64,000 bases of DNA from a virus (taxonomy: Duplodnaviria > Caudoviricetes), in IMG/VR virus record IMGVR_UViG_3300035070_003276, positions 1-64,000 of that record; one strand, given 5' to 3'. The notes below the pieces were generated by a model. The model had not been told where the DNA came from and did no database searches. It saw only the letters and a list, made by a program, of their open reading frames with translations. Below, one piece after another: positions 1-64,000 of this stretch. Numbering within the stretch: position 1 is the first letter of the stretch; every line of letters begins with the position of its first letter. The position numbers were made by a program, and so were the translations under genes.

Positions 1-117
1 GATGTATAAACCGAAGCTGGACTGATATAAAAATAATATAGCTAAGAATACTACTAATACAACACATAGTAGTATAGAAGAGTATATAGTATAAGGAATA
101 ACATATAGTATATAAGG

Positions 118-141
118 GAGAGGGAGTACCTCTCTTTTTTA
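118..141 (+). terminator. Intrinsic terminator-like hairpin
   Basis: Stem GAGAGG/CCTCTC (118-123/129-134), 5-nt loop, followed by T6. Confidence 0.55.
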
Positions 142-414
142 TATCCACACTTCCCAGCTCAAGCGAACCGCTAGGTGAGCGTAAATAATCCTCAACTAAA
201 AAATATACGGAGAGGAGACCCCCCACCCCCCTTTGACAGGTTTCTTGTAATTAAGGAAAAATATGCGGGGCTACAGGCCCGGTCTAGCCTCTTCTCGTAT
301 CGGTGTCAATTTTTTACCCAGGGAATGATGACACCGGATGACACCCTCTGGAGGGTATCCCTGAGGGATAGGTATCTTATGATGTGAAATGAGGTAAAAT
401 TATTATAGCTAGAA

Positions 415-446
415 TTTGGTTATGTCATTTATTTTTTGTATATTTG
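415..446 (+). promoter_or_regulatory. Bacteroidota sigma-A type promoter
   Basis: TTTG (415-418), 20-nt spacer, TATATTTG (439-446); matches the -33 TTTG / -7 TAnnTTTG consensus. Confidence 0.8.
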
Positions 447-462
447 TTTATAAAATAAAAAT

Positions 463-669
463 GTGAATTTAAAAATAGAGACTGAATCTAATATAATATC
501 AATATGTGATGGTTATATCATTATTGAAAATATAATGGATGATGAGAGTGAACCTATCATAAGAGAGATAGATAAGTTAGATACCCTATATAAGGCAAGT
601 ATAAATTCACTACATCCTATAATAGATTGGTTGATTAAAGAATTAAAGAAGAATGGAAACAAAGGATGA
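463..669 (+). CDS. Hypothetical small early protein
   Basis: 68 aa ORF with a GTG start directly after the promoter; overlaps the next gene. Confidence 0.6.
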   Translation: MNLKIETESNIISICDGYIIIENIMDDESEPIIREIDKLDTLYKASINSLHPIIDWLIKELKKNGNKG

Positions 670-976
670 TATAGAATTGCAGGATTGGCAAGATATCATA
701 TTAGATAAGATGGATACAACACCTATTGAGTGGGGATATGATGAGTTAAATAAGTTTATGGATTCTAATATAATCTTAATGAAGGAACAAAAGAAAATGT
801 TGGAAACGATGATATACCCATCAGACTCTAATCCTTACCTACAACATATAGATTGGACATTTGGAAGAGAACCTATACAAACTATTATTGATAATGGGTA
901 TTATAGTAAAGGGGATAAAGAAATGTTAAACAACCTAAGAGAACATTGGATACGTTATACAAAGAAACGAAGCTAA
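653..976 (+). CDS. Hypothetical phage protein
   Basis: 107 aa ORF in a tightly packed + strand array. Confidence 0.7.
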   Translation: METKDDIELQDWQDIILDKMDTTPIEWGYDELNKFMDSNIILMKEQKKMLETMIYPSDSNPYLQHIDWTFGREPIQTIIDNGYYSKGDKEMLNNLREHWIRYTKKRS

Positions 977-992
977 CATTAAAATTAAATAA

Positions 993-1175
993 ATGAATAT
1001 AGAAGGATTAATCATAGCAATAGGATTGTTCTTATTAGGATTACTATTAGGCTACCTATGGGGAGAACAAAAAGAAAGAAGTAGAATATACGAAGCCTTC
1101 CGATATGAGGAATACACATATGAGGAGTTTTATAAGGTATTAGAGGAATATGAAAAAGAAAGATGGAGAGAGTAA
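993..1175 (+). CDS. Small single-pass membrane protein
   Basis: N-terminal hydrophobic helix (LIIAIGLFLLGLLLGYLW) followed by a charged tail. Confidence 0.65.
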   Translation: MNIEGLIIAIGLFLLGLLLGYLWGEQKERSRIYEAFRYEEYTYEEFYKVLEEYEKERWRE

Positions 1176-1275
1176 AGAAAAGGATATAGTAGAGGAAGGC
1201 TTATGGGACCACTATTCGGAACTACCTAATCCTTTATGGTATGAGTATAAGGAAAAAGAAAAGGAAGATGAGTAA
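1150..1275 (+). CDS. Small hypothetical protein (not in ORF track)
   Basis: Hand-translated 41 aa: MKKKDGESKEKDIVEEGLWDHYSELPNPLWYEYKEKEKEDE; fills the gap between neighbours. Confidence 0.4.
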   Translation: MKKKDGESKEKDIVEEGLWDHYSELPNPLWYEYKEKEKEDE

Positions 1276-1396
1276 AGATATAAGTAAAGAATTGGCTTGG
1301 TGGAGTTATCAAAAGAAAAAGGCAATTATGGAAGGAGACTTGAAATATATAATGGAATGTAATAAAGCCATTAAAGAATTGATGGAGGTTGTGTGA
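1268..1396 (+). CDS. Small hypothetical protein (not in ORF track)
   Basis: Hand-translated 42 aa: MSKDISKELAWWSYQKKKAIMEGDLKYIMECNKAIKELMEVV. Confidence 0.45.
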   Translation: MSKDISKELAWWSYQKKKAIMEGDLKYIMECNKAIKELMEVV

Positions 1397-1416
1397 TTGT
1401 TCCTCAGTACCTATAC

Positions 1417-1424
1417 TATTTATA
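1417..1424 (+). promoter_or_regulatory. TATTTATA motif (putative phage late promoter)
   Basis: Exact TATTTATA ending 3 nt before the ATG at 1428; the motif recurs upstream of many genes. Confidence 0.45.
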
Positions 1425-1427
1425 GAT

Positions 1428-1691
1428 ATGAATCCACAGGAATATTATTATATGGGGGAGTATGGGGATACGGAGGATATCGATTCCCTTTTGTTCAGTA
1501 AGGTAACACACCTTAGTTGGGTATTGGGATGTTATCGACAAGGGAGTATAAGGAGTACAACGATTAGAGAGTTGATTCCTTTATCATCCCTTCAACGATT
1601 ACTTATCCGTATGGAAGAACTGAATGAATTCGAAATGTGTACAACAATATTGGATATGATGATTGAATGTTATCCAACTAAAATAAATTAA
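1428..1691 (+). CDS. Hypothetical protein with UVR-like helical motif
   Basis: Start moved from 1389 to the ATG at 1428; C-terminal LLIRMEELNEFEMCTTILD resembles a UvrB/UvrC-type motif. Confidence 0.6.
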   Translation: MNPQEYYYMGEYGDTEDIDSLLFSKVTHLSWVLGCYRQGSIRSTTIRELIPLSSLQRLLIRMEELNEFEMCTTILDMMIECYPTKIN

Positions 1692-1957
1692 TGAATATGG
1701 AAAATCAAATGAAACGTTCCGTTGGTATAGAAGTTAAACCTGCTATTGGAGAATGGAAGATTGGGGATGGAGATAACTTCATTTCTTTTGCTCTTACTAA
1801 TAAACCTAATCTATTCCGTAGAATGATGGCTAATCTATTCTTTGGCCTTCGCTGGATAGATTATACCCAACCTAAAGAGATAAAGGATGTAGAACCTTCT
1901 AAAGGGGTTAAGGCTAAGGTTACTAAGGTAATACCTCCACAAAGAAGAAATAGATAA
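1691..1957 (+). CDS. Hypothetical phage protein
   Basis: 88 aa ORF; its start overlaps the upstream stop codon. Confidence 0.65.
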   Translation: MNMENQMKRSVGIEVKPAIGEWKIGDGDNFISFALTNKPNLFRRMMANLFFGLRWIDYTQPKEIKDVEPSKGVKAKVTKVIPPQRRNR

Positions 1958-1980
1958 TACTTATAAAGTAAATTAAATAT

Positions 1981-2154
1981 ATGAAACGAAACCACTTAAA
2001 GGAAAATGGAGTTGGATATTGGGAACATTGGCGTTTTGCTATGAAACTATCTATTTCTTTGTTTATCCATAGTTGGTTTCCAAACATCCTAACTGATTAT
2101 GCATCCAAAAAGATTATAGAACATCAAAATGAAATCAATAGAAAACAAAAGTAG
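1981..2154 (+). CDS. Small hypothetical protein, DUF6356-like (not in ORF track)
   Basis: 57 aa: MKRNHLKENGVGYWEHWRFAMKLSISLFIHSWFPNILTDYASKKII...; the HL..N...Y.EH..FA...IH..FP pattern is recalled, not searched. Confidence 0.55.
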   Translation: MKRNHLKENGVGYWEHWRFAMKLSISLFIHSWFPNILTDYASKKIIEHQNEINRKQK

Positions 2155-2395
2155 AATGAGATACCTATTGGGTAATAACCCAACGGGAGAGTTAATGAGA
2201 ATCATTACTCATAAGTTCACAACTGCGGATAAGCGTAATCGGTGGAATAATACTATCATCAAATTTTTTAGGTAAAACGACAGTTGGGAAAAATCGTTTT
2301 GACCGACACCGATGTATAATTTTTTTAAAGACAGTTTAGAGTAAGGGGGAAATCGGGCCCCATCCACACCGATTGAGATTTAAAGAGAATAAGTT

Positions 2396-2638
2396 ATGTT
2401 TGAAGAAGAAATAGAAGAATATGATAGGAGTTCCCGTAGAAGAGCTACCTATGTAAAGAATAAGAAACAACAACATAAAAAGTTATTAGATAGTGTATCG
2501 GTTGATGTATATAGGGATACGTTTAATAATGACCATATTGCTTATTGGAAATGGGTATTTAGATTTGAAGATGAACCTAAACCATATGTGAAGCCCGAAC
2601 CGATAAAAGTATTACATCCTTTTGAAGAATGGATATAA
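2396..2638 (+). CDS. Hypothetical phage protein
   Basis: 80 aa ORF ending just before a terminator. Confidence 0.65.
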   Translation: MFEEEIEEYDRSSRRRATYVKNKKQQHKKLLDSVSVDVYRDTFNNDHIAYWKWVFRFEDEPKPYVKPEPIKVLHPFEEWI

Positions 2639-2643
2639 AAAAG

Positions 2644-2670
2644 AACCTCAACAATTAGTTGGGGTTTTTA
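2644..2670 (+). terminator. Intrinsic terminator
   Basis: AACCTCAAC / GTTGGGGTT stem, AATTA loop, then a T-tract. Confidence 0.7.
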
Positions 2671-2694
2671 TTTGCTTTTATTTTAATAGGAAAT

Positions 2695-2724
2695 AAAAAA
2701 GGGGAAACCTTTCGGAATCCCCCT
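2695..2724 (-). terminator. Intrinsic terminator for the TonB-dependent receptor gene
   Basis: On the minus strand: GGGGATTCC-GAAA-GGTTTCCCC then T6, just downstream of the stop at 2748. Confidence 0.75.
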
Positions 2725-2747
2725 TAATATAACTAATTAATATTCAT

Positions 2748-5468
2748 TTAGAAATTGTACGTCAATGAAGCGTTCCAAGTTCTACCGAACCCAAACCATA
2801 CTGAGTTTCTCGTATCAACACCATTCCAAGTAGTTGAATTCTCATCTGCATGAATGTTAGAGTTTGATTCTGCGATATACGTAGTATTCAATAAGTTATT
2901 GATGTTTGCTCTCACATTCCATCCTTTACCTAATCTTGCCGTCATACCTAAATCAAACAATCCATATGAAGGAAGTTTCAATGCTCCAGCATTATCAGGA
3001 TTAGTAAACTCTGAATCAGTAATTGAATAATCAGCGTATAATCCATCAACAAATCTATAATCTAAATCCATAGAGATTTTCTTAGTGATTTTTTGGTTAA
3101 CACCTAAAAAGGTAGTGAACTGCGCTGCATCACCAACCTTAGCATCCTTTAGATAAAGAGTACCTGTACCAATCGATTGTTGTTGGTCATCAAATAACTC
3201 TGCCGTAAAATCTTTAGTATATCTCCAATCACCGATTGATAACATACCTCTAAATGTAGTAGCATCTGATAATTGATACTTACCTTCAAATTCGATACCA
3301 TTGTGTACAACATCAATGTTTCTAAATTGAGCCGAACCATCTACACCTTGTTGGTTAGATAAAGAACGAGTTACAAATCGATTACCCCACGATGTAGAAT
3401 AAGCGTTTACGTTGAAAGATAAATCTTTTCCAATGAATCCATAACCAACTTCGAAAGAAGTAATTTCTTCATTTTGTAAATCATCACTAATAGTATTAGA
3501 GTAGTTAGGGAATACTGCGCCAAACTGAGGTTGGCGAGAAATATAACCTGTATTAAAGAATACGTTTGATTTTTCGTTAATGTTGTAATTAGCCCCACCT
3601 TTAAGATACCCACCACCTTGATTTTGAATTAGTGATATCGGTTCATCAGGTACATCGAAGTAATCGATTCTTTGAAATGCTTGATTTGAAAGACCCGCTT
3701 GTACTACGGCAGTTAATCTATCACCACCATATTCAACCAATCCATTCACACCTTGCCATCCTACTTTACCTACATTGTGATAATCAATCTTAGGTCCATC
3801 TAAACCAGTACTACCAAACGGATTAGCTGCAACAGTTGTGTTAATGATTTGACCATTAGAGTTACGATTACCAGTTGAGTAGTAACCATCTAATCCCATT
3901 AGGTTATTTAATACACGATAATGTTGACCTGTGTATTTTCTTAAATCAACACCGATAGATGTTTTCCAATTTCCAAATTGTCCTTCTAAGTTAGAAATAC
4001 CACCAACCCAATCATGCGAGTTCATAGATGCTCTTCTTACTAATACTGAACGATTTACGTTTGAATCTCTGAATCCATTAGAACCAATTAACTGTCCCTC
4101 AAATCCGCTGATATCACCAGTGTATCCTTCAGTAGTTGCTATGTTGTTTGCAACAACTGCATCAAAGTTAATTGAACCATCTGCGTTTCTTGAACCTCTA
4201 CCATTTTCTAAATAGTGTTCAGTTAAATCTTTTCTAAATGGTAAGATATCAGCTTCGGCTGAACGATAGTTGTTACCACGTGGACCCGTACCACCACCTC
4301 TACCAGCTGAACCATATAATGATGTAGCTAGTTTAAGGTTAGATGTAATATCCCAATCCCAGTTAAAAGTTGCTAATGGTTTGTTGTAGAAGTTTCTTCT
4401 CATTGAGAATTCTTCACCATTCAACGTACCACCATTTGAGTTCCATCTAGGGTCAATACCTTCATCACCAAAGTTTTGATAATCTCTAATAGATACCCAA
4501 ACATCTCTTTGGTGGTGCCATTGCCCTGCTCCTAAAAACGTAAAGTTTAATTCGTGGTCAGAACCTTCAGGTGCGTAACCAACTGCCGCAAAGTAGGTAT
4601 AACCTTCTCCACTTGTGTTGTTAACATAACCATTACCAGCCCATCTAGATAGTAAGAAAGATGATGCCCATCCTTTTTCATTTACTCCAGTGTTGTAAGA
4701 TACTCCAGTCTTTGTATAACCATCATTTCCTACCATTTGTAATACCTTACCACCTTCACTCTTTTGAGCGGCTTTGGTAAAAATAGAAACAGTTCCACCT
4801 ACCGATGGTACTGCTAATCGTGATGCACCCAATCCTCTTTGAATTTGGATACCACTAGCAACATCTGATAATCCTTGCCAATTACTCCAATACACACGAC
4901 CATTCTCCATATCATTAACGGGTTGTCCGTTGATAAGAAAAGAAGTGTTAGTTTGGTCAAAACCTCTTAAAGAGATACGTGAATCACCATAACCACCACC
5001 TTGTTTGGTAGCGTAAACACCTGGGGTTTTATTCATAATTTCTGGGAACTCTAAGTTACCCGTCTTTAAAGAAATCTCTGATGGAGATATAGTAGATAAT
5101 GCGATTGGCGTTTCTCTCACCTTAGCAATATCGATTACACCGGATGTAACAACCACTTCACTTAGTGTGTTGTTTCCTACAACCAATGTATAGGTAGCCC
5201 CACTTTTCAATGTTGCTACTAGCTCTTCATATCCCAAAAATGAGATAATAATTTCACTACCTTCTTCAGATTGTATAGTAAAGTTACCATCAAAATCGGA
5301 AACTGCTCCGATAGTGGTACCTTTAACAACAATAGTTGCACCCGGTAATGGTTCATTCGTTCCAGCTTCCACTACTTTACCAGTAGTTTGACCGAATGTA
5401 GATAATGTGGTTAGTACCATCATCATCCCAATTAAAATTTGCTTCATAATTAAATTTGCTTTGTTCAT
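2748..5468 (-). CDS. TonB-dependent outer-membrane receptor (SusC-like architecture)
   Basis: 906 aa. Signal peptide; CarboxypepD_reg-like domain (GKVVEAGTNEPLPGATIVVKGT...SFLGY); plug (TPGVYATKQGGGYGDSRISLRGFDQTN...LINGQPVND); barrel ending in RTWNASLTYNF with terminal Phe. Confidence 0.93.
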   Translation of the reverse strand: MNKANLIMKQILIGMMMVLTTLSTFGQTTGKVVEAGTNEPLPGATIVVKGTTIGAVSDFDGNFTIQSEEGSEIIISFLGYEELVATLKSGATYTLVVGNNTLSEVVVTSGVIDIAKVRETPIALSTISPSEISLKTGNLEFPEIMNKTPGVYATKQGGGYGDSRISLRGFDQTNTSFLINGQPVNDMENGRVYWSNWQGLSDVASGIQIQRGLGASRLAVPSVGGTVSIFTKAAQKSEGGKVLQMVGNDGYTKTGVSYNTGVNEKGWASSFLLSRWAGNGYVNNTSGEGYTYFAAVGYAPEGSDHELNFTFLGAGQWHHQRDVWVSIRDYQNFGDEGIDPRWNSNGGTLNGEEFSMRRNFYNKPLATFNWDWDITSNLKLATSLYGSAGRGGGTGPRGNNYRSAEADILPFRKDLTEHYLENGRGSRNADGSINFDAVVANNIATTEGYTGDISGFEGQLIGSNGFRDSNVNRSVLVRRASMNSHDWVGGISNLEGQFGNWKTSIGVDLRKYTGQHYRVLNNLMGLDGYYSTGNRNSNGQIINTTVAANPFGSTGLDGPKIDYHNVGKVGWQGVNGLVEYGGDRLTAVVQAGLSNQAFQRIDYFDVPDEPISLIQNQGGGYLKGGANYNINEKSNVFFNTGYISRQPQFGAVFPNYSNTISDDLQNEEITSFEVGYGFIGKDLSFNVNAYSTSWGNRFVTRSLSNQQGVDGSAQFRNIDVVHNGIEFEGKYQLSDATTFRGMLSIGDWRYTKDFTAELFDDQQQSIGTGTLYLKDAKVGDAAQFTTFLGVNQKITKKISMDLDYRFVDGLYADYSITDSEFTNPDNAGALKLPSYGLFDLGMTARLGKGWNVRANINNLLNTTYIAESNSNIHADENSTTWNGVDTRNSVWFGFGRTWNASLTYNF

Positions 5469-5518
5469 TAAATGTAACTAAATACATCCTTAATTGGAGG
5501 TATCTTTTTATTTGAGTA

Positions 5519-5550
5519 CAAATATACAAAGAAATATCCAAACAACCAAA
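5519..5550 (-). promoter_or_regulatory. Bacteroidota sigma-A type promoter driving the TonB-dependent receptor
   Basis: Minus strand: TTTG (5550-5547), 20 nt, TATATTTG (5526-5519). Confidence 0.8.
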
Positions 5551-5607
5551 CTTTTTTAAGATAATTTTAACTATTGTTGATATCTTTTTAAAATATATGC
5601 AATAAAG

Positions 5608-5639
5608 TTTGGATAACTCAAAAAATTGTTGTATATTTG
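5608..5639 (+). promoter_or_regulatory. Bacteroidota sigma-A type promoter, divergent, driving the helicase
   Basis: TTTG (5608-5611), 20 nt, TATATTTG (5632-5639). Confidence 0.8.
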
Positions 5640-5678
5640 TATAGTTTACACTATATAATAGTGTAAAAATATTATTAT

Positions 5679-7055
5679 ATGGAATTAAGACCCAATCAAA
5701 TTGAACCCGTAAGGTTAGGTATTGAGTATTTCGATGAAAAGAAACCAGTACCATCAATAATTGTTGCACCTACCGCATTTGGTAAGTCAATTGTTATTGC
5801 TGCAATCGCTAAAGGAGTTGGTGAAAAGTTGTTAGTGATACAACCATCAAAGGAATTGTTGGAACAAAATTACTCTAAGTTTATTAATTTAGGTGGAACT
5901 GCTTCAATATACTCAGCATCTATGGGAGAAAAGGAAATTGGAGATGTTACATATGCAACAATTGGTTCTATTGTTAACATTGCATCTAAGTTTAAGGAAT
6001 TGGGGATTACAAAGGTTATCATTGATGAGTGTGATAGATTCCCCAGAGAACCAAATGGAATGCTTAGGCGTTTCTTAAAGGGTGCTGGTATCAAACATAC
6101 GTTAGGTTTAACTGCTACTCCACTTAAATTACAAACAAATATGGGGTCCGATGGTAGACCATTCTCTAAATTAGTAATGTTAACCTCTCGTTCTAAGAAA
6201 GGAATCTTTTTTAAGAAGATTATTTACGTTGCTCAAATACAAGAAATGGTTGAATTGGGATTTTGGAGTAAATTAGAATATCAATCATACGATTTTAACA
6301 CAGGTGATTTAGTTTATAACACAACGGGAGCCGAATATTCTAACTCTTCCATCAAAAAAGCATACAAAAACCAGAAAATTGGTGATAAGATTGCCAAAAA
6401 GGTAGAAGAGTTGTACAATAGACGTTCAATCTTAATAGCAGTACCAACAATTGATGAAGCTATTGAACTTACAAAGAAGATTCCAAGTTGTAAAGCAGTG
6501 TATTCTGATATGCATCCACAAGAAAGAAGGGAAATTATTGAGGATTTTAAGGCTGGTAGGTTACGATGTATAGCTCAAGTAAACATATTGACTGTTGGAT
6601 TTGATTATCCTGAGTTAGATTGTATTATCACTGGTAGACCTACTGCTTCATTAAGTTGGTGGTATCAATTTGTTGGTAGAGTTACCCGTATTCACCCCAA
6701 TAAATCAGAAGGATTAGTTGTGGACTTTGTAGGGGCAGTTCCAAAGTTTGGTAAAGTTGAAGATATCTACTTCAAAGATGAGGGTACTATGTGGAAAATG
6801 TATGGTGAAGATAAAAAACTTCTTACTGGAATTCCTATTCAAGAAATTGGATTACATATAGAAGGTGAGAAATCCCCACATGAGAAAGCAGCTGAAGGTG
6901 CTAAGGTTATAATGCCATTTGGTAAATATGCTAGAAGAGAAGTTAGAGAAATACCTGCCTCATATAGAGATTGGATGTTGAAGAACTTTAATTGGACTCC
7001 ATTCAATAAAAAAATTAAAGATGAAATTTTAAGATTAAAATCTATTGGTATTTAA
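5679..7055 (+). CDS. Superfamily 2 DExD/H helicase (RadD/UvsW-like) with C-terminal DUF3820-like domain
   Basis: Walker A APTAFGKS, IIDECD, LGLTATP, LTVGFDYP, YQFVGRVTR; C-terminal MPFGKY...REIPASYRDWM. Confidence 0.88.
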   Translation: MELRPNQIEPVRLGIEYFDEKKPVPSIIVAPTAFGKSIVIAAIAKGVGEKLLVIQPSKELLEQNYSKFINLGGTASIYSASMGEKEIGDVTYATIGSIVNIASKFKELGITKVIIDECDRFPREPNGMLRRFLKGAGIKHTLGLTATPLKLQTNMGSDGRPFSKLVMLTSRSKKGIFFKKIIYVAQIQEMVELGFWSKLEYQSYDFNTGDLVYNTTGAEYSNSSIKKAYKNQKIGDKIAKKVEELYNRRSILIAVPTIDEAIELTKKIPSCKAVYSDMHPQERREIIEDFKAGRLRCIAQVNILTVGFDYPELDCIITGRPTASLSWWYQFVGRVTRIHPNKSEGLVVDFVGAVPKFGKVEDIYFKDEGTMWKMYGEDKKLLTGIPIQEIGLHIEGEKSPHEKAAEGAKVIMPFGKYARREVREIPASYRDWMLKNFNWTPFNKKIKDEILRLKSIGI

Positions 7056-7065
7056 TACTTATTAA

Positions 7066-7073
7066 TATTTATA
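7066..7073 (+). promoter_or_regulatory. TATTTATA motif upstream of envelope operon A
   Basis: Exact motif in the intergenic region, about 110 nt before the ATG at 7183. Confidence 0.45.
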
Positions 7074-7182
7074 CCAAATACTCAATGGGTAGTATCTTAT
7101 ACTCATTAAACACAATCGTTACCTCAATCGTTATTTTATTCGTTATATAAAATGTTACCTTAATCAAAAAAGGCTAACTTTT

Positions 7183-7671
7183 ATGAGTATGTCAAAAATT
7201 ATAGGAATTGTAATATTCCTATTGATTGGGTTAGAATCAACCCAAGCACAAGATGATTTAATTAAGATAGGTGAAGTTACCAACGAAATCCGAATGGGTA
7301 AGTTTGCTGGTAATAGAAATCTTGCTTATGGTGTTCAGAATATATTAGAAGAGATTCTAATGGATATGGATTATTACTTAGATGATGAATCTCCCAAAGA
7401 AATAACATTACGATTAGTTTTTTTCGATGTAAAAAACATTGGAACGAATGTTGGCATCTACCATAAAGATGTTGCACTAACCCAAATCATAGCAATCGGT
7501 GAATTACTGATTGATGGTAAGGTGGTGAAGAGTACAATCCAAAAAGGACAATCTAAAACCATATCTACCTCAACATTAGTTATTGCCGATGATGGGACAT
7601 TTAACCAACAAACGGCTTCAATTGCTTTAAAGAAAGTATGTGTTGCTGTTATTAAAAAATTATTTGAATGA
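7183..7671 (+). CDS. Exported small CsgG/TolB_N-like protein (module A1; paralog of 32522..32920)
   Basis: Signal peptide ending TQA-QD. LAYGVQNILEEIL and TFNQQTASIALKKVC align with FTFGVRQITEEIV and PFEQTEFSVAMKKAI of the paralog. Confidence 0.65.
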   Translation: MSMSKIIGIVIFLLIGLESTQAQDDLIKIGEVTNEIRMGKFAGNRNLAYGVQNILEEILMDMDYYLDDESPKEITLRLVFFDVKNIGTNVGIYHKDVALTQIIAIGELLIDGKVVKSTIQKGQSKTISTSTLVIADDGTFNQQTASIALKKVCVAVIKKLFE

Positions 7672-9410
7672 AAAAAATAGTATTATTATTAGTTAGTTTA
7701 GTGTTTACGTTAAGTATGAATTCTCAAAATGTAAACATATCATTAGATTATGCTGGATTAATAGTTGAACCAGTTCAAGGAGAAATAACACCAGTTACCG
7801 CATTAGAAATTGGAGATGAGTTTTATTTGGATGTTACAATACAAACAAATTCAGATACTTATCAAACAACTTATGCTGATATATGGTTTACATTTAAGAA
7901 TGATGCATTTGAATATTTAGGTGTAGATAATCCATTACAAAATAATAGTTGGTACACATACCAATGGCCATCCCACTATATATTCAACAATTCAACAACT
8001 GCTGATGTAGATGATTTATATGGTCAATACTTTACTGACCATTATTGGGAATATGTTGGTGAGAGTGCATCAGACCATGCACCTATGGTTATTACATCAC
8101 AAACAACTAATACATTAGATGGAGTTGTTGCTAGATTAAAATTTAAATATAAACAAGTTCCAAACGGATTTGATTTTTCTCAATCGGCAATGATACGAAA
8201 AGCATATATTAGAGATAATGTAAATGGATATACGTTTACGGATGTTAAGGCATTTCCAAACCAAACGTTTGATAATGTTCCACCATCTACAACAGTAACT
8301 GCAGCATTTAAAGTTCTATTTCCAGAATCATTAGACCCAACATTATTTGATGGTGGGTTATATAAACGTGAAAGTGAAACCGAATGGGTACAACCAATTG
8401 GTGCTATTTATGAAAATTTAAGTTCAACTGGTACATTAGATATTACACAAGGATTTAATAGAACTGATGAATTGGCAGTAATTGTAAATTGGGATGGATA
8501 TGTAGTTGATTCTGAAAATGGTGATTATGTAAAACCATTTCAAGAACAATTTACCGAAATAGTAACCATATCGGATGTAGCTCTTGCGTTTGCCGAGTTG
8601 AGTAATGGTGGTATAAATGGTGATGAAATTGGAAATGAGTTTAACTATGGTGTTCAATTTATGAATGGTGATGTTAATAATGATGGAATATTCAATTCAG
8701 ATGATACGTACTTAATGTTATCTCATGTATTAAATGGTACACCTACGTTTGCAGGAACCAACGAAGCGATGTTTGAGGTATCTAAATTTTATCCAAAGCA
8801 ACAATACGATACTATCACAATTGCAAACTATTCTCAAATTCCTAATTATACTACATTGTTAAATATTTTGGATAATCAGAATATGAGTGAATTACAATTT
8901 AGTTTTGAATCAACAATAACTTGGAAAGGTGATGTTAACTTATCACATTCAACTGAACCAGATTTAGTTGACCAAGCAGCTGCAACGCAAGCTAGGAGTT
9001 TTACTCCATCATATTCTAAATCAATTAATAAAACTGAAAGAGAGATAGCAACTACATTGGTTACTGAATTGGTTGATGGTAAGGTTAAAGTAACTATAAC
9101 AATGAATGTAGGTTCACAGGATGTTATTGGTACTCAATTCAAACTTGGATTTGATACAACTCGATTAAGTTATGATGATATTAATTTTGAAACAACACAA
9201 GCATCTACTAACTTTAGTAACTTAAAAAGTAACATCATTAACATTGGTTCATTGGTGCAGATACAAAATGAGTTCTTAGATTCTGATACTAAATATACAT
9301 TAACATTTACGCCTAATGGTACATTAGATAATACTTTAGGATTAGTTACATTATTAACAACTGATGCGGTTAACAAAATTGGTGAACAACTTAAACTAAA
9401 AATAGAATAA
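7668..9410 (+). CDS. Exported protein with cohesin-like, dockerin-like and second cohesin-like regions (module A2)
   Basis: Signal peptide; cohesin-like IGDEFYLDVTI...DIWFTFKNDAFEYLGV; dockerin-like ISDVALAF...GDVNNDGIFNSDDTYLML; C-terminal cohesin-like VIGTQFKLGFDTTRLSYDDI. Paralog of 26824..28755. Confidence 0.7.
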   Translation: MKKIVLLLVSLVFTLSMNSQNVNISLDYAGLIVEPVQGEITPVTALEIGDEFYLDVTIQTNSDTYQTTYADIWFTFKNDAFEYLGVDNPLQNNSWYTYQWPSHYIFNNSTTADVDDLYGQYFTDHYWEYVGESASDHAPMVITSQTTNTLDGVVARLKFKYKQVPNGFDFSQSAMIRKAYIRDNVNGYTFTDVKAFPNQTFDNVPPSTTVTAAFKVLFPESLDPTLFDGGLYKRESETEWVQPIGAIYENLSSTGTLDITQGFNRTDELAVIVNWDGYVVDSENGDYVKPFQEQFTEIVTISDVALAFAELSNGGINGDEIGNEFNYGVQFMNGDVNNDGIFNSDDTYLMLSHVLNGTPTFAGTNEAMFEVSKFYPKQQYDTITIANYSQIPNYTTLLNILDNQNMSELQFSFESTITWKGDVNLSHSTEPDLVDQAAATQARSFTPSYSKSINKTEREIATTLVTELVDGKVKVTITMNVGSQDVIGTQFKLGFDTTRLSYDDINFETTQASTNFSNLKSNIINIGSLVQIQNEFLDSDTKYTLTFTPNGTLDNTLGLVTLLTTDAVNKIGEQLKLKIE

Positions 9411-9763
9411 TGAAAAAACTTATTTATACACTACCATTTATATTCCTATTGGGATGTAATTCTGATTATATTGAAGATATTAAGCCACCATCATCTGATT
9501 ATATTGTTGATATATTTCAAATTGAAAGTACCACTGTTAGGGATGGTGATAAAGTTAAAATAAAATTCGATAATGTAGCAACATATAAACTATCGTTAAC
9601 CGATGAATTTACAAATATAACATATACGAATGAAAAGTTTAACTCAGTAGTTGGAGAAAACATATTAACCATTTTCACTAAAGCAATTCCAAAAGGAAGT
9701 TTTATTTTTATGGTTAAAGATAGTGATGGTAATATAATTAAAAAAACAAAAATTAAGATATGA
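9410..9763 (+). CDS. Lipoprotein resembling a stand-alone T9SS C-terminal (Ig-fold) domain (module A3)
   Basis: Lipobox FLLG-C. C-terminus TKAIPKGSFIFMVKDSDGNIIKKTKIKI resembles the L.xG.Y.....K..K end of T9SS type A CTDs. Confidence 0.55.
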   Translation: MKKLIYTLPFIFLLGCNSDYIEDIKPPSSDYIVDIFQIESTTVRDGDKVKIKFDNVATYKLSLTDEFTNITYTNEKFNSVVGENILTIFTKAIPKGSFIFMVKDSDGNIIKKTKIKI

Positions 9764-10074
9764 GTGAAGATACAAAAGAAAAGGGATTTCTTTCTAACAT
9801 AAAGAATCAAATATTAACTGGCGCTGGTGTGGTTCTTACAACCATCGGAACTATGTTTGTAGATGAAGTTAAATCGTTTATAGGTATTACCGATGAAGAT
9901 GATACACAAACAGAACAGGTTGATGTTAAGCAAAACAATAACCAAAATGTAAATGTAACAGGTCCTACTATTGTGGTAAATGTACCAGAACAAAAACCAG
10001 CAGAAACTAAAACAATTATAAGAGAAGTTCCTGCTAAGAAAAAAGTAGAAAAAGAAGAGGCTATTGATTGGTAA
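9760..10074 (+). CDS. Membrane-anchored QNVNVTGP-motif protein (module A4; paralog of 28768..29145)
   Basis: N-terminal TM segment; QNVNVTGPTIVVNVPEQ...KTIIRE is shared with the paralog. Confidence 0.75.
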   Translation: MSEDTKEKGFLSNIKNQILTGAGVVLTTIGTMFVDEVKSFIGITDEDDTQTEQVDVKQNNNQNVNVTGPTIVVNVPEQKPAETKTIIREVPAKKKVEKEEAIDW

Positions 10075-10093
10075 TATATTAAAATTAAAAATT

Positions 10094-10327
10094 ATGAAAA
10101 CATTTTTAAATTGGTGGAAAGTTTGGGGACAAGTATGGGGGTTTGTTGCTATTGTTGTGGTGTTAACAATAACGATTGAAAGTCCTGATATTAGGATACT
10201 AATTAACGAAACGCCTGGGTTTGGATTACTATGGATTGCTACTTTTTTTGGTGGATGTTATTGGTATGTTTGGCAAATGAAGATACATGGTTGGAGATTA
10301 CCAAAGGATATTAAAGATACACATTAA
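10094..10327 (+). CDS. Small two-TM membrane protein (module A5)
   Basis: Better start at the ATG 10094 after an A-rich leader; two Trp-rich hydrophobic helices. Confidence 0.6.
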   Translation: MKTFLNWWKVWGQVWGFVAIVVVLTITIESPDIRILINETPGFGLLWIATFFGGCYWYVWQMKIHGWRLPKDIKDTH

Positions 10328-10336
10328 AACAAAAAT

Positions 10337-11056
10337 ATGAAAAAAATATTACTAATAGTGATGTGTGTGTGTTTTACACATACCACATTTGGACAAACGA
10401 TTGGAAAAGTTAAAGCTGAGACTTATGTAGCTGAGTTTGAGAAAAGAAAATCTATTGATGATGTATCTGATTACGATGGTGAGATGATTCCAATAGCTTT
10501 ATTAAAAGTAGGAGTTTCTGATGATTTGTATGAAACTTATCCAGAATTAAGAGATGCTAGAATTGGATTAGGACTAACTAACATTGTAATTGAATACTTA
10601 GATTGGACTAATAGATTTGAGTTTGTAGAAGAGAAATCTGAGATTAAGAATAGAATGAAAGCTCAATGGATAGCATCACGTAAAGGTGTATCTGAAAATA
10701 AAGTATATGGTATGGGTAAGATTACTCTTGCTAGATACTTTGTTACTATTGAGATATATGATTTCTCAGTATCCGAAGATGAAGTACTATCTTTAAAAGA
10801 TGGTTCTAAACAAACTCAAACAACTCGTTTAGGATTGCAAGTTAGATTTACTGATGCTGAAACTGGAAGATACTTTGTGGGAAGTGGATTAGGTGATGCT
10901 AATACTGTTAAAACTCAAGAAGGATTAATAGGATTGGATATGGATGAAGTTAAATTCAGACAATCGGCTATTGGTGTTACTACTCGTAAAGCATTAGAAA
11001 CTGCATCTGCTAGGATTGTAGCTAGAATGATTCGTAAGAAAATATTCATAAACTAA
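10337..11056 (+). CDS. CsgG/HfaB-like exported protein (module A6; paralog of 29148..29888)
   Basis: Signal peptide; GLGLTNIVIEYLDWTNRFEFVEE, YFVTIEIYDFSV, LGLQVRFTDAETGRYFVGSG, AIGVTTRKALETA follow the CsgG (PF03783)/TolB_N pattern. Confidence 0.75.
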   Translation: MKKILLIVMCVCFTHTTFGQTIGKVKAETYVAEFEKRKSIDDVSDYDGEMIPIALLKVGVSDDLYETYPELRDARIGLGLTNIVIEYLDWTNRFEFVEEKSEIKNRMKAQWIASRKGVSENKVYGMGKITLARYFVTIEIYDFSVSEDEVLSLKDGSKQTQTTRLGLQVRFTDAETGRYFVGSGLGDANTVKTQEGLIGLDMDEVKFRQSAIGVTTRKALETASARIVARMIRKKIFIN

Positions 11057-11059
11057 TGA

Positions 11060-12382
11060 ATGAAACGATTAATCATAATATTATTTTTATTTGTAACAAC
11101 ATTAACATATAGTCAATCAACATTTACACAAACGTTTGTAGATAGGTGTACTGGAGAAGTTAGTATTGTGACTGCTGTATTTGTAAATGGTTCAACTACT
11201 ATTGCATTTTATAATAAAATTAGAACATTCACATATCAACAATTTACAAATGGTGAATTACAACTTTGGTTAAATGAAACTTATGAATGGTGGAGTAACT
11301 TAACTCCATGTTCTCAACAAACAAATCAACAACAACAAGCACAACAAGCAGCAGCGGCAGCCGCAGCGGCGGCAGCGGCAGCGGCTGAAGCGGAAGCAGC
11401 AGCCCAAGCGGCAAGTGCAGCTAGTAATGCATCATCAACTTCAACAAATAATGGAACATCTTCAACTAATTCTTCATCAACTTCAGATAACTCTTCTTCA
11501 AATTCAACTGATACTGATTCAGGTGGAAATTCAAATGGGGGTAATGAAGGGGGAGAATCAAATAGTGAAGGAACTGGTGAAGGTTCATCAAATGAAGAGA
11601 GTAAAGCTGAAGAAACTGAGGTTGAAGAAACGAAAGAAGAAGTAACTGAAGAAACGAAAGAAGAAAAATCCGAAGAGGAGACGAAGGAAGAGAAAAAGAA
11701 AAAAGAAGAAGAGGATAAGAAGAAAAAACGTAAGTTGAATCCAATTCAATTGAACGCAGATGCTATGGGTATGCAAAATCCTTTCGGAGGATACGATACG
11801 GCTATATCAATTGGGGCATCCCAATCATCTATATATGGTGATGTATCATATTCAGCTAATGTGATGTTATATAGTAATCTGAATCAGATATCCATCGCAT
11901 TGGGTAAAACTAAAATGTATTTGAATGATAAATACAAAGTAAGTTGGATAGAATCTATTGGTGTTAGTTACTCAAATAATTATGGTTCCCAATCAGTAGC
12001 ATCTTCTTTTATGAGATTAAAACCAATGGGTACGAAAGGTACATTGGGTGTTGGATTAAATTATTCAATTAATTGGGGTACTCTTATAGAAAATCCTATG
12101 ATATCATTTGGATATAACTTTCTATATGCTAATTCATTTCCGATAACGAATAGATTAACGTATTCACCCGCATTTATATTAGCACATACACCAATAACAT
12201 ATACAACAAAGAAAGATAGTAGTTTAGCATCAAATGATATTATGTTTATTGTAGCTAACTCATTTACGTATAGGATAACAAAAACGTTTACAATAAACTT
12301 TGGTTACACTGGTATTAAGAGTACCAATCCCAATATTCCATTAATAAATACATTTATGGTTGGCTCTAAGTTACCATTTTAA
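11060..12382 (+). CDS. Exported protein: Cys-pair N-domain, low-complexity linker, C-terminal beta-barrel (module A7; paralog of 29878..31329)
   Basis: Signal peptide; FTQTFVDRCTG...TPC; Q/A/S/N/E-rich linker; KKKKRK; about 200 aa of alternating amphipathic strands ending FMVGSKLPF. Confidence 0.7.
   Translation: MKRLIIILFLFVTTLTYSQSTFTQTFVDRCTGEVSIVTAVFVNGSTTIAFYNKIRTFTYQQFTNGELQLWLNETYEWWSNLTPCSQQTNQQQQAQQAAAAAAAAAAAAAEAEAAAQAASAASNASSTSTNNGTSSTNSSSTSDNSSSNSTDTDSGGNSNGGNEGGESNSEGTGEGSSNEESKAEETEVEETKEEVTEETKEEKSEEETKEEKKKKEEEDKKKKRKLNPIQLNADAMGMQNPFGGYDTAISIGASQSSIYGDVSYSANVMLYSNLNQISIALGKTKMYLNDKYKVSWIESIGVSYSNNYGSQSVASSFMRLKPMGTKGTLGVGLNYSINWGTLIENPMISFGYNFLYANSFPITNRLTYSPAFILAHTPITYTTKKDSSLASNDIMFIVANSFTYRITKTFTINFGYTGIKSTNPNIPLINTFMVGSKLPF
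11348..11423 (+). repeat. GCN trinucleotide run encoding poly-Ala
   Basis: 13 consecutive Ala codons (gca/gcg/gcc/gct), then EAEAAAQAASAA; very GC-rich for this genome. Confidence 0.85.
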
Positions 12383-12395
12383 ATAATATAGTATT

Positions 12396-12953
12396 ATGAG
12401 AAAATTAGATTACAAATGGTTGATAATAGGTTTACTATTGATACTAACCATTATCCAAATGAAAGAACCAGCTAAGATAGTTGATAAAATTGTTGAAGTT
12501 GAAAAGATTATAGAGGTTGAAAAGATTATAGAAAAAGAAATACCTATTGAGGTTGTCAAAGAAAAAATCATTAGAATACCAATTACTACTGAAGTAATAA
12601 AAGAAGTAGAGAAAATAGTGGAGGTTGAAAATACTGATAAGATAGCTGAGTTATCTCAAACCATAGTTAAGTTAAAGATGCGATTACGGAAGAAGCCATC
12701 AGTTAAGATTAGAGAAATAGAAGTTATGAGACCTCAACAATCCCAATGGTATTTGGGTATAGGTTATGATTATGATAATACTAATATATTTGGTGGAAGT
12801 AGCATAAGTGGAATGTATAAAACCCCAACTGATAAAATGTTTGGGGTATCATTAGGTGTTAGAAGTAATATACAAAACTTTGAAACAGGTGAAACCATCC
12901 TAATACCATATGTTGGATTAAAAATGTACATAAGACTGGATAAAGATAAATAA
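12396..12953 (+). CDS. Membrane-anchored protein with (K/E)IVEVEKI repeats and a beta-rich C-terminus
   Basis: N-terminal TM; repeated KIVEVEKII/EVEKIVEV; C-terminal WYLGIGYDY...GVSLGVR strands. Confidence 0.6.
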   Translation: MRKLDYKWLIIGLLLILTIIQMKEPAKIVDKIVEVEKIIEVEKIIEKEIPIEVVKEKIIRIPITTEVIKEVEKIVEVENTDKIAELSQTIVKLKMRLRKKPSVKIREIEVMRPQQSQWYLGIGYDYDNTNIFGGSSISGMYKTPTDKMFGVSLGVRSNIQNFETGETILIPYVGLKMYIRLDKDK

Positions 12954-12964
12954 AAGTTTTATTA

Positions 12965-12972
12965 TATTTATA
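12965..12972 (+). promoter_or_regulatory. TATTTATA motif
   Basis: Exact motif ending 4 nt before the ATG at 12977. Confidence 0.45.
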
Positions 12973-12976
12973 TACT

Positions 12977-13633
12977 ATGGTAGTGTATGATTTCAAAAAT
13001 GTTGGTAAATTAAAGAACCTAATAAACTCAGAAGAAGTTCTACCAAAACATGCTGATAAGATTAGTAATATATCAAATGGACTGTTTAAGGGGTTTAAAT
13101 ATGATTCATACAAAGATATACCACCCTACCCAAACGAATCGATAAGAACACTTCAAGAACTTATAAAACTGATGGGTATCAATACTAATGATGACTTCAT
13201 TTATAGTATGGATAGAATTACTGATATGTTTAAGGAACTATGCTCTGAGTTAGATGTTCCAATAGATGAAAATCAAATTGAAAACATATTAAATAATGCA
13301 AGTGGGGTTATCTTAGACTTAAAATATCACTTCAATAGACCAAGACCTAATTTAGTTGCAAAATTATATGGATTGGATTTGGATAAAAATAAATTACATT
13401 TAGATACTGCTGATTCACCATCATATCCATCGGGTCATGCTACACAAGGAACTTTAATTGCAAATTATTTCGCAAATAAATATCCCAAACATGCTATACG
13501 ATTTAAAAAGTTAGGTAGAGATATCGGAAAGAGTAGAATAAACGCTAAAGTACATTACCCATCTGATATTGTAGTTGGGGAACGATTGGGAAACGATATG
13601 TTCCAATATTTAAAAGAAAAAGGATTATTATGA
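12977..13633 (+). CDS. PAP2-superfamily phosphatase (acid phosphatase/haloperoxidase fold)
   Basis: All three PAP2 motifs: K-x4-RPRP (KYHFNRPRP), SYPSGH, SR-x5-H-x3-D (SRINAKVHYPSD). Confidence 0.9.
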   Translation: MVVYDFKNVGKLKNLINSEEVLPKHADKISNISNGLFKGFKYDSYKDIPPYPNESIRTLQELIKLMGINTNDDFIYSMDRITDMFKELCSELDVPIDENQIENILNNASGVILDLKYHFNRPRPNLVAKLYGLDLDKNKLHLDTADSPSYPSGHATQGTLIANYFANKYPKHAIRFKKLGRDIGKSRINAKVHYPSDIVVGERLGNDMFQYLKEKGLL

Positions 13634-13866
13634 AAGAATATGCAGTACAAAAGCAGTTAGTAGCAGTAGATACTAACGCTGGTGACCCTAATTGGGCAAA
13701 AAGACAAATATGGGTTTATAAATTAAATGCAGAAGATACATTGGATGAGTATGATACTATTGAAGAAGCTCAATCTAAAAGAGATGAGTTAGATAATGAG
13801 GACCCATCTGCACGAGTTTATAGAGTAGTAAGAAGAATTGACAAGTTCTCATATGAAGTGCTTTAG
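13630..13866 (+). CDS. Hypothetical protein
   Basis: 78 aa; ATGA overlap with the upstream stop. Confidence 0.65.
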   Translation: MKEYAVQKQLVAVDTNAGDPNWAKRQIWVYKLNAEDTLDEYDTIEEAQSKRDELDNEDPSARVYRVVRRIDKFSYEVL

Positions 13867-14156
13867 TTGTCTTGTCTAAATTTTTATTTTAATTTATTTT
13901 TTTAAAACAGTTTAAACAGTGTCATGTCTTGCACCGTGTCTCTGTGTCAGAGAAAAATTGAAAAAATTTAAATAGAAGAATTTATCTGAACCAACAGCCT
14001 AACGATTATGACTGAAGTTTGGAAGCAATTTAGAGTGGAGAAGCTTCTTTCAATGTATCCACTATCTTATGTGAGTATATATAGATATATACATCAATCC
14101 CCAAACGATAAAAAAAATTCAACTATTTTCACATTTTGTAAATTTAGTTGAAAAGG

Positions 14157-14188
14157 CTTGGAACTTCCAATTATTATTCGTATATTTG
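14157..14188 (+). promoter_or_regulatory. Bacteroidota sigma-A type promoter
   Basis: CTTG (14157-14160), 20 nt, TATATTTG (14181-14188). Confidence 0.75.
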
Positions 14189-14207
14189 TTTATAAACATT
14201 AAATAGT

Positions 14208-14570
14208 ATGAGCGAAGAAACACCACAATACGGAGAATCAGCAGTTGAATTTTGTGAAAGAGTTTATCCACAAACAACTGAAGAGTTCAAAAAGATTCAA
14301 GAAGAAATGTACATTACTTTTTGTAAGAAGCAAAGAAATTATGGTCCAGGTAATATTTCAGTAGGAACCCCATTGGAAACCAAAGAAGATGTTAAGTTAT
14401 CTCTAACTGGATTATGGTTTCGTGTGAACGATAAGGTACAACGATTAAAGCAATTGGTTGTATTAGGTCAACCTGATGAGGTAGGTGAATCAATTCAAGA
14501 CACCTATGAAGATTTATCAGTATATGGTATCATTGCTCAATTAGTACAAAGAGGAAAATGGGCAAAATAA
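14208..14570 (+). CDS. DUF1599 / nucleotide-modification-associated domain 1 protein
   Basis: KKQRNYG...RVNDKVQRL...ESIQDTYEDLSVYGII pattern of the all-alpha MazG-like DUF1599 family. Confidence 0.75.
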   Translation: MSEETPQYGESAVEFCERVYPQTTEEFKKIQEEMYITFCKKQRNYGPGNISVGTPLETKEDVKLSLTGLWFRVNDKVQRLKQLVVLGQPDEVGESIQDTYEDLSVYGIIAQLVQRGKWAK

Positions 14571-14704
14571 AATTTGAAATATGTTCAGTATGGGGGCAGA
14601 TTTATATTTTCCCATATATTAAGATAACATATGATAGAACACTTAATGGTGATTTAGAAGTCATCATTGGTTGGTTAAATAAAGAAATAATAATTGGAAT
14701 ATAA
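14558..14704 (+). CDS. Small hypothetical protein (not in ORF track)
   Basis: 48 aa MGKIKFEICSVWGQIYIFPYIK...; its stop abuts the next ATG (TAAATG). Confidence 0.5.
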   Translation: MGKIKFEICSVWGQIYIFPYIKITYDRTLNGDLEVIIGWLNKEIIIGI

Positions 14705-14932
14705 ATGAGAACAGCAGTAGATATAGTTTTGGAAGGAGTTTCCAATAGCTCTATTAGTAAAGAAGATGCAAAAATACTTTTAGAAGCAATCAATCAAAAA
14801 GGAGGTACAACTTTTATACCCCTTCCTTATGAACAACCTTCTTATCCTTCGTATCCCTCACCTCCTTGGAAACCAGGCGATATTTGGTACACAACAAATA
14901 CAAACACAACATCAGATAATAATCTAAAATGA
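14705..14932 (+). CDS. Hypothetical protein
   Basis: 75 aa, Pro-rich middle, overlapping junctions. Confidence 0.6.
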   Translation: MRTAVDIVLEGVSNSSISKEDAKILLEAINQKGGTTFIPLPYEQPSYPSYPSPPWKPGDIWYTTNTNTTSDNNLK

Positions 14933-15609
14933 GAATTTGGCACATATCAGATACACACACCTATCACAATTTATTGGAAGTTCCAACGGATATTGATATG
15001 GTAATTTTTAGTGGGGATTGTTCTAATCCAATGGACCCGTATAATAACGAACCTGAGGTTAGGGGATTTATTGATTGGTTCGCTTCATTAAAAATTCAGT
15101 ATAAGATATTTGTTGCTGGAAATCACGATACTTCAATTGAAAAGAAGTTTGTAACCTCAGAAGATTTTGCACGAAGAAACATCATCTACTTAGAGAACGA
15201 AGATATCATTATTGATGGAATCAAAATTTTTGGTTCACCTTACACTCCAACATTTGGATATGGTTGGTCTTTCAATAAAGATAGAACAAAGTTAGAAAGA
15301 ATTTGGAGAAACATTATTGATGAAGATGTGGATATCATTATCAATCACGGACCACCAAAAGGTATTTTAGATTTATCATTGGATAGAAATGGAAATTTGG
15401 AAAGATGTGGTGATAAATCTCTACTTAATAGAGTGATGGAAGTAAATCCAAAGTTGTGTTTATTTGGACACATTCATAATCACAAAGATATCATCAATCA
15501 GGGAACTATGAAGTTAAGTAATTTAGATACAATCTTCTCAAATGGTTCAGTAATGAAAGATGGTGGATTTGGTAAATTGACATCTAATGGAAATGTGATA
15601 GAAATATGA
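14929..15609 (+). CDS. Calcineurin-like metallophosphoesterase
   Basis: HISDTH, SGD, AGNHD, NHGPP, FGHIH motifs. Confidence 0.9.
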   Translation: MRIWHISDTHTYHNLLEVPTDIDMVIFSGDCSNPMDPYNNEPEVRGFIDWFASLKIQYKIFVAGNHDTSIEKKFVTSEDFARRNIIYLENEDIIIDGIKIFGSPYTPTFGYGWSFNKDRTKLERIWRNIIDEDVDIIINHGPPKGILDLSLDRNGNLERCGDKSLLNRVMEVNPKLCLFGHIHNHKDIINQGTMKLSNLDTIFSNGSVMKDGGFGKLTSNGNVIEI

Positions 15610-16046
15610 ATTGGGATGAATATTTCATAAATATAGCAGAGCAAGTAAAACTCAAATCTAAAGATAAGAGAACTCAGATAGGTGTAGTTGTAGTTGGTAA
15701 AGACAATGAGATTGTTTCTACCGGCTACAACTCATTTGCAAGGGGTATAAACGATGAAGTTGATGAAAGGCAAGAAAGGCCTGAGAAATACTTTTGGTTC
15801 GAACATGCGGAAAGAAACGCTATTTACAATGCTGCTAGAATTGGTGTATCCACATTAGGAACAACAATGTATATGACTTGTGGAATGAGTTGTTCAGATT
15901 GTGCTAGAGCAATTATCAATAGTGGTATATCTAAAATTGTACTAAGAAATGGTAAAGGCGCTAAAGGAGATAAGTGGACTGAATCATCAGAACGTTCAAT
16001 TCAAATGTTTAAAGAAGCTGGTGTTATAGTAGAATATTACGATTAG
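15606..16046 (+). CDS. dCMP deaminase (cytidine deaminase-like)
   Basis: STGYN, HAERNAIY, and zinc ligands SCSDCARAII. Confidence 0.9.
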   Translation: MNWDEYFINIAEQVKLKSKDKRTQIGVVVVGKDNEIVSTGYNSFARGINDEVDERQERPEKYFWFEHAERNAIYNAARIGVSTLGTTMYMTCGMSCSDCARAIINSGISKIVLRNGKGAKGDKWTESSERSIQMFKEAGVIVEYYD

Positions 16047-16049
16047 TAA

Positions 16050-16057
16050 TATTTATA
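16050..16057 (+). promoter_or_regulatory. TATTTATA motif
   Basis: Exact motif ending 16 nt before the ATG at 16074. Confidence 0.45.
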
Positions 16058-16073
16058 TCTAAACAATATATTA

Positions 16074-16982
16074 ATGGCTTCGATAGTATCAGATGGTAAT
16101 ATAAGTATCAACTCCACCACAATCCCAAGGGCACAACCTTCTAACATAAATATACGAAGGTTATTTATCGATAATGAGAGTGTAGCTACTCAAGTTGGTG
16201 ACTTCGAACCAGCTCCATCAAATGTAATTACTTTATATGGTAATTACCCACAAAATTCAGTTGATATTCCTAGATATGATTTATCAGATGTAGTTTCACT
16301 CCATACCGATATAGCAAACTTCAAATTTATACTTTCAATTAAAAATGGTGATGGTACACCTCAATTATTTGCAAACAAAAACGTAATGATTGAGTTAATT
16401 GCAAAGTATGGTAGAAAGGAGCCAATACCAGTAAACTATTTAATAAACCAACGTAAGTTGGTTGTAATCGATATAGCTCCACTTAATGATTTAACAAATC
16501 GAATGAGGGAGGCTGAATTAAGTATCAATTTAAATAGAAATGAAACTAATGGTCAGATTGAAGTAACAAGAAATTTATATACATACTCAAATTATCAAGT
16601 TGCTGATGGTGGTATATTAGTAGCTGAACCAAGCTATGATTTAAATGAATTAATTAAATATATAACTTGGGTAGTTACAAAACCAAATTCAAACTATGAT
16701 GAACGATTAATACCAGCAAATCAATTAGGGGAATGGAATGGTTCAGTACCCGAACCACCAGCTGAAGATGAACCACCAACTGATACCACAAACGTTCCAG
16801 ACAATACTTCATTTCCACCAATTGGAAGAGCTGGTACCGAAGATGCTGAAGAAGTTATGTATGATAGCCAAGTATGGGTATGGAGTGTAGAGTTTAATAT
16901 TTGGCAACCATTTGATGTACGATATGGTTCTGGAAATATTGGTAGTGGAGAACAAGGTGGCGGTGGTGGTGGTAGTGATTAG
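16074..16982 (+). CDS. Hypothetical, possibly virion-associated protein with Gly-rich C-terminus
   Basis: 302 aa; preceded by TATTTATA; ends QGGGGGGSD like two tail-module proteins. Confidence 0.55.
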   Translation: MASIVSDGNISINSTTIPRAQPSNINIRRLFIDNESVATQVGDFEPAPSNVITLYGNYPQNSVDIPRYDLSDVVSLHTDIANFKFILSIKNGDGTPQLFANKNVMIELIAKYGRKEPIPVNYLINQRKLVVIDIAPLNDLTNRMREAELSINLNRNETNGQIEVTRNLYTYSNYQVADGGILVAEPSYDLNELIKYITWVVTKPNSNYDERLIPANQLGEWNGSVPEPPAEDEPPTDTTNVPDNTSFPPIGRAGTEDAEEVMYDSQVWVWSVEFNIWQPFDVRYGSGNIGSGEQGGGGGGSD

Positions 16983-17044
16983 ATTTAACTAATTAATAAT
17001 CATCTATACTACTTATATGTAATAACGATTAAACATTTTATACT

Positions 17045-17389
17045 TTGAAAAAAAGACCATTATTAAATGTTGACTGGAGAAAATATATCTCACCTACTAA
17101 CAATACTTTAAATAGGTATTTATGGGAAGATGGTGATGAGTTTCTTAGAGGAATATTGGAAACAATACAATCGGCACAAAAGATGAAACTCCAATCGGTA
17201 ATATTAATAGAGTTTACAAATGTGGATGCTGTATCAGTATTAGAACAATCAGATTATAAATTGGCTTTAAAAAAACTTCTCAACTTATGTGAAGTGTTAG
17301 AACGATATGAAATATGTGCTAGTATCGTTAGACATGAAAAATCTTTATTAAAAAAACGGAAAGTAAAAAATACTTCAACTTTAATTTAA
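17045..17389 (+). CDS. Hypothetical protein with UVR-like motif
   Basis: TTG start; LKKLLNLCEVLERYEICASI; TACTTATA variant motif at 17010. Confidence 0.55.
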   Translation: MKKRPLLNVDWRKYISPTNNTLNRYLWEDGDEFLRGILETIQSAQKMKLQSVILIEFTNVDAVSVLEQSDYKLALKKLLNLCEVLERYEICASIVRHEKSLLKKRKVKNTSTLI

Positions 17390-17394
17390 TTTAA

Positions 17395-18057
17395 ATGGCA
17401 GAAAACATTACAAAAACCCCACCAAAGGGTAAGGTAAAATTTAATATCACATTATCCGATGAACAAAAGGAAGCTAAATCAAATATACTAATACATCCTT
17501 ATAATTTCATTCAAGGAAAAGCTGGTTCTGGAAAAACATTATTAGCCGTTCAAGTCGCATTGGATATGTTCTTTACAAGAAGGGTAAATAAAATAGTTAT
17601 AACAAGACCAACAGTTTCAAACGAAGATAATGGATTCCTCCCAGGTTCATTAGAAGAGAAGATGGAACCATGGTTAGTTCCAATTCGTTCTAATATGAGA
17701 AAGGTTTATAATAAACCACCAATCTTAGAAAAGATGGAAAAGGATGATTCTATTGAATTGGTATCATTAGCACACTTTAGAGGTAGAACCTTTGAAAATG
17801 CAGTAGTAATTGTAGATGAATTCCAAAACCTAACTAAAGCACAATTGGGAATGGCTTTAGGTAGATTGGGTAAAGGTTCTACTATGATACTTACTGGTGA
17901 CCCACAACAAATAGATTTAAAATTCAAAGCCGATTCAGCAGTACATGAAGTTCCAAAAATAAAAGTTTCAGAACATGTACATGCTGTAAATCTATTGGAT
18001 AATCATAGACATGATGCATTGAATGAAGTACTAAAATTACTATACGAATATAGTTAA
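17395..18057 (+). CDS. phoH: PhoH-like ATPase
   Basis: GKAGSGKT, KIVITRP, GFLPGSLEEKM, RGRTF, IVDEFQN, LGRLG, TGDPQQID. Confidence 0.95.
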   Translation: MAENITKTPPKGKVKFNITLSDEQKEAKSNILIHPYNFIQGKAGSGKTLLAVQVALDMFFTRRVNKIVITRPTVSNEDNGFLPGSLEEKMEPWLVPIRSNMRKVYNKPPILEKMEKDDSIELVSLAHFRGRTFENAVVIVDEFQNLTKAQLGMALGRLGKGSTMILTGDPQQIDLKFKADSAVHEVPKIKVSEHVHAVNLLDNHRHDALNEVLKLLYEYS

Positions 18058-18090
18058 CGATATCCTTGACGGCAGCTACCTTAGAGGTGT

Positions 18091-18134
18091 AAATCCCTAT
18101 CTTTGATTAAGTTCATTGATGGGGATTTTTTTTT
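18091..18134 (+). terminator. Intrinsic terminator-like hairpin
   Basis: AAATCCCTATC / GATGGGGATTT stem, 16-nt loop, followed by a long T-tract. Confidence 0.6.
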
Positions 18135-18153
18135 GAAAATAATTAACAAAAAG

Positions 18154-18185
18154 CTTGTATATATCAAATCTTTTTCGTATGTTTG
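18154..18185 (+). promoter_or_regulatory. Bacteroidota sigma-A type promoter
   Basis: CTTG (18154-18157), 20 nt, TATGTTTG (18178-18185). Confidence 0.75.
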
Positions 18186-18229
18186 TATAGTAAGATTGAG
18201 AGATAATTAAAACCCTAAAACAATAAATT

Positions 18230-18541
18230 ATGAAAAGTAAATTTGATTTGTGGCTTGAGAAAGTTAATGACGAAAGAAAAGAGTATTGGGAAAGTAAATT
18301 TGGTTACAAGCCATACGAACCCCTAAGAGTTGATAAAGGTAGAAAGTATATTCGTATTTGGGATGGTACTTCTGCTTGGGGATTTGTTTCTATGGTAGAT
18401 GGAGTTAACAAAGGAGTTCCCGTTAAGAAAGGTGATTTATTGAAGCCAGCTACATGGAAATCTCCCGCTAAACATAGTAGAGGAAACATCTTTGAAGGTA
18501 CTGATAGTTGGGAATACTACGGACCAAATTATTTAAGTTAA
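18230..18541 (+). CDS. Conserved-looking phage early protein
   Basis: GRKYIRI...AWGFV...KGDLLKPATWKSPAKHSRGNIF, a pattern recalled from large-phage hypothetical proteins. Confidence 0.6.
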   Translation: MKSKFDLWLEKVNDERKEYWESKFGYKPYEPLRVDKGRKYIRIWDGTSAWGFVSMVDGVNKGVPVKKGDLLKPATWKSPAKHSRGNIFEGTDSWEYYGPNYLS

Positions 18542-18559
18542 TTATTAAAACCATAAACA

Positions 18560-18784
18560 ATGAAAAATTACGCTGAAGAAATTAAAGAGTTTTATGAATA
18601 TGTGTGGAACTTTTATAATAATACTAATGGAATTTATCCGATAGCAACTACTGAAAAAATTCAACAATCGGTAAATCGGTATTTAGAATCTAAACCACTT
18701 TCACAAATCTATTTTGACTCTTTCGATAGAGAGGGAGTTCGAATGATAATCGAACCAGGGTATTCAATTTTTCTACCAAAATAA
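18560..18784 (+). CDS. Hypothetical protein
   Basis: 74 aa ORF with an A-rich start context. Confidence 0.65.
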   Translation: MKNYAEEIKEFYEYVWNFYNNTNGIYPIATTEKIQQSVNRYLESKPLSQIYFDSFDREGVRMIIEPGYSIFLPK

Positions 18785-18795
18785 TTCAAAAAACA

Positions 18796-18827
18796 TTTGG
18801 TAGTTACAAATATATTTTGTATATTAG
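18796..18827 (+). promoter_or_regulatory. Bacteroidota sigma-A type promoter (variant)
   Basis: TTTG (18796-18799), 20 nt, TATATTAG (18820-18827). Confidence 0.65.
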
Positions 18828-18869
18828 ACCTGTTAATGAGTGAGAAAATTAAACCCTTAAAACAAATAA

Positions 18870-19352
18870 ATGAATAAAAAAATAGTTTATATTGATATGG
18901 ATGGTGTGTTAGTTGATTTAACTGCTAACATCAACCAATGGTTTTTGAACCATCCACATTTGTATGAGAGATACAAAGAAAACCCTGACCACATTGCTGG
19001 TATATTCAGAAACCCACCTCCAATAAAAGGAGCTATCGAAGCTGTAAAGAAATTAGCTGAGAGTGGCAAGTATGAATTGTATATAGCTACTTCAGCCCCT
19101 TGGGGAAACCCCGAATCACTAACTGATAAAAGATATTGGATTGAAAATCACTTTGGTGAGTTATTTCACAAAAGAATAGTTACCACTCACCAAAAGAATA
19201 TGTTGATGGGTGATTACCTTATTGATGATAGAAAGAAAAATGGAGCTGGTGAGTTCAAAGGTGAACTACTTCAATATGGATTAGATTGGGAAGGTGATGG
19301 AACTCCAAATGAGTATCCAACTTGGGAATCAATTTTAGAAAAACTACTATAA
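18870..19352 (+). CDS. 5'(3')-deoxyribonucleotidase, HAD/NT5C family
   Basis: YIDMDGVL, IATSAPW, K..WI..HFG, GDYLIDD. Confidence 0.9.
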   Translation: MNKKIVYIDMDGVLVDLTANINQWFLNHPHLYERYKENPDHIAGIFRNPPPIKGAIEAVKKLAESGKYELYIATSAPWGNPESLTDKRYWIENHFGELFHKRIVTTHQKNMLMGDYLIDDRKKNGAGEFKGELLQYGLDWEGDGTPNEYPTWESILEKLL

Positions 19353-19909
19353 TGAAATTACTAAGAGGATTACTAATATTAACATTGGGGATTACTTTTG
19401 TAAGTTGTGAAGATAATCACATCGAACCAATACCCACATATGAATTATCTATTGATTCATTACTAACTGAAGATGGTACCCAATCATTACCAATCGATTC
19501 TAATGGGTATTATAGATTAACTTTAGATACATTATCGGATAACAAACAAACAGTCCGTAGAATTACTGGTAACGTTTTAAAAGATGGTATGGAACCAACA
19601 CCAGCAGAATTTATTGAATGGGAATCATCTCACAATTGGATTACTGGTGATAATCAAGAAGCATATGTTGTTAGAAGTACTATAAATGTATTAGGTCAAT
19701 GGGTTGTTATTGATACTATTCAATTAAATATACCAGCCGGTCTTATTGTACCAACTGTTAATTCATCTTCATATAGTGGAACTGGTGGTGAGATAAATAC
19801 TATGATTGCACCAATATATGAAATGAAAGGTGATACTATGGTTGTTACCGCAAGAATGTGGACACCTTATGAAACTTATTACGATACACTTAAAGTTATA
19901 TTGGAATGA
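19352..19909 (+). CDS. Lipoprotein
   Basis: Start at the ATG 19352 (TAATG overlap); signal MKLLRGLLILTLGITFVS-C followed by acidic EDNHIE. Confidence 0.7.
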   Translation: MKLLRGLLILTLGITFVSCEDNHIEPIPTYELSIDSLLTEDGTQSLPIDSNGYYRLTLDTLSDNKQTVRRITGNVLKDGMEPTPAEFIEWESSHNWITGDNQEAYVVRSTINVLGQWVVIDTIQLNIPAGLIVPTVNSSSYSGTGGEINTMIAPIYEMKGDTMVVTARMWTPYETYYDTLKVILE

Positions 19910-20280
19910 TAAAAAAAGTTAAATTAAGAGCAACCCCAATTACCGAAGAAACTTTTGAAAGACAGGGATGGAGAAAGTATTTGGCAATGGATTTTGATTC
20001 AGTTGATGATGTGTATGAGCATGGTGATGAACAAGCCGAAGATACGGATGAAGGACCTTTCTTTTATACATTACCATTACCTAAAAATCAAATAGATAAG
20101 TACTGTCCAATGTTAGTATCTAACGCAACTGATGAAGTACACGAATTAAAAGCGTTAGGATTAAATGAGAACGAATTCTTTATTGAGTTGTTAGATTCGG
20201 ATGGACTTGGATTTTGTGCAACTGAAGAAGAATTGGAAATATTATATAGAGCGTTAACTGGAAAATATATAGAAGAATGA
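19906..20280 (+). CDS. Hypothetical acidic protein
   Basis: 124 aa with overlapping start and stop junctions. Confidence 0.65.
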   Translation: MIKKVKLRATPITEETFERQGWRKYLAMDFDSVDDVYEHGDEQAEDTDEGPFFYTLPLPKNQIDKYCPMLVSNATDEVHELKALGLNENEFFIELLDSDGLGFCATEEELEILYRALTGKYIEE

Positions 20281-20963
20281 TTAGAAATTACAATGAACAA
20301 CAATTAGAAGATAACTACAATAGATTTATTGAAGCTATCAAAAAAGTATTTAGTGGAGAGCGTTTGGATAAGTTATTACATATGTATTCACCAAATGAAT
20401 TAGGAACTGAATTAGCTATGGCTCCGGCAAGTGGCAAACTAAACTTCCACTCAGCATATCCAGGTGGATACATTGACCATGTTATGAATGTTGCTACAAA
20501 TGCTTACAAAATCAAAAAGATGTTTGAAAGTAGTGGTGGTATCATTAACTTTACCGATGAGGAATTATTATTCGCAGCCTTTCATCACGATTTAGGAAAG
20601 TTGGGAGATGGTAAAGAACCTTACTACCTACCACAAACATCGGAGTGGCATCAGAAGAATAAGAAAGAATACTTTACTCATAATCCAAAGTTGCAATACT
20701 TTGATGTAACTGATAGAGCATTCTGGCTATTAAATCAGTATGGAATTAAATATACGCAAAAAGAACAATTGGGTATCCATATGGCTGATGGATTATACAA
20801 TGATGCTACTAAGAAGTATTTTATTTCTTATAATGAAGATTTCCAAGTAAAAACCGATTTACCCTATATTCTACATTGGGCTGACCATATGAGTACCCGA
20901 ATTGAGAATTCAGAATATCGTAAATCAACTGGAATGTATGACAATATTTCCGAAAACTTTTAA
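20277..20963 (+). CDS. HD-domain phosphohydrolase
   Basis: GGYIDHV, AAFHHDLGK, IHMADG, LHWADHM. Confidence 0.85.
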   Translation: MIRNYNEQQLEDNYNRFIEAIKKVFSGERLDKLLHMYSPNELGTELAMAPASGKLNFHSAYPGGYIDHVMNVATNAYKIKKMFESSGGIINFTDEELLFAAFHHDLGKLGDGKEPYYLPQTSEWHQKNKKEYFTHNPKLQYFDVTDRAFWLLNQYGIKYTQKEQLGIHMADGLYNDATKKYFISYNEDFQVKTDLPYILHWADHMSTRIENSEYRKSTGMYDNISENF

Positions 20964-21045
20964 TGAATCGGAAAAAAAGTCATAATCATTTAAGTGGTAT
21001 AGATTTGGTAATATACAAATCGTATAACTTTAAAATAAAAAAATT

Positions 21046-21414
21046 ATGAATTACAAATTACATAGTATCTTTGATGAAATCTTAAATGATTCGTTCTCCC
21101 AACCAAAAACTACACATTATAATGTAGGTAATTATTCTATCAACACAACTGAGGATGGTAGAAAGGAACTTATGATAAATGTAGCAGGGCACTCCCCTAA
21201 AGATGTAGAACTAAATGTTACCGAAAATGAAATCCATATAATTGCTAACGCTGAAAAGGTAAACGCTGTAATCAATGATGTAAATCTTAAATTTACAATT
21301 GGTAGAGATTATGATGGAACAACCTCACAAGCATCTATTGACAATGGTATTCTTACAATTACATTAGATAAAAAAGAGGAGAGAAAATCTAAGAAAGTTA
21401 AAATCAAATTTTAA
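21046..21414 (+). CDS. Small heat-shock protein Hsp20 (alpha-crystallin domain)
   Basis: NVAGHSPKDVELNV...ASIDNGILTITLDK. Confidence 0.88.
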   Translation: MNYKLHSIFDEILNDSFSQPKTTHYNVGNYSINTTEDGRKELMINVAGHSPKDVELNVTENEIHIIANAEKVNAVINDVNLKFTIGRDYDGTTSQASIDNGILTITLDKKEERKSKKVKIKF

Positions 21415-21438
21415 CTTGAGTTACTGAAATCGAATGGG

Positions 21439-21472
21439 GGGAGATTGAAAAAATCTCCCTTTTTCGTTTTTT
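21439..21472 (+). terminator. Intrinsic terminator
   Basis: GGGAGATT / AATCTCCC stem, GAAAA loop, T-rich tail. Confidence 0.8.
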
Positions 21473-21474
21473 GA

Positions 21475-21482
21475 TATTTATA
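21475..21482 (+). promoter_or_regulatory. TATTTATA motif
   Basis: Exact motif right after the terminator, 24 nt before the ATG at 21507. Confidence 0.45.
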
Positions 21483-21506
21483 TATACATTAAAAATAATA
21501 AGTTTT

Positions 21507-21686
21507 ATGAAACCAGCATACAAAGAAAAAGCATTGAACCATATTGAAGGTATTGAAAATAGATTAAATACTATTCAAGAAATGTTAGAAGGTAAACGAC
21601 CATCTAATCAATCAGATGCAATTAAGTTAGCAAATGAAATTCAATATCTATTGAACCTATCAAAAAATATAGTGGAGTTATCATAA
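21507..21686 (+). CDS. Small helical hypothetical protein
   Basis: ATG at 21507 preferred over the TTG at 21471. Confidence 0.6.
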   Translation: MKPAYKEKALNHIEGIENRLNTIQEMLEGKRPSNQSDAIKLANEIQYLLNLSKNIVELS

Positions 21687-21687
21687 G

Positions 21688-23112
21688 GTGAAATTCAGAA
21701 CTCTTTTATTGGGATTGGCAGCTCTATTCATAGCATCTGCTGCAGCTTTCTTTTCGGTAACTGGTTTATCCAAGTTATTCGCAGGAGCAAGTACTGCCGT
21801 AATCCTAATGGCGAGTTCTTTAGAATTTGGAAAACTTATATCTGCTGGATTCCTTTACAATTATTGGGATAAGATTAATAAAGCTCTTCGTGCCTATTTA
21901 TTAGTTGGGGTTTTTGTATTAATTCTAATTACATCAGCCGGTATCTATGGGTTCTTAACATCAGCATATCAAATAACTGCAGACCAATTAGGTGTTGTGG
22001 ATAAACAGATTGAGTTAGTTGAATTAAAGAAAGAAAGATTCCAAGAACAATTAGATGGTTATACTTCTGAGAAAAAACAATTAGCAGAATCTATTTCTGA
22101 GTTATCAAAGGGATTATCAAATAATGTAATTCAGTATAAGGATAAAGAGACCGGTGAGATAATCACCACAACTTCATCTTCAACTCGTAGAGCATTAGAA
22201 AGACAATTGAACGATGCTAAATCTGAAAGAGAACGGGTATCGCAAAAGATAGAAGTACTATCCGATTCAATTACATCATTAGATATCAAAGTACTTAACA
22301 TCCAACAAAATTCTGAAGTAGCTGGAGAAGTTGGACCTTTAAAGTTTATTGCTGAAGCAACTGGTAAACCAATGAACACTATTGTGAATTGGTTCGCATT
22401 ATTTATTGTATTTGTATTTGACCCATTAGCAGTAACCTTAGTAATCGCATTCAACACCGCATTAAAGGTTGATAAAGGTGAGGAGGATAAAAAGAAAGTA
22501 GTTGAAAAACGAGAACTCTATGGTGAAACCGACCAAGACAACGACCAAGACAACGACCAAGATGATGTAATTCGGAAAGAATCCGAATTGTGGGATGTAA
22601 CTTTACAAGATGGATTAGATGATGAGATGTGGAGTGAAGAAGAAATGGAAGATTTCAAAAAACAATTCCCAGAACCAGAATTGAATGAAGAGTTTGATGA
22701 AGACCATGCGTTGGATATGGTAATGAACGATATGGTATCTGATATGGATGAGGATGAATTATTGAAAGAGTATTCTGAAACTAAAGTAAATGATAGAGAA
22801 AAGTTTGTTGAAGATGAACTTGCTAATCTAAAAAGAGATACCAAGCGAAGAGGTATTGATATCGATGGTGATGGTACAATTGATGGTTACGATAATAATG
22901 GTGATGGTTTGATTGATGAACCCGTACCATCCTCATCAAAGAGAGCACAATATGTAATGAATGAAAAGCCATTCTACGCTAGACCTAATTTTAATTGGGG
23001 TGATACTTCAAAATGGATTAATAATCAAAACGCAGTTAATTATTGGTTAACTCATATAAAAAACGAATCGGATAATTCATACCCAACCGACTTTAGCTCT
23101 AAAACTTATTAA
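21688..23112 (+). CDS. Multi-pass membrane protein with coiled coil and acidic C-terminal DxDxDG motifs
   Basis: GTG start; three N-terminal TM helices; long coiled coil; TM FALFIVFVFDPLAVTLV; acidic tail with DIDGDGTIDGYDNNGDGLID. Confidence 0.7.
   Translation: MKFRTLLLGLAALFIASAAAFFSVTGLSKLFAGASTAVILMASSLEFGKLISAGFLYNYWDKINKALRAYLLVGVFVLILITSAGIYGFLTSAYQITADQLGVVDKQIELVELKKERFQEQLDGYTSEKKQLAESISELSKGLSNNVIQYKDKETGEIITTTSSSTRRALERQLNDAKSERERVSQKIEVLSDSITSLDIKVLNIQQNSEVAGEVGPLKFIAEATGKPMNTIVNWFALFIVFVFDPLAVTLVIAFNTALKVDKGEEDKKKVVEKRELYGETDQDNDQDNDQDDVIRKESELWDVTLQDGLDDEMWSEEEMEDFKKQFPEPELNEEFDEDHALDMVMNDMVSDMDEDELLKEYSETKVNDREKFVEDELANLKRDTKRRGIDIDGDGTIDGYDNNGDGLIDEPVPSSSKRAQYVMNEKPFYARPNFNWGDTSKWINNQNAVNYWLTHIKNESDNSYPTDFSSKTY
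22531..22563 (+). repeat. 12-bp tandem repeat (GACCAAGACAAC x about 2.75)
   Basis: Encodes DQDNDQDNDQD. Confidence 0.85.
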
Positions 23113-23118
23113 ATATTA

Positions 23119-23150
23119 TTTGGTTATATCAAATCTTTTTTGTATATTTG
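23119..23150 (+). promoter_or_regulatory. Bacteroidota sigma-A type promoter
   Basis: TTTG (23119-23122), 20 nt, TATATTTG (23143-23150). Confidence 0.8.
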
Positions 23151-23168
23151 TGTATAAACAAATAGAAA

Positions 23169-24092
23169 ATGGATTTAGGATACGCTTGTATTAATATGAC
23201 TCTTTCAGAAAATACTCCGAAGATTACTACCAACCGCTCAATGATTAAAAAAACATTCGAAGCAAAGGGATTGGAATACGCAGGAGAGTTAGGTTTAAAA
23301 AACGCTAAAGATTTATTACACATACTAAAGTGGAATAAGGAAAATGGAATAAACTTTTTCAGATTATCATCTGATTTCTTTCCATGGGCATCCAATTACA
23401 AATTCGAAGATTTGCCACAATTCAATAGTATCAAAGTTGAATTAGAAAAGAGTGGTAAGTTTGCTATCGATAATGGAATTAGAATCACTTCACATCCTGG
23501 TCCTTTCAACGTATTGGTTTCCCCAAGAGAACACGTGGTTGAAAATACAATTACTGATTTAGAAATACATGGTAGGGTATTTGACTTAATGGGATTATCA
23601 CAAACCCCCTATAACAAACTTAACATACATTGTAATGGTGTATATGGTGATAAGATATCCGCAATGGATAGATTTTGTGAGAACTTTAAAAGATTATCAC
23701 CATCAGTACAGAGTAGATTAACTGTTGAGAATGATGATAAGGCATCAATGTATTCGGTTAAAGATTTAATGTACATACATGAACGTATTGGTATTCCAAT
23801 CGTATTTGATTATCACCATCACAAATTTTGTACTGGTGGGTTGAGTGAGGAAGAAGCTCTTAAATTGGCAGTATCAACTTGGCCAGATGGTATAACACCG
23901 GTTGTACATTATTCAGAATCAAAGGCATTGCATGAGGAAAACAATAAATTAAAACCACAAGCTCACTCTGATTATATTAACGTTATACCAAATACATATG
24001 GATTAGATGTTGATATTATGGTGGAAGCTAAAGCAAAAGAACTTGCTATACTTCCATTCATCAATAAAGTGAGTAAACTAATAAAAGGATAA
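23169..24092 (+). CDS. uvsE: UV damage endonuclease (UVDE)
   Basis: LGYACIN, FFRLSSD, RITSHPGPF, NIH, LTVENDD, VFDYHHH, HYSES, HSDY, IMVEAKAKE. Confidence 0.95.
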   Translation: MDLGYACINMTLSENTPKITTNRSMIKKTFEAKGLEYAGELGLKNAKDLLHILKWNKENGINFFRLSSDFFPWASNYKFEDLPQFNSIKVELEKSGKFAIDNGIRITSHPGPFNVLVSPREHVVENTITDLEIHGRVFDLMGLSQTPYNKLNIHCNGVYGDKISAMDRFCENFKRLSPSVQSRLTVENDDKASMYSVKDLMYIHERIGIPIVFDYHHHKFCTGGLSEEEALKLAVSTWPDGITPVVHYSESKALHEENNKLKPQAHSDYINVIPNTYGLDVDIMVEAKAKELAILPFINKVSKLIKG

Positions 24093-24093
24093 T

Positions 24094-24480
24094 ATGATTA
24101 TAGATATAGATATAACAACTCCTAAGAGAGTTGAAAAGCAATGGGGATACGAACTATGGATTCATAATGATAATGAGTATTGTGGTAAGTTATTAGTATT
24201 CACAAAAGAAAGAAACCGATTCTCTATGCATTACCACATTCAGAAAAAAGAAAGTTGGTATGTACAGGAGGGTAGATTTAGATTCAATTGGTTGAATGTG
24301 GAAGATGGTAAGTTGGAAAGTACAACTTTAGAAAAAGGGCAATCTGTTACAATTGAAAGAGGACAACCCCATCAACTAATTGCATTAGAAGATAACTCAA
24401 TTGTATTTGAGGTATCAACCGAACATTTTGATGAAGATAGTTATAGAGTTTATAGAAATTCACCAGAAGATTTATTGTAA
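24094..24480 (+). CDS. Cupin-fold sugar isomerase-like protein
   Basis: VEKQWGYE, SMHYHIQKKESWYV, PHQLIALE, FEVST. Confidence 0.8.
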   Translation: MIIDIDITTPKRVEKQWGYELWIHNDNEYCGKLLVFTKERNRFSMHYHIQKKESWYVQEGRFRFNWLNVEDGKLESTTLEKGQSVTIERGQPHQLIALEDNSIVFEVSTEHFDEDSYRVYRNSPEDLL

Positions 24481-24656
24481 TGAGTTACACTCACAAACAT
24501 TTACCTACATTAGAGGATTTGAAAGCAAATATAGAAACAAATCCAAATGTATTACGTTATTACTCTAAATACGATACGTTCATAGGTAGTACTGAATCAA
24601 TAGATTATTTGGATAAAAAATTAAAAGAATATTATGATAGTAAAAAAAATAAATAA
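24480..24656 (+). CDS. Small hypothetical protein (not in ORF track)
   Basis: 58 aa MSYTHKHLPTLEDLK...; TAATG overlap with the cupin gene. Confidence 0.55.
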   Translation: MSYTHKHLPTLEDLKANIETNPNVLRYYSKYDTFIGSTESIDYLDKKLKEYYDSKKNK

Positions 24657-25206
24657 AACGGAAGTTACTAACGAAGATTTAAACCAATACAAAAAAGCAA
24701 TATCTAATTTAAAAGGTATTACTTTTAGTGGTAATGATGTTGGTATTGATAAGCGAATTATAACACTTAGATTTGGTGGAGAATATGATGAATTAACATT
24801 AGTTAATCCAGTAATTACTGAACGTTCTGATAATATGGTTGTTTACTATGAAAAAGATTCATCAAAAAATAAGACAAGAAAGACTGTACGACATTCATCA
24901 TTCTCAGTTGAAACTGATAACTTAGGTTTAGTTGAATTTAAAGCAGATAAATCATCTTGGAAAAATGAACAAGAGTATATGGAAGATATTGGTTTGTTTG
25001 AGTGTATTATTGCACAAAGGTTGATTGATTCAATTGATGGTATTGATGTTAGTGATACGATTCGTAGATACAATCCCCAAATTATAGCTGATAAGAAACC
25101 TGGTAGAAACGAAAGAGTTATGTTACAATCACCTGATGGTGAAATGGAATTCGTAAAGTATAAAAAAGCAGAACGATTATTAAACAAAGGATATCAATTA
25201 GTATAA
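24634..25206 (+). CDS. Peptide deformylase-like protein lacking catalytic motifs
   Basis: LVNPVI and spacing like PDF, but EGCLS is EKDSS and QHExDHLxG is QRLIDSIDG; C-terminal KPGRNERV...KYKK tail. Confidence 0.6.
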   Translation: MIVKKINKTEVTNEDLNQYKKAISNLKGITFSGNDVGIDKRIITLRFGGEYDELTLVNPVITERSDNMVVYYEKDSSKNKTRKTVRHSSFSVETDNLGLVEFKADKSSWKNEQEYMEDIGLFECIIAQRLIDSIDGIDVSDTIRRYNPQIIADKKPGRNERVMLQSPDGEMEFVKYKKAERLLNKGYQLV

Positions 25207-25454
25207 TGGCAATACTCACATACACATCAGAAGAACCAACTAATAGAGAGGCAATGAGTGTATCATTTGATATGCCTGATGATATGAACATATATGAATT
25301 TAAAATTATGTGTGTTCGCTTAGCAAGTTCTTTGGGATACCACCCATCTTCAATTAAAAATGCATTTGGAGAAACCGAAATCAGAACAAATTTGGATAAC
25401 GAATTAGCAGATTTAATTAATTCAATGAACGTAACAACTAGTTCGTTAGTATGA
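25206..25454 (+). CDS. Hypothetical protein
   Basis: 82 aa with overlapping junctions. Confidence 0.65.
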   Translation: MAILTYTSEEPTNREAMSVSFDMPDDMNIYEFKIMCVRLASSLGYHPSSIKNAFGETEIRTNLDNELADLINSMNVTTSSLV

Positions 25455-25663
25455 TAGATGATGTTATACTACATAAACTATTAACTTTAGAAGTGATAGT
25501 TGAAACACTAATGGATACGTTAATAGAAAATGAATTAATAGATGTTGAAAAATTTGATGATTCTCTTGTGGAAAAAATAAAAGAGTTGGGCAGTATATCA
25601 ACTAAAACTAAAGATGAATTTGATTATTCACCTTTTCTAATGGGCCCAAAAGGAGAAGCCTAA
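25451..25663 (+). CDS. Hypothetical protein
   Basis: 70 aa acidic helical ORF. Confidence 0.65.
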   Translation: MIDDVILHKLLTLEVIVETLMDTLIENELIDVEKFDDSLVEKIKELGSISTKTKDEFDYSPFLMGPKGEA

Positions 25664-25669
25664 AATAAA

Positions 25670-25701
25670 TTTGGAAAATTGAAATATTTTTCGTATATTT
25701 A
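25670..25701 (+). promoter_or_regulatory. Bacteroidota sigma-A type promoter (variant), upstream of the sigma factor operon
   Basis: TTTG (25670-25673), 20 nt, TATATTTA (25694-25701). Confidence 0.65.
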
Positions 25702-25717
25702 CATTATCTTTTATATT

Positions 25718-25981
25718 ATGGAAATTTTATATATTATATTAGGAGTATCAATCATACTGAATATCTTTCTTTTTTGGAGAGGTATTCGTTTGGTTACTCA
25801 AGTAGAACAATCTCAACTAAACGTTGTTAACACCAATTATAATACTCTACAAACATTGGAAACTATGTTAGATGAAATGAGGCAGTTGGATTTAAAGGGT
25901 TCATTTGAATCCGATGATGAAGTGGGTGTAGTATTCTCAGAATTAAAAGATGTTATTAAAAAATATAAAGATAACATTTAA
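25718..25981 (+). CDS. Small single-pass membrane protein
   Basis: ATG at 25718; TM ILYIILGVSIILNIFLFW; then a coiled region. Confidence 0.65.
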   Translation: MEILYIILGVSIILNIFLFWRGIRLVTQVEQSQLNVVNTNYNTLQTLETMLDEMRQLDLKGSFESDDEVGVVFSELKDVIKKYKDNI

Positions 25982-25984
25982 ATT

Positions 25985-26710
25985 ATGGCAAAACCAAGAA
26001 AGAAGAAATCAAAAATATATTTTGGAACACCTGCGCAAGATGCTATTATCGAATACAATAATAGTAAAGACCCGCGTGAACGAAATCAGATATATAAAGA
26101 ACGTATCAAATTTCCATTCGAAAAACTAGCTGAGAATATTATGAATACATTTAAGTTCTCATACTTTGATGTACCAAAGATTGATATTCAGAATGAAGTA
26201 GTATCTGTATTGATACAAAAGATACATATGTATAAGCCTGATAAGGGTCGAGCTTTCTCATATTTTTCTATTGTTGCAAAGAATCATTTAATTCTACAAA
26301 ACAATGGAAATTACAAACGTTATAAAAAAACAGCATTACTTTCTCAGATGCCGGAATCTTGGAACCCAGAAGATAACTTTCATGTTGACCAACAAGGTTC
26401 AGAATTCAATGAATTTAAAGAATTAATGTTGGAGTATTGGGATAAAAACTTAACAAAGGTATTTAATAAGAAGAGAGATATTCAAATAGCAGATGCTATT
26501 TTGGAGTTATTTCGAAGAAGTCAATACATAGAAAACTTTAATAAAAAGCATTTATACCTTCTTATTAGAGAAATGACTGATTGTAAAACTCATTATATTA
26601 CAAAAGTAGTTAACGTTATGAAAGAACATCAAAAACGAATGTTAAACGAATATTTGGATTACGGAGAGATATCAGATAATCCAAATGAAGATGAGTTCTT
26701 TTCCTATTAG
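25985..26710 (+). CDS. Phage sigma factor, T4 gp55-like (putative late transcription)
   Basis: N-terminal ..YF...AQDAIIEY; sigma region 2-like DIQNEVVSVLIQKIHMYKPDKGRAFSYFSIVAKNHLI. Confidence 0.65.
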   Translation: MAKPRKKKSKIYFGTPAQDAIIEYNNSKDPRERNQIYKERIKFPFEKLAENIMNTFKFSYFDVPKIDIQNEVVSVLIQKIHMYKPDKGRAFSYFSIVAKNHLILQNNGNYKRYKKTALLSQMPESWNPEDNFHVDQQGSEFNEFKELMLEYWDKNLTKVFNKKRDIQIADAILELFRRSQYIENFNKKHLYLLIREMTDCKTHYITKVVNVMKEHQKRMLNEYLDYGEISDNPNEDEFFSY

Positions 26711-26715
26711 TATAA

Positions 26716-26723
26716 TACTTATA
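26716..26723 (+). promoter_or_regulatory. TACTTATA variant motif upstream of envelope operon B
   Basis: One-mismatch variant of TATTTATA, about 100 nt before the ATG at 26824. Confidence 0.35.
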
Positions 26724-26823
26724 TTTAGATAAATTAGGAAACACTACAAATCCTAAACAGTTTTATTAATCACTTTGGTTTTATTAATAAGTTATAGTTA
26801 CTTCACTAAAGAGTAATTATCTT

Positions 26824-28755
26824 ATGAAACGATTTTTATTAGGCCTGATACTAATGTTACCATTTGTGTCTTATGGTCAAAATGGGGCTAATGAAATACT
26901 TACAGCCCCTAACTCAAACTCTCCACATATACTTGTGGATACTCTATTTACGTTAGAGCAAGATATTTCGGTTGGTTATACTGAAATTTATTTACACTAC
27001 GCTAACCCAACCCCATCTGATATATTCTCAGCTGTTCAGTTCAGAATATTCTATGATGATGTTAAGTTTACAACCCCTGAGATTTATTGGGGACCTACTG
27101 CTACTCCGATTACTGATAAGTATGGTTCTTACTTTGCTAATTCAGATTATGTAAACGTTATTGCATCTTATACAGGTAACAATAGTGGATTTGATTGGGC
27201 AGATGGGGCAATGTTTAAATTACGATTATATCACACTACCGCATACGATGGTGTTGTAGATTCAATTGCAATAGCTGGCTCAACAACTTACAATAACTTA
27301 GCAACTACAACTTCCGGATTAGATGTTCCATTAGCAATGCACAACTATGGTGGTAATTTCCAAATGGATATTTTGGAGTTCCCAATTATTGCAAGAAATG
27401 CAGATGGAACTCCTGCACAAGGTATGTGGTTTACTGCTCAAAAAAGATTAAAATCAGATGTTTCTGGTTTATGGACACCAATCTCAATGGATTCAACAAA
27501 CTCAAATGGATTGTTCGTTGTACAAGACCAATTAGATACCGCATTTTGGCATCTGAGAGTTACTGCACAATCTGATACGATGAGTGATGGGTTTGCATTA
27601 TCCGTAACTGATGCATATAAATTAGCAAACCAAGCTTCTCAACAAGATACACTTTCGGGAATCGAATGGTATGCTGGTGATATTAACGAAAGTAACGATG
27701 TAACCATTTCAGATGCATTCGCAATGTTTAATAGATTAGCATTACAATCTACAACGTGGACATCATTATTTAGTGGTGTAAACAACGTAGCAATATTATG
27801 GCCAGATGAATACATATCAGCATTGGCTGCAACTACATCTCCAACTTGGACAAACACTCCGAGAGTTTACGTAATAGACACAATTGTAAACTCAATGGAT
27901 TCACTTAAACCTTACATTTATGTAGTAGGTGATGCAACTACAACGGGTTACAACAACCCTGGTGTATTGGTTGCTAAGATGGCTGACCCCGGTATTGGGA
28001 CGGATTACATATTAGACCCAGCGGTATATCTTTCAAACAAACCTGATACTGTTGAATTTAGAATTCCTAAGTTAACAATGACGGTTGATAATAAAATGAG
28101 TGTACCTGTAACTCTCTACACATTTGGTAACCAATTAGGTGCTATCCAAATGGGTATTGAATTCGATACTACTATCTTTAGATTTGAATCAATTGAAATG
28201 GGTGATGCAACTTCTAAATGGACATCAGTTCTATCGGTGGAGAAAGGAAAAGTATTTTGGGCAGGACATGAGGATAGATTAAACCCAGCATTGGTTGATG
28301 ATATGACAACTCAGTTCACATTTAACTTTGAGGTAATTGACCCATTGGGTTGGAATCAATCACCATTAAAAATAGTTGAAAAAATGGCTGGTGATAGATA
28401 TGCACAAGATGTTAGTGTTAAACCTTCACCAAATGATGGTTCAGTTGTTAATAGAACTTCAATTGACCCTGAGTTAGACCTGATGATGAATGGATTCAAA
28501 GTTTATCCAAATCCAACAACTGAATTTATGGGACATTGGGTTGTATTTGAATATCACACTTACTTAGAGGATGGTGATGTTAATGCAATCGTTTATGATA
28601 TTAATGGTAGAGAGGCAATGAGATGGTCTGATAAGATTTATCAAAGTGGTTTCCAATTCCAAGGTTTCACAATGGAAAATTTACCAAACGGAATGTATTT
28701 GGTAAGGTTGGTTACGCAAGATAGAGATAAAGTTTATAGAATTATTAAAAAGTAA
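26824..28755 (+). CDS. T9SS type A sorting-domain protein with cohesin-like and dockerin-like regions (module B1)
   Basis: Signal peptide; cohesin-like SAVQFRIFYDDVKF; dockerin-like SVTDAYKL...GDINESNDVTISDAFAMF; cohesin-like GAIQMGIEFDTTIFRF; canonical CTD KVYPNP...VYDINGR...NLPNGMYLVRL...KVYRIIKK. Confidence 0.85.
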   Translation: MKRFLLGLILMLPFVSYGQNGANEILTAPNSNSPHILVDTLFTLEQDISVGYTEIYLHYANPTPSDIFSAVQFRIFYDDVKFTTPEIYWGPTATPITDKYGSYFANSDYVNVIASYTGNNSGFDWADGAMFKLRLYHTTAYDGVVDSIAIAGSTTYNNLATTTSGLDVPLAMHNYGGNFQMDILEFPIIARNADGTPAQGMWFTAQKRLKSDVSGLWTPISMDSTNSNGLFVVQDQLDTAFWHLRVTAQSDTMSDGFALSVTDAYKLANQASQQDTLSGIEWYAGDINESNDVTISDAFAMFNRLALQSTTWTSLFSGVNNVAILWPDEYISALAATTSPTWTNTPRVYVIDTIVNSMDSLKPYIYVVGDATTTGYNNPGVLVAKMADPGIGTDYILDPAVYLSNKPDTVEFRIPKLTMTVDNKMSVPVTLYTFGNQLGAIQMGIEFDTTIFRFESIEMGDATSKWTSVLSVEKGKVFWAGHEDRLNPALVDDMTTQFTFNFEVIDPLGWNQSPLKIVEKMAGDRYAQDVSVKPSPNDGSVVNRTSIDPELDLMMNGFKVYPNPTTEFMGHWVVFEYHTYLEDGDVNAIVYDINGREAMRWSDKIYQSGFQFQGFTMENLPNGMYLVRLVTQDRDKVYRIIKK

Positions 28756-28767
28756 CATTAATTTATT

Positions 28768-29145
28768 ATGAAAGAAGAAATCAAAGAAGGGATGTCCACT
28801 CTTAAAAAAGGTGTGATTGGATTGTTGGGAACATTAGTAGCAGGTGTGGGAACATTTGTAACTACTCAATTTAATTCATTATTGGGAATTGAAGAAGAAT
28901 CAGAAACTCCAACTGAGATTGTAGTGCCGGTTGAAAACACACAACAACAAAATGTGAATGTAACTGGACCTGAAATCATCATTAACATTCCACAACAACA
29001 AACACCAGCTCCTACTCGTACAATCATAAGAGAGACTGTTAAGGAAGTTCCTGCAGCGCCGATTGAAGTTGTAGAAGAGAAGCCAGAAACTCCAATGGAA
29101 AGAATGGCTAGACTAAAAAGAGAAAGAGCAGAAAAAAATAAATAA
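28768..29145 (+). CDS. Membrane-anchored QNVNVTGP-motif protein (module B2)
   Basis: TM segment, then QNVNVTGPEIIINIPQQ...RTIIRE; paralog of 9760..10074. Confidence 0.75.
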   Translation: MKEEIKEGMSTLKKGVIGLLGTLVAGVGTFVTTQFNSLLGIEEESETPTEIVVPVENTQQQNVNVTGPEIIINIPQQQTPAPTRTIIRETVKEVPAAPIEVVEEKPETPMERMARLKRERAEKNK

Positions 29146-29147
29146 TT

Positions 29148-29888
29148 ATGAGAACGAGAAAAGATGTAATTTTAGAATGGACAGTAGCACCTTTGATGCT
29201 TATCCTTACCGCTTGTGCCTTAGTATTTGTAGGTACATTCGCAACCTCATGTTCTTCATCAGTTGGTGTGGTTCAATATCAAGCTGATTTTGAGAAGGCA
29301 GAACCCCTAAATACAATTCCACCATTTACAGGTGAGAAGCAAATTGTACAACTTTCGAAATTAAATGTAAATAAAGAACTATGGGAAATGTTTCCTGAGT
29401 TGAGAGATAAGAGAGTTGGTTTAGGTGTATCGAATCGTATTATCGAAAACTTTGAGATGACTCAAAGATTCAAATACGCTGAAGAAAAAGAAGCTATTCA
29501 AAACCAAATGTTAGATGCTTGGGAAGCCGAACTCAATGGAATGGGTGATGGGCAAACTGAGTTAAAGATGGAGGGCATTGCTTTACCTAAGTATATCGTA
29601 TATGCTGAGATTTATGATTTCGCAGTATCGTATGGTGAAAACTATAAACGGGGTAAATCAGAAATAACTAACACTACTATTATGGGTATCCAAATCAGAA
29701 TGGTCAATGTAGATAACTCACAATACATCGTAGCGAGTGGACAGGGAACTGCAACTCAGATAGGTGAGGGATTCTTCAAAAATCCACAAATGGGTTTTGA
29801 TAATTCAACTGTTGGTATCGCTACCCAACGTGCGTTAGAGGTTGCTACGGTAAACCTTGTGAAACGTATGGAAAGTTATGGATGGTAA
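29148..29888 (+). CDS. CsgG/HfaB-like lipoprotein (module B3)
   Basis: Lipobox ATS-C; FPELRDKRVGLGVSNRII...RFKYAEEK, YAEIYDFAVS, GIQIRMVNVDNSQYIVASGQG; paralog of 10337..11056. Confidence 0.78.
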   Translation: MRTRKDVILEWTVAPLMLILTACALVFVGTFATSCSSSVGVVQYQADFEKAEPLNTIPPFTGEKQIVQLSKLNVNKELWEMFPELRDKRVGLGVSNRIIENFEMTQRFKYAEEKEAIQNQMLDAWEAELNGMGDGQTELKMEGIALPKYIVYAEIYDFAVSYGENYKRGKSEITNTTIMGIQIRMVNVDNSQYIVASGQGTATQIGEGFFKNPQMGFDNSTVGIATQRALEVATVNLVKRMESYGW

Positions 29889-31329
29889 GAAATGGTTAAT
29901 AGTATTATTACTTCTTATAGGGTTTAAGTCATTTGGGCAATCGTTCCAATACACTTATATTGACCCCTGTACTGGTGTTCCTAATACTGTAACTATTTCA
30001 CAACCTTCAGGTTCGGTAACTCTTTTTTACGCAGGACAATATCAGAATTTTACATCAACCCAACTTCAAGCCGGTGGTTATGAAGCTTGGGTTGCTTCTA
30101 TTAATGCTGCATCCCCACCGGGTTCTAATCCTTGTGCTGGAAATGCTGGAGCCGTAAGTGGTTCTACTTCTGCATCGGTAGGTACGAACGTATCAAATAC
30201 CGTATCTAACATATCGGGTGCACTTGCCACATTGGGTTCTTCCACATCTGGTGGTTCCTCTGGTGGAATGGGTACATCTACCTCTTCATCTGGTAGTTCA
30301 TCATCAACCTCTTCTTCAAACGATGGTGGTTCATCTTCTGGTAGTAGTGGTACCGATGGTGGTGATACTGGTGGAAGTGGTAGTGGCGATACTGGGGGTT
30401 CTGGTGGTTCTTCTGGTAGTGGAGATGGTGGTAGTGGTGATACTGGTGGAGGTTCTTCTGGTGGAGGTTCTGGTGGTTCTGGTGGTTCATCGGGTGGAGG
30501 TTCTACTGAGGGTGGTGTATCATCCGATGGTGGTAGTACAACTTCAGATGGGGATGGTGGCTCATCTAATGGTGGGGCAATTGGTGATAAAGATATTGAT
30601 GCAGAATCAGGTGGACAATCATCTGATTCCGAATCCGAAGATTCCGGTGGAAGTGGTGGTGGAAAGAAAAAGAAAAAAGGAGCAAGAGCAAGAAGGGGTT
30701 CGTTAATTGCATCGGGTGATATGGTAGTTGTTCGTAATGGTTCAGATTACAAAGAAAGTGGTAACGATAATCTTAAATTCAATATGGGGGTTACTTGGGC
30801 AAATACTAACCAAACAATTACGGCTGGTGGGCTGTTAAATTATACAACGGGGCAAAATGAATTTTCTCTTACGGGATATGGTTCTTTTAAGATTGAAGAA
30901 TCAATGATTGTAGGGTCTAACTCATTCCTATACAATGTATCTCAACAAACTTGGTTCAATACGGGTAATGTAATGTATGCATTCAAACAAAATAAGTATT
31001 TAACCACATTAATGGGAACTAACTTTTCAGTAGGTCAATTAGGTGATGAAACATTTTCAAATTGGGCAGCAAACATTGGTACATTTACTACCTTTAATGG
31101 TTATAAAGGATTTGCGATGAACTTAATGGGTATCGCAATGTACTCACCTTATACTTTCTTCTATGAAGGACAATGGTTCAAAGGAGGATTCCTTTTTGTA
31201 CCTCTAACAAGTTTTGATTTTAATGTTACAAAAACTTTTAAATTTAATATATCTACCTCAACTGTATATTTAATGGGTGAGGGTATATTAAACTTTCAAC
31301 TAATGACTGGTACGAAGATGTTGTTATGA
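29878..31329 (+). CDS. Exported protein: Cys-pair N-domain, Gly/Ser linker, C-terminal beta-barrel (module B4)
   Basis: Signal peptide; FQYTYIDPCTG...NPC; about 140 aa G/S/T/D linker; KKKKK; amphipathic strands ending LMTGTKMLL; paralog of 11060..12382. Confidence 0.7.
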   Translation: MDGKKWLIVLLLLIGFKSFGQSFQYTYIDPCTGVPNTVTISQPSGSVTLFYAGQYQNFTSTQLQAGGYEAWVASINAASPPGSNPCAGNAGAVSGSTSASVGTNVSNTVSNISGALATLGSSTSGGSSGGMGTSTSSSGSSSSTSSSNDGGSSSGSSGTDGGDTGGSGSGDTGGSGGSSGSGDGGSGDTGGGSSGGGSGGSGGSSGGGSTEGGVSSDGGSTTSDGDGGSSNGGAIGDKDIDAESGGQSSDSESEDSGGSGGGKKKKKGARARRGSLIASGDMVVVRNGSDYKESGNDNLKFNMGVTWANTNQTITAGGLLNYTTGQNEFSLTGYGSFKIEESMIVGSNSFLYNVSQQTWFNTGNVMYAFKQNKYLTTLMGTNFSVGQLGDETFSNWAANIGTFTTFNGYKGFAMNLMGIAMYSPYTFFYEGQWFKGGFLFVPLTSFDFNVTKTFKFNISTSTVYLMGEGILNFQLMTGTKMLL

Positions 31330-32525
31330 TACGATGGTTAAAATTCTTTTTGGTATTTCCGTTGGGGTTGTTTTCACAAAATGTAACCTTTGCAACTGTT
31401 GGTATCCAAGATATGAGTGGCATTGATGTAACAATCATTCATACTCAACCTGGTGGTACAATTGGTAGTATATCTCAAATGACAAGTGGTATTCCGACAG
31501 ATAGAGGACAGGGAACTACAACCATATTCGCATCAGCTAATTCGGACCAAGGTTCAGTTATAGTAAACTTTCCAAATGGATATGAACCCGAAATTGGTGG
31601 TACATCTTATTCCACCGGTAAACTTCATGCTAATGCTTGGTTAGCTTTTCCAACTACAAACTATAATAGTTTCGCTAGTTCAGCATCTGCACCAAATGTA
31701 CCTACACTTCACTTTACTTCGGTAAACAATGGTAGTACCGATAACAATATGTCTCACGTTTCTACTGAGACTTATAATGACCCATCATTAGGTGATGTAT
31801 TTAGAATTAGGTATGAGGGAAGTTATAGGTATAATGTGAGTGGTATCAATACAAAGATAGACTTATACTTTGCAAAGAATAACAACAAAGAAATCTTAGT
31901 GGTACTTAGACAATTTTTGGCAGATGGTTCAAATCAAGAACAAATCGGATTATCAAATGGTAGTAGTTGGTTAGCATCTAACATTATCTCATCTACATCA
32001 TATTCAAACGGAAACGCTTGGTCAATCGATAATACTGTATTGGTTGGTGTAAGGGATACTTTAACAACACAAACCACAACATCAACCGGTATGTTAAATT
32101 TTAACAATCCAAATAACTACGATTATGAAGTGATAGTGGATGTGAGTAATATGAACAATATACTTACTGAATCTGAAATGAATTACTTAATGTATCTAAG
32201 AATGTTCCCAAATGAAATTACATCTTGGGATTATCATACGATGAACTTCTACACATTAGATAGTTCAGATATTACAACTTATTCGGATGTATTCTCTGCA
32301 TATCAACTATACAAATTGGGACAGAACTTTGGATACACTTATAATAACAATTGGGTATATTCACAATCGGAAAAAGATGATATAGAATCAAATGCAAATA
32401 GTTTAATTTATCATTTAAAGTATCCAAAAGAATCAATCAGAACATTTAACAATCTCAATAGGTTTTATATCGTTTCTTTGGGTAAACACCGAAGAACAAC
32501 TAATACAAAAACAATAACACAATGA
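31326..32525 (+). CDS. Exported beta-rich protein with degenerate dockerin-like C-region (module B5)
   Basis: Signal peptide ending LFS-Q; C-region ITSWDYHTMNF...DITTYSDVFSAYQL echoes the duplicated dockerin-like helix pattern of B1. Confidence 0.5.
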   Translation: MIRWLKFFLVFPLGLFSQNVTFATVGIQDMSGIDVTIIHTQPGGTIGSISQMTSGIPTDRGQGTTTIFASANSDQGSVIVNFPNGYEPEIGGTSYSTGKLHANAWLAFPTTNYNSFASSASAPNVPTLHFTSVNNGSTDNNMSHVSTETYNDPSLGDVFRIRYEGSYRYNVSGINTKIDLYFAKNNNKEILVVLRQFLADGSNQEQIGLSNGSSWLASNIISSTSYSNGNAWSIDNTVLVGVRDTLTTQTTTSTGMLNFNNPNNYDYEVIVDVSNMNNILTESEMNYLMYLRMFPNEITSWDYHTMNFYTLDSSDITTYSDVFSAYQLYKLGQNFGYTYNNNWVYSQSEKDDIESNANSLIYHLKYPKESIRTFNNLNRFYIVSLGKHRRTTNTKTITQ

Positions 32526-32920
32526 ATCCAATCGTATGCTATTTCGTAGCAAGTGTAATCTCACTTGCATCTCTAAAGGATATTCCTGAAGAAAAGTTCA
32601 CTTTCGGTGTAAGACAAATCACCGAAGAAATCGTAGGACAAGACCAACCATTATGTCCTGATGGTTCACCAATCTATGTTACAGTAGAATCAATCAAAGC
32701 ACCAACCAAAGGAATCCAAATCGGACCATTTAAGTTCAAACAAAAGAAAACTTTGGTAACGGTAAACGTTGTAAAAGATGGAGTTGAATCAATAGGTGTA
32801 GGTTCGGCTAAAATGAATGTATCTGCAACACTTTTACAATTGCAAGATGAGAACTTACCATTCGAACAAACGGAATTTTCAGTTGCAATGAAAAAGGCAA
32901 TTGAGGATGCGATGGATTAG
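32522..32920 (+). CDS. Small CsgG/TolB_N-like protein (module B6; paralog of 7183..7671)
   Basis: FGVRQITEEIV and FEQTEFSVAMKKAIE align with A1. Confidence 0.65.
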   Translation: MNPIVCYFVASVISLASLKDIPEEKFTFGVRQITEEIVGQDQPLCPDGSPIYVTVESIKAPTKGIQIGPFKFKQKKTLVTVNVVKDGVESIGVGSAKMNVSATLLQLQDENLPFEQTEFSVAMKKAIEDAMD

Positions 32921-32948
32921 ATACATCCGTTACTTTTTAGTTTATTGA

Positions 32949-32956
32949 TATTTATA
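32949..32956 (+). promoter_or_regulatory. TATTTATA motif at the start of the tail/baseplate module
   Basis: Exact motif ending 24 nt before the ATG at 32981. Confidence 0.45.
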
Positions 32957-32980
32957 TATTGAATACAATATCAATATGCT

Positions 32981-33376
32981 ATGTCAAATGATTTCGAAAT
33001 ATTTCCTGGTAAAAGTTTAAGTGGACTTTTTGAGGATATCTACAATAATCAAATTAATAAAAAGAGGCACATCTCTGAGGTAATTGCTGAACTACGTAAG
33101 TTAGTTCGTAATCCAAATGATATGAGATACATAGGTCCTCTTATTAAAGATTTAATTGATACATCTGTTCGTAACGATGAATCATTAATTAAACTTGCTA
33201 CAATAGCTCAACGAATTATGATTGCTGGGACTAGAAGCGAAGGTGAAGAAGGTTACTTATCTGAAGCAGAGCGAGAGCAATTACTTTCTCAAATCGATGA
33301 AGTTCAAATGGAAGTTCAACGAATGGATGATATGCAAAATGAAATCGAAGAGGTAAAGCAAAAATTAGAAAAGTAA
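32981..33376 (+). CDS. Hypothetical coiled-coil protein
   Basis: 131 aa helical ORF leading the structural operon. Confidence 0.65.
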   Translation: MSNDFEIFPGKSLSGLFEDIYNNQINKKRHISEVIAELRKLVRNPNDMRYIGPLIKDLIDTSVRNDESLIKLATIAQRIMIAGTRSEGEEGYLSEAEREQLLSQIDEVQMEVQRMDDMQNEIEEVKQKLEK

Positions 33377-33377
33377 A

Positions 33378-34598
33378 ATGGGAATAGGTAGTAGTAGAAA
33401 CATATCCATTGGTAGTAACCAACAAATTGATATTAGACCTAACGATAAAAGTAGTGTTGGTGTTGTTTTTAAAGTCATACTTGATATAGATGATGAACTA
33501 TTGGATATAAAGGAAATACCTGAGAATGAAAAAGCCAAATACATTGGAGCCATCCAATATAGATTACAATCATCTAATGAAAAAAGTGAAAATGATTTAC
33601 CAATAGCAATTCCCTATAATAGTAATTACACTGCTTTACCTATAAAAAACGAAGTTGTACGAATTATACGAGTTGATGGTGTTGGATTACAATATGAGAG
33701 AGTAGTAACATCAGCAACTCCAAACGTATCTGGTGATTCTAATATCATATCTAAATCAACTACAAAAGATAAAGGTCCTAATGAAACAAATGCATCCGAT
33801 TATAGTAAAGTTCAAAAAACAGGAGTAAGTAGGAGTACACAATCTGATAATGTGAGTACTGATACTTATGGTGAGTATTTTGAATCAGATTTAAATATAC
33901 ACAAATTACGTATTTTTGAGGGTGATACTTTTGTTGAAAGTAGATTTGGTCAATCAATACGATTTAGTGGGTATAATAACCCAGACCAAAAACTATACCC
34001 AACCATTACAATACGTAATGATGAAAATGGTGAATCACGTGCAACCCCAATTGGTAAAACAACAATTGAAGATATAAATAAAGATGGTAACATTATATTT
34101 TTAGGTAGTCGTAATCATTTATTACCATATACGTTACCAACTGAAAACGAACATATATCTTTTAAAAACTATCCATCTGAACTTAAAGGAAATCAAATTG
34201 TATTAAATTCAGATAGAATTGTATTATCAGCTAAAGCAGCTGAAATGATATTAGTATCAAAAAAAGATGTTGGTATCATAACTGATAGTTTATTTTCTAT
34301 TGATGCCACTGGTGGTATTGATGTTACATTGGATGGTGATACTAATTATAAAACAAACGATAGAGATATCAACTTAAATACTGGTAATGGTAAAGTTAAT
34401 ATTGGTGACCAAAACTTAGAATCATTGGTTAAGGGTGAAACTTTAGTTAATTTAATGACTGAACTAATTACAGCGATAGAAGTGATGACAGTAGCAACTC
34501 CAGCCGGCCCATCTACACCACCGATAAATGTAGCATCATTTAGTAAAGTAAAATCTCAATTAAGAACAATGTTGAGTAATTTAAATAAAACATCATAA
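33378..34598 (+). CDS. Baseplate hub/central spike protein (gp5/gpV-like)
   Basis: GDTFVESRFGQSIRF; beta-helix-like NQIVLNSDRIVLSAK...IDATGGIDV; C-terminal VATPAGPSTPP; upstream of a gp25-like gene. Confidence 0.65.
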   Translation: MGIGSSRNISIGSNQQIDIRPNDKSSVGVVFKVILDIDDELLDIKEIPENEKAKYIGAIQYRLQSSNEKSENDLPIAIPYNSNYTALPIKNEVVRIIRVDGVGLQYERVVTSATPNVSGDSNIISKSTTKDKGPNETNASDYSKVQKTGVSRSTQSDNVSTDTYGEYFESDLNIHKLRIFEGDTFVESRFGQSIRFSGYNNPDQKLYPTITIRNDENGESRATPIGKTTIEDINKDGNIIFLGSRNHLLPYTLPTENEHISFKNYPSELKGNQIVLNSDRIVLSAKAAEMILVSKKDVGIITDSLFSIDATGGIDVTLDGDTNYKTNDRDINLNTGNGKVNIGDQNLESLVKGETLVNLMTELITAIEVMTVATPAGPSTPPINVASFSKVKSQLRTMLSNLNKTS

Positions 34599-35536
34599 TG
34601 TCTTGGACTTTATTCAAAGTAAATATATTAAGAAAAACTAATCCTAATTTTACCATCAATAGCATAAATGAAGTTGCTGCGATATGGGCCGATGAGTATG
34701 ATGCGGCTGTAAAGCGAGGTAAGGATTTTGTAAACTTTGAATCGGTTCAACGAGGTAATAAAGTAATAATGGAATCTTTATTTAGAGTTGCATTATTAAA
34801 AGGATTATCAACTTTACCTGGTCAAAACTTTTCATTAGTAAACGAATTTGGAAATGGTGTAAAGGCATATTGGGCTGGCGCTCAAATGAAACCACTCCCA
34901 TTACCATTAATACCAGCACCAGGTTCAATACAAAATATTTCAGTAAATTCCAATGTTGTGTTTAATGTAGGTACATGGCCAATTTACCCACCATTAAAAC
35001 CCGCTAGAAAGCAGGAGATAATGGTAGATATGTTTATACTTGCTGCACTAATTCACTTATTTAGTATTGGTGGTATTATACAAACAACATCATTATACCC
35101 ATCAGTACCAACACCAATACCAGCTCCAGGTATTATTCCTTGGACTGGTTACTTAGTACCTCCTACAATTCCAATTCCTAATATCAACTTCCCTTCTGAA
35201 GATAACAATGAACCACCGGTAATTGAACAACCTGATGGAAGTGATGGATATGCACTCAATGTTACCAACCAAAGTAGTGGAACCAATAATGGACAAGATG
35301 GTGGAACCAATAATGGACAAGGTAGTGGAACCAATAATGGACAAGGTAGTGGAACCAATAATGGGCAAGGTAGTGGAACCAATAATGGACAAGGCAATAT
35401 ATTGGGAGGGGATACTTCATTACAAAACGTATTAAATGTATCATTACCTGATATGAGTGTTGATTCATTTGATGTAAAGGCTTATATAGCTAGTTTCCAA
35501 CAACAACTTAAAGATGATGGGTGTTGTTGTGATTAA
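34598..35536 (+). CDS. Hypothetical baseplate-region protein with GTNNGQGS repeats
   Basis: 312 aa; Pro-rich segments; five octapeptide repeats; ends DGCCCD. Confidence 0.6.
   Translation: MSWTLFKVNILRKTNPNFTINSINEVAAIWADEYDAAVKRGKDFVNFESVQRGNKVIMESLFRVALLKGLSTLPGQNFSLVNEFGNGVKAYWAGAQMKPLPLPLIPAPGSIQNISVNSNVVFNVGTWPIYPPLKPARKQEIMVDMFILAALIHLFSIGGIIQTTSLYPSVPTPIPAPGIIPWTGYLVPPTIPIPNINFPSEDNNEPPVIEQPDGSDGYALNVTNQSSGTNNGQDGGTNNGQGSGTNNGQGSGTNNGQGSGTNNGQGNILGGDTSLQNVLNVSLPDMSVDSFDVKAYIASFQQQLKDDGCCCD
35277..35396 (+). repeat. 24-bp tandem repeat x5
   Basis: Unit GTGGAACCAATAATGGACAAGGTA with 0-2 mismatches and no spacers; in frame. Confidence 0.92.
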
Positions 35537-35559
35537 AAATTGAAAATACTTAATTTAAA

Positions 35560-35567
35560 TATTTATA
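35560..35567 (+). promoter_or_regulatory. TATTTATA motif
   Basis: Exact motif ending 26 nt before the ATG at 35594. Confidence 0.45.
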
Positions 35568-35593
35568 AGGAGAGTAATATAAAAGATAATAAA

Positions 35594-36172
35594 ATGAATA
35601 CTGATAAATTAGTAAAGGCAATTCAAATTATTGTAGAAGGAGAGATTAAATCAGTTCTACCTGGGTTGGTAAAAGCTGGTGTTAAAAAGGAGATGGTAAA
35701 GTTGTTAAAAGAAAATAAACAACTTAGAGAGGCTTTAACGCCAACCAAAGAAGTAGTTCCACCTCAACCTACATTTATGGATGAAACTGTTATGGAATCA
35801 ATACAACCTCAACAACCACAACGAGTGTTAAGTAAAAACCCGGTATTGAATCAAATATTAAATCAAACACAGCCACTTAGTTTAAGTGAAAATACCTCAA
35901 AGAGCGTATTAGATAAAATGCCTACTTATGCTGGTGCACCAACTGAAGTATCTGAAACAACAATGGAGTTTGGAACACAAAGTACTCATACATTAGGTGC
36001 ACAAAGTATAGCTGATAAAATGGGGTATGGTGATATGCAACCTGCTGGTAAAAAGCAAGGATTGGGTGTTTCAACTGGATTAGCTGGATTAGATAGAATT
36101 TTGAATAGAGATAATTCTGAATTGATTAAAGCTTGGGATAAATCTAAAGGTCCTTGGAGGCCAGGAATGTAA
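35594..36172 (+). CDS. Hypothetical phage protein
   Basis: ATG at 35594 preferred over the TTG at 35540. Confidence 0.65.
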   Translation: MNTDKLVKAIQIIVEGEIKSVLPGLVKAGVKKEMVKLLKENKQLREALTPTKEVVPPQPTFMDETVMESIQPQQPQRVLSKNPVLNQILNQTQPLSLSENTSKSVLDKMPTYAGAPTEVSETTMEFGTQSTHTLGAQSIADKMGYGDMQPAGKKQGLGVSTGLAGLDRILNRDNSELIKAWDKSKGPWRPGM

Positions 36173-36180
36173 TATAAATT

Positions 36181-36609
36181 ATGGCAGTTGAACTAGGTAG
36201 TAAGATAGTAAAGGATACGCAATCATTTAACGATTATGCGATTGGTATATCTTTGCCTATTCAAATAACCAATACGGCATTCGAGCAAACATTCCAAACA
36301 TCGGAGCAAGTAAAATCTAATATTAAGAATCTTCTATTAACAAAAAAAGGTGAACGAATATTACAACCTGAATTCGGAAGTGGATTGCAGGAATTATTAT
36401 TTGAACCAAACGTTGATGATTTTGAAGGTAGAATTGAAGATACTATAAATGAAAGTTTAGAACAATGGTTACCATATGTAACCGCTGAGGAAATTTTAGT
36501 TGATTCATCCGATACATTAAGAGATAATAATAGAATAAATGTTTCAGTTAAATTTAGAATTGGTCAAAATACCGATTTAAACGAAGTAACATTTACAGCA
36601 CAGGGATAA
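36181..36609 (+). CDS. Baseplate wedge protein, gp25/GPW-like
   Basis: QVKSNIKNLLLTKKGERILQPEFGSGLQELLFEP...SLEQWLPYV. Confidence 0.9.
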   Translation: MAVELGSKIVKDTQSFNDYAIGISLPIQITNTAFEQTFQTSEQVKSNIKNLLLTKKGERILQPEFGSGLQELLFEPNVDDFEGRIEDTINESLEQWLPYVTAEEILVDSSDTLRDNNRINVSVKFRIGQNTDLNEVTFTAQG

Positions 36610-36613
36610 CAAT

Positions 36614-38644
36614 ATGGCTATAACTAAAACAAATAAAAACTTTAAGAATAGAGGTAAGGATATAAAATACCTTAATAAAGATTTTGCTCAATATAGGGGA
36701 AACTTAATTGAGTTTGCTAAAACATATTTCCCAAAAACTTATTCGGATTTTAACGAATCATCGCCAGGTATGATGTTTATTGAAATGGCATCTTATATTG
36801 GTGATTCCCTTTCATATTATATTGATGATACTTTAAAAGAATCATTAATGGTTCATGCTGAAGATATTGAGAATGTAATTGCACTTTCACAATATTTGGG
36901 TTACCAACCAAAGGTAACATCACCAGCAGTAACAACCCTTTCGGTTTATCAATTAGTTCCATCTATTGGAGTAGCTGGTGCTAATACTTATGATGAAACT
37001 TATTTACTTACTATTAAAGAAGGTATGCAAGTTTCAAATGGAGATACTACGTTTATAACAAAGGATGTTGTTGACTTTTCAGATGATACTGATAGAGAAA
37101 TAACTATATATGAAACTGATAGTATAAGTGGAGAAACTACATTCTATTTAGTTAAGAAATATGTTCAAGCTATTTCAGCAGAAGTTGTAACTAAGGAAGT
37201 TGAATTTGGTTCTTATCAATCATTTCAAACTATTGAGTTAAGTGAACCAAACGTAATAGATATTTACGATGTTAGAGATTCTAACGGAAACAAATGGTAT
37301 GAAGTTCCTTACTTAGGACAGGAGATGGTATTTGAGGATTATCCAAATACTGAAATAAATGACCCAGAGTTATATCAATTTAAAACAACTGTACCTTACA
37401 TTTTAAAAACAATTAAGACACCTCGTAGATTTGTTAAAAAAGTAAATGGTGATAGTACAACTACTATTCAATTTGGAGCTGGAGACCCAACTGCAAATGA
37501 TGAACAATTAATTCCAAACTTAAAAAACGTTGGATTGGGATTACCCAATTCAATTAGTAAGTTAAATGAATCATTTGACCCAACTAACTTTCTGAAAACA
37601 AAAACATACGGAACATCACCATCAAACACAACTATGACTATTAAGTATTTAGTTGGTGGTGGTATTAGTTCTAATGTATCTAAGGGTTCACTTACTGTAA
37701 TTAACTCAATTGATTTTGAAGAAGATTTACAATCATTCAATGATAATCAGCAAGCGTTGGTATCTGCAACTAAAAACTCCGTAGCAGTTGATAATGAGGT
37801 TCCCGCAACTGGTGGGAAAGGTGGAGATACTATTGAGGAGATTAGAGAGAATGCATTGGCAAACTTTGGCTCTCAGAATAGAGCAGTAACTGCTAAGGAT
37901 TATCAAATAAGAGTTTTATCAATGCCAACCAAATATGGTTCTATTGCAAAGGCTTACGCTACGGCAGATGGTACGTTGGATAATAACTCACCATCATCTA
38001 TTTTGAGTTCGCCTAAAGCTCTACAAGAGTTTACTGATTTGGTAATGGGATTTGTTGAAAAGCCTGATAGTGAGGAACCCAATAGAAGAAGTGTTCAGGA
38101 AGAACTACAAAAATTCTTGATTGGCAAAACCTCAAATGAAAACGAAAAGAATAACCCATTTGCAATCAATCTTTATTTATTGGGATATGATGGTAATGGT
38201 AAATTATCAACATTAAATTCTGCTGTTAAGGAAAATTTAAAAACATATTTAAATGAATACAAAGTTTTAACCGATGGTGTTAATATATCTGATGGATTTA
38301 TTATTAACATTGGTATTAACTTTGAAGTAATAACTTTAAAGAATTATAATAAGAGTGAAGTTGTTACTGAATGTATTAATGAAATGAAAGATTATTTTGA
38401 TATTAATAATTGGACATTTAATAATACGATAAACATTTCGGAGTTGGAACTATTATTAGCAAACGTTGATGGTGTAAGTTCAGTTCCTAAATTAGAAATA
38501 GTGAATAAGTGTCATGGAAACTACGCACCTAATTCATATAACATAGAAGCGGCCATTAAAGATAAGATTTTATATCCATCTTTAGACCCTTCAGTATTTG
38601 AAATTAAATTTCCAGATGTGGATATAAAAGGAAGAGCTAGATAA
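36614..38644 (+). CDS. Baseplate wedge subunit, gp6/baseplate J-like
   Basis: DFNESSPGMMFIEMASY; GGKGGDTIEEIRENA...QNRAVTAKDY. Confidence 0.88.
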   Translation: MAITKTNKNFKNRGKDIKYLNKDFAQYRGNLIEFAKTYFPKTYSDFNESSPGMMFIEMASYIGDSLSYYIDDTLKESLMVHAEDIENVIALSQYLGYQPKVTSPAVTTLSVYQLVPSIGVAGANTYDETYLLTIKEGMQVSNGDTTFITKDVVDFSDDTDREITIYETDSISGETTFYLVKKYVQAISAEVVTKEVEFGSYQSFQTIELSEPNVIDIYDVRDSNGNKWYEVPYLGQEMVFEDYPNTEINDPELYQFKTTVPYILKTIKTPRRFVKKVNGDSTTTIQFGAGDPTANDEQLIPNLKNVGLGLPNSISKLNESFDPTNFLKTKTYGTSPSNTTMTIKYLVGGGISSNVSKGSLTVINSIDFEEDLQSFNDNQQALVSATKNSVAVDNEVPATGGKGGDTIEEIRENALANFGSQNRAVTAKDYQIRVLSMPTKYGSIAKAYATADGTLDNNSPSSILSSPKALQEFTDLVMGFVEKPDSEEPNRRSVQEELQKFLIGKTSNENEKNNPFAINLYLLGYDGNGKLSTLNSAVKENLKTYLNEYKVLTDGVNISDGFIINIGINFEVITLKNYNKSEVVTECINEMKDYFDINNWTFNNTINISELELLLANVDGVSSVPKLEIVNKCHGNYAPNSYNIEAAIKDKILYPSLDPSVFEIKFPDVDIKGRAR

Positions 38645-39708
38645 TGTATTACTTTTTAACAGCATCAAAAGATGCATCGGTTTACTTACAACAACCTGAC
38701 CAAAACACTGGTTTAGATGAGGTATTAGAGGTTAGTAAGGTTTACTATGGTAACATCAAAGATGTATCAAGAGCACTCCTTAAATTTGATTTAAATGGTG
38801 TATCTCAAAGTATTGTAGATGGTGATGTTAGATTAGATGAGGCAACACTTATATTAAGAGAAACTGATTCCGAAGAACTACCATTACAATTTACATTAGA
38901 AGCTTATCCAATCTCACAAAGTTGGGAAATGGGTAATGGTACTCGATTTGATGATGTATCTACATCTGGTGTAACTTGGAATAATAGAGAAGGTGATACC
39001 ATCCAACGTTGGCTACAAACTGCAGAGTTCTCAGAAGTATCAACTGGTTCATACGCTGGATTGGGTGGAACATTCTATGATTCGGTTTTTGCAACTCAAA
39101 CTTTTGAATATCTAACATCTGATGTTAATATGGATATTAAAGATATTGTTGATGATTGGATTAGCGGTTCAATACCAAACGATGGGCTAATACTGAAACT
39201 TCCATTTGCAAGCGAATCCGATTCTACTGATTATGGTATATTAAAATTCTTTAGTAAAGAAACTCACACAATCCATCAACCTAAACTAAGAATAGGTTGG
39301 GATGATGTTTCGTTTACAACTGGTTCATTGACTGAATTAACATCAGAAGAAATCAAAATAGGAATTAGAAACTTTAGAAAAGAATACAAAGTAAATACAA
39401 CACCAAAGTTGAGAGTGATAGGTAGGGATTTATATCCATTAAAATCATTCACATCTACGGCTCAATATGGTATAAGTAAATTCTTACCAACGTTATCATA
39501 TTACCAAATTAAAGATTACCACTCAGATGATGTAATCGTTCCGTTTGGTGATTACACAAAATTAAGTTGTGATGATAGTGGTAACTATTTTAAGTTAAAC
39601 TTATCTAATTGGGAAGTTGATAGAATATATAAAATAGAATTCAAAGTTGTTATTGATGGTACTCCTCAATTCTTCGATAATGATTATACATTTAGCGTAA
39701 TAGGATAA
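38644..39708 (+). CDS. Structural protein with DNRLRE-like domain
   Basis: KDASVY...NTG...LEV...SRALLKFDL; TWNN; NDGLILK; FFSKE...PKL. Confidence 0.55.
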   Translation: MYYFLTASKDASVYLQQPDQNTGLDEVLEVSKVYYGNIKDVSRALLKFDLNGVSQSIVDGDVRLDEATLILRETDSEELPLQFTLEAYPISQSWEMGNGTRFDDVSTSGVTWNNREGDTIQRWLQTAEFSEVSTGSYAGLGGTFYDSVFATQTFEYLTSDVNMDIKDIVDDWISGSIPNDGLILKLPFASESDSTDYGILKFFSKETHTIHQPKLRIGWDDVSFTTGSLTELTSEEIKIGIRNFRKEYKVNTTPKLRVIGRDLYPLKSFTSTAQYGISKFLPTLSYYQIKDYHSDDVIVPFGDYTKLSCDDSGNYFKLNLSNWEVDRIYKIEFKVVIDGTPQFFDNDYTFSVIG

Positions 39709-39709
39709 G

Positions 39710-40870
39710 ATGAATAAACGCTCAGGTTTAAAGAACGAAAAAAAAGTTCAAAATATATTAGTATCGGGTTCAGCTGTATTACCACAAAAGAATTCGGCTG
39801 GAGTTCGTGTTGCTAAAAAGAAAAAACCTATGCCGGATTCCCCTATTGTAAAGGGATACCCAGACTTATCAGATATACCAAGTGATAATTATGGTAATTT
39901 AAGTGAAGCTGGTTTTATAAAATCTAATGAGATAGATGGTGGGATTATTAGTGGTAAATTGGTTAGAGCTAAGTATGATAATACTGAGTTAAAAAAATCA
40001 ATCGATACTAATATATTTGAATTAATACCAAAAACTCCAGTAGAATTGCCTGATGTTGTACTACGTTCAGTTTATAATGTAGTAACACAATCTGTAAATG
40101 ATTTAACAATAGAGGTACAACTATTAACAAATGAAGTATCTACTCTAAACTCACAAATTTCAGAATTGGAAATCGTAAGTGAGAGTTTGAAAATAGAAGT
40201 TGATAATGAAAAACTTAAAGCAAATATTGCAGCGGAGCAAGCTAGGGTTGCTAATGTACAAGTTGGTGAAACTACAATAGATTTATCAAACGCAATTCAG
40301 AACTCAATTAATGAATCAATCCAACGAGTATCTTTAACCGCACGAAATCAAGCTTTACTGCAAGAAAATGAATCACTAAGAGAACAACTATTTGGATTAT
40401 CTGCTCAAACTGCGGAAGGTGCTATTAGTGGAGGTTCTAATGGATTTACTGTTAAAGTAAATAATGGAGATGGTGATGCCAGCCAAAAATCATCTGACTT
40501 TTATGCTAAACATTCTCACAAAGCTGTTGTTGGTGATGGTATCACTATGACAAACACAATCGAAGTGAGTAACGTTACTACTAATAATAAAATAACGGAA
40601 ATATCATTTACGTTTACTGGGGACCCTAAATGGGTAAAACCTATTACAGGAGCAACATCAATCGAACCTGAGAGTTCTGAAACTTATCAATGTGAATTTG
40701 ATACTTCGGTAGTTTACGATATCAAACCAAATAAACAAGGATTCTGGGGTTCATGGAGTGGTAAAGCTACAAACTATAAAACAATGGCAATTAATGTAAA
40801 CGTAAAATTCGCAGATGGTACAACTGATAGTGTAACGCTTAGTACTGATTTAAGAAAAAACAAAGGTTAG
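39710..40870 (+). CDS. Putative tail/baseplate protein with central coiled coil
   Basis: 386 aa; heptad region VNDLTIEVQLLTNEVSTLNSQISELE; beta-rich C-terminus. Confidence 0.55.
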   Translation: MNKRSGLKNEKKVQNILVSGSAVLPQKNSAGVRVAKKKKPMPDSPIVKGYPDLSDIPSDNYGNLSEAGFIKSNEIDGGIISGKLVRAKYDNTELKKSIDTNIFELIPKTPVELPDVVLRSVYNVVTQSVNDLTIEVQLLTNEVSTLNSQISELEIVSESLKIEVDNEKLKANIAAEQARVANVQVGETTIDLSNAIQNSINESIQRVSLTARNQALLQENESLREQLFGLSAQTAEGAISGGSNGFTVKVNNGDGDASQKSSDFYAKHSHKAVVGDGITMTNTIEVSNVTTNNKITEISFTFTGDPKWVKPITGATSIEPESSETYQCEFDTSVVYDIKPNKQGFWGSWSGKATNYKTMAINVNVKFADGTTDSVTLSTDLRKNKG

Positions 40871-40871
40871 A

Positions 40872-42083
40872 ATGGCAATTAAAACATTTAAAGAAATAAT
40901 AGACGATAAGGGATATAGAATATCATCAAAAGATAGAGCTATCTTTGCAGAGGGTACATTACAATCTTTCTTTGGATTTACCGATTCTGATATGATTGAG
41001 TTTATCTTATATGATGTTAATGATAACCAATTACCTCAAGGTGAATTTGGTGAATTGAGTAGATACATTCCAATGAACTCTGAAAATATTAAAGATTATT
41101 TTCTAATAGCTGATGGTACAAAATTCCAAGCATTTCAATTTCCAAATGAGTATTTTATAGATGTGGAGCGTTTGATAAATGAAGCTGGATATGATAATGG
41201 TATTTTTAAAACTCAAATTACTTTATTAAATAAAAGAGTTGGGTACGAATCACCAAATGAAAAATTATGGATTAAGGAAATATCCCCATCCAGAACTGAA
41301 GTAAAGTTATTACCACTACGAAATGATATAGCTGATAAGACTGATTTACTTCAACGATTTAATGTAATGGTTAATGGTAGGGATTTTAGAGAAGATATCA
41401 TTCCATATATTCCTGAATTTATAGAAAGTATAACACCATCTACAATTGATTCATTTATAAAAAAGATTTATACTGATAAGTGGTATAATAAAATGGTAGC
41501 TGAATTTGGTATTGCTGGGTTTGATAGATTAATGACAAAAATCCATAGTAAATTCAGAGAAGCTATGTTTAATGAGTTTTCTAATAGATATTCATCGATA
41601 AACGATAGTAATTACGGAAATCCAAAATCAACTGGATTATCTTTATCTTTCTCAAAAGATGATGTATATAAAGTAGCTCAAAGAATAATCGTAGAATGTA
41701 TTGATTATTATTTACCAAAAAGAACAATTCAAACTGAAACTGAAATAGATAAAATTTTTGATGAAAGTTATGATAAGGTGGGGCAGGTATTACAACGTAG
41801 AGAAAGTGATGTTGTAATAAATGCAAAAGCTGCAAATGTAATTGTTACTAAAAAGAAAAAAGATGAACCAACTAAACCATTTATAAAAGAGTTTGATTTG
41901 AGTAAAGAGATTTTGAAAGAAATACCATTTGATAAACCTGTACCTAAGTTTTCTAAACCAAATCCATCTAAATCAATAAAAAAAAGTAAAGTAATTCAAA
42001 ATAGTAGACCTATGGTACAAAGTGGTTTGTTTAATAATATTAGTACAATAGGTGGTGGTGGTAGTGATAGTTTAGATAGCTAA
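40872..42083 (+). CDS. Putative baseplate-region structural protein
   Basis: LWIKEISPSRTEVKL; K/P-rich tail ending GGGGSDSLDS. Confidence 0.55.
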   Translation: MAIKTFKEIIDDKGYRISSKDRAIFAEGTLQSFFGFTDSDMIEFILYDVNDNQLPQGEFGELSRYIPMNSENIKDYFLIADGTKFQAFQFPNEYFIDVERLINEAGYDNGIFKTQITLLNKRVGYESPNEKLWIKEISPSRTEVKLLPLRNDIADKTDLLQRFNVMVNGRDFREDIIPYIPEFIESITPSTIDSFIKKIYTDKWYNKMVAEFGIAGFDRLMTKIHSKFREAMFNEFSNRYSSINDSNYGNPKSTGLSLSFSKDDVYKVAQRIIVECIDYYLPKRTIQTETEIDKIFDESYDKVGQVLQRRESDVVINAKAANVIVTKKKKDEPTKPFIKEFDLSKEILKEIPFDKPVPKFSKPNPSKSIKKSKVIQNSRPMVQSGLFNNISTIGGGGSDSLDS

Positions 42084-42096
42084 TATCATTTAATAA

Positions 42097-42104
42097 TATT
42101 TATA
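42097..42104 (+). promoter_or_regulatory. TATTTATA motif
   Basis: Exact motif ending 3 nt before the ATG at 42108. Confidence 0.45.
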
Positions 42105-42107
42105 GAT

Positions 42108-43460
42108 ATGATAAATTTCTTCAACGATTACAGTTTTGGTAACCTAACATTTGGTAATTCAAATGGTGGTGGGGTATCTCTTACGACCATAGGTGATTCA
42201 ACTGATGAGACTGGTGAATTAGACAATAATGGTGGCGGTGTTGGCATTGGTGGTGGTGGCGTTAGAATTACCCCACCCAACTATACACTCAATATTAAAT
42301 CAAATGTAAAAGGTGCATCGGTTTTAATAAATGGTGAACTTTCAAAAAACACGACACCAGCTCAGATTCAAATTTCAAAACAAAATTTAATTGAGAATGG
42401 TAATAAAACTATAACACTTACTAAATCAGGTTATATATCAAATGAAAAATATGTAATCAGATTAGATACAACGGGAACTAATTTAATTAAATCACCACTT
42501 ATTGATGGTGGGTATGGTAACTTATCTTTATCTTCTATTGTTGTTGATTATTATGTTAATGATATTAAACAACCATATTTACAAATAGAGGAAAAAACTC
42601 TTAAAGAATTATCGTTTACGTTATCTAATAAAAATATTGATGATATTGATATGATAAGTAGATATGATTTGAGTATCAACATATCTGGTATTAATAGTGG
42701 TAATGCTATTCTATTAAGAAAGAACGCATTTACATCTGCTAATATGTTTCCATCAAACGGATTTACCAAATATTCCGATGTTAGTAATACAAAGTATAAC
42801 ATAAGTTCATCTGATTTATCATTATATAGAATTGTAAAAATTACTTACAACACAGAATCGGATAGGTTATCAAAAGCATCCCCAATTACCTTAACTGCAA
42901 ATGATGGTGAATCATTGACTTTAGATATAAACTTAAATGATAGTTATGTAGTTGATATTGTGGCTGAAGATGTGATTAAAGATACCACATCAATTAAACC
43001 CGAAATTAAACTACTAAATAATGATAGTAGAACTTATAACATAAACAGTGAAATTGGAGTACCTATCGGATTTGAAAAGAATTCAGCAGTAAATGCAATT
43101 ACAATTATTGTTGGAGATGATATATTGGAATTTGATGATTTAGAAAAAGGTGAAATTGGTGGGGTTACTATACCACATTCAGTTTTTGAAAAAATAGGAA
43201 AATATAATATTAAAATATTTCCGTTTTCATTAAGTGAGTATGATACTATAACTAATCCAAAGCCAGTAAAACCAGCAATAAAGCCAAAACCAATAAAACC
43301 TCAATATGATGTAACGGAAACAATAAAACCAACAAAACCAATAATAAAAACCAATCCATATATTAATACAACTCCTATTTATAGTAATGTGAGTACTAAT
43401 ATAATACCGATTGGGTTAATCAACGTTGGTGGTGGCGGTGGACGTAGTAGTGATAGTTAA
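42108..43460 (+). CDS. Putative structural protein with PEGA-like segment
   Basis: YTLNIKSNVKGASVLINGE...ITLTKSGY; K/P-rich tail ending GGGGGRSSDS. Confidence 0.55.
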   Translation: MINFFNDYSFGNLTFGNSNGGGVSLTTIGDSTDETGELDNNGGGVGIGGGGVRITPPNYTLNIKSNVKGASVLINGELSKNTTPAQIQISKQNLIENGNKTITLTKSGYISNEKYVIRLDTTGTNLIKSPLIDGGYGNLSLSSIVVDYYVNDIKQPYLQIEEKTLKELSFTLSNKNIDDIDMISRYDLSINISGINSGNAILLRKNAFTSANMFPSNGFTKYSDVSNTKYNISSSDLSLYRIVKITYNTESDRLSKASPITLTANDGESLTLDINLNDSYVVDIVAEDVIKDTTSIKPEIKLLNNDSRTYNINSEIGVPIGFEKNSAVNAITIIVGDDILEFDDLEKGEIGGVTIPHSVFEKIGKYNIKIFPFSLSEYDTITNPKPVKPAIKPKPIKPQYDVTETIKPTKPIIKTNPYINTTPIYSNVSTNIIPIGLINVGGGGGRSSDS

Positions 43461-43479
43461 AACAGATAGAAAATAAATA

Positions 43480-46400
43480 ATGGCAGAAATAGCATCCTTT
43501 TTAGGGGGTAGTAATATAACTTATGGTGGTACCGCTGGTGGTACTAAACCTAAAACGTCCGTAAGTATAACTAAGCCTGTAACTAAACTTAATTTTCCAA
43601 CAAAGCCTGTAAATAACTTAGGATTAGGTACAATATCCCCTTCGATTATTAATAATCTAATTTTAGATACCACTATAAAGGCTCCCATAGCTACACAATT
43701 AATAAATCAAGAATCAGATACAGAAACAATAAATATAGCATCACAAGCTATCGATTTAGTAATTAATGTAGTTTCTGATGTATATGTTAATACCCCTGAT
43801 ATTAGAGAGATAACATATCCAAAAGAAGTGAGAGGGGCTGATTTTGTAGGATATGATGTAGATTTTGATATAAGTTGGAATTCGATTGATGCAACTGTTA
43901 TTAGAATGTATGTTGGTAACTCTACTGATTATGTAGAATTAGGACCAAAGGGTAATCTTACTTTAAATGTAAAAGAGCTATTAGATAAATATCCATTACA
44001 AACCCCCACATTAACGGCAAAAAAACCGATTAATCCTAATGTAAGAAACGCCAATAACGATTATGGTGATAAGGTAAAAATTCCACTACGATTGGTTCCT
44101 ATAAATTTGGAAACCAAAAAGCCCGTTAAAGGGCCGGTAGAGGAAATTGAAATTTTATTTGATAAAGGTGATTTAGAAATACCTCGTTCAGTTGTTATCA
44201 ACAGAATAGCAGAGGGATTCATATCTCAATTTGATAAATGTAAATTTGATGATTCTAAATTACTTACTCATTTATTTCATATAGGTAATGGTGATAACAA
44301 AGTAATTACTACATGGACTGGATTAGTTGCTAATTCTACTAATGATATAGATGATACTTCATTAATACTTAAATTATACGAACCACTACCAACATCAGTA
44401 TTAACTAATCAAAAAGTTTGGATTAGTAAAGTACAAGCTGAACCGATTATTGATACGATAACGTTGGTTGGTGATGATACCGAATACTGTCCACCATTGC
44501 AAGGACCTAATTTTAAATTAGAAGTTGATAATGGTATCGGATATCAAATGTATGATGATTTGGTTGCAAATGGTTCAACCACCTCAACCTCATTAATACA
44601 ACAATACGTTAGTAAGACTGGAATTGATACTGAAAAGTTAAATATTCAATATGCTAGTGGGTCTGTTCATATGTTTGAAAACTTTTCACACTTTGGTTCT
44701 GCTGAGGAAAGAATTAAAAACTTTTGGTATAAGATTCAATTATTAGAATCATATCAATCAAAATATAACGAACTAACATCAAACACAGTTGAATTAGGAT
44801 TCGTACTTGCTGAAGGTGGAGCTTACGATGGGTACACTATAATAACAGAAGCTTCTGATAATTTACAATTAGATGCACTTTCAGTAACAGCAACATCTCA
44901 AATACAATCAGCTGCTCAGTTAACAAAAATAAACGATTTAATTGGAACCTTTGATGGTTTCGAAAAGTGGTTATATACTGATACACAATATAGTGATTCG
45001 TTATCATATCCAAAAAGTGGTAATACAATTAAAGCAACTTCAACTGATGAAGCAATCGCTTGGTATAACTCATCTGTTTCATCCGCAGCAACATACGATA
45101 GAAATAATGTAAACTACCTTAACAATAATCTTCCTGAATTTATCAAAGAAGATTATCAGAATGAGGATTTTATGTTGTTTATGGATATGGTAGGACAACA
45201 CTACGATATTATATGGGCATATGTAAATGGTTTAACAAAACTTAAATCACCACAACATAAAGCTGATTTAGGATTCTCAAATGATTTAATGTACGCAATG
45301 TTGGAATCATTGGGATGGGATGGTAAAAAAGCTTACGATTCTCAATTCTTATGGGAGTATGCATTCGGACAATATAAGGATGGTACTCAGAAATATCAAC
45401 AATCACTTAAATCGGCAAACGAAGAAGTTTGGAGAAGGATATTAAATAACTTACCTTATATACTTAAACATAAAGGAACATCTCGTTCTTTAAAAGCTGT
45501 AATGGCCTGTTATGGTATTCCAAATTCATTACTTACTATAATGGAGTTTGGTGGTCCAACTGACCCAACCAATGGTGGTACTAATAAATTTACATTTGAA
45601 GATAGGACAGCTGCTATAAACTTTACCAATAGTGGTGAATCGATAAGTACTCAATGGAATGAAGTGGATGGTACCTATCCAAATGCAGTTGAAATGACTG
45701 TAAATTTACAAACTCCTGGAAATTATAATATACTAAAAGGTGCTAATGACGCATTTACAACTCCGTTATGGAGAGTTAGTATTACTAATACAACCGGTTC
45801 ATTTGGTACAATTGATTTATTTGTATCCGAAAGTTTAACCGGTAATGTACATTCATCATCTACTGAACCATTTAATATATTCAATGAAGAATATACTCAG
45901 ATTGTAATTAATAGAGAATTAGTAGGGTCTGATTCACAATTCCAAATAATAGCCAAAGAGGCATTTGGTGGTAGAATTAGGACTAATGTATCTACTGATG
46001 TTATGAGTATAACTGGTGATAATGGTTGGGATACTGGTTCTGCATTTATAGTATCATTGGGTTATGAGATGGAAGGTAAGGTTGATGAATTCAGATTATG
46101 GAAACAACCTTTAGAGGATAATGTTATTGAAACGCATACTCTTATGCCTGATTCTACTGTTGGTAATTCATATACATCATCTACTGAAGATTTATTAGTA
46201 CGTTATGATTTTGAATACCCAAAGAATAGGGCAGTTGATTTAGATATTAAGAATGTTGCAATCAGTACTGAGTATAGCTTACCAAATGGTTCAGCTGATG
46301 GATTTATATCAGCAACTGAATACCCATACCAATATACTCCATATGAAAGAAGTGTAACGGCTAAGGTACCATCATTAGGATTTAATCAATCTGATAAGAT

Positions 46401-47640
46401 AAGATTTGAAACTCAAACTTTAGTAGGTGATTTATCACATAGAGTTAGAGCAACACAAAAAGCATTTGATAGGGCACCAATTGATTCATCTAGGTTAGGA
46501 TTATTCTTCTCACCTATGAAAGAGTTGAATATGGATATCCTTAAATCATTTGGTAATTTTAATATAGATAACTATATTGGAGACCCATCTGATGAATTCA
46601 AAGATAATTATTCTGAATTGGGTATTCTTAGAGATTATTATTTCAAAAGGGTAAATAGAGATATCTATGAGTATATAAGATTGGTTCGTTCTATCGATAA
46701 ATCACTATTCGATGTATTGGAAGATTTAGTTCCAGCCAGAGCTAAAGTATCTAAAGGTTTACTAATTGAACCACATTATTTAGAAAGAAGTAAAACACAA
46801 TGGAAGCCGGCTAGTTCTGAAAGGGGTGACCATGAAACTTCTATCGATATTAATGATATAGTATTATCAGGTGATAACAATCAATTCTCAGCTGAGTTAG
46901 ATGCTGATTCTAATGTAGAATTATCATTTCAATATGATAACTATGATGCAAACATTGATGGTGATGATACGATTAATATTACATCAACAACACCATTCTA
47001 CAATGCTGATATAACTACCGAAGATACAATTGTATTAAATGGTGAGTATCCATCATACGTTTCACATATAGAAGTTCCATCTGGTGGTAAGTTAAGTGCA
47101 ATGGTTGATGAAAGTACATTCCAACAAATCGGAATGGAGCGAGATTCACTTGCTAATGCTGGGTTTGGATTATACGCACCAATAACAACTGGTGTTGTTA
47201 CTAAATTAGATATATTTGGTAACCTAACCGCATCAAGAGAAGATATTTATTTAATTAAACAATCTTATGTAGAAACAATATTAACACAAACCGAAGGATA
47301 CCCCGCAACTTCAAATAACGAAGCTGTTAAGTATGAGAATGTAGATGTAACTAAATTTAGATACAAAGTATCTATAATACCTTATGGTGGTTCTACTCCA
47401 TCGGTTGGAAACGATATAGTAGAAGTAACTCCATTATATGGATACTTCCCCACACACTATCGTTATAAAAACAATTTACCACAGGGTATGAAGAATTCAT
47501 TCTTTGAAGGTTCAAAGCAAACTGCAGCAACAACCCCAGATGGGTTATCTCCAGTGGAAACATTTACAACTAATCCTAACATTCTTAGAGTAGCTGATAC
47601 TGGTAGAGGTAGTGGTGAACCGATTTTACAGGTTGATTAA
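43480..47640 (+). CDS. Large baseplate wedge-like structural protein with LamG-like segment
   Basis: 1386 aa; YLNNNLPEFIKED...FMDMVGQHYD, RRILNNLPYILKHKGT, GKVDEFRLW (LamG-like); located in the baseplate cluster. Confidence 0.6.
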   Translation: MAEIASFLGGSNITYGGTAGGTKPKTSVSITKPVTKLNFPTKPVNNLGLGTISPSIINNLILDTTIKAPIATQLINQESDTETINIASQAIDLVINVVSDVYVNTPDIREITYPKEVRGADFVGYDVDFDISWNSIDATVIRMYVGNSTDYVELGPKGNLTLNVKELLDKYPLQTPTLTAKKPINPNVRNANNDYGDKVKIPLRLVPINLETKKPVKGPVEEIEILFDKGDLEIPRSVVINRIAEGFISQFDKCKFDDSKLLTHLFHIGNGDNKVITTWTGLVANSTNDIDDTSLILKLYEPLPTSVLTNQKVWISKVQAEPIIDTITLVGDDTEYCPPLQGPNFKLEVDNGIGYQMYDDLVANGSTTSTSLIQQYVSKTGIDTEKLNIQYASGSVHMFENFSHFGSAEERIKNFWYKIQLLESYQSKYNELTSNTVELGFVLAEGGAYDGYTIITEASDNLQLDALSVTATSQIQSAAQLTKINDLIGTFDGFEKWLYTDTQYSDSLSYPKSGNTIKATSTDEAIAWYNSSVSSAATYDRNNVNYLNNNLPEFIKEDYQNEDFMLFMDMVGQHYDIIWAYVNGLTKLKSPQHKADLGFSNDLMYAMLESLGWDGKKAYDSQFLWEYAFGQYKDGTQKYQQSLKSANEEVWRRILNNLPYILKHKGTSRSLKAVMACYGIPNSLLTIMEFGGPTDPTNGGTNKFTFEDRTAAINFTNSGESISTQWNEVDGTYPNAVEMTVNLQTPGNYNILKGANDAFTTPLWRVSITNTTGSFGTIDLFVSESLTGNVHSSSTEPFNIFNEEYTQIVINRELVGSDSQFQIIAKEAFGGRIRTNVSTDVMSITGDNGWDTGSAFIVSLGYEMEGKVDEFRLWKQPLEDNVIETHTLMPDSTVGNSYTSSTEDLLVRYDFEYPKNRAVDLDIKNVAISTEYSLPNGSADGFISATEYPYQYTPYERSVTAKVPSLGFNQSDKIRFETQTLVGDLSHRVRATQKAFDRAPIDSSRLGLFFSPMKELNMDILKSFGNFNIDNYIGDPSDEFKDNYSELGILRDYYFKRVNRDIYEYIRLVRSIDKSLFDVLEDLVPARAKVSKGLLIEPHYLERSKTQWKPASSERGDHETSIDINDIVLSGDNNQFSAELDADSNVELSFQYDNYDANIDGDDTINITSTTPFYNADITTEDTIVLNGEYPSYVSHIEVPSGGKLSAMVDESTFQQIGMERDSLANAGFGLYAPITTGVVTKLDIFGNLTASREDIYLIKQSYVETILTQTEGYPATSNNEAVKYENVDVTKFRYKVSIIPYGGSTPSVGNDIVEVTPLYGYFPTHYRYKNNLPQGMKNSFFEGSKQTAATTPDGLSPVETFTTNPNILRVADTGRGSGEPILQVD

Positions 47641-47704
47641 TCAATAATAATTTATTTTTTAAAATGTTATATTTATTAGTATATCAAAAGGGTAATATAA
47701 AATT

Positions 47705-48328
47705 ATGGGATATTTAAATAACACATCGATTACAGTAGATGCCATTCTGACCAAAAAAGGTAGACAGAAGCTGGCATCGGGTCAATCATTGAACATAACC
47801 AAATTCGCATTGGGTGATGATGAGATTGATTATACATTATACGAACCAGCACATCCGAAGGGAAGTGCATATTATGATTCGGCAATTAAGGCAATTCCTA
47901 TAATGGAAGCAAGTCCTGATGAAACACAAGTATTAAGATACAAATTAGTTACACTACCGAAAGGTACAACACAAATTCCAATCGTAGCATTGGGAATTCC
48001 ATCTATCGGAGCTTATCAAGATGAAGGAGGAGTTGCAATGACTCCAACTACTTCACCTGCTGGTAACTCTTCAGCTGGATACACTGTTGTATTGGCAGAC
48101 CAGAGAGCTGGTACATTATCAGTAACGCAAGGAGCAACAGCAGCCGGTTCGGTTCCTGTTTTCTTAGGAGAAGAAATCACAACTACCGCACAAGTTGTAA
48201 GTGGTTTAGGATTTAAATTCACTCCAAATCCAGCGTTAACTTCAAATGTATCAACAACTATTACGGTCTATGGTAATGAAACGGGTGGTTCGCAAACCAT
48301 TCCAGTAACTATAACATATAGAGCATAA
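47705..48328 (+). CDS. Baseplate/tail-collar protein
   Basis: DAILTKKGRQKLA...ITKFALGDDEIDY resembles the first half of the P2 gpH/DUF3751 collar domain; TATTTATT variant motif at 47670. Confidence 0.55.
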   Translation: MGYLNNTSITVDAILTKKGRQKLASGQSLNITKFALGDDEIDYTLYEPAHPKGSAYYDSAIKAIPIMEASPDETQVLRYKLVTLPKGTTQIPIVALGIPSIGAYQDEGGVAMTPTTSPAGNSSAGYTVVLADQRAGTLSVTQGATAAGSVPVFLGEEITTTAQVVSGLGFKFTPNPALTSNVSTTITVYGNETGGSQTIPVTITYRA

Positions 48329-48340
48329 AGGAAATAAGAT

Positions 48341-49549
48341 ATGGCATTAATAAACGACCCAAACATAGCAGCACAAATTGCTGATTTAGCATCAACTGGA
48401 ACTTTTGATACGAACGATATCGTTTCAATCATAAACTCCGCATTACCTGCTGGTCAACAATTACAATCCGGAGCTGGAGCAACAACTGGTGTGTACAAAC
48501 AATTCGGTGAATTTGATAAAGTAAACGCTAAGGTAGAAGTGGTAACAACGGGTCTTTGGACTGGCGATGTTGGTTCTTTGGCAAACGCTTATACTTCATC
48601 AACCCAAGTTGCACAAAGTGGAAATTACTATTATGATGTGTATAGTACTGACCCAAGAACTGATTCAACTGCAGAAGTTCAATTTGCAGTAGCATACGGA
48701 CACGTTGATGGTAGTGGTTCCGTTTCATTGGAAACCGATGATGATGCACTTCTTTCTACAAAAGCAACATACGCACAATACAAATCAGTATTGTTAGACC
48801 CAACTGATACTAAATTCTCATTTGAAACTTCCACTGCTAACGTATTTGAAGATTCAAACTCAATCTACGCTATCAATGTAAATAGAGCTAGATATAGAGA
48901 AAAAATGGATGCTGGAAACTGGTCAATCCAATTAAGTGGTTCAAATGGAACATTCACTTTCATTGATGATAGTGGTAAGAAATTCGGAGATACTTTAGGA
49001 AAAGCTGGTAGAGTATTCAAAGTAGTAAGTGGTTCACTTAACTTAGGTACTGAAAACGAAGCAACTGTTGCATCTACTACTGATGCAAACGGAAAAGGAT
49101 ATGGATTATTCTACCCAGATAGAGGTATTGTAATTTTCAATCCAACTGCATTAGCAACTACTGTTGGAACTGTAAAGCCATTTGGTGGAGCAGCTGAATC
49201 TTTATTAGGTGTTGAGACTGTTGTAGCGGATACTCAAAATCACAAAACATTAATTCAAGCTATTGATAACGGAAGTGATTTCCAAGCGAGAAGAACTGAA
49301 AATGTATCAACACAACATTTCTTCGTAAGAGCAACGAATAGAGAATTCAACTACTCAAACAATCCAACGTACACTAAGGCAGATGGGACGTTCGTAGAAA
49401 CAACATTTAATACTGACCCACAAACGTATATTACAACGGTTGGTTTATTAAATAACTCAAATGAATTAATTGCAGTAGCTAAAACTTCTCAACCCATAAA
49501 CAAATCGTTTGATAAAGAAGTATTAATAAAAGTTAAACTTTCATTTTAA
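48341..49549 (+). CDS. Baseplate/tail structural protein
   Basis: C-terminal TYITTVGLLNNSNELIAVAKTSQPINK; paralogous C-terminus to 49642..50481. Confidence 0.6.
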   Translation: MALINDPNIAAQIADLASTGTFDTNDIVSIINSALPAGQQLQSGAGATTGVYKQFGEFDKVNAKVEVVTTGLWTGDVGSLANAYTSSTQVAQSGNYYYDVYSTDPRTDSTAEVQFAVAYGHVDGSGSVSLETDDDALLSTKATYAQYKSVLLDPTDTKFSFETSTANVFEDSNSIYAINVNRARYREKMDAGNWSIQLSGSNGTFTFIDDSGKKFGDTLGKAGRVFKVVSGSLNLGTENEATVASTTDANGKGYGLFYPDRGIVIFNPTALATTVGTVKPFGGAAESLLGVETVVADTQNHKTLIQAIDNGSDFQARRTENVSTQHFFVRATNREFNYSNNPTYTKADGTFVETTFNTDPQTYITTVGLLNNSNELIAVAKTSQPINKSFDKEVLIKVKLSF

Positions 49550-49578
49550 TAAAATTATAAAAGTATAAACTCTAAATG

Positions 49579-49606
49579 AAACCCCCCTTAATTGGGGGGT
49601 TTTTTG
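49579..49606 (+). terminator. Intrinsic terminator
   Basis: AAACCCCCC / GGGGGGTTT stem, TTAATT loop, T-tract. Confidence 0.85.
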
Positions 49607-49615
49607 TTTCATAGA

Positions 49616-49623
49616 TATTTATA
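49616..49623 (+). promoter_or_regulatory. TATTTATA motif
   Basis: Exact motif right after the terminator, 18 nt before the ATG at 49642. Confidence 0.45.
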
Positions 49624-49641
49624 TGAAAGTATATTATTTAG

Positions 49642-50481
49642 ATGATTAAAGAAATACCAAAATCGGATGTAGTAGTTAGGCCTTTTAAAGTTTACAAAGA
49701 GTGGGCTTTGGATGAGAGTGATGTTACGCCATTATATGGTACACTACAAACTGATTTATATGATGTAGATACCGATGAAGTGAATACAGATGGTACATCT
49801 AAACGAACCTTATATGATTCTATAAAATCACAATTCTATCTAAACCCATCAACCTCATCAATCTTAACAGAAGTTGGTAAGAGGGTATCTTACGCATCTA
49901 CTGATGAGAGAGTAATTGGTGATACTATTGGTGTGATATCAATACCACAACAAAAATATGGTGAAGGGTTAAAGATAGGTTCGGTTGAATTGGAATATGG
50001 TTCTATTACTGTAACTGATGATGGTAATTCAAACTTAATTGATTCTGCTAGTAATCATAAAGGTAACGTATTTTATGATAGAGGATTGATTGTACTTACC
50101 GATGGTATTATAGATGATACGACTATTAATACCTTTGATGTATCATATCGTTCTACAATGACTATTTACGAAAACGAAGTATTTCTATCCGTAAATGAAA
50201 ATGAGTTTAATGTATCACAAAACCCATCGGCATATGATGGAACTAATAGAATAAAATTAAAAACAATTCAATCTACAATAGAACCAACTAAGTTTGGTGG
50301 ATTTGGTGATTATGATTATTCATCTTCAGTTGATACTACTGGTTCGTATTTAGCACCATTCATTACAACGATAGGTTTATATGATAACGAATTGAATATG
50401 GTTGCGGTATGTAAGTTACCAAAACCGATTAAATCATTACCTGATTATCCGTTGAACTTTATTGTTCGTTTCGATACTTAA
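49642..50481 (+). CDS. Baseplate/tail structural protein
   Basis: C-terminal PFITTIGLYDNELNMVAVCKLPKPIK; shares DDG/GNVFYDRGLIV-type segments with 48341..49549. Confidence 0.6.
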   Translation: MIKEIPKSDVVVRPFKVYKEWALDESDVTPLYGTLQTDLYDVDTDEVNTDGTSKRTLYDSIKSQFYLNPSTSSILTEVGKRVSYASTDERVIGDTIGVISIPQQKYGEGLKIGSVELEYGSITVTDDGNSNLIDSASNHKGNVFYDRGLIVLTDGIIDDTTINTFDVSYRSTMTIYENEVFLSVNENEFNVSQNPSAYDGTNRIKLKTIQSTIEPTKFGGFGDYDYSSSVDTTGSYLAPFITTIGLYDNELNMVAVCKLPKPIKSLPDYPLNFIVRFDT

Positions 50482-50485
50482 TTGA

Positions 50486-50493
50486 TATTTATA
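50486..50493 (+). promoter_or_regulatory. TATTTATA motif
   Basis: Exact motif ending 19 nt before the ATG at 50513. Confidence 0.45.
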
Positions 50494-50512
50494 TACACAA
50501 AGGAGAATAATT

Positions 50513-50719
50513 ATGACTTTAGAAGAAAGATTAAAACAAACACCGCCAGATTCATCAAAAGCAAATACTAAAGGTGGAGATAAGACTCCATTAGAAGCAG
50601 ATGGTGGACTAGATTTATCAAAAGATGAAAAGGCTATTGAAAAATCAGGTGGTAGAAAGCTAGGAAAAGGTGGAGCTGGGCATAGTCCATCCAAACCTTA
50701 TTCAGACAAATTTAAATAA
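50513..50719 (+). CDS. Small K/G/D-rich hypothetical protein
   Basis: 68 aa, predicted disordered. Confidence 0.6.
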   Translation: MTLEERLKQTPPDSSKANTKGGDKTPLEADGGLDLSKDEKAIEKSGGRKLGKGGAGHSPSKPYSDKFK

Positions 50720-50725
50720 GACTTA

Positions 50726-51190
50726 ATGTCAAATTGGTTATGGAATGGTAACGATGTTACCGAAGATGTTATACCTGAGGATGCCGTAGGATTTATCTAT
50801 ATGATAGAACATATCCCTACTGGCAAATATTACATTGGTAAAAAATCCTTAGAAAGTGTCCGAAATGTAAAAATCGGAGTTAGAGAGTTGGCTCGTATCA
50901 AAGAAGAACGAAAGTTAGCTGGTATAAGGGGTTCACTACCCAAAAAGAAAAAAGTTAGAAAATCTTCTGACTGGCAAAAGTACTACTCATCCAACGATTG
51001 GATTAAAGAACAAATCTCAGAAGGTAAGAATGATGAGTTCAAACGAAGTGTTCTACAATTCTGCTATTCAAAAAAATCATTATCATATTATGAAGTACAT
51101 TGGATGTTTAAATACGATGTCCTATCAGATGATAATTCACTTAACGGAAACATATTAGGAAAGTTTTATAGAAAAGACTTGGATAATTAA
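50726..51190 (+). CDS. GIY-YIG-like nuclease
   Basis: GFIYMIEHIPTGKYYIGKK...WQKYYSS...LSYYE...N. Confidence 0.7.
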   Translation: MSNWLWNGNDVTEDVIPEDAVGFIYMIEHIPTGKYYIGKKSLESVRNVKIGVRELARIKEERKLAGIRGSLPKKKKVRKSSDWQKYYSSNDWIKEQISEGKNDEFKRSVLQFCYSKKSLSYYEVHWMFKYDVLSDDNSLNGNILGKFYRKDLDN

Positions 51191-51209
51191 AATATTATTT
51201 GTATATTTG
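51178..51209 (+). promoter_or_regulatory. Bacteroidota sigma-A type promoter
   Basis: CTTG (51178-51181), 20 nt, TATATTTG (51202-51209). Confidence 0.7.
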
Positions 51210-51242
51210 TATATTAAATGTATATACACTAAAAATAATATT

Positions 51243-51446
51243 ATGAATTTAGAACAAGTAGCAATTGCATATGGTATTAATCCAAATAACCTAAATGCAA
51301 AAGATGATGGTTTAAAGATAGCTGTTAAATCAATCAAAGATTTAGTAAGACAAATGGAGCAACGTAATGTTGATGCCCAAACTATATCTCAAGTAAAGAG
51401 ATTGGGTGAATTCTTATTTGCGGTATCCGATTCTCAAATGGGATAA
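51243..51446 (+). CDS. Small hypothetical protein
   Basis: ATG at 51243 preferred; 67 aa helical. Confidence 0.6.
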   Translation: MNLEQVAIAYGINPNNLNAKDDGLKIAVKSIKDLVRQMEQRNVDAQTISQVKRLGEFLFAVSDSQMG

Positions 51447-51478
51447 TTTGGTAAATCCAAATAAATTTCGTATATTTA
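51447..51478 (+). promoter_or_regulatory. Bacteroidota sigma-A type promoter (variant), upstream of primase
   Basis: TTTG (51447-51450), 20 nt, TATATTTA (51471-51478). Confidence 0.7.
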
Positions 51479-51494
51479 CACAAAATATAATTTA

Positions 51495-52433
51495 ATGCTC
51501 TCCGCAAGAAATAAATTAGTTGTTATAAATGTATTGGATTCTACATTAGGTGTGGGTTCATCTATGAAGGGAAACGAACAGGCACATCACTGTCCTTTTT
51601 GTCACCATCATAAGAAGAAATTACAAATAAATTTAGATTCTCAATATTGGCATTGTTGGGTATGTGATTCTAAGGGAAGAAGTATCCAATCACTTTTACG
51701 GAAGCTAAATGTAGATAGAGGTGATTTATCAAAAATCATTTCTATCTATGGAGAGTATAAACCATCTACTAATCATAAGGAGGTAGAAAAAATACAACTT
51801 AAACTTCCTAAAGAATTCAAACCACTTCATCAGAAACCAAAATCGATAGATTTTGCATACAATCAAGCATTGGGATATCTTTATAAGAGAGGTATTACTA
51901 TGGATGAAATATTAAAACATAATATTGGATATTGTGAAGATGGTATGTATGGTGGTAGGACTATTGTACCATCATATAATGCTGATGGTGAATTAAACTA
52001 TTTTGTAGCACGTTCGTATTATTCTGATAATACCATGAAATACAAAAACCCACCTGTTAGTAGAGATGTAATTGTATTTGATAACCAAATCAATTGGAAT
52101 GAACCAATTACACTAGTTGAGGGTGTGTTCGATTCATTCTCAGTAAAGAGAAACGTAATTCCCATCTTAGGAAAGTTTTTACCAAAAACATTGAAAGAGA
52201 AGATATTTGAAAAGGGAGTAAGTGAAATAAAAATCCTATTGGATGCTGATGCAGTTGATGATTCCACAAAGCATGCGGAATACTTTATAAAAAATGGTAT
52301 AAAGGTAACAAACATTATACCCACAGAAAGTGATGCTGGTGATATGGGATTTGATAAAGTAAATGAATTACTAAAAGAAACCAAAGAAAGTGGTTGGGAT
52401 GATTTAATCCTATCTAAATTAAATAATATATGA
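51495..52433 (+). CDS. dnaG: DNA primase (zinc-binding domain plus TOPRIM)
   Basis: CPFC...WHCWVCD zinc finger; YLYKRGI; YFVAR; KYKNP; LVEGVFD; LLDADA. Confidence 0.88.
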   Translation: MLSARNKLVVINVLDSTLGVGSSMKGNEQAHHCPFCHHHKKKLQINLDSQYWHCWVCDSKGRSIQSLLRKLNVDRGDLSKIISIYGEYKPSTNHKEVEKIQLKLPKEFKPLHQKPKSIDFAYNQALGYLYKRGITMDEILKHNIGYCEDGMYGGRTIVPSYNADGELNYFVARSYYSDNTMKYKNPPVSRDVIVFDNQINWNEPITLVEGVFDSFSVKRNVIPILGKFLPKTLKEKIFEKGVSEIKILLDADAVDDSTKHAEYFIKNGIKVTNIIPTESDAGDMGFDKVNELLKETKESGWDDLILSKLNNI

Positions 52434-55400
52434 AGGTAGAAAAGATTTACCATTTAGCGGATTTACATATCCGTAACTTAAAAAGACATAAGGAGTATAG
52501 AGAAGTATTCCAAAAGTTTTTGGATAATGTGGATAGAGATAATATTGAAAACTCAGTTATCTACTTAGCTGGTGATATTGCACATGCTAAAACTGAAATG
52601 AGTCCTGAATTAGTAAGGGAAATCAGTTGGTTATTAACTGAATGTGCAAATAGAAAAGAAACATTCTTAATTACTGGAAACCACGATTGTAACTTAAATA
52701 ACAACTATCGATTGGATGTATTGACTCCAATTGTAGAAAACTTAGACAATGAAAGAATTCACTATCTTAGAGATACTGGGGTGTACAAACATCATAATCT
52801 TACTTTTGTGGTATATTCGATACTCGATGAAAAAGAGAATTGGCCAAAGGCTAAATTGGTAGAAGGTGAGAATAAGATATGTTTATTCCATGGACCTGTT
52901 AACCTAGCAGAAACTGATATCGGATATACTGTATCATCCAACTCTTTCACAACCGATATGTTTGATGGGTTTGATATGGTGATGTTGGGTGATATCCATA
53001 AAAGACAAACATTAGGAACGCCAACTATTGCATATGCTGGTTCGATGATTCAACAAAATCACGGAGAAGCTTTGAATAAGCATGGTTACTTATTATGGGA
53101 TGTTGAAAGTAGAACTTTCGAAGAGTTTGATATTGAAAACGATTATGGATTTTACACATTGGATGTAAATGATGGTGTAGTTCCGAACGTTACCAATATG
53201 CCAAAGAAACCTCGATTAAGAGTTCGTATTTCAAATACTGACCCAACTCAGATTAAGAGAGCATTAACCGAAATCAAAAAGAAATATAAGGTTGAGGAAT
53301 TCACTGTTACACGTATGGATACTCTATCTAAACAAAAGACTGGTAACTTTGATGATAAGTTGGCAATCGGAAATGTAAGAGATGTTGAATTCCAAAACGA
53401 ACTCATTAAGGATTACTTAGAAAGACAATATCTTGCAGATGAAGATACTATTGACAAAATCAAAACTATCAATAGAGAGATGAATTCTAAGTTAGTAGAT
53501 GATGATGTTACCCCAAACATCCAATGGGTACCAAAAACATTTGAATTTTCTAATATGTTTTCATATGGTGAGAATAACAAAATAAAATTTGATAATGTAA
53601 ATGGGATGGTTGGTATATTTGCCCCAAACGCAAGTGGTAAATCATCTTTATTTGATGCAATCTCATTTTGTATTTTTGATAAGACAAGTAGAACCTATGT
53701 AGCAAAGAATGTTCTAAATAATAGAAAAGATAACTTCTATTGTAAATTACACTTTCAAATAGAAGATGTAGATTATTTTATAGAGAGGAGAGCAAAACTC
53801 ATCAATAAAGGTAAGAATCTAAAAGTAGATGTTTCCTTTTGGAAAGAAGATGTGGGTGGTATCACTTCATTGAATGGAGAGCAGAGGAGAGAAACCAACT
53901 CAATTATTCAACAATACTTAGGAACCTATGATGATTTTGTTCTCACTACTCTATCACTTCAAGGAAACAACTCATTATTTATTGATAAATCTCAATCAGA
54001 GAGAAAGGAAATCCTTGCTCAATTTATGGGAGTAGATGTGTTTGATAAACTCTACAACTTTGCACAAGATGAGAATAGAGATAACGCTTCACTCATACGT
54101 AAGTTTAAACAAGATGATTTTACTCAGAAGTTAGCTGATATCGAAGTTGAATTAAAATCTAAAGAAGCTGAATATAAGTTAGAAGAAATAAATCTATCAA
54201 CGGCTAATGCTGAAGTGGAGAAGCACAATCAAAAATTAATCTCCCTCAACGAAAAAGTTGTAAAAGTTAAATCCGACAATTATTCTTTGACCGAATTGGA
54301 AACCAAAAAATCGACGGTGGTAGGAAAGTTAGTAACTTTGGAAGAACAACGAAATTTAAACCAAAGTAAGATTGAAACTTTAGAAGATGAACAAATTGGA
54401 TTGGAAGAATCTATTGATACGTATGATGAAGATGATATCATCAAAGAGGTGGAGTTATTTAATCAATACACTTCGGATTTAAAGGATTTAGATAATGAGT
54501 TGGATAAGATGAAAATTAGAGAGGATTCTCTAATGGAAAGAATGGCTCATTTGGAAACTCATAAATACAATACTGATTGTGAGATTTGTATGGAGAATTC
54601 AGAATCCATCATCGATGCTAAAGTTGGTGTAGAAGCAGACTTATCTATCATTTCGGTGGAGAAGAAAGAAAAGTTTGAATATAAGAACGAACTCCTTTTG
54701 GGTATCGATAGTAGAAAGAAATACCCAGAATTGTTGAAAGAACTCAACAAACTAAAAGTTGATGAAGAAAAGGTAAGTAGAGATATTAACACACTTATCA
54801 ACAAGTTATCAACAATGGAAACTCAAGAAGTGAAGTTAAATTCGGAACTTCTTCAAGTTACACAACTGATTACGGATTATTTGGAGAATGAAAAGCAAAT
54901 CAAACAAAACAAAGAACTAAGAACCGAAATCCAAAATGTACGAACTGAATTACTTAATTCAAAGAAAAATTTGGAAAAGGCAAATAAAGTAATTCTTAAA
55001 CTAAATGGTGAAGTATCATCTCTTACTAATCAGAAACAAACCATTGAGGAACGAATAAAGGAGGTTGCAAAATTAGAAGAACAATTTGGATTATATGAAT
55101 ACTACTTAAACGCTTTGGGTAAAGATGGGGTATCGTATGAATTGATTTCAAAGGCACTTCCAATGATTGAAGGTGAGGTAAACAACATCTTAGGTCAAAT
55201 TGTAGAGTTTGGTTTACAATTGGAAATGGATGGGAAAAACATCAACGCTAACATCGTTTACGATGACCAGAAATGGAGTTTGGAGATGTGTAGTGGTATG
55301 GAGAGGTTCATTAGTGGTTTAGCTATTAGAATCGCTCTAATCAACGTATGTAACCTACCTCGTCCTAACTTCTTAGTAGTGGATGAAGGATTTGGAACTT

Positions 55401-55561
55401 TGGATAACGAAAACCTAACATCATTGTATATGTTGTTCGCTTATCTAAAAACTCAATTTGATTTTGTGATGATTATCTCACACATCGATTCAATGAGGGA
55501 TGTGGTGGATACTTTGATGGAAATCAAAAAAGTAAATGGATTCAGTAACATTAAATTTTAA
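52430..55561 (+). CDS. Fused Mre11/SbcD nuclease and Rad50/SbcC ATPase (gp47-gp46-like)
   Basis: HLADLH, GDIAH, GNHD, LGDIH; Walker A APNASGKSS; CEIC hook; SGMER signature; VVDEGFGTLD; IISH. Confidence 0.93.
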   Translation: MKVEKIYHLADLHIRNLKRHKEYREVFQKFLDNVDRDNIENSVIYLAGDIAHAKTEMSPELVREISWLLTECANRKETFLITGNHDCNLNNNYRLDVLTPIVENLDNERIHYLRDTGVYKHHNLTFVVYSILDEKENWPKAKLVEGENKICLFHGPVNLAETDIGYTVSSNSFTTDMFDGFDMVMLGDIHKRQTLGTPTIAYAGSMIQQNHGEALNKHGYLLWDVESRTFEEFDIENDYGFYTLDVNDGVVPNVTNMPKKPRLRVRISNTDPTQIKRALTEIKKKYKVEEFTVTRMDTLSKQKTGNFDDKLAIGNVRDVEFQNELIKDYLERQYLADEDTIDKIKTINREMNSKLVDDDVTPNIQWVPKTFEFSNMFSYGENNKIKFDNVNGMVGIFAPNASGKSSLFDAISFCIFDKTSRTYVAKNVLNNRKDNFYCKLHFQIEDVDYFIERRAKLINKGKNLKVDVSFWKEDVGGITSLNGEQRRETNSIIQQYLGTYDDFVLTTLSLQGNNSLFIDKSQSERKEILAQFMGVDVFDKLYNFAQDENRDNASLIRKFKQDDFTQKLADIEVELKSKEAEYKLEEINLSTANAEVEKHNQKLISLNEKVVKVKSDNYSLTELETKKSTVVGKLVTLEEQRNLNQSKIETLEDEQIGLEESIDTYDEDDIIKEVELFNQYTSDLKDLDNELDKMKIREDSLMERMAHLETHKYNTDCEICMENSESIIDAKVGVEADLSIISVEKKEKFEYKNELLLGIDSRKKYPELLKELNKLKVDEEKVSRDINTLINKLSTMETQEVKLNSELLQVTQLITDYLENEKQIKQNKELRTEIQNVRTELLNSKKNLEKANKVILKLNGEVSSLTNQKQTIEERIKEVAKLEEQFGLYEYYLNALGKDGVSYELISKALPMIEGEVNNILGQIVEFGLQLEMDGKNINANIVYDDQKWSLEMCSGMERFISGLAIRIALINVCNLPRPNFLVVDEGFGTLDNENLTSLYMLFAYLKTQFDFVMIISHIDSMRDVVDTLMEIKKVNGFSNIKF

Positions 55562-55563
55562 AA

Positions 55564-56388
55564 ATGATAGGAATAATTGGACAAGGTTTTGTTGGTAACG
55601 CAGTTTATCAAAAATTTAAAAATTATTATGAAATCAATACATACGATTTAGATTCATCTAAATGTAATTCAACTGAGCAAGAAACATTAGATAATGGTAT
55701 TGTATTTGTATGTTTACCAACCCCAATGAATTCCGATGATGGTAGTTGTAATATCAGTTTGGTAGATGCGGCAATCAAACGATGTTTTGATTTTGGTGTT
55801 ACAAAGACTGTTGTAATTAAATCAACAATTCCACCTGGTACAACTGAATCTCTTAATAAGAAATACCCATCATTACAAATTGTATTTAATCCTGAGTTCT
55901 TAACGGAACGAAATGCGGTAAAGGATTATGATAATCAAAGTAGAATAATATTAGGTGGGCCAAGACCAAGTACTACTACTTTAAAGCAAATATTTTCAAA
56001 GGTATTTCCATCGGCGCATATTGTAAAAACCGATTCAACTCACGCTGAAATGGTAAAGTATCTTACTAACTCATTTTTGGCAACCAAAGTATCTTTTGCA
56101 AATGAAATGTATCAGATATGTGATAAGTTAGATATCGATTATGATAAGGTAGTAGAATACGCAACCTTTGATGAAAGATTAGGTAAATCACATTGGAATG
56201 TGCCTGGACCTGATGGAGATTTCGGATATGGAGGACATTGTTTTCCAAAAGATGTTAAAGCACTAATCCATTTAGCAGAAAATGAATTGGAATTGTATTC
56301 AACTATGTTGAGAGCCACCGATAAGAAAAACGATGTGGTTCGAAAAAATAGGGATTGGGAACAAATGAAGGGGAGAGCTGTTATTTAG
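55564..56388 (+). CDS. UDP-glucose/GDP-mannose dehydrogenase family protein (short form)
   Basis: GIIGQGFVG, VCLPTP, IKSTIPPGT, NPEFL, GGHCFPKD; the C-terminal UDP-binding domain is absent. Confidence 0.88.
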   Translation: MIGIIGQGFVGNAVYQKFKNYYEINTYDLDSSKCNSTEQETLDNGIVFVCLPTPMNSDDGSCNISLVDAAIKRCFDFGVTKTVVIKSTIPPGTTESLNKKYPSLQIVFNPEFLTERNAVKDYDNQSRIILGGPRPSTTTLKQIFSKVFPSAHIVKTDSTHAEMVKYLTNSFLATKVSFANEMYQICDKLDIDYDKVVEYATFDERLGKSHWNVPGPDGDFGYGGHCFPKDVKALIHLAENELELYSTMLRATDKKNDVVRKNRDWEQMKGRAVI

Positions 56389-56402
56389 TTTTTAATACAT
56401 TA

Positions 56403-56441
56403 GAAGGGAGGGGTTTCACATTTGGTGAAACCTTTTCTTTT
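56403..56441 (+). terminator. Intrinsic terminator
   Basis: GGTTTCAC / GTGAAACC stem, ATTTG loop, T-rich tail. Confidence 0.8.
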
Positions 56442-56608
56442 ATAAGCGATTCTACTAACCCATTCATTTTGTATCCTTTATCTTTACAAAATGATTTTAA
56501 TAACTGATGAACTTCAGCATCAATTTGTAACATTGCATACTTTTTACTCATTTCTTTATAATTCTTTAGTTTTCTTTAGAATAAATATTTCAATTATAAA
56601 TTTTGGAA

Positions 56609-56616
56609 TATTTATA
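56609..56616 (+). promoter_or_regulatory. TATTTATA motif
   Basis: Exact motif ending 26 nt before the ATG at 56643. Confidence 0.45.
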
Positions 56617-56642
56617 TTGGAATCAACGGAATATATTCATCA

Positions 56643-59600
56643 ATGGCTAGAATTAAAAAGTATTCACCAGAACAAAACTTATCATCATTTCAAACATTAA
56701 TTGTAGATGATAACCCTAATTCGGATTATTTTAGAATAACTGAATTTAAAGATACATTTACTGGTGGTAAAAACGGGTTTCTTATTGAGGGGTCTGAATA
56801 CCTAAAAGAAACTACTGAAATAAAAATAGAGATTTTAGATGTAGAGGGGAATCCTATATTCTATGAGCCAGCAAAGGGTATCCCAGAATACTATGAAGGT
56901 ATATCATCCCTAATAGCAGTTTATATTTATAATGATACACCAATTGGATTGGGTAAGATTACTATTTTAGGTGAACTCAAAGAGTACATTGATAATGATG
57001 TAAAACGAACTATTCCAGATGTATGGAAAGGTACATACAATGTTAAATGGGAACGTACATTTCAAATTAATAAAATACTTGCTAATGAGGATAGAGTTAG
57101 ATTCTTTAAAAGACCTCAAATCAATATTGATGAAATTAACAAACCTATATTCAATAATAATGCAAATTTAGTAACTCAGATTGGTAATGTTAATGGTATC
57201 CCATTAGCACCAACCGCTGGTACTTCATTAACTGAATTTTCGTTACCAACATCATATAGATTGAATGTTAGTAATGGTTCTAATTGGACGGGTTCAATTG
57301 AGGGTAATAGTATTTCTTTTGATAGTATTGATTATAATCCAATTGTATTAGATGTTGTAAGTGAAACTGAAATAATTGTTTCACCACCATATGCACCTAA
57401 TGGAATTGTGGCACCTTTTTCAAATGAAAGTTATACTACATCATTTAATTATTTAGAAGGCGTATCTGATTTAGCAACCGCACTTACTGGTTCATTCGCT
57501 AAGATTAGTATTACTGATATGAAAACAGTAGTTGGTGATGCTGCAAGAGTAAAAGTATATAGACGTTCTCAATCAAACTTAACCGATTATGAGTTTGTAC
57601 AAGAAATACAATTAGAATCAAATGAGTTATTAAGAGATATAGAAACTACCGAAGCTAATGAAATTAGTTATGGTACGTTTACACAAGATGTGTTATCACA
57701 ATATTGGATGACTTCATCAAATGATATCTCAGTAGAACTAAATACTGGATTCTTATACAACTCAACTAAGTTAAACTCAACCGAAGGAAACTACTTTCTT
57801 ACAAAGCAATCATTTCCAATTCAGAGTGGTGTAGAATATACATTAGATTTTAATGTTAAAAAGGGTAGTGTTTCCCCAACTGATTTCCTAAAAGTAACTT
57901 TAAGTGGTTCTTTAAATGGAACTCCAAAATCACAAACAATTGTAAATATACCATCATCAAATGCTATTTTACAAAAACGAAATTTTACCGAAAATATAAT
58001 TGCTGATGATTTTGATGAAGCAAGGTTATATTTTGAAGTCGATGGGGTTGATTGGTACGTTAATAATGTAAGTTTGAAAGCATCACAGGAAACATCGTTT
58101 TCTCCTGATGAAATTACATTTATACAACAAGTACCAAAAACATTACAAACTGAAACATTTGATTATAGATTTGAATTCTATGATATCAACAACAATTATA
58201 TACCTGTATTAGTTGAAGATACAAAAACATTTGATGGTGGAAATTTAAATCTTTTTAATAAAGATATTACAATTACACCAAACAATTTATATTTCTCATT
58301 TGATTCAGCATCTGCGCCATCAAATCCGTTACCACCAACAACAATTACATTTGATGTGGAAACAACTTTGGTTACTGGTTCAATTACATATACATCTGGT
58401 GCATATGATGAGTTTGGTGATTTGATTTTATCATCCGAATATGTAGGTGGACAGTATCCTGGTTTAATGAGTGGATATGAAACTCTAAGTCCAACATTAA
58501 CTGTTGCTGATTTTACTGGTTCCAGAGATGATATTACTGTACAATATATTAGATTCACTGGTGAGGTGGAGGGTGTATCCGATGATGTAGTAATCACCAG
58601 AACTCAAGATGGTAAGGGTGGTGTAAACTTTGAAATTAGACCTTATAGAGGTACCATTATAAAAAATAAAGATGAGAGTACATTGGAGGTACAAGCAATT
58701 CGTATCGATGGTGTTAACGAAATCATACTAAAAGATAACTTACCACAAAATGGATTCTCTGATGCAAAGTTGAGAGTACAAAGTGGGTCTGAGTACATAT
58801 TATTATCTGAGGCACAATCAAGTGGATTCATACAAGGGTTAACCGCTGGTATAACTGGTAGTGGTGAATTGAATTATAACGCTGTATTTGATAGAACATC
58901 TATTACGGGTCAGTTACCATTATACCTAATGGATGGTACTACTGAGCAAGATATCCTAACAACTTTATTGTTAACTGATTTACAAGATGGATTGGGTGCT
59001 GGATTTGTTACATTTGATGTAGAACAATTTAACATCAATCCAAAAGAAGATACAACATTTACACCACAAACTGCAAGTTTAGCTGGTAACTTTTATTTAA
59101 GAGGTACAAACGAATCACCAATTAGTGGTACTTTACAAGTATTCCCATCGATGTCTATTGATGAATCACTTTTACCTGAATATTATATGTTCTTTGAAAC
59201 TGGTGCATTTGATAATAGAATAACTGTAACAGCAACAAACGCACAAAACGAAATTATTGGTAGTGGTATCCCTGGTGATTCGGTAGATTACTACACACCT
59301 ATTGATAGTAAGCAATTAACATTTAACTTTACATATGTAGAAGATTTCACATCAGAATCAATTAGTGTTGATAAAACAATATTTGTAGCACCGGATGGAT
59401 TGGGTATTGAGCCGGTTGTTGTAAGTGTTGACCCACTTACCTTAAACTTAAACTCAAACCAACAAGGTGAGGTTTATAGTTACACTCCATTAGATACAAC
59501 AATTACTGCTAAGCAGGGTAAGTTGGATTTAATTTATACTGGTAGTGAAAAGCCGGGTACATTCTATACTGAATCAATCAGTACAACGAATATAGAATAT

Positions 59601-62600
59601 ACTACTGAAAGTTTTACAAATACTACTTTATCACTTACTGGTTTTCAAAATATGACATCATCTTTGGTGGCTAATGTTGATTATAACTTAAAGGTATATC
59701 CATATTATACATCATCATTTCAAACCCAAACTATTACACAACGAATTACAAAGGGTGTGGATGGTTCAGATGCAGTTGAAATATTAGTAGAACCATCTGT
59801 GGTAACACTACAAGCTAATGAAAATGGAACAGTATCCGATTACTCAACTGCTAATACTGATATTGTTGTTAAGCAAGGTAATTTATACCTATCATATGAA
59901 ACAAGTAGTTTACCGGGTACATATAATGTATCTGCAACTGGTAGTGGTATTGTGGTGGGTGATATATCAGCATCCTCTCAATATGATTTAGATTTCGGAG
60001 ATGAGACAGTACACTTTACAAACTTTAGTGAATTGGAAGGTGGTAGTGGTTCGGTTGATTACAACTTTGTTGTATTCCCATACTCATTAACAAATGGTGT
60101 GGCTGGTGTAGTTGAAACTTATAATAAAAAGCAGGTATTCTCAAAATCAAATGATGGTACAGCTGCAAGAAGTGTAAGTTTATCAACCACAACAGAAGTT
60201 GTAAACTTTGATGGAGATGGTGTGGTTACCTCACCATTAGGTTCGATATTCTTAGAAGCAACTGCATTCAACGTAACTGCATCACAAACGTATTACCAAT
60301 TCTTTAGAGATGGATTTGCATATAGTTTAGTTGGAACTGAACCTACATTTGAAATTGGTTCTGGTGATGCAACTTCACCTGGTGAAACTGCAACTTGGAG
60401 AGTTCAAATTAGAGATGGTCAATCTAATTCACCAGTAGTAGCATCCTCAGAGGTAACTATTGCGGGTATCAAAGCAGGGGCCGATAACTATCAAGTATTT
60501 TTAACAAACCCATCACCAAGTGTTGGAGTTGAGGTTGATGGTACTACTACACTAGATACAACTGGAACTCAAATAACGGCACTTAAAGGTACAACTCAAT
60601 TAACGCATGTATCAACATATTCCGATGAAACTTTAGATTTAATTGGAGACCCGATTGGTACAATTGGTGAATTTTCATCATCATTGTATTATGTACCACC
60701 ATTTATAACACAACCAAATATACCAAACGGAAATCCGGCTAACATAGACCCAATAACAGATTGGAGTACACCGCAAGATAACAAAGCAGCTACAATTGTT
60801 TATAAGGTTGATATAGAAAATGGTAGAGCAACTTATTTCTTATCACAATCACTTTCAACTGTATTTGAAGGAGCAACTGGGCCTGGTATTGTTGTAAGGG
60901 GTGAATGGACTGGTTCGGTTGATTACTTATTTAGTTTAGAACAAAAACGTAGAGATGCAGTAGTTTACAAATACGATAATGGTGGTGAGCAAGAAACTCA
61001 TTACTTTGGTACAACAAATACATTAAACGATTTTAAGAGATTACCATATACATCTTCAGTTGGTATTACTGATGAACCATCTTATGATGGAACGCAAGAA
61101 CAGGGTGATGTAGATACATTTGGTTGGGAATACTTAGGACAACAAGATATGTTTGTTGCTGCTAAGATAGCAATCTTCGAAGAATCATTTGTAGAAAATA
61201 CAATAAATGTTGGTATTCCGCCTGATGGATTTCCTAACGCAAATATTGCAATAGTTGGTGGAACCGATGAACCTTATATAGCAATTGGTCAACAAGGTAC
61301 TCAAGGATTCGCTCAACCTGGTGTGTTTATGGGTATGACTAATGATGGTGGTCCTAATGGTACGTCTGGTACAATGGGTATATTATCGTTAAAATCAACA
61401 CCAAATGGTGGTGAATATAAATCGTTAGAATGGGATGGTGATACACTCACAATTAGAGGTTCAATTAGACAAACTGCGGCTGGTGTAGTAGAACCATCAC
61501 TTAGAGGAACTTGGGCAGATGGAGTAGATTACAATCCAGAAGATTTAGTACAATACATTGGTGAGACTTGGAGTTCAAATACTACACATACATCAAATAT
61601 ATCAGGTGGAGTAACTGATGGACCTCCGGGAACCGGTCCTTGGACTATTGCAGCTGGCGCAGGTAAAAACATAAGTTTATCAGCCGATTCATATGTAATA
61701 CAATATGATGAATTTGGATTAAACCCAATACCATCTTCAACAATCTCCTTAATTGCATCATCATCAAATTTTGTTGATGCATATTATAAGTTTACTGGAG
61801 GTGGTGCGGTATTTACGGATGAAACTTCATTTACTGATGGGTTAACCGCAAATACCGATACGGCAACATTAACTGTTCCATCATCGTATTTCTCAACACC
61901 ATTGACAATTAAAGTTGCAGTTTCTGAGGGTAATCAGGTAGAAAAATTATCCGATACAATTACCATAACTGCATTAAAATCTGGAGCAGATTCTACACCA
62001 CAATATATGATTACTCCATTGACTGGAACTCAAATCAAAAATAGTAGTGGTAATATTGAACTACAAGTTCAAGAATCATCTATAAATGGATTGAGTGATG
62101 TAAATAGTGGTGATATTAAAATATACAAAAACGATTCATCTTTATTAAACGCTTCAATGAGTGGTGTTACTGGTGATGAGTATAACCCAACATTGGATTC
62201 AGATGCAATAACTGGTACACTAAATCTACAATTAAGAGATGTATCCGATAACGTATTAGATTCAATCACATTAGTTGATGTTAGTGATGGTTTAGGTGGT
62301 GGTTCATTTATTTCACCAAACTTAAAAGCAACGAGAAATCCAGGTTACGGAATTTATAATCCAACATTCTTATCAGCAACCGCATCATTCTTCGATACAT
62401 CTGGAACCGAATACCAAAAGCAAGTTCGAATCACACCATCGTTAAGTGGTGTAACCGACTATATGGAAGTTGGTACGGCGAGTGGGGATAGTGAAATTAC
62501 TATCACCGCAAACGATGGTGATGGTGGTAGTATCACATTGGGTGGTTCATCGGTAGCAACTAAAGATGTTGTATTAGTTGCAACATTCACAGACCCAGCT

Positions 62601-64000
62601 ACTTCACAAACAACTACGATTAACGAAACATTCTATATTGTTTCGGATGGAGCCGATGGGTTATCAGCAATAACTGTTGTTAATACGAATCAATCACATA
62701 CATTACCTGCCTCATCTGATGGAGTAGTTTCATCTTATGTTGGTAGTGGTACTAATATTTTTGTATATGAGGGAACTGGTTCTCTATCGTATGATGGGTT
62801 TGGTACATCAGTTGCAACTTGGAAAGTATCTTCTTCTATATCACCTGATAACGTAATTACTGTTGGTTCAATAACCGATAATGGTGATGATATTACAATT
62901 GGTGATTATAGTGGAATGGATAGTGGTGAATCAATCGCAAATATTACACATACTATCACAGGTCGCAGGGTAAATGGGGATTCATTTACATCAGAAACAA
63001 CGCAAACTATTACTAAGGCTAAGGGTGGTAGTGATGGTGCACCTGGTAGCTCTGGTGCTGGTGTAACTTATAGAGGTGAATGGGCAAATGATGCTGGTGT
63101 AACCTACAACTCATCAGATGCAAGAAAAGATGTTGTTAAATTTAATGGTGATTTCTATATTGCAGATTATGATGGTGGTGATACATTTGCTGGAAACATA
63201 TCACCACCAAACGCAACTTATTGGACTACCTTTGGAGCACAATTTGAATCAGTAGCTACTGATATCTTATTCGCTGAAGATGTTTACGCTAACCGAACTG
63301 TAAACATTGGTACTGGTGAAAGTGGAAACCCTGTAATTGCTCTGAACGCTGATTCATCATCTGGATACGCAAATCCATTCATATCAATTGGACAAACCAC
63401 ACAAGGGTTTGAAAGTGATGGTATCTTTATGGGTTTTGATGAAGGAACTGCAAGTTTATCTTTAACTGGTGAAAATGTAAAAACAAACATTGGTGGATGG
63501 CAAGTCGATAAGAGTGGTTTATTTTATGAAACCGAATATTCTATTGGAGATGCAATAACAACTGAATTTTACGCAACATCATCACTTGCACCAGGTTCAA
63601 TTCCAAACTGGCTATATTATTCTGGGATTTATAATGTAGTATATAATTATTATTTTGGTTCCGGAACCAACGGAGTACTTACAACTAATGATGCAGTAAA
63701 AATTTATACAAGAACACCTGACCCTTTTGGTAGTGGTTCACAAATGACTGCATATGGTCAAATCACAACAACTCATACTATCAATGGATATGATGGGACT
63801 GGTGATTTGGGTGTATTTACATTAGAAGGACCTGCATTATATGCGGAATCATCATCCATTGATTTACTCACATATGTAACTTCATCTTTTGATTTGAGTG
63901 CAGGTGGTCCTGGTGACACAAAAGCTGAAATAGTATGGCTAGATGGTGCTAATTTTATACAGGCCTTTGAAGCTGGTACTTCTCGTACTGTTCCATTAAA
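56643..64000 (+). CDS. Giant tail-fibre/adhesin-like protein, 3'-truncated by the window (>2450 aa; not in ORF track)
   Basis: Starts MARIKKYSPEQNL...; the frame is open at every point I translated through to 64000. Repeated Ig-like units ending K..DG..A..V; three RGxW (CBM5/12-like) modules at about 60897, 61503 and 63072. Confidence 0.8.
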   Translation, partial: MARIKKYSPEQNLSSFQTLIVDDNPNSDYFRITEFKDTFTGGKNGFLIEGSEYLKETTEIKIEILDVEGNPIFYEPAKGIPEYYEGISSLIAVYIYNDTPIGLGKITILGELKEYIDNDVKRTIPDVWKGTYNVKWERTFQINKILANEDRVRFFKRPQINIDEINKPIFNNNANLVTQIGNVNGIPLAPTAGTSLTEFSLPTSYRLNVSNGSNWTGSIEGNSISFDSIDYNPIVLDVVSETEIIVSPPYAPNGIVAPFSNESYTTSFNYLEGVSDLATALTGSFAKISITDMKTVVGDAARVKVYRRSQSNLTDYEFVQEIQLESNELLRDIETTEANEISYGTFTQDVLSQYWMTSSNDISVELNTGFLYNSTKLNSTEGNYFLTKQSFPIQSGVEYTLDFNVKKGSVSPTDFLKVTLSGSLNGTPKSQTIVNIPSSNAILQKRNFTENIIADDFDEARLYFEVDGVDWYVNNVSLKASQETSFSPDEITFIQQVPKTLQTETFDYRFEFYDINNNYIPVLVEDTKTFDGGNLNLFNKDITITPNNLYFSFDSASAPSNPLPPTTITFDVETTLVTGSITYTSGAYDEFGDLILSSEYVGGQYPGLMSGYETLSPTLTVADFTGSRDDITVQYIRFTGEVEGVSDDVVITRTQDGKGGVNFEIRPYRGTIIKNKDESTLEVQAIRIDGVNEIILKDNLPQNGFSDAKLRVQSGSEYILLSEAQSSGFIQGLTAGITGSGELNYNAVFDRTSITGQLPLYLMDGTTEQDILTTLLLTDLQDGLGAGFVTFDVEQFNINPKEDTTFTPQTASLAGNFYLRGTNESPISGTLQVFPSMSIDESLLPEYYMFFETGAFDNRITVTATNAQNEIIGSGIPGDSVDYYTPIDSKQLTFNFTYVEDFTSESISVDKTIFVAPDGLGIEPVVVSVDPLTLNLNSNQQGEVYSYTPLDTTITAKQGKLDLIYTGSEKPGTFYTESISTTNIEYTTESFTNTTLSLTGFQNMTSSLVANVDYNLKVYPYYTSSFQTQTITQRITKGVDGSDAVEILVEPSVVTLQANENGTVSDYSTANTDIVVKQGNLYLSYETSSLPGTYNVSATGSGIVVGDISASSQYDLDFGDETVHFTNFSELEGGSGSVDYNFVVFPYSLTNGVAGVVETYNKKQVFSKSNDGTAARSVSLSTTTEVVNFDGDGVVTSPLGSIFLEATAFNVTASQTYYQFFRDGFAYSLVGTEPTFEIGSGDATSPGETATWRVQIRDGQSNSPVVASSEVTIAGIKAGADNYQVFLTNPSPSVGVEVDGTTTLDTTGTQITALKGTTQLTHVSTYSDETLDLIGDPIGTIGEFSSSLYYVPPFITQPNIPNGNPANIDPITDWSTPQDNKAATIVYKVDIENGRATYFLSQSLSTVFEGATGPGIVVRGEWTGSVDYLFSLEQKRRDAVVYKYDNGGEQETHYFGTTNTLNDFKRLPYTSSVGITDEPSYDGTQEQGDVDTFGWEYLGQQDMFVAAKIAIFEESFVENTINVGIPPDGFPNANIAIVGGTDEPYIAIGQQGTQGFAQPGVFMGMTNDGGPNGTSGTMGILSLKSTPNGGEYKSLEWDGDTLTIRGSIRQTAAGVVEPSLRGTWADGVDYNPEDLVQYIGETWSSNTTHTSNISGGVTDGPPGTGPWTIAAGAGKNISLSADSYVIQYDEFGLNPIPSSTISLIASSSNFVDAYYKFTGGGAVFTDETSFTDGLTANTDTATLTVPSSYFSTPLTIKVAVSEGNQVEKLSDTITITALKSGADSTPQYMITPLTGTQIKNSSGNIELQVQESSINGLSDVNSGDIKIYKNDSSLLNASMSGVTGDEYNPTLDSDAITGTLNLQLRDVSDNVLDSITLVDVSDGLGGGSFISPNLKATRNPGYGIYNPTFLSATASFFDTSGTEYQKQVRITPSLSGVTDYMEVGTASGDSEITITANDGDGGSITLGGSSVATKDVVLVATFTDPATSQTTTINETFYIVSDGADGLSAITVVNTNQSHTLPASSDGVVSSYVGSGTNIFVYEGTGSLSYDGFGTSVATWKVSSSISPDNVITVGSITDNGDDITIGDYSGMDSGESIANITHTITGRRVNGDSFTSETTQTITKAKGGSDGAPGSSGAGVTYRGEWANDAGVTYNSSDARKDVVKFNGDFYIADYDGGDTFAGNISPPNATYWTTFGAQFESVATDILFAEDVYANRTVNIGTGESGNPVIALNADSSSGYANPFISIGQTTQGFESDGIFMGFDEGTASLSLTGENVKTNIGGWQVDKSGLFYETEYSIGDAITTEFYATSSLAPGSIPNWLYYSGIYNVVYNYYFGSGTNGVLTTNDAVKIYTRTPDPFGSGSQMTAYGQITTTHTINGYDGTGDLGVFTLEGPALYAESSSIDLLTYVTSSFDLSAGGPGDTKAEIVWLDGANFIQAFEAGTSRTVPL

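Follow-up and report, generated by a model that had tools for sequence, protein, structure and literature searches.

The phage DNA analysed here, a 64,000-nucleotide stretch of an IMG/VR virus record (the window), carries a minus-strand gene for a TonB-dependent receptor (TBDR; positions 2748–5468, 906 aa). The gene is probably a functional auxiliary one: a copy, resident in the phage, of a core importer of marine Bacteroidota, with its own inverted transcription unit. As expected of an auxiliary gene, it has phage genes on both sides on one contig, is conserved in related phages and shows the signature of purifying selection. In marine Flavobacteria, TonB-dependent transporters (TBDTs) rank among the most abundant proteins, and the ligands of most of them are unknown. 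Phage TBDRs have already been published for megaphages and Lak phages; new here are membership of a core orthogroup, the interleaving of phage and bacterial copies, an inversion specific to one lineage, a −7 promoter box that is the phage's own, and an S1/P1 nuclease neighbourhood.

Phage genes in the window include those for gp25 and baseplate wedge proteins, PhoH, dCMP deaminase, an SbcCD-like nuclease, a SegE homing endonuclease, ThyX and primase, and no integrase turned up in the ORFs that were scanned. Many ORFs of structural size were compared with PHROGs and Pfam, mostly without a match, and the first 12 kb gave no near-identical DNA match among GenBank phages. The carrier is likely a large, lytic-looking phage of the myovirus type that infects marine Flavobacteriales.

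Architecture of the receptor

The reading frame is free of stops, and its product can be divided as follows (all coordinates on the minus strand). Residues 1–26 (5391–5468) form a predicted signal peptide region whose hydrophobic core, ILIGMMMVLTTLSTFG, is followed by Q; the AlphaFold model places a helix at residues 4–18. An alternative start at Met8 (5447) would give the 899-aa form that gene callers pick in relatives. Next comes a CarboxypepD_reg-like N-terminal extension (residues 29–107, 5148–5384; PF13715, CarbopepD_reg_2, E = 1.3e-16) that matches the N-terminal domains of the solved TBDR/SusC structures 6ytc and 9hfj; the PDB sequence search with the TBDR gave matches to this domain only. 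The sequence SEVVVTSG at residues 103–110 (5139–5162), which we assign as the TonB box by the consensus for that motif, is kept in nearly all phage and bacterial copies. The plug domain (residues 117–225, 4794–5120; PF07715, 44.8 bits against a cut-off of 23.9) is densely invariant across 40 homologues and is modelled at low confidence (pLDDT below 50 for residues 98–226). Residues 239–906 (2751–4754), ending in ...TYNF, are modelled as a β-barrel of 22 strands, counted after merging kinked or short DSSP segments, with pLDDT mostly 75–93; PF00593 (TonB_dep_Rec_b-barrel) covers residues 417–859 at 56.4 bits. All three Pfam families score over their cut-offs. The C-terminal Phe is conserved; among the forms tallied, those commonest in phages and bacteria end in ...YNF or ...YRF.

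Foldseek matched the model to TBDTs with E values down to 1.6e-30 and a probability of 1.00 to Fiu, FhuA, PiuA and FecA, at 11–14% identity only. These matches reflect the generic TBDT fold and are uninformative on the ligand. With a plug, a predicted 22-strand barrel, a TonB box, a putative signal peptide and a C-terminal aromatic β-signal, the protein has the features by which TBDTs are recognized, and the intact 906-aa receptor described in an earlier note on this DNA is borne out.

The same note had remarked that a SusD partner is missing. Indeed, the neighbours are a DEAD-box helicase gene and small ORFs without families, and the bacterial orthologues likewise lack SusD. SusC/RagA proteins are also Bacteroidota TBDTs with a CarboxypepD_reg-like N-terminal extension; assignment to that group was rejected, as TIGR04056 reaches 79.6 bits against a cut-off of 368.25, covers residues 28–184 only, and no SusD neighbour occurs in phages or bacteria.

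An inverted transcription unit with phage-type signals

A candidate Bacteroidota-type promoter, TTTG-N20-TATATTTG (5519–5550, minus strand), precedes the gene and matches the −33/−7 consensus. The window contains this pattern 7 times (2.6 expected) and the −7 box GTATATTTG 9 times (1.7 expected). This box is common to at least five plus-strand intergenic sites that precede phage genes; it also forms part of the putative promoter (5608–5639, plus strand) of the helicase gene (5679–7055), which is divergent from the TBDR promoter and back to back with it. In relatives whose TBDRs are 87–96% identical, the promoter is the same but for one spacer base, and in those with 81–83% identical TBDRs the −7 box is degenerate. 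A TGTTAA element is found in 56 of 73 bacterial upstream regions versus 5 of 66 in phages. The gene had been credited with its own perfect host promoter. The consensus −33/−7 arrangement is there, but the −7 box is the phage's own recurring one, not brought along with the host gene. A promoter of the host-sigma type makes early or middle expression plausible.

In the 5′ leader of the transcript, a small hairpin (5481–5504, minus strand) is weakly suggested by a 9-bp stem kept in four relatives, among which two stem pairs show compensatory changes. Downstream of the gene lies a predicted intrinsic terminator (2695–2723, minus strand), in which the G+C-rich hairpin GGGGGATTCC-GAAA-GGTTTCCCC (2723–2702) is followed by a T-run, in agreement with the terminator first proposed. 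The hairpin has a folding energy of −17.1 kcal/mol (z = −3.3 against shuffles) and all six relatives compared retain it, the stem sequence being different in locus L088. It is convergent with a candidate terminator (2641–2669, plus strand) of the upstream plus-strand gene 2396–2638.

As had been observed, no other minus-strand gene in the window is well supported, the remaining minus-strand ORFs of at least 100 aa lying inside plus-strand genes or across an intergenic region. The description of the locus as a self-contained inverted cassette is apt for the promoter and terminator, but the layout is peculiar to the lineage of the window's phage. In most phages with this TBDR family the gene is co-directional with its surroundings, inside replication and nucleotide modules.

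Repeated exchange with marine Bacteroidota

The TBDR belongs to an orthogroup that is a single-copy core gene of marine Bacteroidota, with exactly one copy in each of the four bacterial genomes checked. In most Flavobacteriaceae the locus reads M23 peptidase, pgi, TBDR and a small membrane ORF, a context that is uninformative on the substrate. Relatives are present on 139 IMG/VR contigs. The 80 phage contigs fetched from these and 80 bacterial loci have no flanking genes in common.

Phylogenetic comparison with bacterial TBDRs had been suggested as a check, and on the resulting tree phage and bacterial copies interleave. The phage/bacterium label must change 12 times, at least 11 of these changes being forced by supported branches, and a single phage clade is rejected by the AU test (lnL difference 1155, p-AU 1.9e-18). 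A few ‘bacterial’ labels come from short MAG contigs (L010, L021) that could be phage sequence binned wrongly, and therefore the exact number of transfers is uncertain. Phages and bacteria have exchanged this TBDR repeatedly.

The proposal of a captured host gene holds in that the TBDR is host-derived and fixed in the phage. However, the capture was not recent, because the nearest bacterial copies are 72–75% identical, dS to bacterial copies is saturated, and GC3 (0.24) lies inside the range of phage genes. The GC content of the gene (0.36–0.37, versus 0.30–0.34 in the flanks) had hinted at a recent arrival, which GC3 and dS rule out. The chromosomal orthologues of Polaribacter sp. HL-MS24 and Flavobacteria bacterium MS024-3C, at this level of identity, have the architecture and length of the phage copy and resemble it in TonB box, plug, C-terminal signal, lack of SusD and a strong terminator directly after the gene. 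In contrast, the upstream region of the bacterial gene has been lost from the phage copy, which has a phage-type promoter, sits in phage gene surroundings, and shows a dN/dS about twice as high.

Gene neighbourhoods and a candidate substrate

The neighbourhoods of TBDR copies elsewhere, which hold a secreted nuclease, nucleoside transporters, and purine and NAD salvage genes, provide a concrete, testable guess at the ligand. Of 71 dereplicated phage loci, 16 encode an S1/P1 nuclease with a signal peptide immediately downstream of the TBDR; these 16 are spread across at least five clades of the TBDR tree and include the window's closest co-directional relatives (L089, L090, L092 and L093). Near the TBDR in the same 71 loci are also genes for an AAA_28 NadR-kinase-like protein (31 loci), a GMP-reductase/IMPDH-like protein (14) and ribonucleotide reductase (9). 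In two bacterial lineages, an S1/P1 nuclease gene comes after the single TBDR orthologue, and next in line is a nucleoside transporter gene from one of two families (CNT in L023, L030, L058 and L064; NupG-type in L013). Proximity of the TBDR to an S1/P1 nuclease, and in those bacteria to a nucleoside transporter as well, suggests that products of nucleic acids are taken up. Our best guess is that the substrate would be a nucleic-acid breakdown product (nucleotides, nucleosides or short oligonucleotides) or a related pyridine nucleotide precursor. The nuclease, the AAA_28 gene and the small membrane partner are absent both from the window and from its complete 252-kb relative, and therefore this guess rests on other phages and on 2 of about 12 bacterial contexts.

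Two products encoded in the window, PAP2 (12977–13633) and Metallophos (14929–15609), were considered as periplasmic nucleotidases and rejected, since neither has a signal peptide or membrane segment. The phage membrane protein of ∼75 aa has no homology to the 140–146-aa membrane ORF found downstream in bacteria. Its profile matched nothing in Pfam, NCBIfam or PDB, which leaves a SemiSWEET- or PnuC-like reading unsupported.

We tentatively propose that the orthogroup may be the outer-membrane gate of nucleic-acid or nucleotide scavenging in marine Bacteroidota. Phages might have captured it many times, often together with the S1/P1 nuclease, a small three-helix membrane protein and the NadR-kinase-like protein as a portable salvage pathway, of which the window's phage would keep the gate only, with an early-type promoter of its own. 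Such a pathway would feed phage genome replication from extracellular nucleic acids. The proposal would also assign a role to an uncharacterised core gene of Bacteroidota, add a step at the outer membrane to the processes taken over by marine phages, and bear on how infected cells recycle dissolved DNA, RNA and their phosphorus. If many phage lineages independently keep one transporter, that transporter is probably limiting during infection. Our literature search returned nothing specific on a link between TBDTs and S1/P1 nucleases or on this marine phage TBDR family.

It seems unlikely that the receptor instead imports an iron-siderophore, haem, cobalamin or another vitamin and so relieves a micronutrient limit during infection. 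Relatives are named ‘cobalamin receptor’ or ‘Fe transport’ in their sources, but these are generic COG labels. Similarly, TBDTs for siderophores and metals head the fold matches, although identity this low reflects the common barrel only. A glutamyl-tRNA-reductase-like (HemA-like) gene adjoins the TBDR in the relatives at 82–83% identity, yet siderophore, haem or B12 genes are not recurrent beside the TBDR in phages. The substrate-specific NCBIfam models all fall far under their cut-offs (TIGR01779, 41.8 versus 599.7; TIGR01783, 68.9 versus 223.5), and an Rfam search upstream of the gene in seven bacterial loci and the window found no cobalamin or other riboswitch. A BtuB or FepA/FhuA-type receptor was rejected on these grounds.

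Uptake or interference at the receptor

If the gene is a functional importer, its promoter would be read by a host sigma factor and its transcript would end at its own terminator. The protein would leave the cytoplasm through the Sec system of the host, enter the outer membrane by way of BAM and draw energy from the host's TonB-ExbBD, which would be required because no tonB or exbBD was seen among the window ORFs scanned. The phage TBDR would then supplement or replace the host importer, such that a conserved small ligand still enters as host expression declines, and imported nucleic-acid products might feed the phage's heavy nucleotide demand. We infer the timing of expression, outer-membrane insertion, import function and substrate alike. 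That an outer-membrane protein should pay off within one lytic cycle is not self-evident.

The earlier note had offered nutrient uptake and a decoy side by side. Superinfection exclusion, receptor replacement or a decoy would apply if the host orthologue were the receptor of this phage or of its competitors, and we regard this as quite improbable. Phages classically use TBDTs as receptors, the fold matches include FhuA bound to T5 pb5 and to the exclusion lipoprotein Llp, and repeated capture of exactly one orthogroup would fit a protein important for adsorption. A preprint also proposes receptor-level interference by phage-encoded outer-membrane barrels (bioRxiv 10.64898/2026.10.24.761521). 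However, the strongest constraint falls on the TonB box and plug, which are dispensable for a decoy, and the extracellular loops of phage copies are no more diverged than the strands (loop/strand ratio 0.9–1.1 in phage pairs versus 1.1–1.4 in bacterial pairs). The loops are also unusually conserved among bacterial orthologues, unlike those of a receptor in an arms race, and an unchanged receptor on a dying cell would trap progeny, not protect. Uptake is the better fit, given that both the TonB box and the plug have been retained and that loop variability does not exceed that of the bacterial copies; the decoy gains no support.

A phage copy with such a role at the receptor would alter the set of receptors that the infected cell, or its debris and vesicles, presents.

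Selection and integrity of the locus

Within the phage clade, dN/dS of the TBDR is 0.11–0.19 at dS of 0.26–1.3, and this comparison across phage homologues, another check proposed at the outset, shows purifying selection. Most bacterial pairs have values of about 0.03–0.10, and the neighbouring helicase has 0.03–0.07. The phage value is about 1.5–2 times the bacterial one, so some relaxation of constraint or a shift of function is possible. The pattern of constraint is nonetheless that of the bacterial orthologues: the plug is the least variable region in both groups, loops and strands vary to a similar degree, and variation is greatest in the N-terminal extension and the periplasmic turns. 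A decaying passenger that is functionless in the phage might explain the elevated dN/dS, but this is very improbable given that the complete phage copies examined, including those among the 80 fetched contigs, all lack stops, that dN/dS stays far under 1 over dS up to about 1, and that the TonB box and plug are conserved.

The junction between the helicase and the inverted TBDR recurs in at least eight independent assemblies with TBDR protein identities of 81–100% (100, 96, 90, 87, 83, 82 and 81%). Contigs with the identical arrangement come from JGI, ENA, NCBI and IMG/VR and from different samples, and one carrier, a record of 252,603 bp, is 100% complete according to CheckV. An assembly chimera or host contamination at 2.7 and 5.6 kb, named earlier as what would overturn the finding and hinted at by the slightly raised GC and by the TBDR being the sole inverted gene, is refuted for practical purposes because the same junctions recur in independent samples of several projects with diverged sequence, gene and flanks co-diverging and promoter and terminator conserved along with the junctions, while GC3 is phage-like and no bacterial genome has a copy closer than 75%.

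Relation to known phage systems

Cyanophage PstS, a phage-borne nutrient-uptake component reportedly described by Zeng and Chisholm in 2012, resembles the TBDR in being one component of a host uptake system, with the rest supplied by the host, and in its presumed role of nutrient supply during infection. PstS is a periplasmic binding protein whose expression and effect have been shown, whereas the TBDR would be the gate in the outer membrane.

Huge-phage TBDRs have been reported in the marine megaphages Mar_Mega_1 and LR745206 (PMC9723777), in cluster HP2985 of Lak phages, whose genes are transcribed, and as 22-strand barrels in a survey of huge phages (bioRxiv 10.64898/2026.10.24.761521). Like the window's TBDR, they are full-length, reside in large phages of Bacteroidota, and have been read as serving nutrient uptake or receptor remodelling. 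The megaphage proteins match only the N-terminal 200–300 residues of the window's TBDR at 28–31% identity, and therefore belong to another TBDR family. These reports are at the level of annotation, and in the literature searched we found neither repeated capture of one orthogroup nor a nuclease and nucleoside-transporter neighbourhood.

T5 Llp on FhuA (PDB 8a60) is, like the TBDR, a phage envelope protein at a TonB-dependent or porin receptor, and lambda Lom acts on LamB according to a citation in the same preprint. Llp and Lom block a host receptor and are built as small lipoproteins or 8-strand barrels, whereas the TBDR is a complete transporter whose transport machinery is conserved.

TonB-dependent receptor encoded on the minus strand

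The ORF at 2748-5468 (minus strand) encodes a TonB-dependent receptor (TBDR) whose translation runs through 906 residues without a stop, and every other real gene of the window lies on the plus strand. Its CarboxypepD_reg-like N-terminal domain (residues 29-107), Plug (residues 117-225) and TonB-dependent receptor barrel each match Pfam above the curated cut-offs. Thus, the earlier note was right to describe an intact 906 aa receptor, the only well-supported minus-strand gene. From the sequence, the N-terminus is a hydrophobic signal peptide, residues 103-110 form a TonB box (SEVVVTSG), and the protein finishes with ...YNF. The TonB box is conserved in nearly all copies, phage and bacterial, and the terminal aromatic signal occurs in all of the commonest forms tallied among them.

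An AlphaFold model built with 40 homologues as input (mean pLDDT 74.9) gives a confidently modelled barrel of 22 strands, counted with kinked or short segments of the DSSP assignment joined, and a plug of poor modelling quality. Foldseek matches the model to Fiu, FhuA, PiuA, FecA and OprC with a probability of 1.00 at only 11-14% identity. A SusC identity is ruled out, since TIGR04056 scores 79.6 bits where its cut-off is 368, and its match is confined to the N-terminal part. All substrate-specific TBDR models score far under their cut-offs against this protein.

Selection and likely role

Within the phage TBDR clade, dN/dS is 0.11-0.19 (dS 0.26 to about 1.3), compared with about 0.03-0.10 in most bacterial TBDR pairs; the neighbouring DEAD-box helicase (5679-7055, plus strand) gives 0.03-0.07. 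These values point to purifying selection on the phage gene that is somewhat relaxed relative to bacteria. The earlier note had counted relaxed selection together with a lack of expression against its reading; purifying selection holds across the phage homologues, and some relaxation is present.

When phage pairs and bacterial pairs were compared by region, using the topology of the model, the plug was the least variable part in both, and the N-terminal extension and periplasmic turns were the most variable. Variability of the extracellular loops is close to that of the strands (loop/strand ratio 0.9-1.1 for phage pairs, 1.1-1.4 for bacterial pairs). This distribution indicates that the phage copies are still constrained in the way a working transporter would be.

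The best reading of the TBDR is therefore a conserved phage auxiliary importer, which would rely on host TonB, Sec and BAM. A role in superinfection control, with the protein serving as a receptor variant or decoy, is a weaker alternative. Receptor remodelling is discussed in a survey of 1,603 huge-phage barrels, which includes Lak phage TBDRs with demonstrated transcription (bioRxiv 10.64898/2026.10.24.761521). The loop diversification that a receptor variant or decoy should show is not seen in the phage copies. A decaying passenger gene is excluded by the purifying selection and the stop-free state of all complete phage copies among the 80 contigs fetched.

The auxiliary importer would be a further example among TBDRs of large phages. 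Those of Mar_Mega_1, a marine megaphage, and of its relatives have been read as serving carbohydrate uptake (PMC9723777). Their match is confined to residues 1 to 200-300 of the TBDR in the window, at about 30% identity, and they thus represent a different TBDR family. We found no literature on the present family, its repeated capture or a link between such transporters and nucleases, within an incomplete coverage of the literature.

Phage setting of the gene

The window is phage DNA. Among the products recognised are gp25 and baseplate wedge proteins, the enzymes dCMP deaminase, NT5C, ThyX, primase and peptide deformylase, PhoH, Hsp20, a SegE-type homing endonuclease and an SbcCD-like nuclease. 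None of the scanned ORFs matched an integrase. The same TBDR arrangement occurs in a 252,603-bp IMG/VR record rated 100% complete and in contigs of 120-154 kb, so the window probably derives from a very large phage.

An identical TBDR protein is present on two more JGI contigs with unchanged neighbours, and copies at 96, 90, 87, 83, 82 and 81% identity, assembled from different samples in ENA, JGI, NCBI and IMG/VR, occupy the same place, inverted beside the helicase. An 82% copy is in an NCBI record labelled 'bacterium', a 12-kb contig with the same phage synteny. An assembly chimera, the refutation that the earlier note had proposed, is excluded by this recurrence of the same junctions in independent assemblies. 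The earlier observation stands.

Several other features of this DNA and of its relatives were observed. In the 82-83% relatives a HemA-like gene (GlutR_N + Shikimate_DH, glutamyl-tRNA-reductase-like; L003-L006 12962-13972, L171 8925-9935), oriented like the phage genes other than the TBDR, directly adjoins the TBDR; the window has only an 80-aa ORF at its place. In the window, peptide deformylase, Hsp20, ThyX and NT5C are of auxiliary type, and further such genes encode a UDP-glucose/GDP-mannose dehydrogenase, a cupin/lyxose-isomerase-like protein and an HD-domain protein. A 643-aa protein (26824-28755) has weak C-terminal matches to a cohesin domain and to Por_Secre_tail, the sorting domain of type IX secretion, which at 25.8 bits narrowly misses its cut-off of 27; a phage protein using the host type IX system would fit a Bacteroidota host. 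GC rises locally to 0.39-0.41 at 29000-32000, where the ORFs 29878-31329 and 31326-32525 are without a family match, and an ORF of >2,452 aa (56643-63998) continues past the window end.

Repeated exchange between phages and Bacteroidota

Our search for bacterial relatives covered bacteria and archaea with one genome per species. The nearest copies (MS024-3C, Polaribacter, Cryomorphaceae and others) are 72-75% identical, and family identity is 63-70% across Flavobacteriales, Cytophagales and Balneolales. Exactly one orthologue is present in each of the four genomes checked, and 36 Flavobacteriaceae loci share the order M23 peptidase, pgi, TBDR gene and small membrane ORF. Relatives also occur on 139 IMG/VR contigs, of which 80 were fetched. 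Common flanks interlink 76 phage loci, and no flanking gene family common to the fetched phage loci and the bacterial loci was found.

The phylogeny called for by the earlier note places phage and bacterial copies in intermixed positions on both trees (FastTree, 142 sequences; IQ-TREE, 76). The phage/bacterium label must change 12 times, with at least 11 changes forced by supported branches, although the exact count is soft because a few bacterial labels (L010, L021) belong to short MAG contigs that are possibly mis-binned phage. A single phage clade is rejected (AU test, lnL difference 1155, p = 1.9e-18). The window TBDR falls inside an all-phage clade (support 99) that mixes inverted, helicase-linked relatives with phages of unrelated backbone carrying a co-directional TBDR; among all phage loci compared, the inversion is limited to the window's lineage. 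At 0.24, its GC3 falls within the values spanned by the genes of the phage, and comparisons with bacterial copies give a saturated dS; together these indicate that the capture is old.

Transcription signals

The host-type promoter and the terminator claimed for the TBDR both hold up. The promoter (5550-5519, minus strand) consists of TTTG, 20 bases and TATATTTG, matching the Bacteroidota -33/-7 consensus; in the 87-96% relatives it is unchanged but for a single base of the spacer. The terminator (2723-2695, minus strand) is a hairpin and T-run after the stop codon (-17.1 kcal/mol, z = -3.3). All six relatives examined for it keep the hairpin, and in the most distant of them the stem has another sequence. 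A plus-strand terminator (2641-2669) closes the preceding gene, making the two units convergent. In the 210-bp gap between TBDR and helicase, two promoters stand back to back (5519-5550, minus; 5608-5639, plus).

The -7 box GTATATTTG occurs nine times in the window, against 1.7 expected. Besides the TBDR copy (5519-5527, minus strand), five lie just 5' of plus-strand genes: 438-446 (start 463), 5631-5639 (5679), 14180-14188 (14208), 23142-23150 (23169) and 51201-51209 (in the gap before 51495). Four copies have TTTGG ~20 nt upstream. These boxes probably mark the set of host-sigma promoters, early or middle, that the phage uses, and their recurrence before plus-strand genes suggests that the TBDR is wired into that set.

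The regions upstream of bacterial orthologues differ from those in phages: a TGTTAA element is present in 56 of 73 bacterial regions versus 5 of 66 phage regions. In the host it may serve as a site for a regulator of the gene, and the phage copies have lost it. Within the 200 nt searched in bacterial loci (L007-L086), TGTTAA/TTAACA often forms an inverted or direct pair ~80-100 nt upstream. Separately, a palindrome with perfect 10-nt arms, TTTACACTAT-ATA-ATAGTGTAAA (5645-5667), lies a short way downstream of the -7 box in the helicase promoter. The four closest relatives keep this palindrome, and the 81-83% relatives have a different one instead; it could be an operator or leader hairpin.

Candidate substrate

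Genes beside the TBDR were clustered across 71 dereplicated phage loci. An S1/P1 nuclease with a cleavable signal peptide lies downstream in 16, adjacent or with just the small membrane ORF between. This adjacency is seen in no fewer than five clades of the TBDR tree, and the co-directional relatives closest to the window are among the phages that have it. A GMP-reductase/IMPDH-like gene is directly upstream in 14 loci, and an AAA_28 protein with weak likeness to the NadR kinase domain is mostly downstream in 31. Clamp-loader genes (28 loci), the ribonucleotide reductase large subunit (nine) and a three-helix membrane protein of about 75 aa (17) are also found near the TBDR.

Two bacterial lineages show the gene order single orthologue, S1/P1 nuclease, nucleoside transporter, with a CNT-family transporter in an Arcticimaribacter-like group (L023, L030, L058, L064) and a NupG-family one in a Flavobacterium MAG (L013). 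In most bacteria the gene context is uninformative on substrate. Two unrelated inner-membrane nucleoside transporters beside the same TBDR and secreted nuclease make a reasonable case, through guilt by association, that the orthogroup handles nucleic-acid breakdown products. Transport genes near phage-encoded barrels, including those for nicotinamide mononucleotide (bioRxiv 10.64898/2026.10.24.761521), are compatible with this reading and not specific to it. The S1/P1 nuclease is absent from the window and from the complete 252-kb relative. Nucleic-acid products are the best-supported guess for the TBDR substrate.

The ~75-aa protein (L099 10763-11008, L089 5277-5501 and 15 other phage loci) is conserved, with three hydrophobic helices and an invariant ...TxQTQxTKxYNL... 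motif, and neither Pfam, NCBIfam nor PDB has a match for it. In size it resembles a small transporter subunit, and its gene has the TBDR on one side and the S1/P1 nuclease or AAA_28 genes on the other. A CotH-kinase-family gene stands a few kb upstream of the TBDR-nuclease-transporter group in each of the two bacterial lineages (L030 2178-3647, L013 4686-6137).

Follow-up and report, generated by a model that had tools for sequence, protein, structure and literature searches.

The closest described counterparts of the locus considered here are the CsgG/CsgF "curli" clusters of pelagimyophages (the HTVC008M group) and of the Methylophilales phage Melnitz (PMC7029224, PMC9004378). Like the present cassette, these clusters belong to marine T4-like myophages, are small operons that encode exported proteins and centre on an outer-membrane protein of the CsgG superfamily, include no fibre subunit of a known type, and consist of genes absent from host genomes. 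The published clusters are, however, true curli genes, with the CsgG of HTVC008M being 40% identical to that of E. coli and adjoining both CsgF and a curlin-like gene. The cassette described here lacks CsgF and brings together quite different partners: an autotransporter-like barrel, a truncated paralog of the CsgG-like protein, a membrane anchor, and cargo with cohesin, dockerin and T9SS features. Although the published clusters qualify the remark in a first-pass annotation of this DNA that no such system was known from phages, no description of this particular cassette was found in the literature searched.

The window, which is the whole 64,000-nucleotide stretch of DNA analysed, comes from a large marine T4-like myophage infecting Flavobacterium-type bacteria; its phage origin, assumed from the outset, is borne out by genes for gp6-like and gp25 baseplate proteins, PhoH, SbcCD and primase. 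One such cassette (gp013-gp019) is present in a cultured relative, Flavobacterium phage immuto, where the annotation of its products goes no further than "hypothetical", "lectin" or "cohesin" protein. The window holds two, with all open reading frames on the plus strand where the first-pass annotation had placed them: operon A (7183-12953) and operon B (26824-32920). The start earlier assigned to operon A stands, but its end at 12382 does not, since A8 (12396-12953) also belongs to it. The core order C-T-G-F is common to both operons, and S opens operon A and closes operon B. Signal peptides, lipoboxes and transmembrane segments were called by reading the N-terminal sequences, together with a lipobox regular expression; besides this reading, localisation is based on a single curated match, to the T9SS tag, and on predicted folds.

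7183..7671, plus strand: A1, the S protein of A; 162 aa, signal-peptide protein, predicted small domain related to the C-terminal half of G
7668..9410, plus strand: A2, the C protein of A; 580 aa, secreted, dockerin-like repeats and cohesin-like domain, no T9SS tag
9410..9763, plus strand: A3; 117 aa lipoprotein with LLGC lipobox, mature part like the T9SS C-terminal tag of B1
9760..10074, plus strand: A4, the T protein of A; 104 aa, one transmembrane helix near the N-terminus
10064..10327, plus strand: A5; 87 aa, two hydrophobic helices, in A-type cassettes only
10337..11056, plus strand: A6, the G protein of A; 239 aa, CsgG superfamily, signal peptide, no lipobox
11060..12382, plus strand: A7, the F protein of A; 440 aa, signal peptide, two-Cys N-domain, stalk, predicted 12-strand outer-membrane barrel
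12396..12953, plus strand: A8; 185 aa, N-terminal hydrophobic helix, EKIIEVEK-type repeats, beta-rich C-terminus, A-type only
26824..28755, plus strand: B1, the C protein of B; 643 aa, signal peptide, dockerin-like repeats, cohesin, T9SS type A sorting domain
28768..29145, plus strand: B2, the T protein of B; 125 aa, single-pass membrane protein, A4 paralog by BLASTP and profile
29148..29888, plus strand: B3, the G protein of B; 246 aa, CsgG-superfamily lipoprotein with ATSC lipobox
29878..31329, plus strand: B4, the F protein of B; 483 aa, built like A7, stalk rich in G/S/T/D; gene start overlaps the B3 end
31326..32525, plus strand: B5; 399 aa, secreted, with only a dockerin-like region in common with B1, variable slot
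32522..32920, plus strand: B6, the S protein of B; 132 aa, A1 paralog by profile-profile comparison

The linker of A4 is acidic, QNVNVTGP and TIIRE are conserved in the family alignment, and IDW stands at the C-terminus. A5 sits between T and G in 13 loci; A8, which has no family match, follows F in 13 loci (dN/dS 0.07 against L003, the nearest relative).

The five paralog pairs and the common core order recognised by eye in the first-pass annotation hold up, two of the pairs by BLASTP and three by profile-profile comparison. The former are A6/B3 (1.1e-43, 36% identity over 232 aa) and A4/B2 (8e-19, 42%). For A1/B6, a BLASTP value of only 0.015 is accompanied by a profile match of 97.8% (E 1e-12) between non-overlapping sets of relatives; A7/B4, without any BLASTP match, reach 100% (E 2.3e-39, 396 columns), again with non-overlapping sets; and A2/B1 (BLASTP 0.073) reach 98.8% (E 5.3e-17, 274 columns, no shared members) across residues 249-552 of A2 and 223-507 of B1. 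Unrelated pairs in the same all-against-all run stayed at or below about 1%, signal-peptide matches excepted.

G is a member of the CsgG superfamily, as first proposed from sequence, with matches to CsgG in Pfam, hhalign, Foldseek and VIA. The Pfam CsgG family is matched by 20 of 35 full-length A6 relatives (best 1.9e-17), A6 matches E. coli CsgG at 95% (hhalign, E 3.8e-8), and its AF2 model (pLDDT 82.9) matches CsgG both in Foldseek (4uv2, E 2.6e-7) and in VIA (Z 12.8, rmsd 3.5, 158 aligned), at about 13% identity in structure-based alignments, with CsgG reached through profiles only. The likeness to E. coli CsgG (PDB 4uv2, 4uv3, 6l7a) extends to fold, full-length homology, the lipoprotein nature of B3 and the constriction-loop motif, the best-conserved motif of G (YPEL...GxG, with P69, L71 and G79 at 90% or more) being aligned with the YPASNF loop at that position. 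The two regions aligned to the membrane hairpins of CsgG, in contrast, fall short of them by 5 and 10 residues; they are polar, carry charged residues on both faces and vary across the family. A6 is no lipoprotein, a lipobox being found by regular expression in 0 of 29 A-type G proteins as opposed to 12 of 15 of the B type, and no CsgE, CsgF, CsgA or CsgB (curlin) was detected. These features speak against the role of secretion channel originally given to G.

The same fold is found in the non-pore lipoproteins PelC, LptE and FlgT, which also match G (VIA Z 8.6-9.7). In the PelC-PelB and LptE-LptD systems a CsgG/LptE-fold protein goes with an outer-membrane barrel, and G and F are likewise always adjacent, but the PelC and LptE matches are weaker than those to CsgG, the barrels differ in size, and genes of polysaccharide or LPS pathways are missing. 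S is related to G but truncated (G families against the B6 family profile, 92.7%, E 4e-7); relatives of A1 are viral only, and dN/dS is 0.11-0.31 for A1 and about 0.11 for A6. Complex prediction gives weak support for a contact between G and S: the score was 0.53 as against 0.00 for the best of three controls, in a four-chain job unlike those on which the tool was calibrated, and fell to 0.00 when S was replaced. Runs agreed in at least 64% of contacts, with partner pLDDT of at least 61. The mark used is passed by 58 of 80 solved complexes and 2 of 110 mismatched pairs, and scores at or below 0.60 comprise only 7 of the 80 solved complexes together with both passing mismatches.

The barrel assigned to A7 and B4 in the first-pass annotation is upheld by the AF2 model and by structural matches. 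A7 is composed of a two-Cys N-domain (about 20-85), a Q/A-rich helix, a disordered stalk (about 125-205), a Lys-rich helix (206-221) and a 12-strand barrel (230-439; pLDDT 85-92). The best structural matches of F are type Va translocators and the amyloid exporter FapF, which share with it a signal peptide, a helix and a C-terminal 12-strand barrel: NalP (1uyn; VIA Z 23.2, rmsd 2.5, 226 aligned), EstA, EspP and AIDA-I (Z 19.5-21.3) and FapF (Z 18.6), with KdgM/NanC at Z 19. Unlike autotransporters, F has no sequence-family match, its "passenger" is an N-domain of about 65 aa with two cysteines plus a disordered stalk of 110-390 aa, a poly-Lys patch precedes the barrel, and the gene is always paired with G. 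F is modelled as a 12-strand outer-membrane barrel with a long disordered stalk and a conserved disulfide-type N-domain. Its two conserved cysteines lie far apart, which by analogy with autotransporter passengers favours a periplasmic location of the N-domain.

The C proteins are fast-changing, domain-shuffled proteins with dockerin-like and cohesin parts, and Pfam and TIGR04183 matches agree with the downstream cohesin, dockerin-like and T9SS-tag calls made earlier, the tag being in B1. The N-terminal part of A2 is variable; the protein further contains a pair of dockerin-like loop-helix repeats and a GDVN-SHS motif, and its C-terminal domain is cohesin-like. A2 itself has no Pfam match, but among 29 members of its family there are matches to Cohesin (16), Dockerin_1 (6), Lectin_C (3) and PA14/GLEYA (2). 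In B1, the cohesin (411-477 matched) falls just below the Pfam cut-off (23.8 versus 24.1 bits), and the sorting domain (560-643) scores 32.9 bits against an NCBIfam cut-off of 23 (TIGR04183, E 4.7e-8; Pfam Por_Secre_tail 1.3e-5), as in T9SS type A cargo of Bacteroidota. B1 and B5 match in their dockerin-like region (95.2%, E 2.6e-8). Such dockerin-like calcium-loop repeats and cohesins recall cellulosome-type scaffolds, but here the proteins are phage-encoded, glycoside hydrolases are absent, and the predicted cohesin and dockerin-like parts lie in one chain, B5 having the dockerin-like part only. The A3 family matches the last 95 aa of the B1 family (hhalign 79.8%, E 1.5e-5, 76 columns) as compared with 0.5% or less for nine control families; this suggests, not decisively, that mature A3 is a T9SS-tag-like domain.

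The reading that we favour, with moderate confidence, is that A and B are two long-diverged versions of one phage-specific cassette whose products are bound for the host envelope, where they probably form an outer-membrane complex that holds surface proteins. In the infected cell, G and S would assemble into a ring-like structure on the inner side of the outer membrane, beside the F barrel, T would link this structure to the inner membrane, and the complex would anchor or organise the variable C proteins and B5 at the cell surface. In version B, the C protein would be exported through the host T9SS, and in version A, the tag-less C protein would be paired instead with the tag-like lipoprotein A3, so that there would be two different sets of binding proteins and two routes of anchoring. 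The phage would probably benefit through an altered cell surface that either blocks adsorption of rival or progeny phage or causes infected cells to stick to particles or neighbours.

The self-contained secretion machine envisaged in the first-pass annotation, in which G oligomers, by themselves or jointly with the F barrel, make up a CsgG-like pore that exports unfolded cargo (A2, B5 or F's own stalk) through the outer membrane, appears unlikely. It draws on the full-length homology of G to CsgG, constriction-loop position included, and on the resemblance of F to FapF in plug helix, linker and 12-strand barrel; A2, moreover, has a signal peptide without a T9SS tag, so another route is needed if it is to reach the surface. 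Against this stand the short, variable hairpin regions charged on both faces, the A-type G proteins without lipobox, the match of non-pore PelC, LptE and FlgT to the same fold, and the lack of detectable CsgE, CsgF or curlin-like genes. The tag of B1, above its curated cut-off, would likewise direct it to the host T9SS rather than to an export route built by the phage.

Less probable still is a device for breaching the envelope, in which T, G and F would together set the timing of lysis or bring it to completion, in the manner of a spanin pair or a gated pore. A single-pass inner-membrane protein together with outer-membrane proteins does have the layout of spanins, the helix directly before the F barrel is placed as in plugged channels, and a lysis role has been proposed for the CsgGF pore of Melnitz (PMC9004378). 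No endolysin or holin, however, adjoins either copy in the window, the amidase of the related locus L001 being about 9 kb and the endolysin of immuto about 8 kb away; no coiled-coil region is present in T; lysis offers no role for cargo of the lectin, PA14, cohesin or T9SS-tagged kind; and two copies would be redundant. That cassette B encodes virion or assembly-related proteins such as tail or baseplate accessories is very improbable, even though it lies directly upstream of baseplate genes (o32981, o33378, gp25 and gp6-like genes come next) and a word similar to the late-type ATATTTA motif preceding several structural genes occurs about 100 nt upstream of B1. Signal peptides, lipoboxes, a transmembrane anchor and a T9SS tag take the products away from the cytoplasm, the site of virion assembly; no PHROG structural family is matched except through low-complexity hits; and copy A and the immuto cassette sit among early or nucleotide-metabolism genes. 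The earlier view that the products are exported rather than plain virion proteins is retained; no test run marked any of them as part of the virion.

The cassette is phage-specific and widespread in large myophages of Flavobacteriia. Relatives of G occur in 231 viral contigs, and the neighbourhood check proposed at first pass found the gene set syntenic in 80 and 24 viral loci, with both positions of S recurring across these; copies of B3 in 24 viral contigs are 69-99% identical. The G tree, obtained by a quick search with SH-aLRT as its sole support measure and with outgroup branches that are long, has two deep, well-supported clades, one with A6 and the other with B3. Complete genomes (119-343 kb) have one G gene each, of either type; both types occur together, as in the window, in three other contigs, and from phage to phage the type of cassette and its place in the genome occur in crossed combinations. 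The description of the locus as duplicated and rearranged thus keeps its paralogy but loses a recent duplication within the genome: the G tree and flanking genes indicate two long-separated cassettes moving between phages, and the pair, which is not a recent tandem duplication, would have arisen by cassette exchange between phages or by an ancient duplication and subsequent loss. The move of A1 from first to last that had been suggested probably ran in reverse, because S is last in members of both deep G clades.

All cassette genes are under purifying selection, with dN/dS of 0.07-0.4 across the 14 genes and the lowest values in G. C and B5 have been exchanged for distant alleles between near-identical flanks. 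The B5 slot holds 0 to 2 copies in relatives (24-81% identity), and L003 carries a 30%-identical allele of A2 between flanking genes that are 86-90% identical.

The two operons of the window (A, 7183-12953, and B, 26824-32920, both on the + strand) are versions of a conserved cassette of predicted exported and membrane proteins whose component folds can be recognized and in which one protein, B1, carries a type IX secretion system (T9SS) tag. The open reading frames of both operons have the coordinates given in the first-pass annotation. The five homologous pairs proposed there, designated here C (A2/B1), T (A4/B2), G (A6/B3), F (A7/B4), and S (A1/B6), were compared by BLASTP, which links A6/B3 (1.1e-43) and A4/B2 (8e-19), gives marginal values for A1/B6 (0.015) and A2/B1 (0.073), and finds no match between A7 and B4. 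In profile-profile comparisons, for which relatives were gathered from 80 viral contigs and divided into non-overlapping member sets, A7/B4 scored 100% (E 2.3e-39), A4/B2 99.2%, A2/B1 98.8% (E 5.3e-17, with zero members in common), and A1/B6 97.8% (E 1e-12). As unrelated pairs in the same all-against-all run remained at noise level, signal-peptide matches excepted, all five pairs are therefore real.

Two arrangements of these genes recur among the relatives. One is S-C-(A3)-T-(A5)-G-F-(A8), where A3 is a lipoprotein and A5 and A8 are proteins of A-type cassettes (those like operon A); the other is C-(T)-G-F-variable-S, where the variable slot holds, in operon B, the secreted protein B5. G adjoins F in nearly all loci that contain both, the gap usually being less than about 100 bases and the genes often overlapping. 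Searches of PHROGs returned nothing for the 14 cassette proteins except low-complexity matches to the A7 stalk, and operon B, compared with phage genomes by blastn, was matched over a single stretch of 126 bp at low identity. Bacterial genome contigs scanned with G patterns yielded no match; a second scan, with a pattern for the N-terminal domain of F, turned up a single 254-kb contig, assigned by binning to a Bacteroidetes metagenome-assembled genome, that is most likely a phage contig. Co-occurrence of the gene set holds across phages, and the scans with the G and F N-domain patterns yielded, at their sensitivity, no copy in a bacterial chromosome.

How two such cassettes came to reside in one phage is addressed by placing 97 G proteins in a rapidly computed maximum-likelihood tree with SH-aLRT support. 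All phage copies group together against bacterial relatives (98% SH-aLRT) and divide into two deep clades, the first holding B3 and the second holding A6 together with G from the S-last cassettes of many other phages and of the cultured relative Flavobacterium phage vB_FspM_immuto. The S-last order is found in both clades and is, for this reason, probably the older, so that A1 is unlikely to have moved from first to last position as had been suggested. Phage genomes that are complete or nearly so (119-343 kb) have a single G gene, of either clade, and three IMG/VR contigs have both G types, each in the setting that it occupies in the window. Other phages show the positions crossed relative to the window, with an A6-clade cassette beside the baseplate block and a B-type cassette upstream of the homologue of o14208, the window gene that starts at 14208. 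Among closely related loci, C and B5 have been swapped for alleles only 30-35% identical between flanks that are 80-90% identical. Ratios of dN/dS range from 0.07 to 0.4 for the 14 genes, with G the lowest and dS near saturation, and by this measure all 14 are under purifying selection. Operons A and B thus represent an old, maintained co-residence of two cassette lineages, and the cassette appears to be a unit that moves between phages and exchanges its cargo. The tree and the crossed positions point to this origin instead of the duplication within a genome that was first proposed.

The CsgG-like character assigned earlier to G is upheld at the level of both family and fold. The CsgG family PF03783 matches 20 of 35 full-length G relatives (best 1.9e-17), A6 and B3 themselves falling below the Pfam threshold, and the G family profile matches E. 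coli CsgG over 222 columns (95%, E 3.8e-8); a search of PDB sequences with the same profile returned nothing. CsgG is also the best match (Foldseek, 4uv2, E 2.6e-7) for an AF2 model of G with pLDDT 82.9, and in structure comparison by VIA it (Z 12.8, rmsd 3.5, 158 residues aligned) ranks above PelC, LptE, and FlgT. S corresponds by homology to the C-terminal portion of G (profile comparison, 92.7%, E 4e-7); in the protein atlas, A1 falls in viral, unnamed clusters only, one of which has PF03923 in 23% of its members. A complex prediction of G with S, the portion of T in the periplasm, and the N-domain of F gave weak support, with a score of 0.53 and a best control of 0.00. Of 80 solved complexes used for reference, 58 reach that mark, as do 2 of 110 mismatches; the range up to 0.60 contains only 7 of those solved complexes along with both passing mismatches. 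Contacts agreed by at least 64% between runs, partner pLDDT was at least 61, and replacement of S abolished the score, which at most hints at a contact between the modeled G and S.

The F protein provides the barrel. In the AF2 model of A7, 12 strands span residues 230-439 (pLDDT 85-92), preceded by a Lys-rich helix at 206-221, a disordered stalk, and an N-terminal domain made of a small sheet and a helix with two invariant, widely spaced cysteines (C30, C84), a domain without a match in the protein atlas. A further helix at 83-126 is predicted with low confidence and is not conserved in B4. The barrel expected for A7 and B4 is borne out by the model, and its closest structural match is the NalP translocator (VIA Z 23.2, rmsd 2.5, 226 aligned), followed by EspP, EstA, and AIDA-I (Z 19.5-21.3); these autotransporter translocators rank above plain 12-strand porins (Z 19) and FapF (Z 18.6). 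As in type Va autotransporters, a C-terminal 12-strand barrel follows a helix, but F lacks the corresponding sequence match: no autotransporter beta-domain family was detected in Pfam or NCBIfam at E up to 1 and 0.1, respectively. FapF, the plugged, trimeric barrel of an amyloid exporter with a linker and periplasmic coiled coil, matches the fold less well than the autotransporters do (Foldseek E 1.9e-7), and no fap genes accompany F as they do in the fap operon. The adjacency of G and F also recalls the lipoprotein-barrel pairs PelC-PelB and LptE-LptD.

C proteins have in common a pair of loop-helix repeats resembling those of dockerin, a GDxN motif, and a cohesin-like domain, and the domains found across 29 family members include Cohesin (16), the T9SS tail (12), Dockerin_1 (6), and a few Lectin_C, PA14/GLEYA, LCCL, and Ig domains. 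The T9SS tag predicted for B1 passes the curated NCBIfam cut-off for the C-terminal sorting domain TIGR04183 (32.9 bits versus 23, E 4.7e-8, residues 560-643), and the best match of the PF18962 tail in the family is 6.4e-14. Cohesin in B1 lies just below threshold (23.8 bits versus 24.1), its relatives matching at up to 1.3e-11, and A2 is linked to cohesin only via its profile match to B1. Dockerin_1 matches relatives at best at 1.3e-4 and none of the window's own proteins, in which the two dockerin-like motifs are nevertheless visible in A2, B1, and B5; it is this dockerin-like part alone that B5 shares with B1 in profile comparison. The A3 lipoprotein family matches the last 95 residues of the B1 family across the whole domain (79.8%, E 1.5e-5; controls at most 0.5%), and on this sequence likeness A2 and A3 together resemble a B1 divided into two proteins.

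The window as a whole reads as a large T4-like myophage, with genes for a gp6-like baseplate wedge, gp25, PhoH, an apparently fused SbcCD nuclease, primase, and peptide deformylase. Immuto (160 kb; host, Flavobacterium sp. LMO8) gives the only match to A6 in a tblastn search of deposited phage genomes, at 52% identity, and its gp013-gp019, annotated as lectin, cohesin, or hypothetical proteins, constitute one copy of the cassette gene set. This relative, the B1 tag, and a SusC-type receptor gene point to a host among the Flavobacteriia. The receptor and other features outside the cassettes are as follows:

2748-5468, - strand: SusC-type TonB-dependent receptor, intact, 906 aa, with CarbopepD_reg_2, Plug, and barrel domains
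12977-13633, + strand: PAP2-superfamily phosphatase (E 9.3e-11), directly 3' of cassette A, without obvious signal peptide or transmembrane helix
42108-43460, + strand: 450-aa protein of the tail or baseplate region, with a PEGA domain (E 1.6e-4)
52430-55561, + strand: apparent fused SbcCD, one 1043-aa open reading frame with an SbcD-like nuclease (2-347) and an SbcC-like ATPase (275-1041)
56643-63998, + strand: giant open reading frame exceeding 2452 aa and cut off by the end of the window, without PHROG match

How the cassette might work can be proposed from these parts. In the outer membrane, G and S would assemble into a ring next to the F barrel, and T would tie this assembly to the inner membrane. 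The variable C and B5 proteins would be held at the envelope or surface, through T9SS anchoring in B and through the tag-like lipoprotein A3 in A, with contacts of the cohesin/dockerin type among the cargo proteins. The benefit would probably be a changed cell surface that excludes other phages or promotes adhesion, and on balance we lean toward this account. A more elaborate possibility, which we consider less likely than not, is that myophages of Flavobacteriia equip the infected cell with an outer-membrane docking station, made of the G/S ring, the stalked F barrel, and T, that bears a phage-encoded, cellulosome-like surface scaffold of exchangeable cohesin, dockerin, and lectin proteins. 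The cassettes would be traded among phages, and two of them would supply two binding sets, one anchored by T9SS and the other by a lipoprotein, for control of adhesion or of adsorption by rivals.

That G is itself the secretion channel, as the first-pass annotation proposed, would make the cassette a self-contained exporter of the CsgG type. A CsgG-type ring or pore is consistent with the best-conserved motif of G, YPEL...GxG, which aligns with the YPASNF loop of CsgG that we take, from the 2014 structure papers, to be the channel constriction. However, where CsgG has its two membrane hairpins, the aligned segments of G fall short of the E. coli protein by 5 and 10 residues, have both acidic and basic side chains on each face, belong to the variable parts of the family, and are modeled with low confidence in the AF2 monomer. 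By a regular-expression search, a lipobox is present in B3 (ATSC) and in 12 of 15 B-type G proteins but in 0 of 29 A-type G proteins, A6 included. Moreover, CsgE, CsgF, CsgA, and CsgB have no Pfam or NCBIfam match in the operons, and local hhalign of single E. coli CsgE/F/A/B/C sequences against the families found nothing, a comparison of low power that also missed csgG itself. Given the hairpins, the lack of an A-type lipobox, and the undetected partners, an exporter is unlikely, and G is treated here as a member of the CsgG superfamily, probably ring-forming at the outer membrane, and not as a demonstrated secretion channel. A lysis device is less likely again: no lysis gene adjoins either cassette copy, and T shows no long helix of the kind that a spanin pair would call for, its features being short conserved motifs and an acidic linker. 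That the products are parts of the virion seems very improbable.

Flavobacteriia are among the main marine degraders of algal polysaccharides, and their surface proteins, T9SS, and TonB-dependent receptors govern both diet and which phages attach. The cassette is conserved and present in 231 IMG/VR contigs, and relatives of G form more than 2,000 clusters at 90% identity. If the favored account is true, the placing of exchangeable binding proteins in or on infected cells would be a widespread means for phages to reprogram host surfaces, and it might influence particle attachment, aggregation, and competition between phages. A phage with two cassettes offers a natural comparison of a fused T9SS tag with a separate tag-like lipoprotein and presents the cassette acting as a mobile unit; the cultured pair of immuto and strain LMO8 makes the question testable. 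The earlier view that no such system had been described in phages needs qualification, as CsgG/CsgF clusters of unknown function have been published for pelagimyophages and phage Melnitz (PMC7029224, PMC9004378). Those clusters consist of true curli genes, their CsgG sharing 40% identity with that of E. coli and having CsgF as a neighbor; they represent another branch of the superfamily, and their partners are not those of cassettes A and B. For the present cassette, paper searches found no description. What the window adds is a co-resident pair, two deep G clades, crossed positions, a difference in lipid anchoring, and a tag that is fused in one cassette and apparently split in the other.

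Several observations concern the neighboring genes. The TonB-dependent receptor gene is flanked on both sides by + strand phage-type genes, and copies of 70-90% identity occupy the same site beside a helicase in viral contigs L003, L009, L014-L017, and L022, which marks the gene as a conserved part of the phage, not host flank. Many relatives likewise have a PAP2 gene beside an A-type cassette; it precedes the cassette in L001 and L002 and follows it in L003, L009, and L017. Bacterial relatives of this CsgG subfamily adjoin or are fused with caspase-like peptidases C14, and others are fused to Ser/Thr kinases; the loci and proteins concerned are L109 (8001-10546), L111 (5675-8738), P0194, P0210, P0218, P0211, and P0243. 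A PEGA domain, like that of the protein at 42108-43460, is present in one neighbor on the caspase side. We know of no characterization of this association with caspases or kinases, and the caspase/PEGA/kinase context was set aside as a functional lead, being unrelated to that of the phage cassette.

Promoter-like words also differ along the window. ATATTTA(T) is common to the 20-40 nt upstream of structural-region genes at 32981, 47705, 49642, 51495, and 56643, and a word of this type lies about 100 nt upstream of B1. A host-type TAnnTTTG box, found upstream of neither operon in this promoter reading, precedes the genes at 463, 5679, 14208, 18230, 21046, and 23169, several of which are early genes. 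These words are too weak a basis for assigning timing. The two words may mark late and early promoter classes, respectively.
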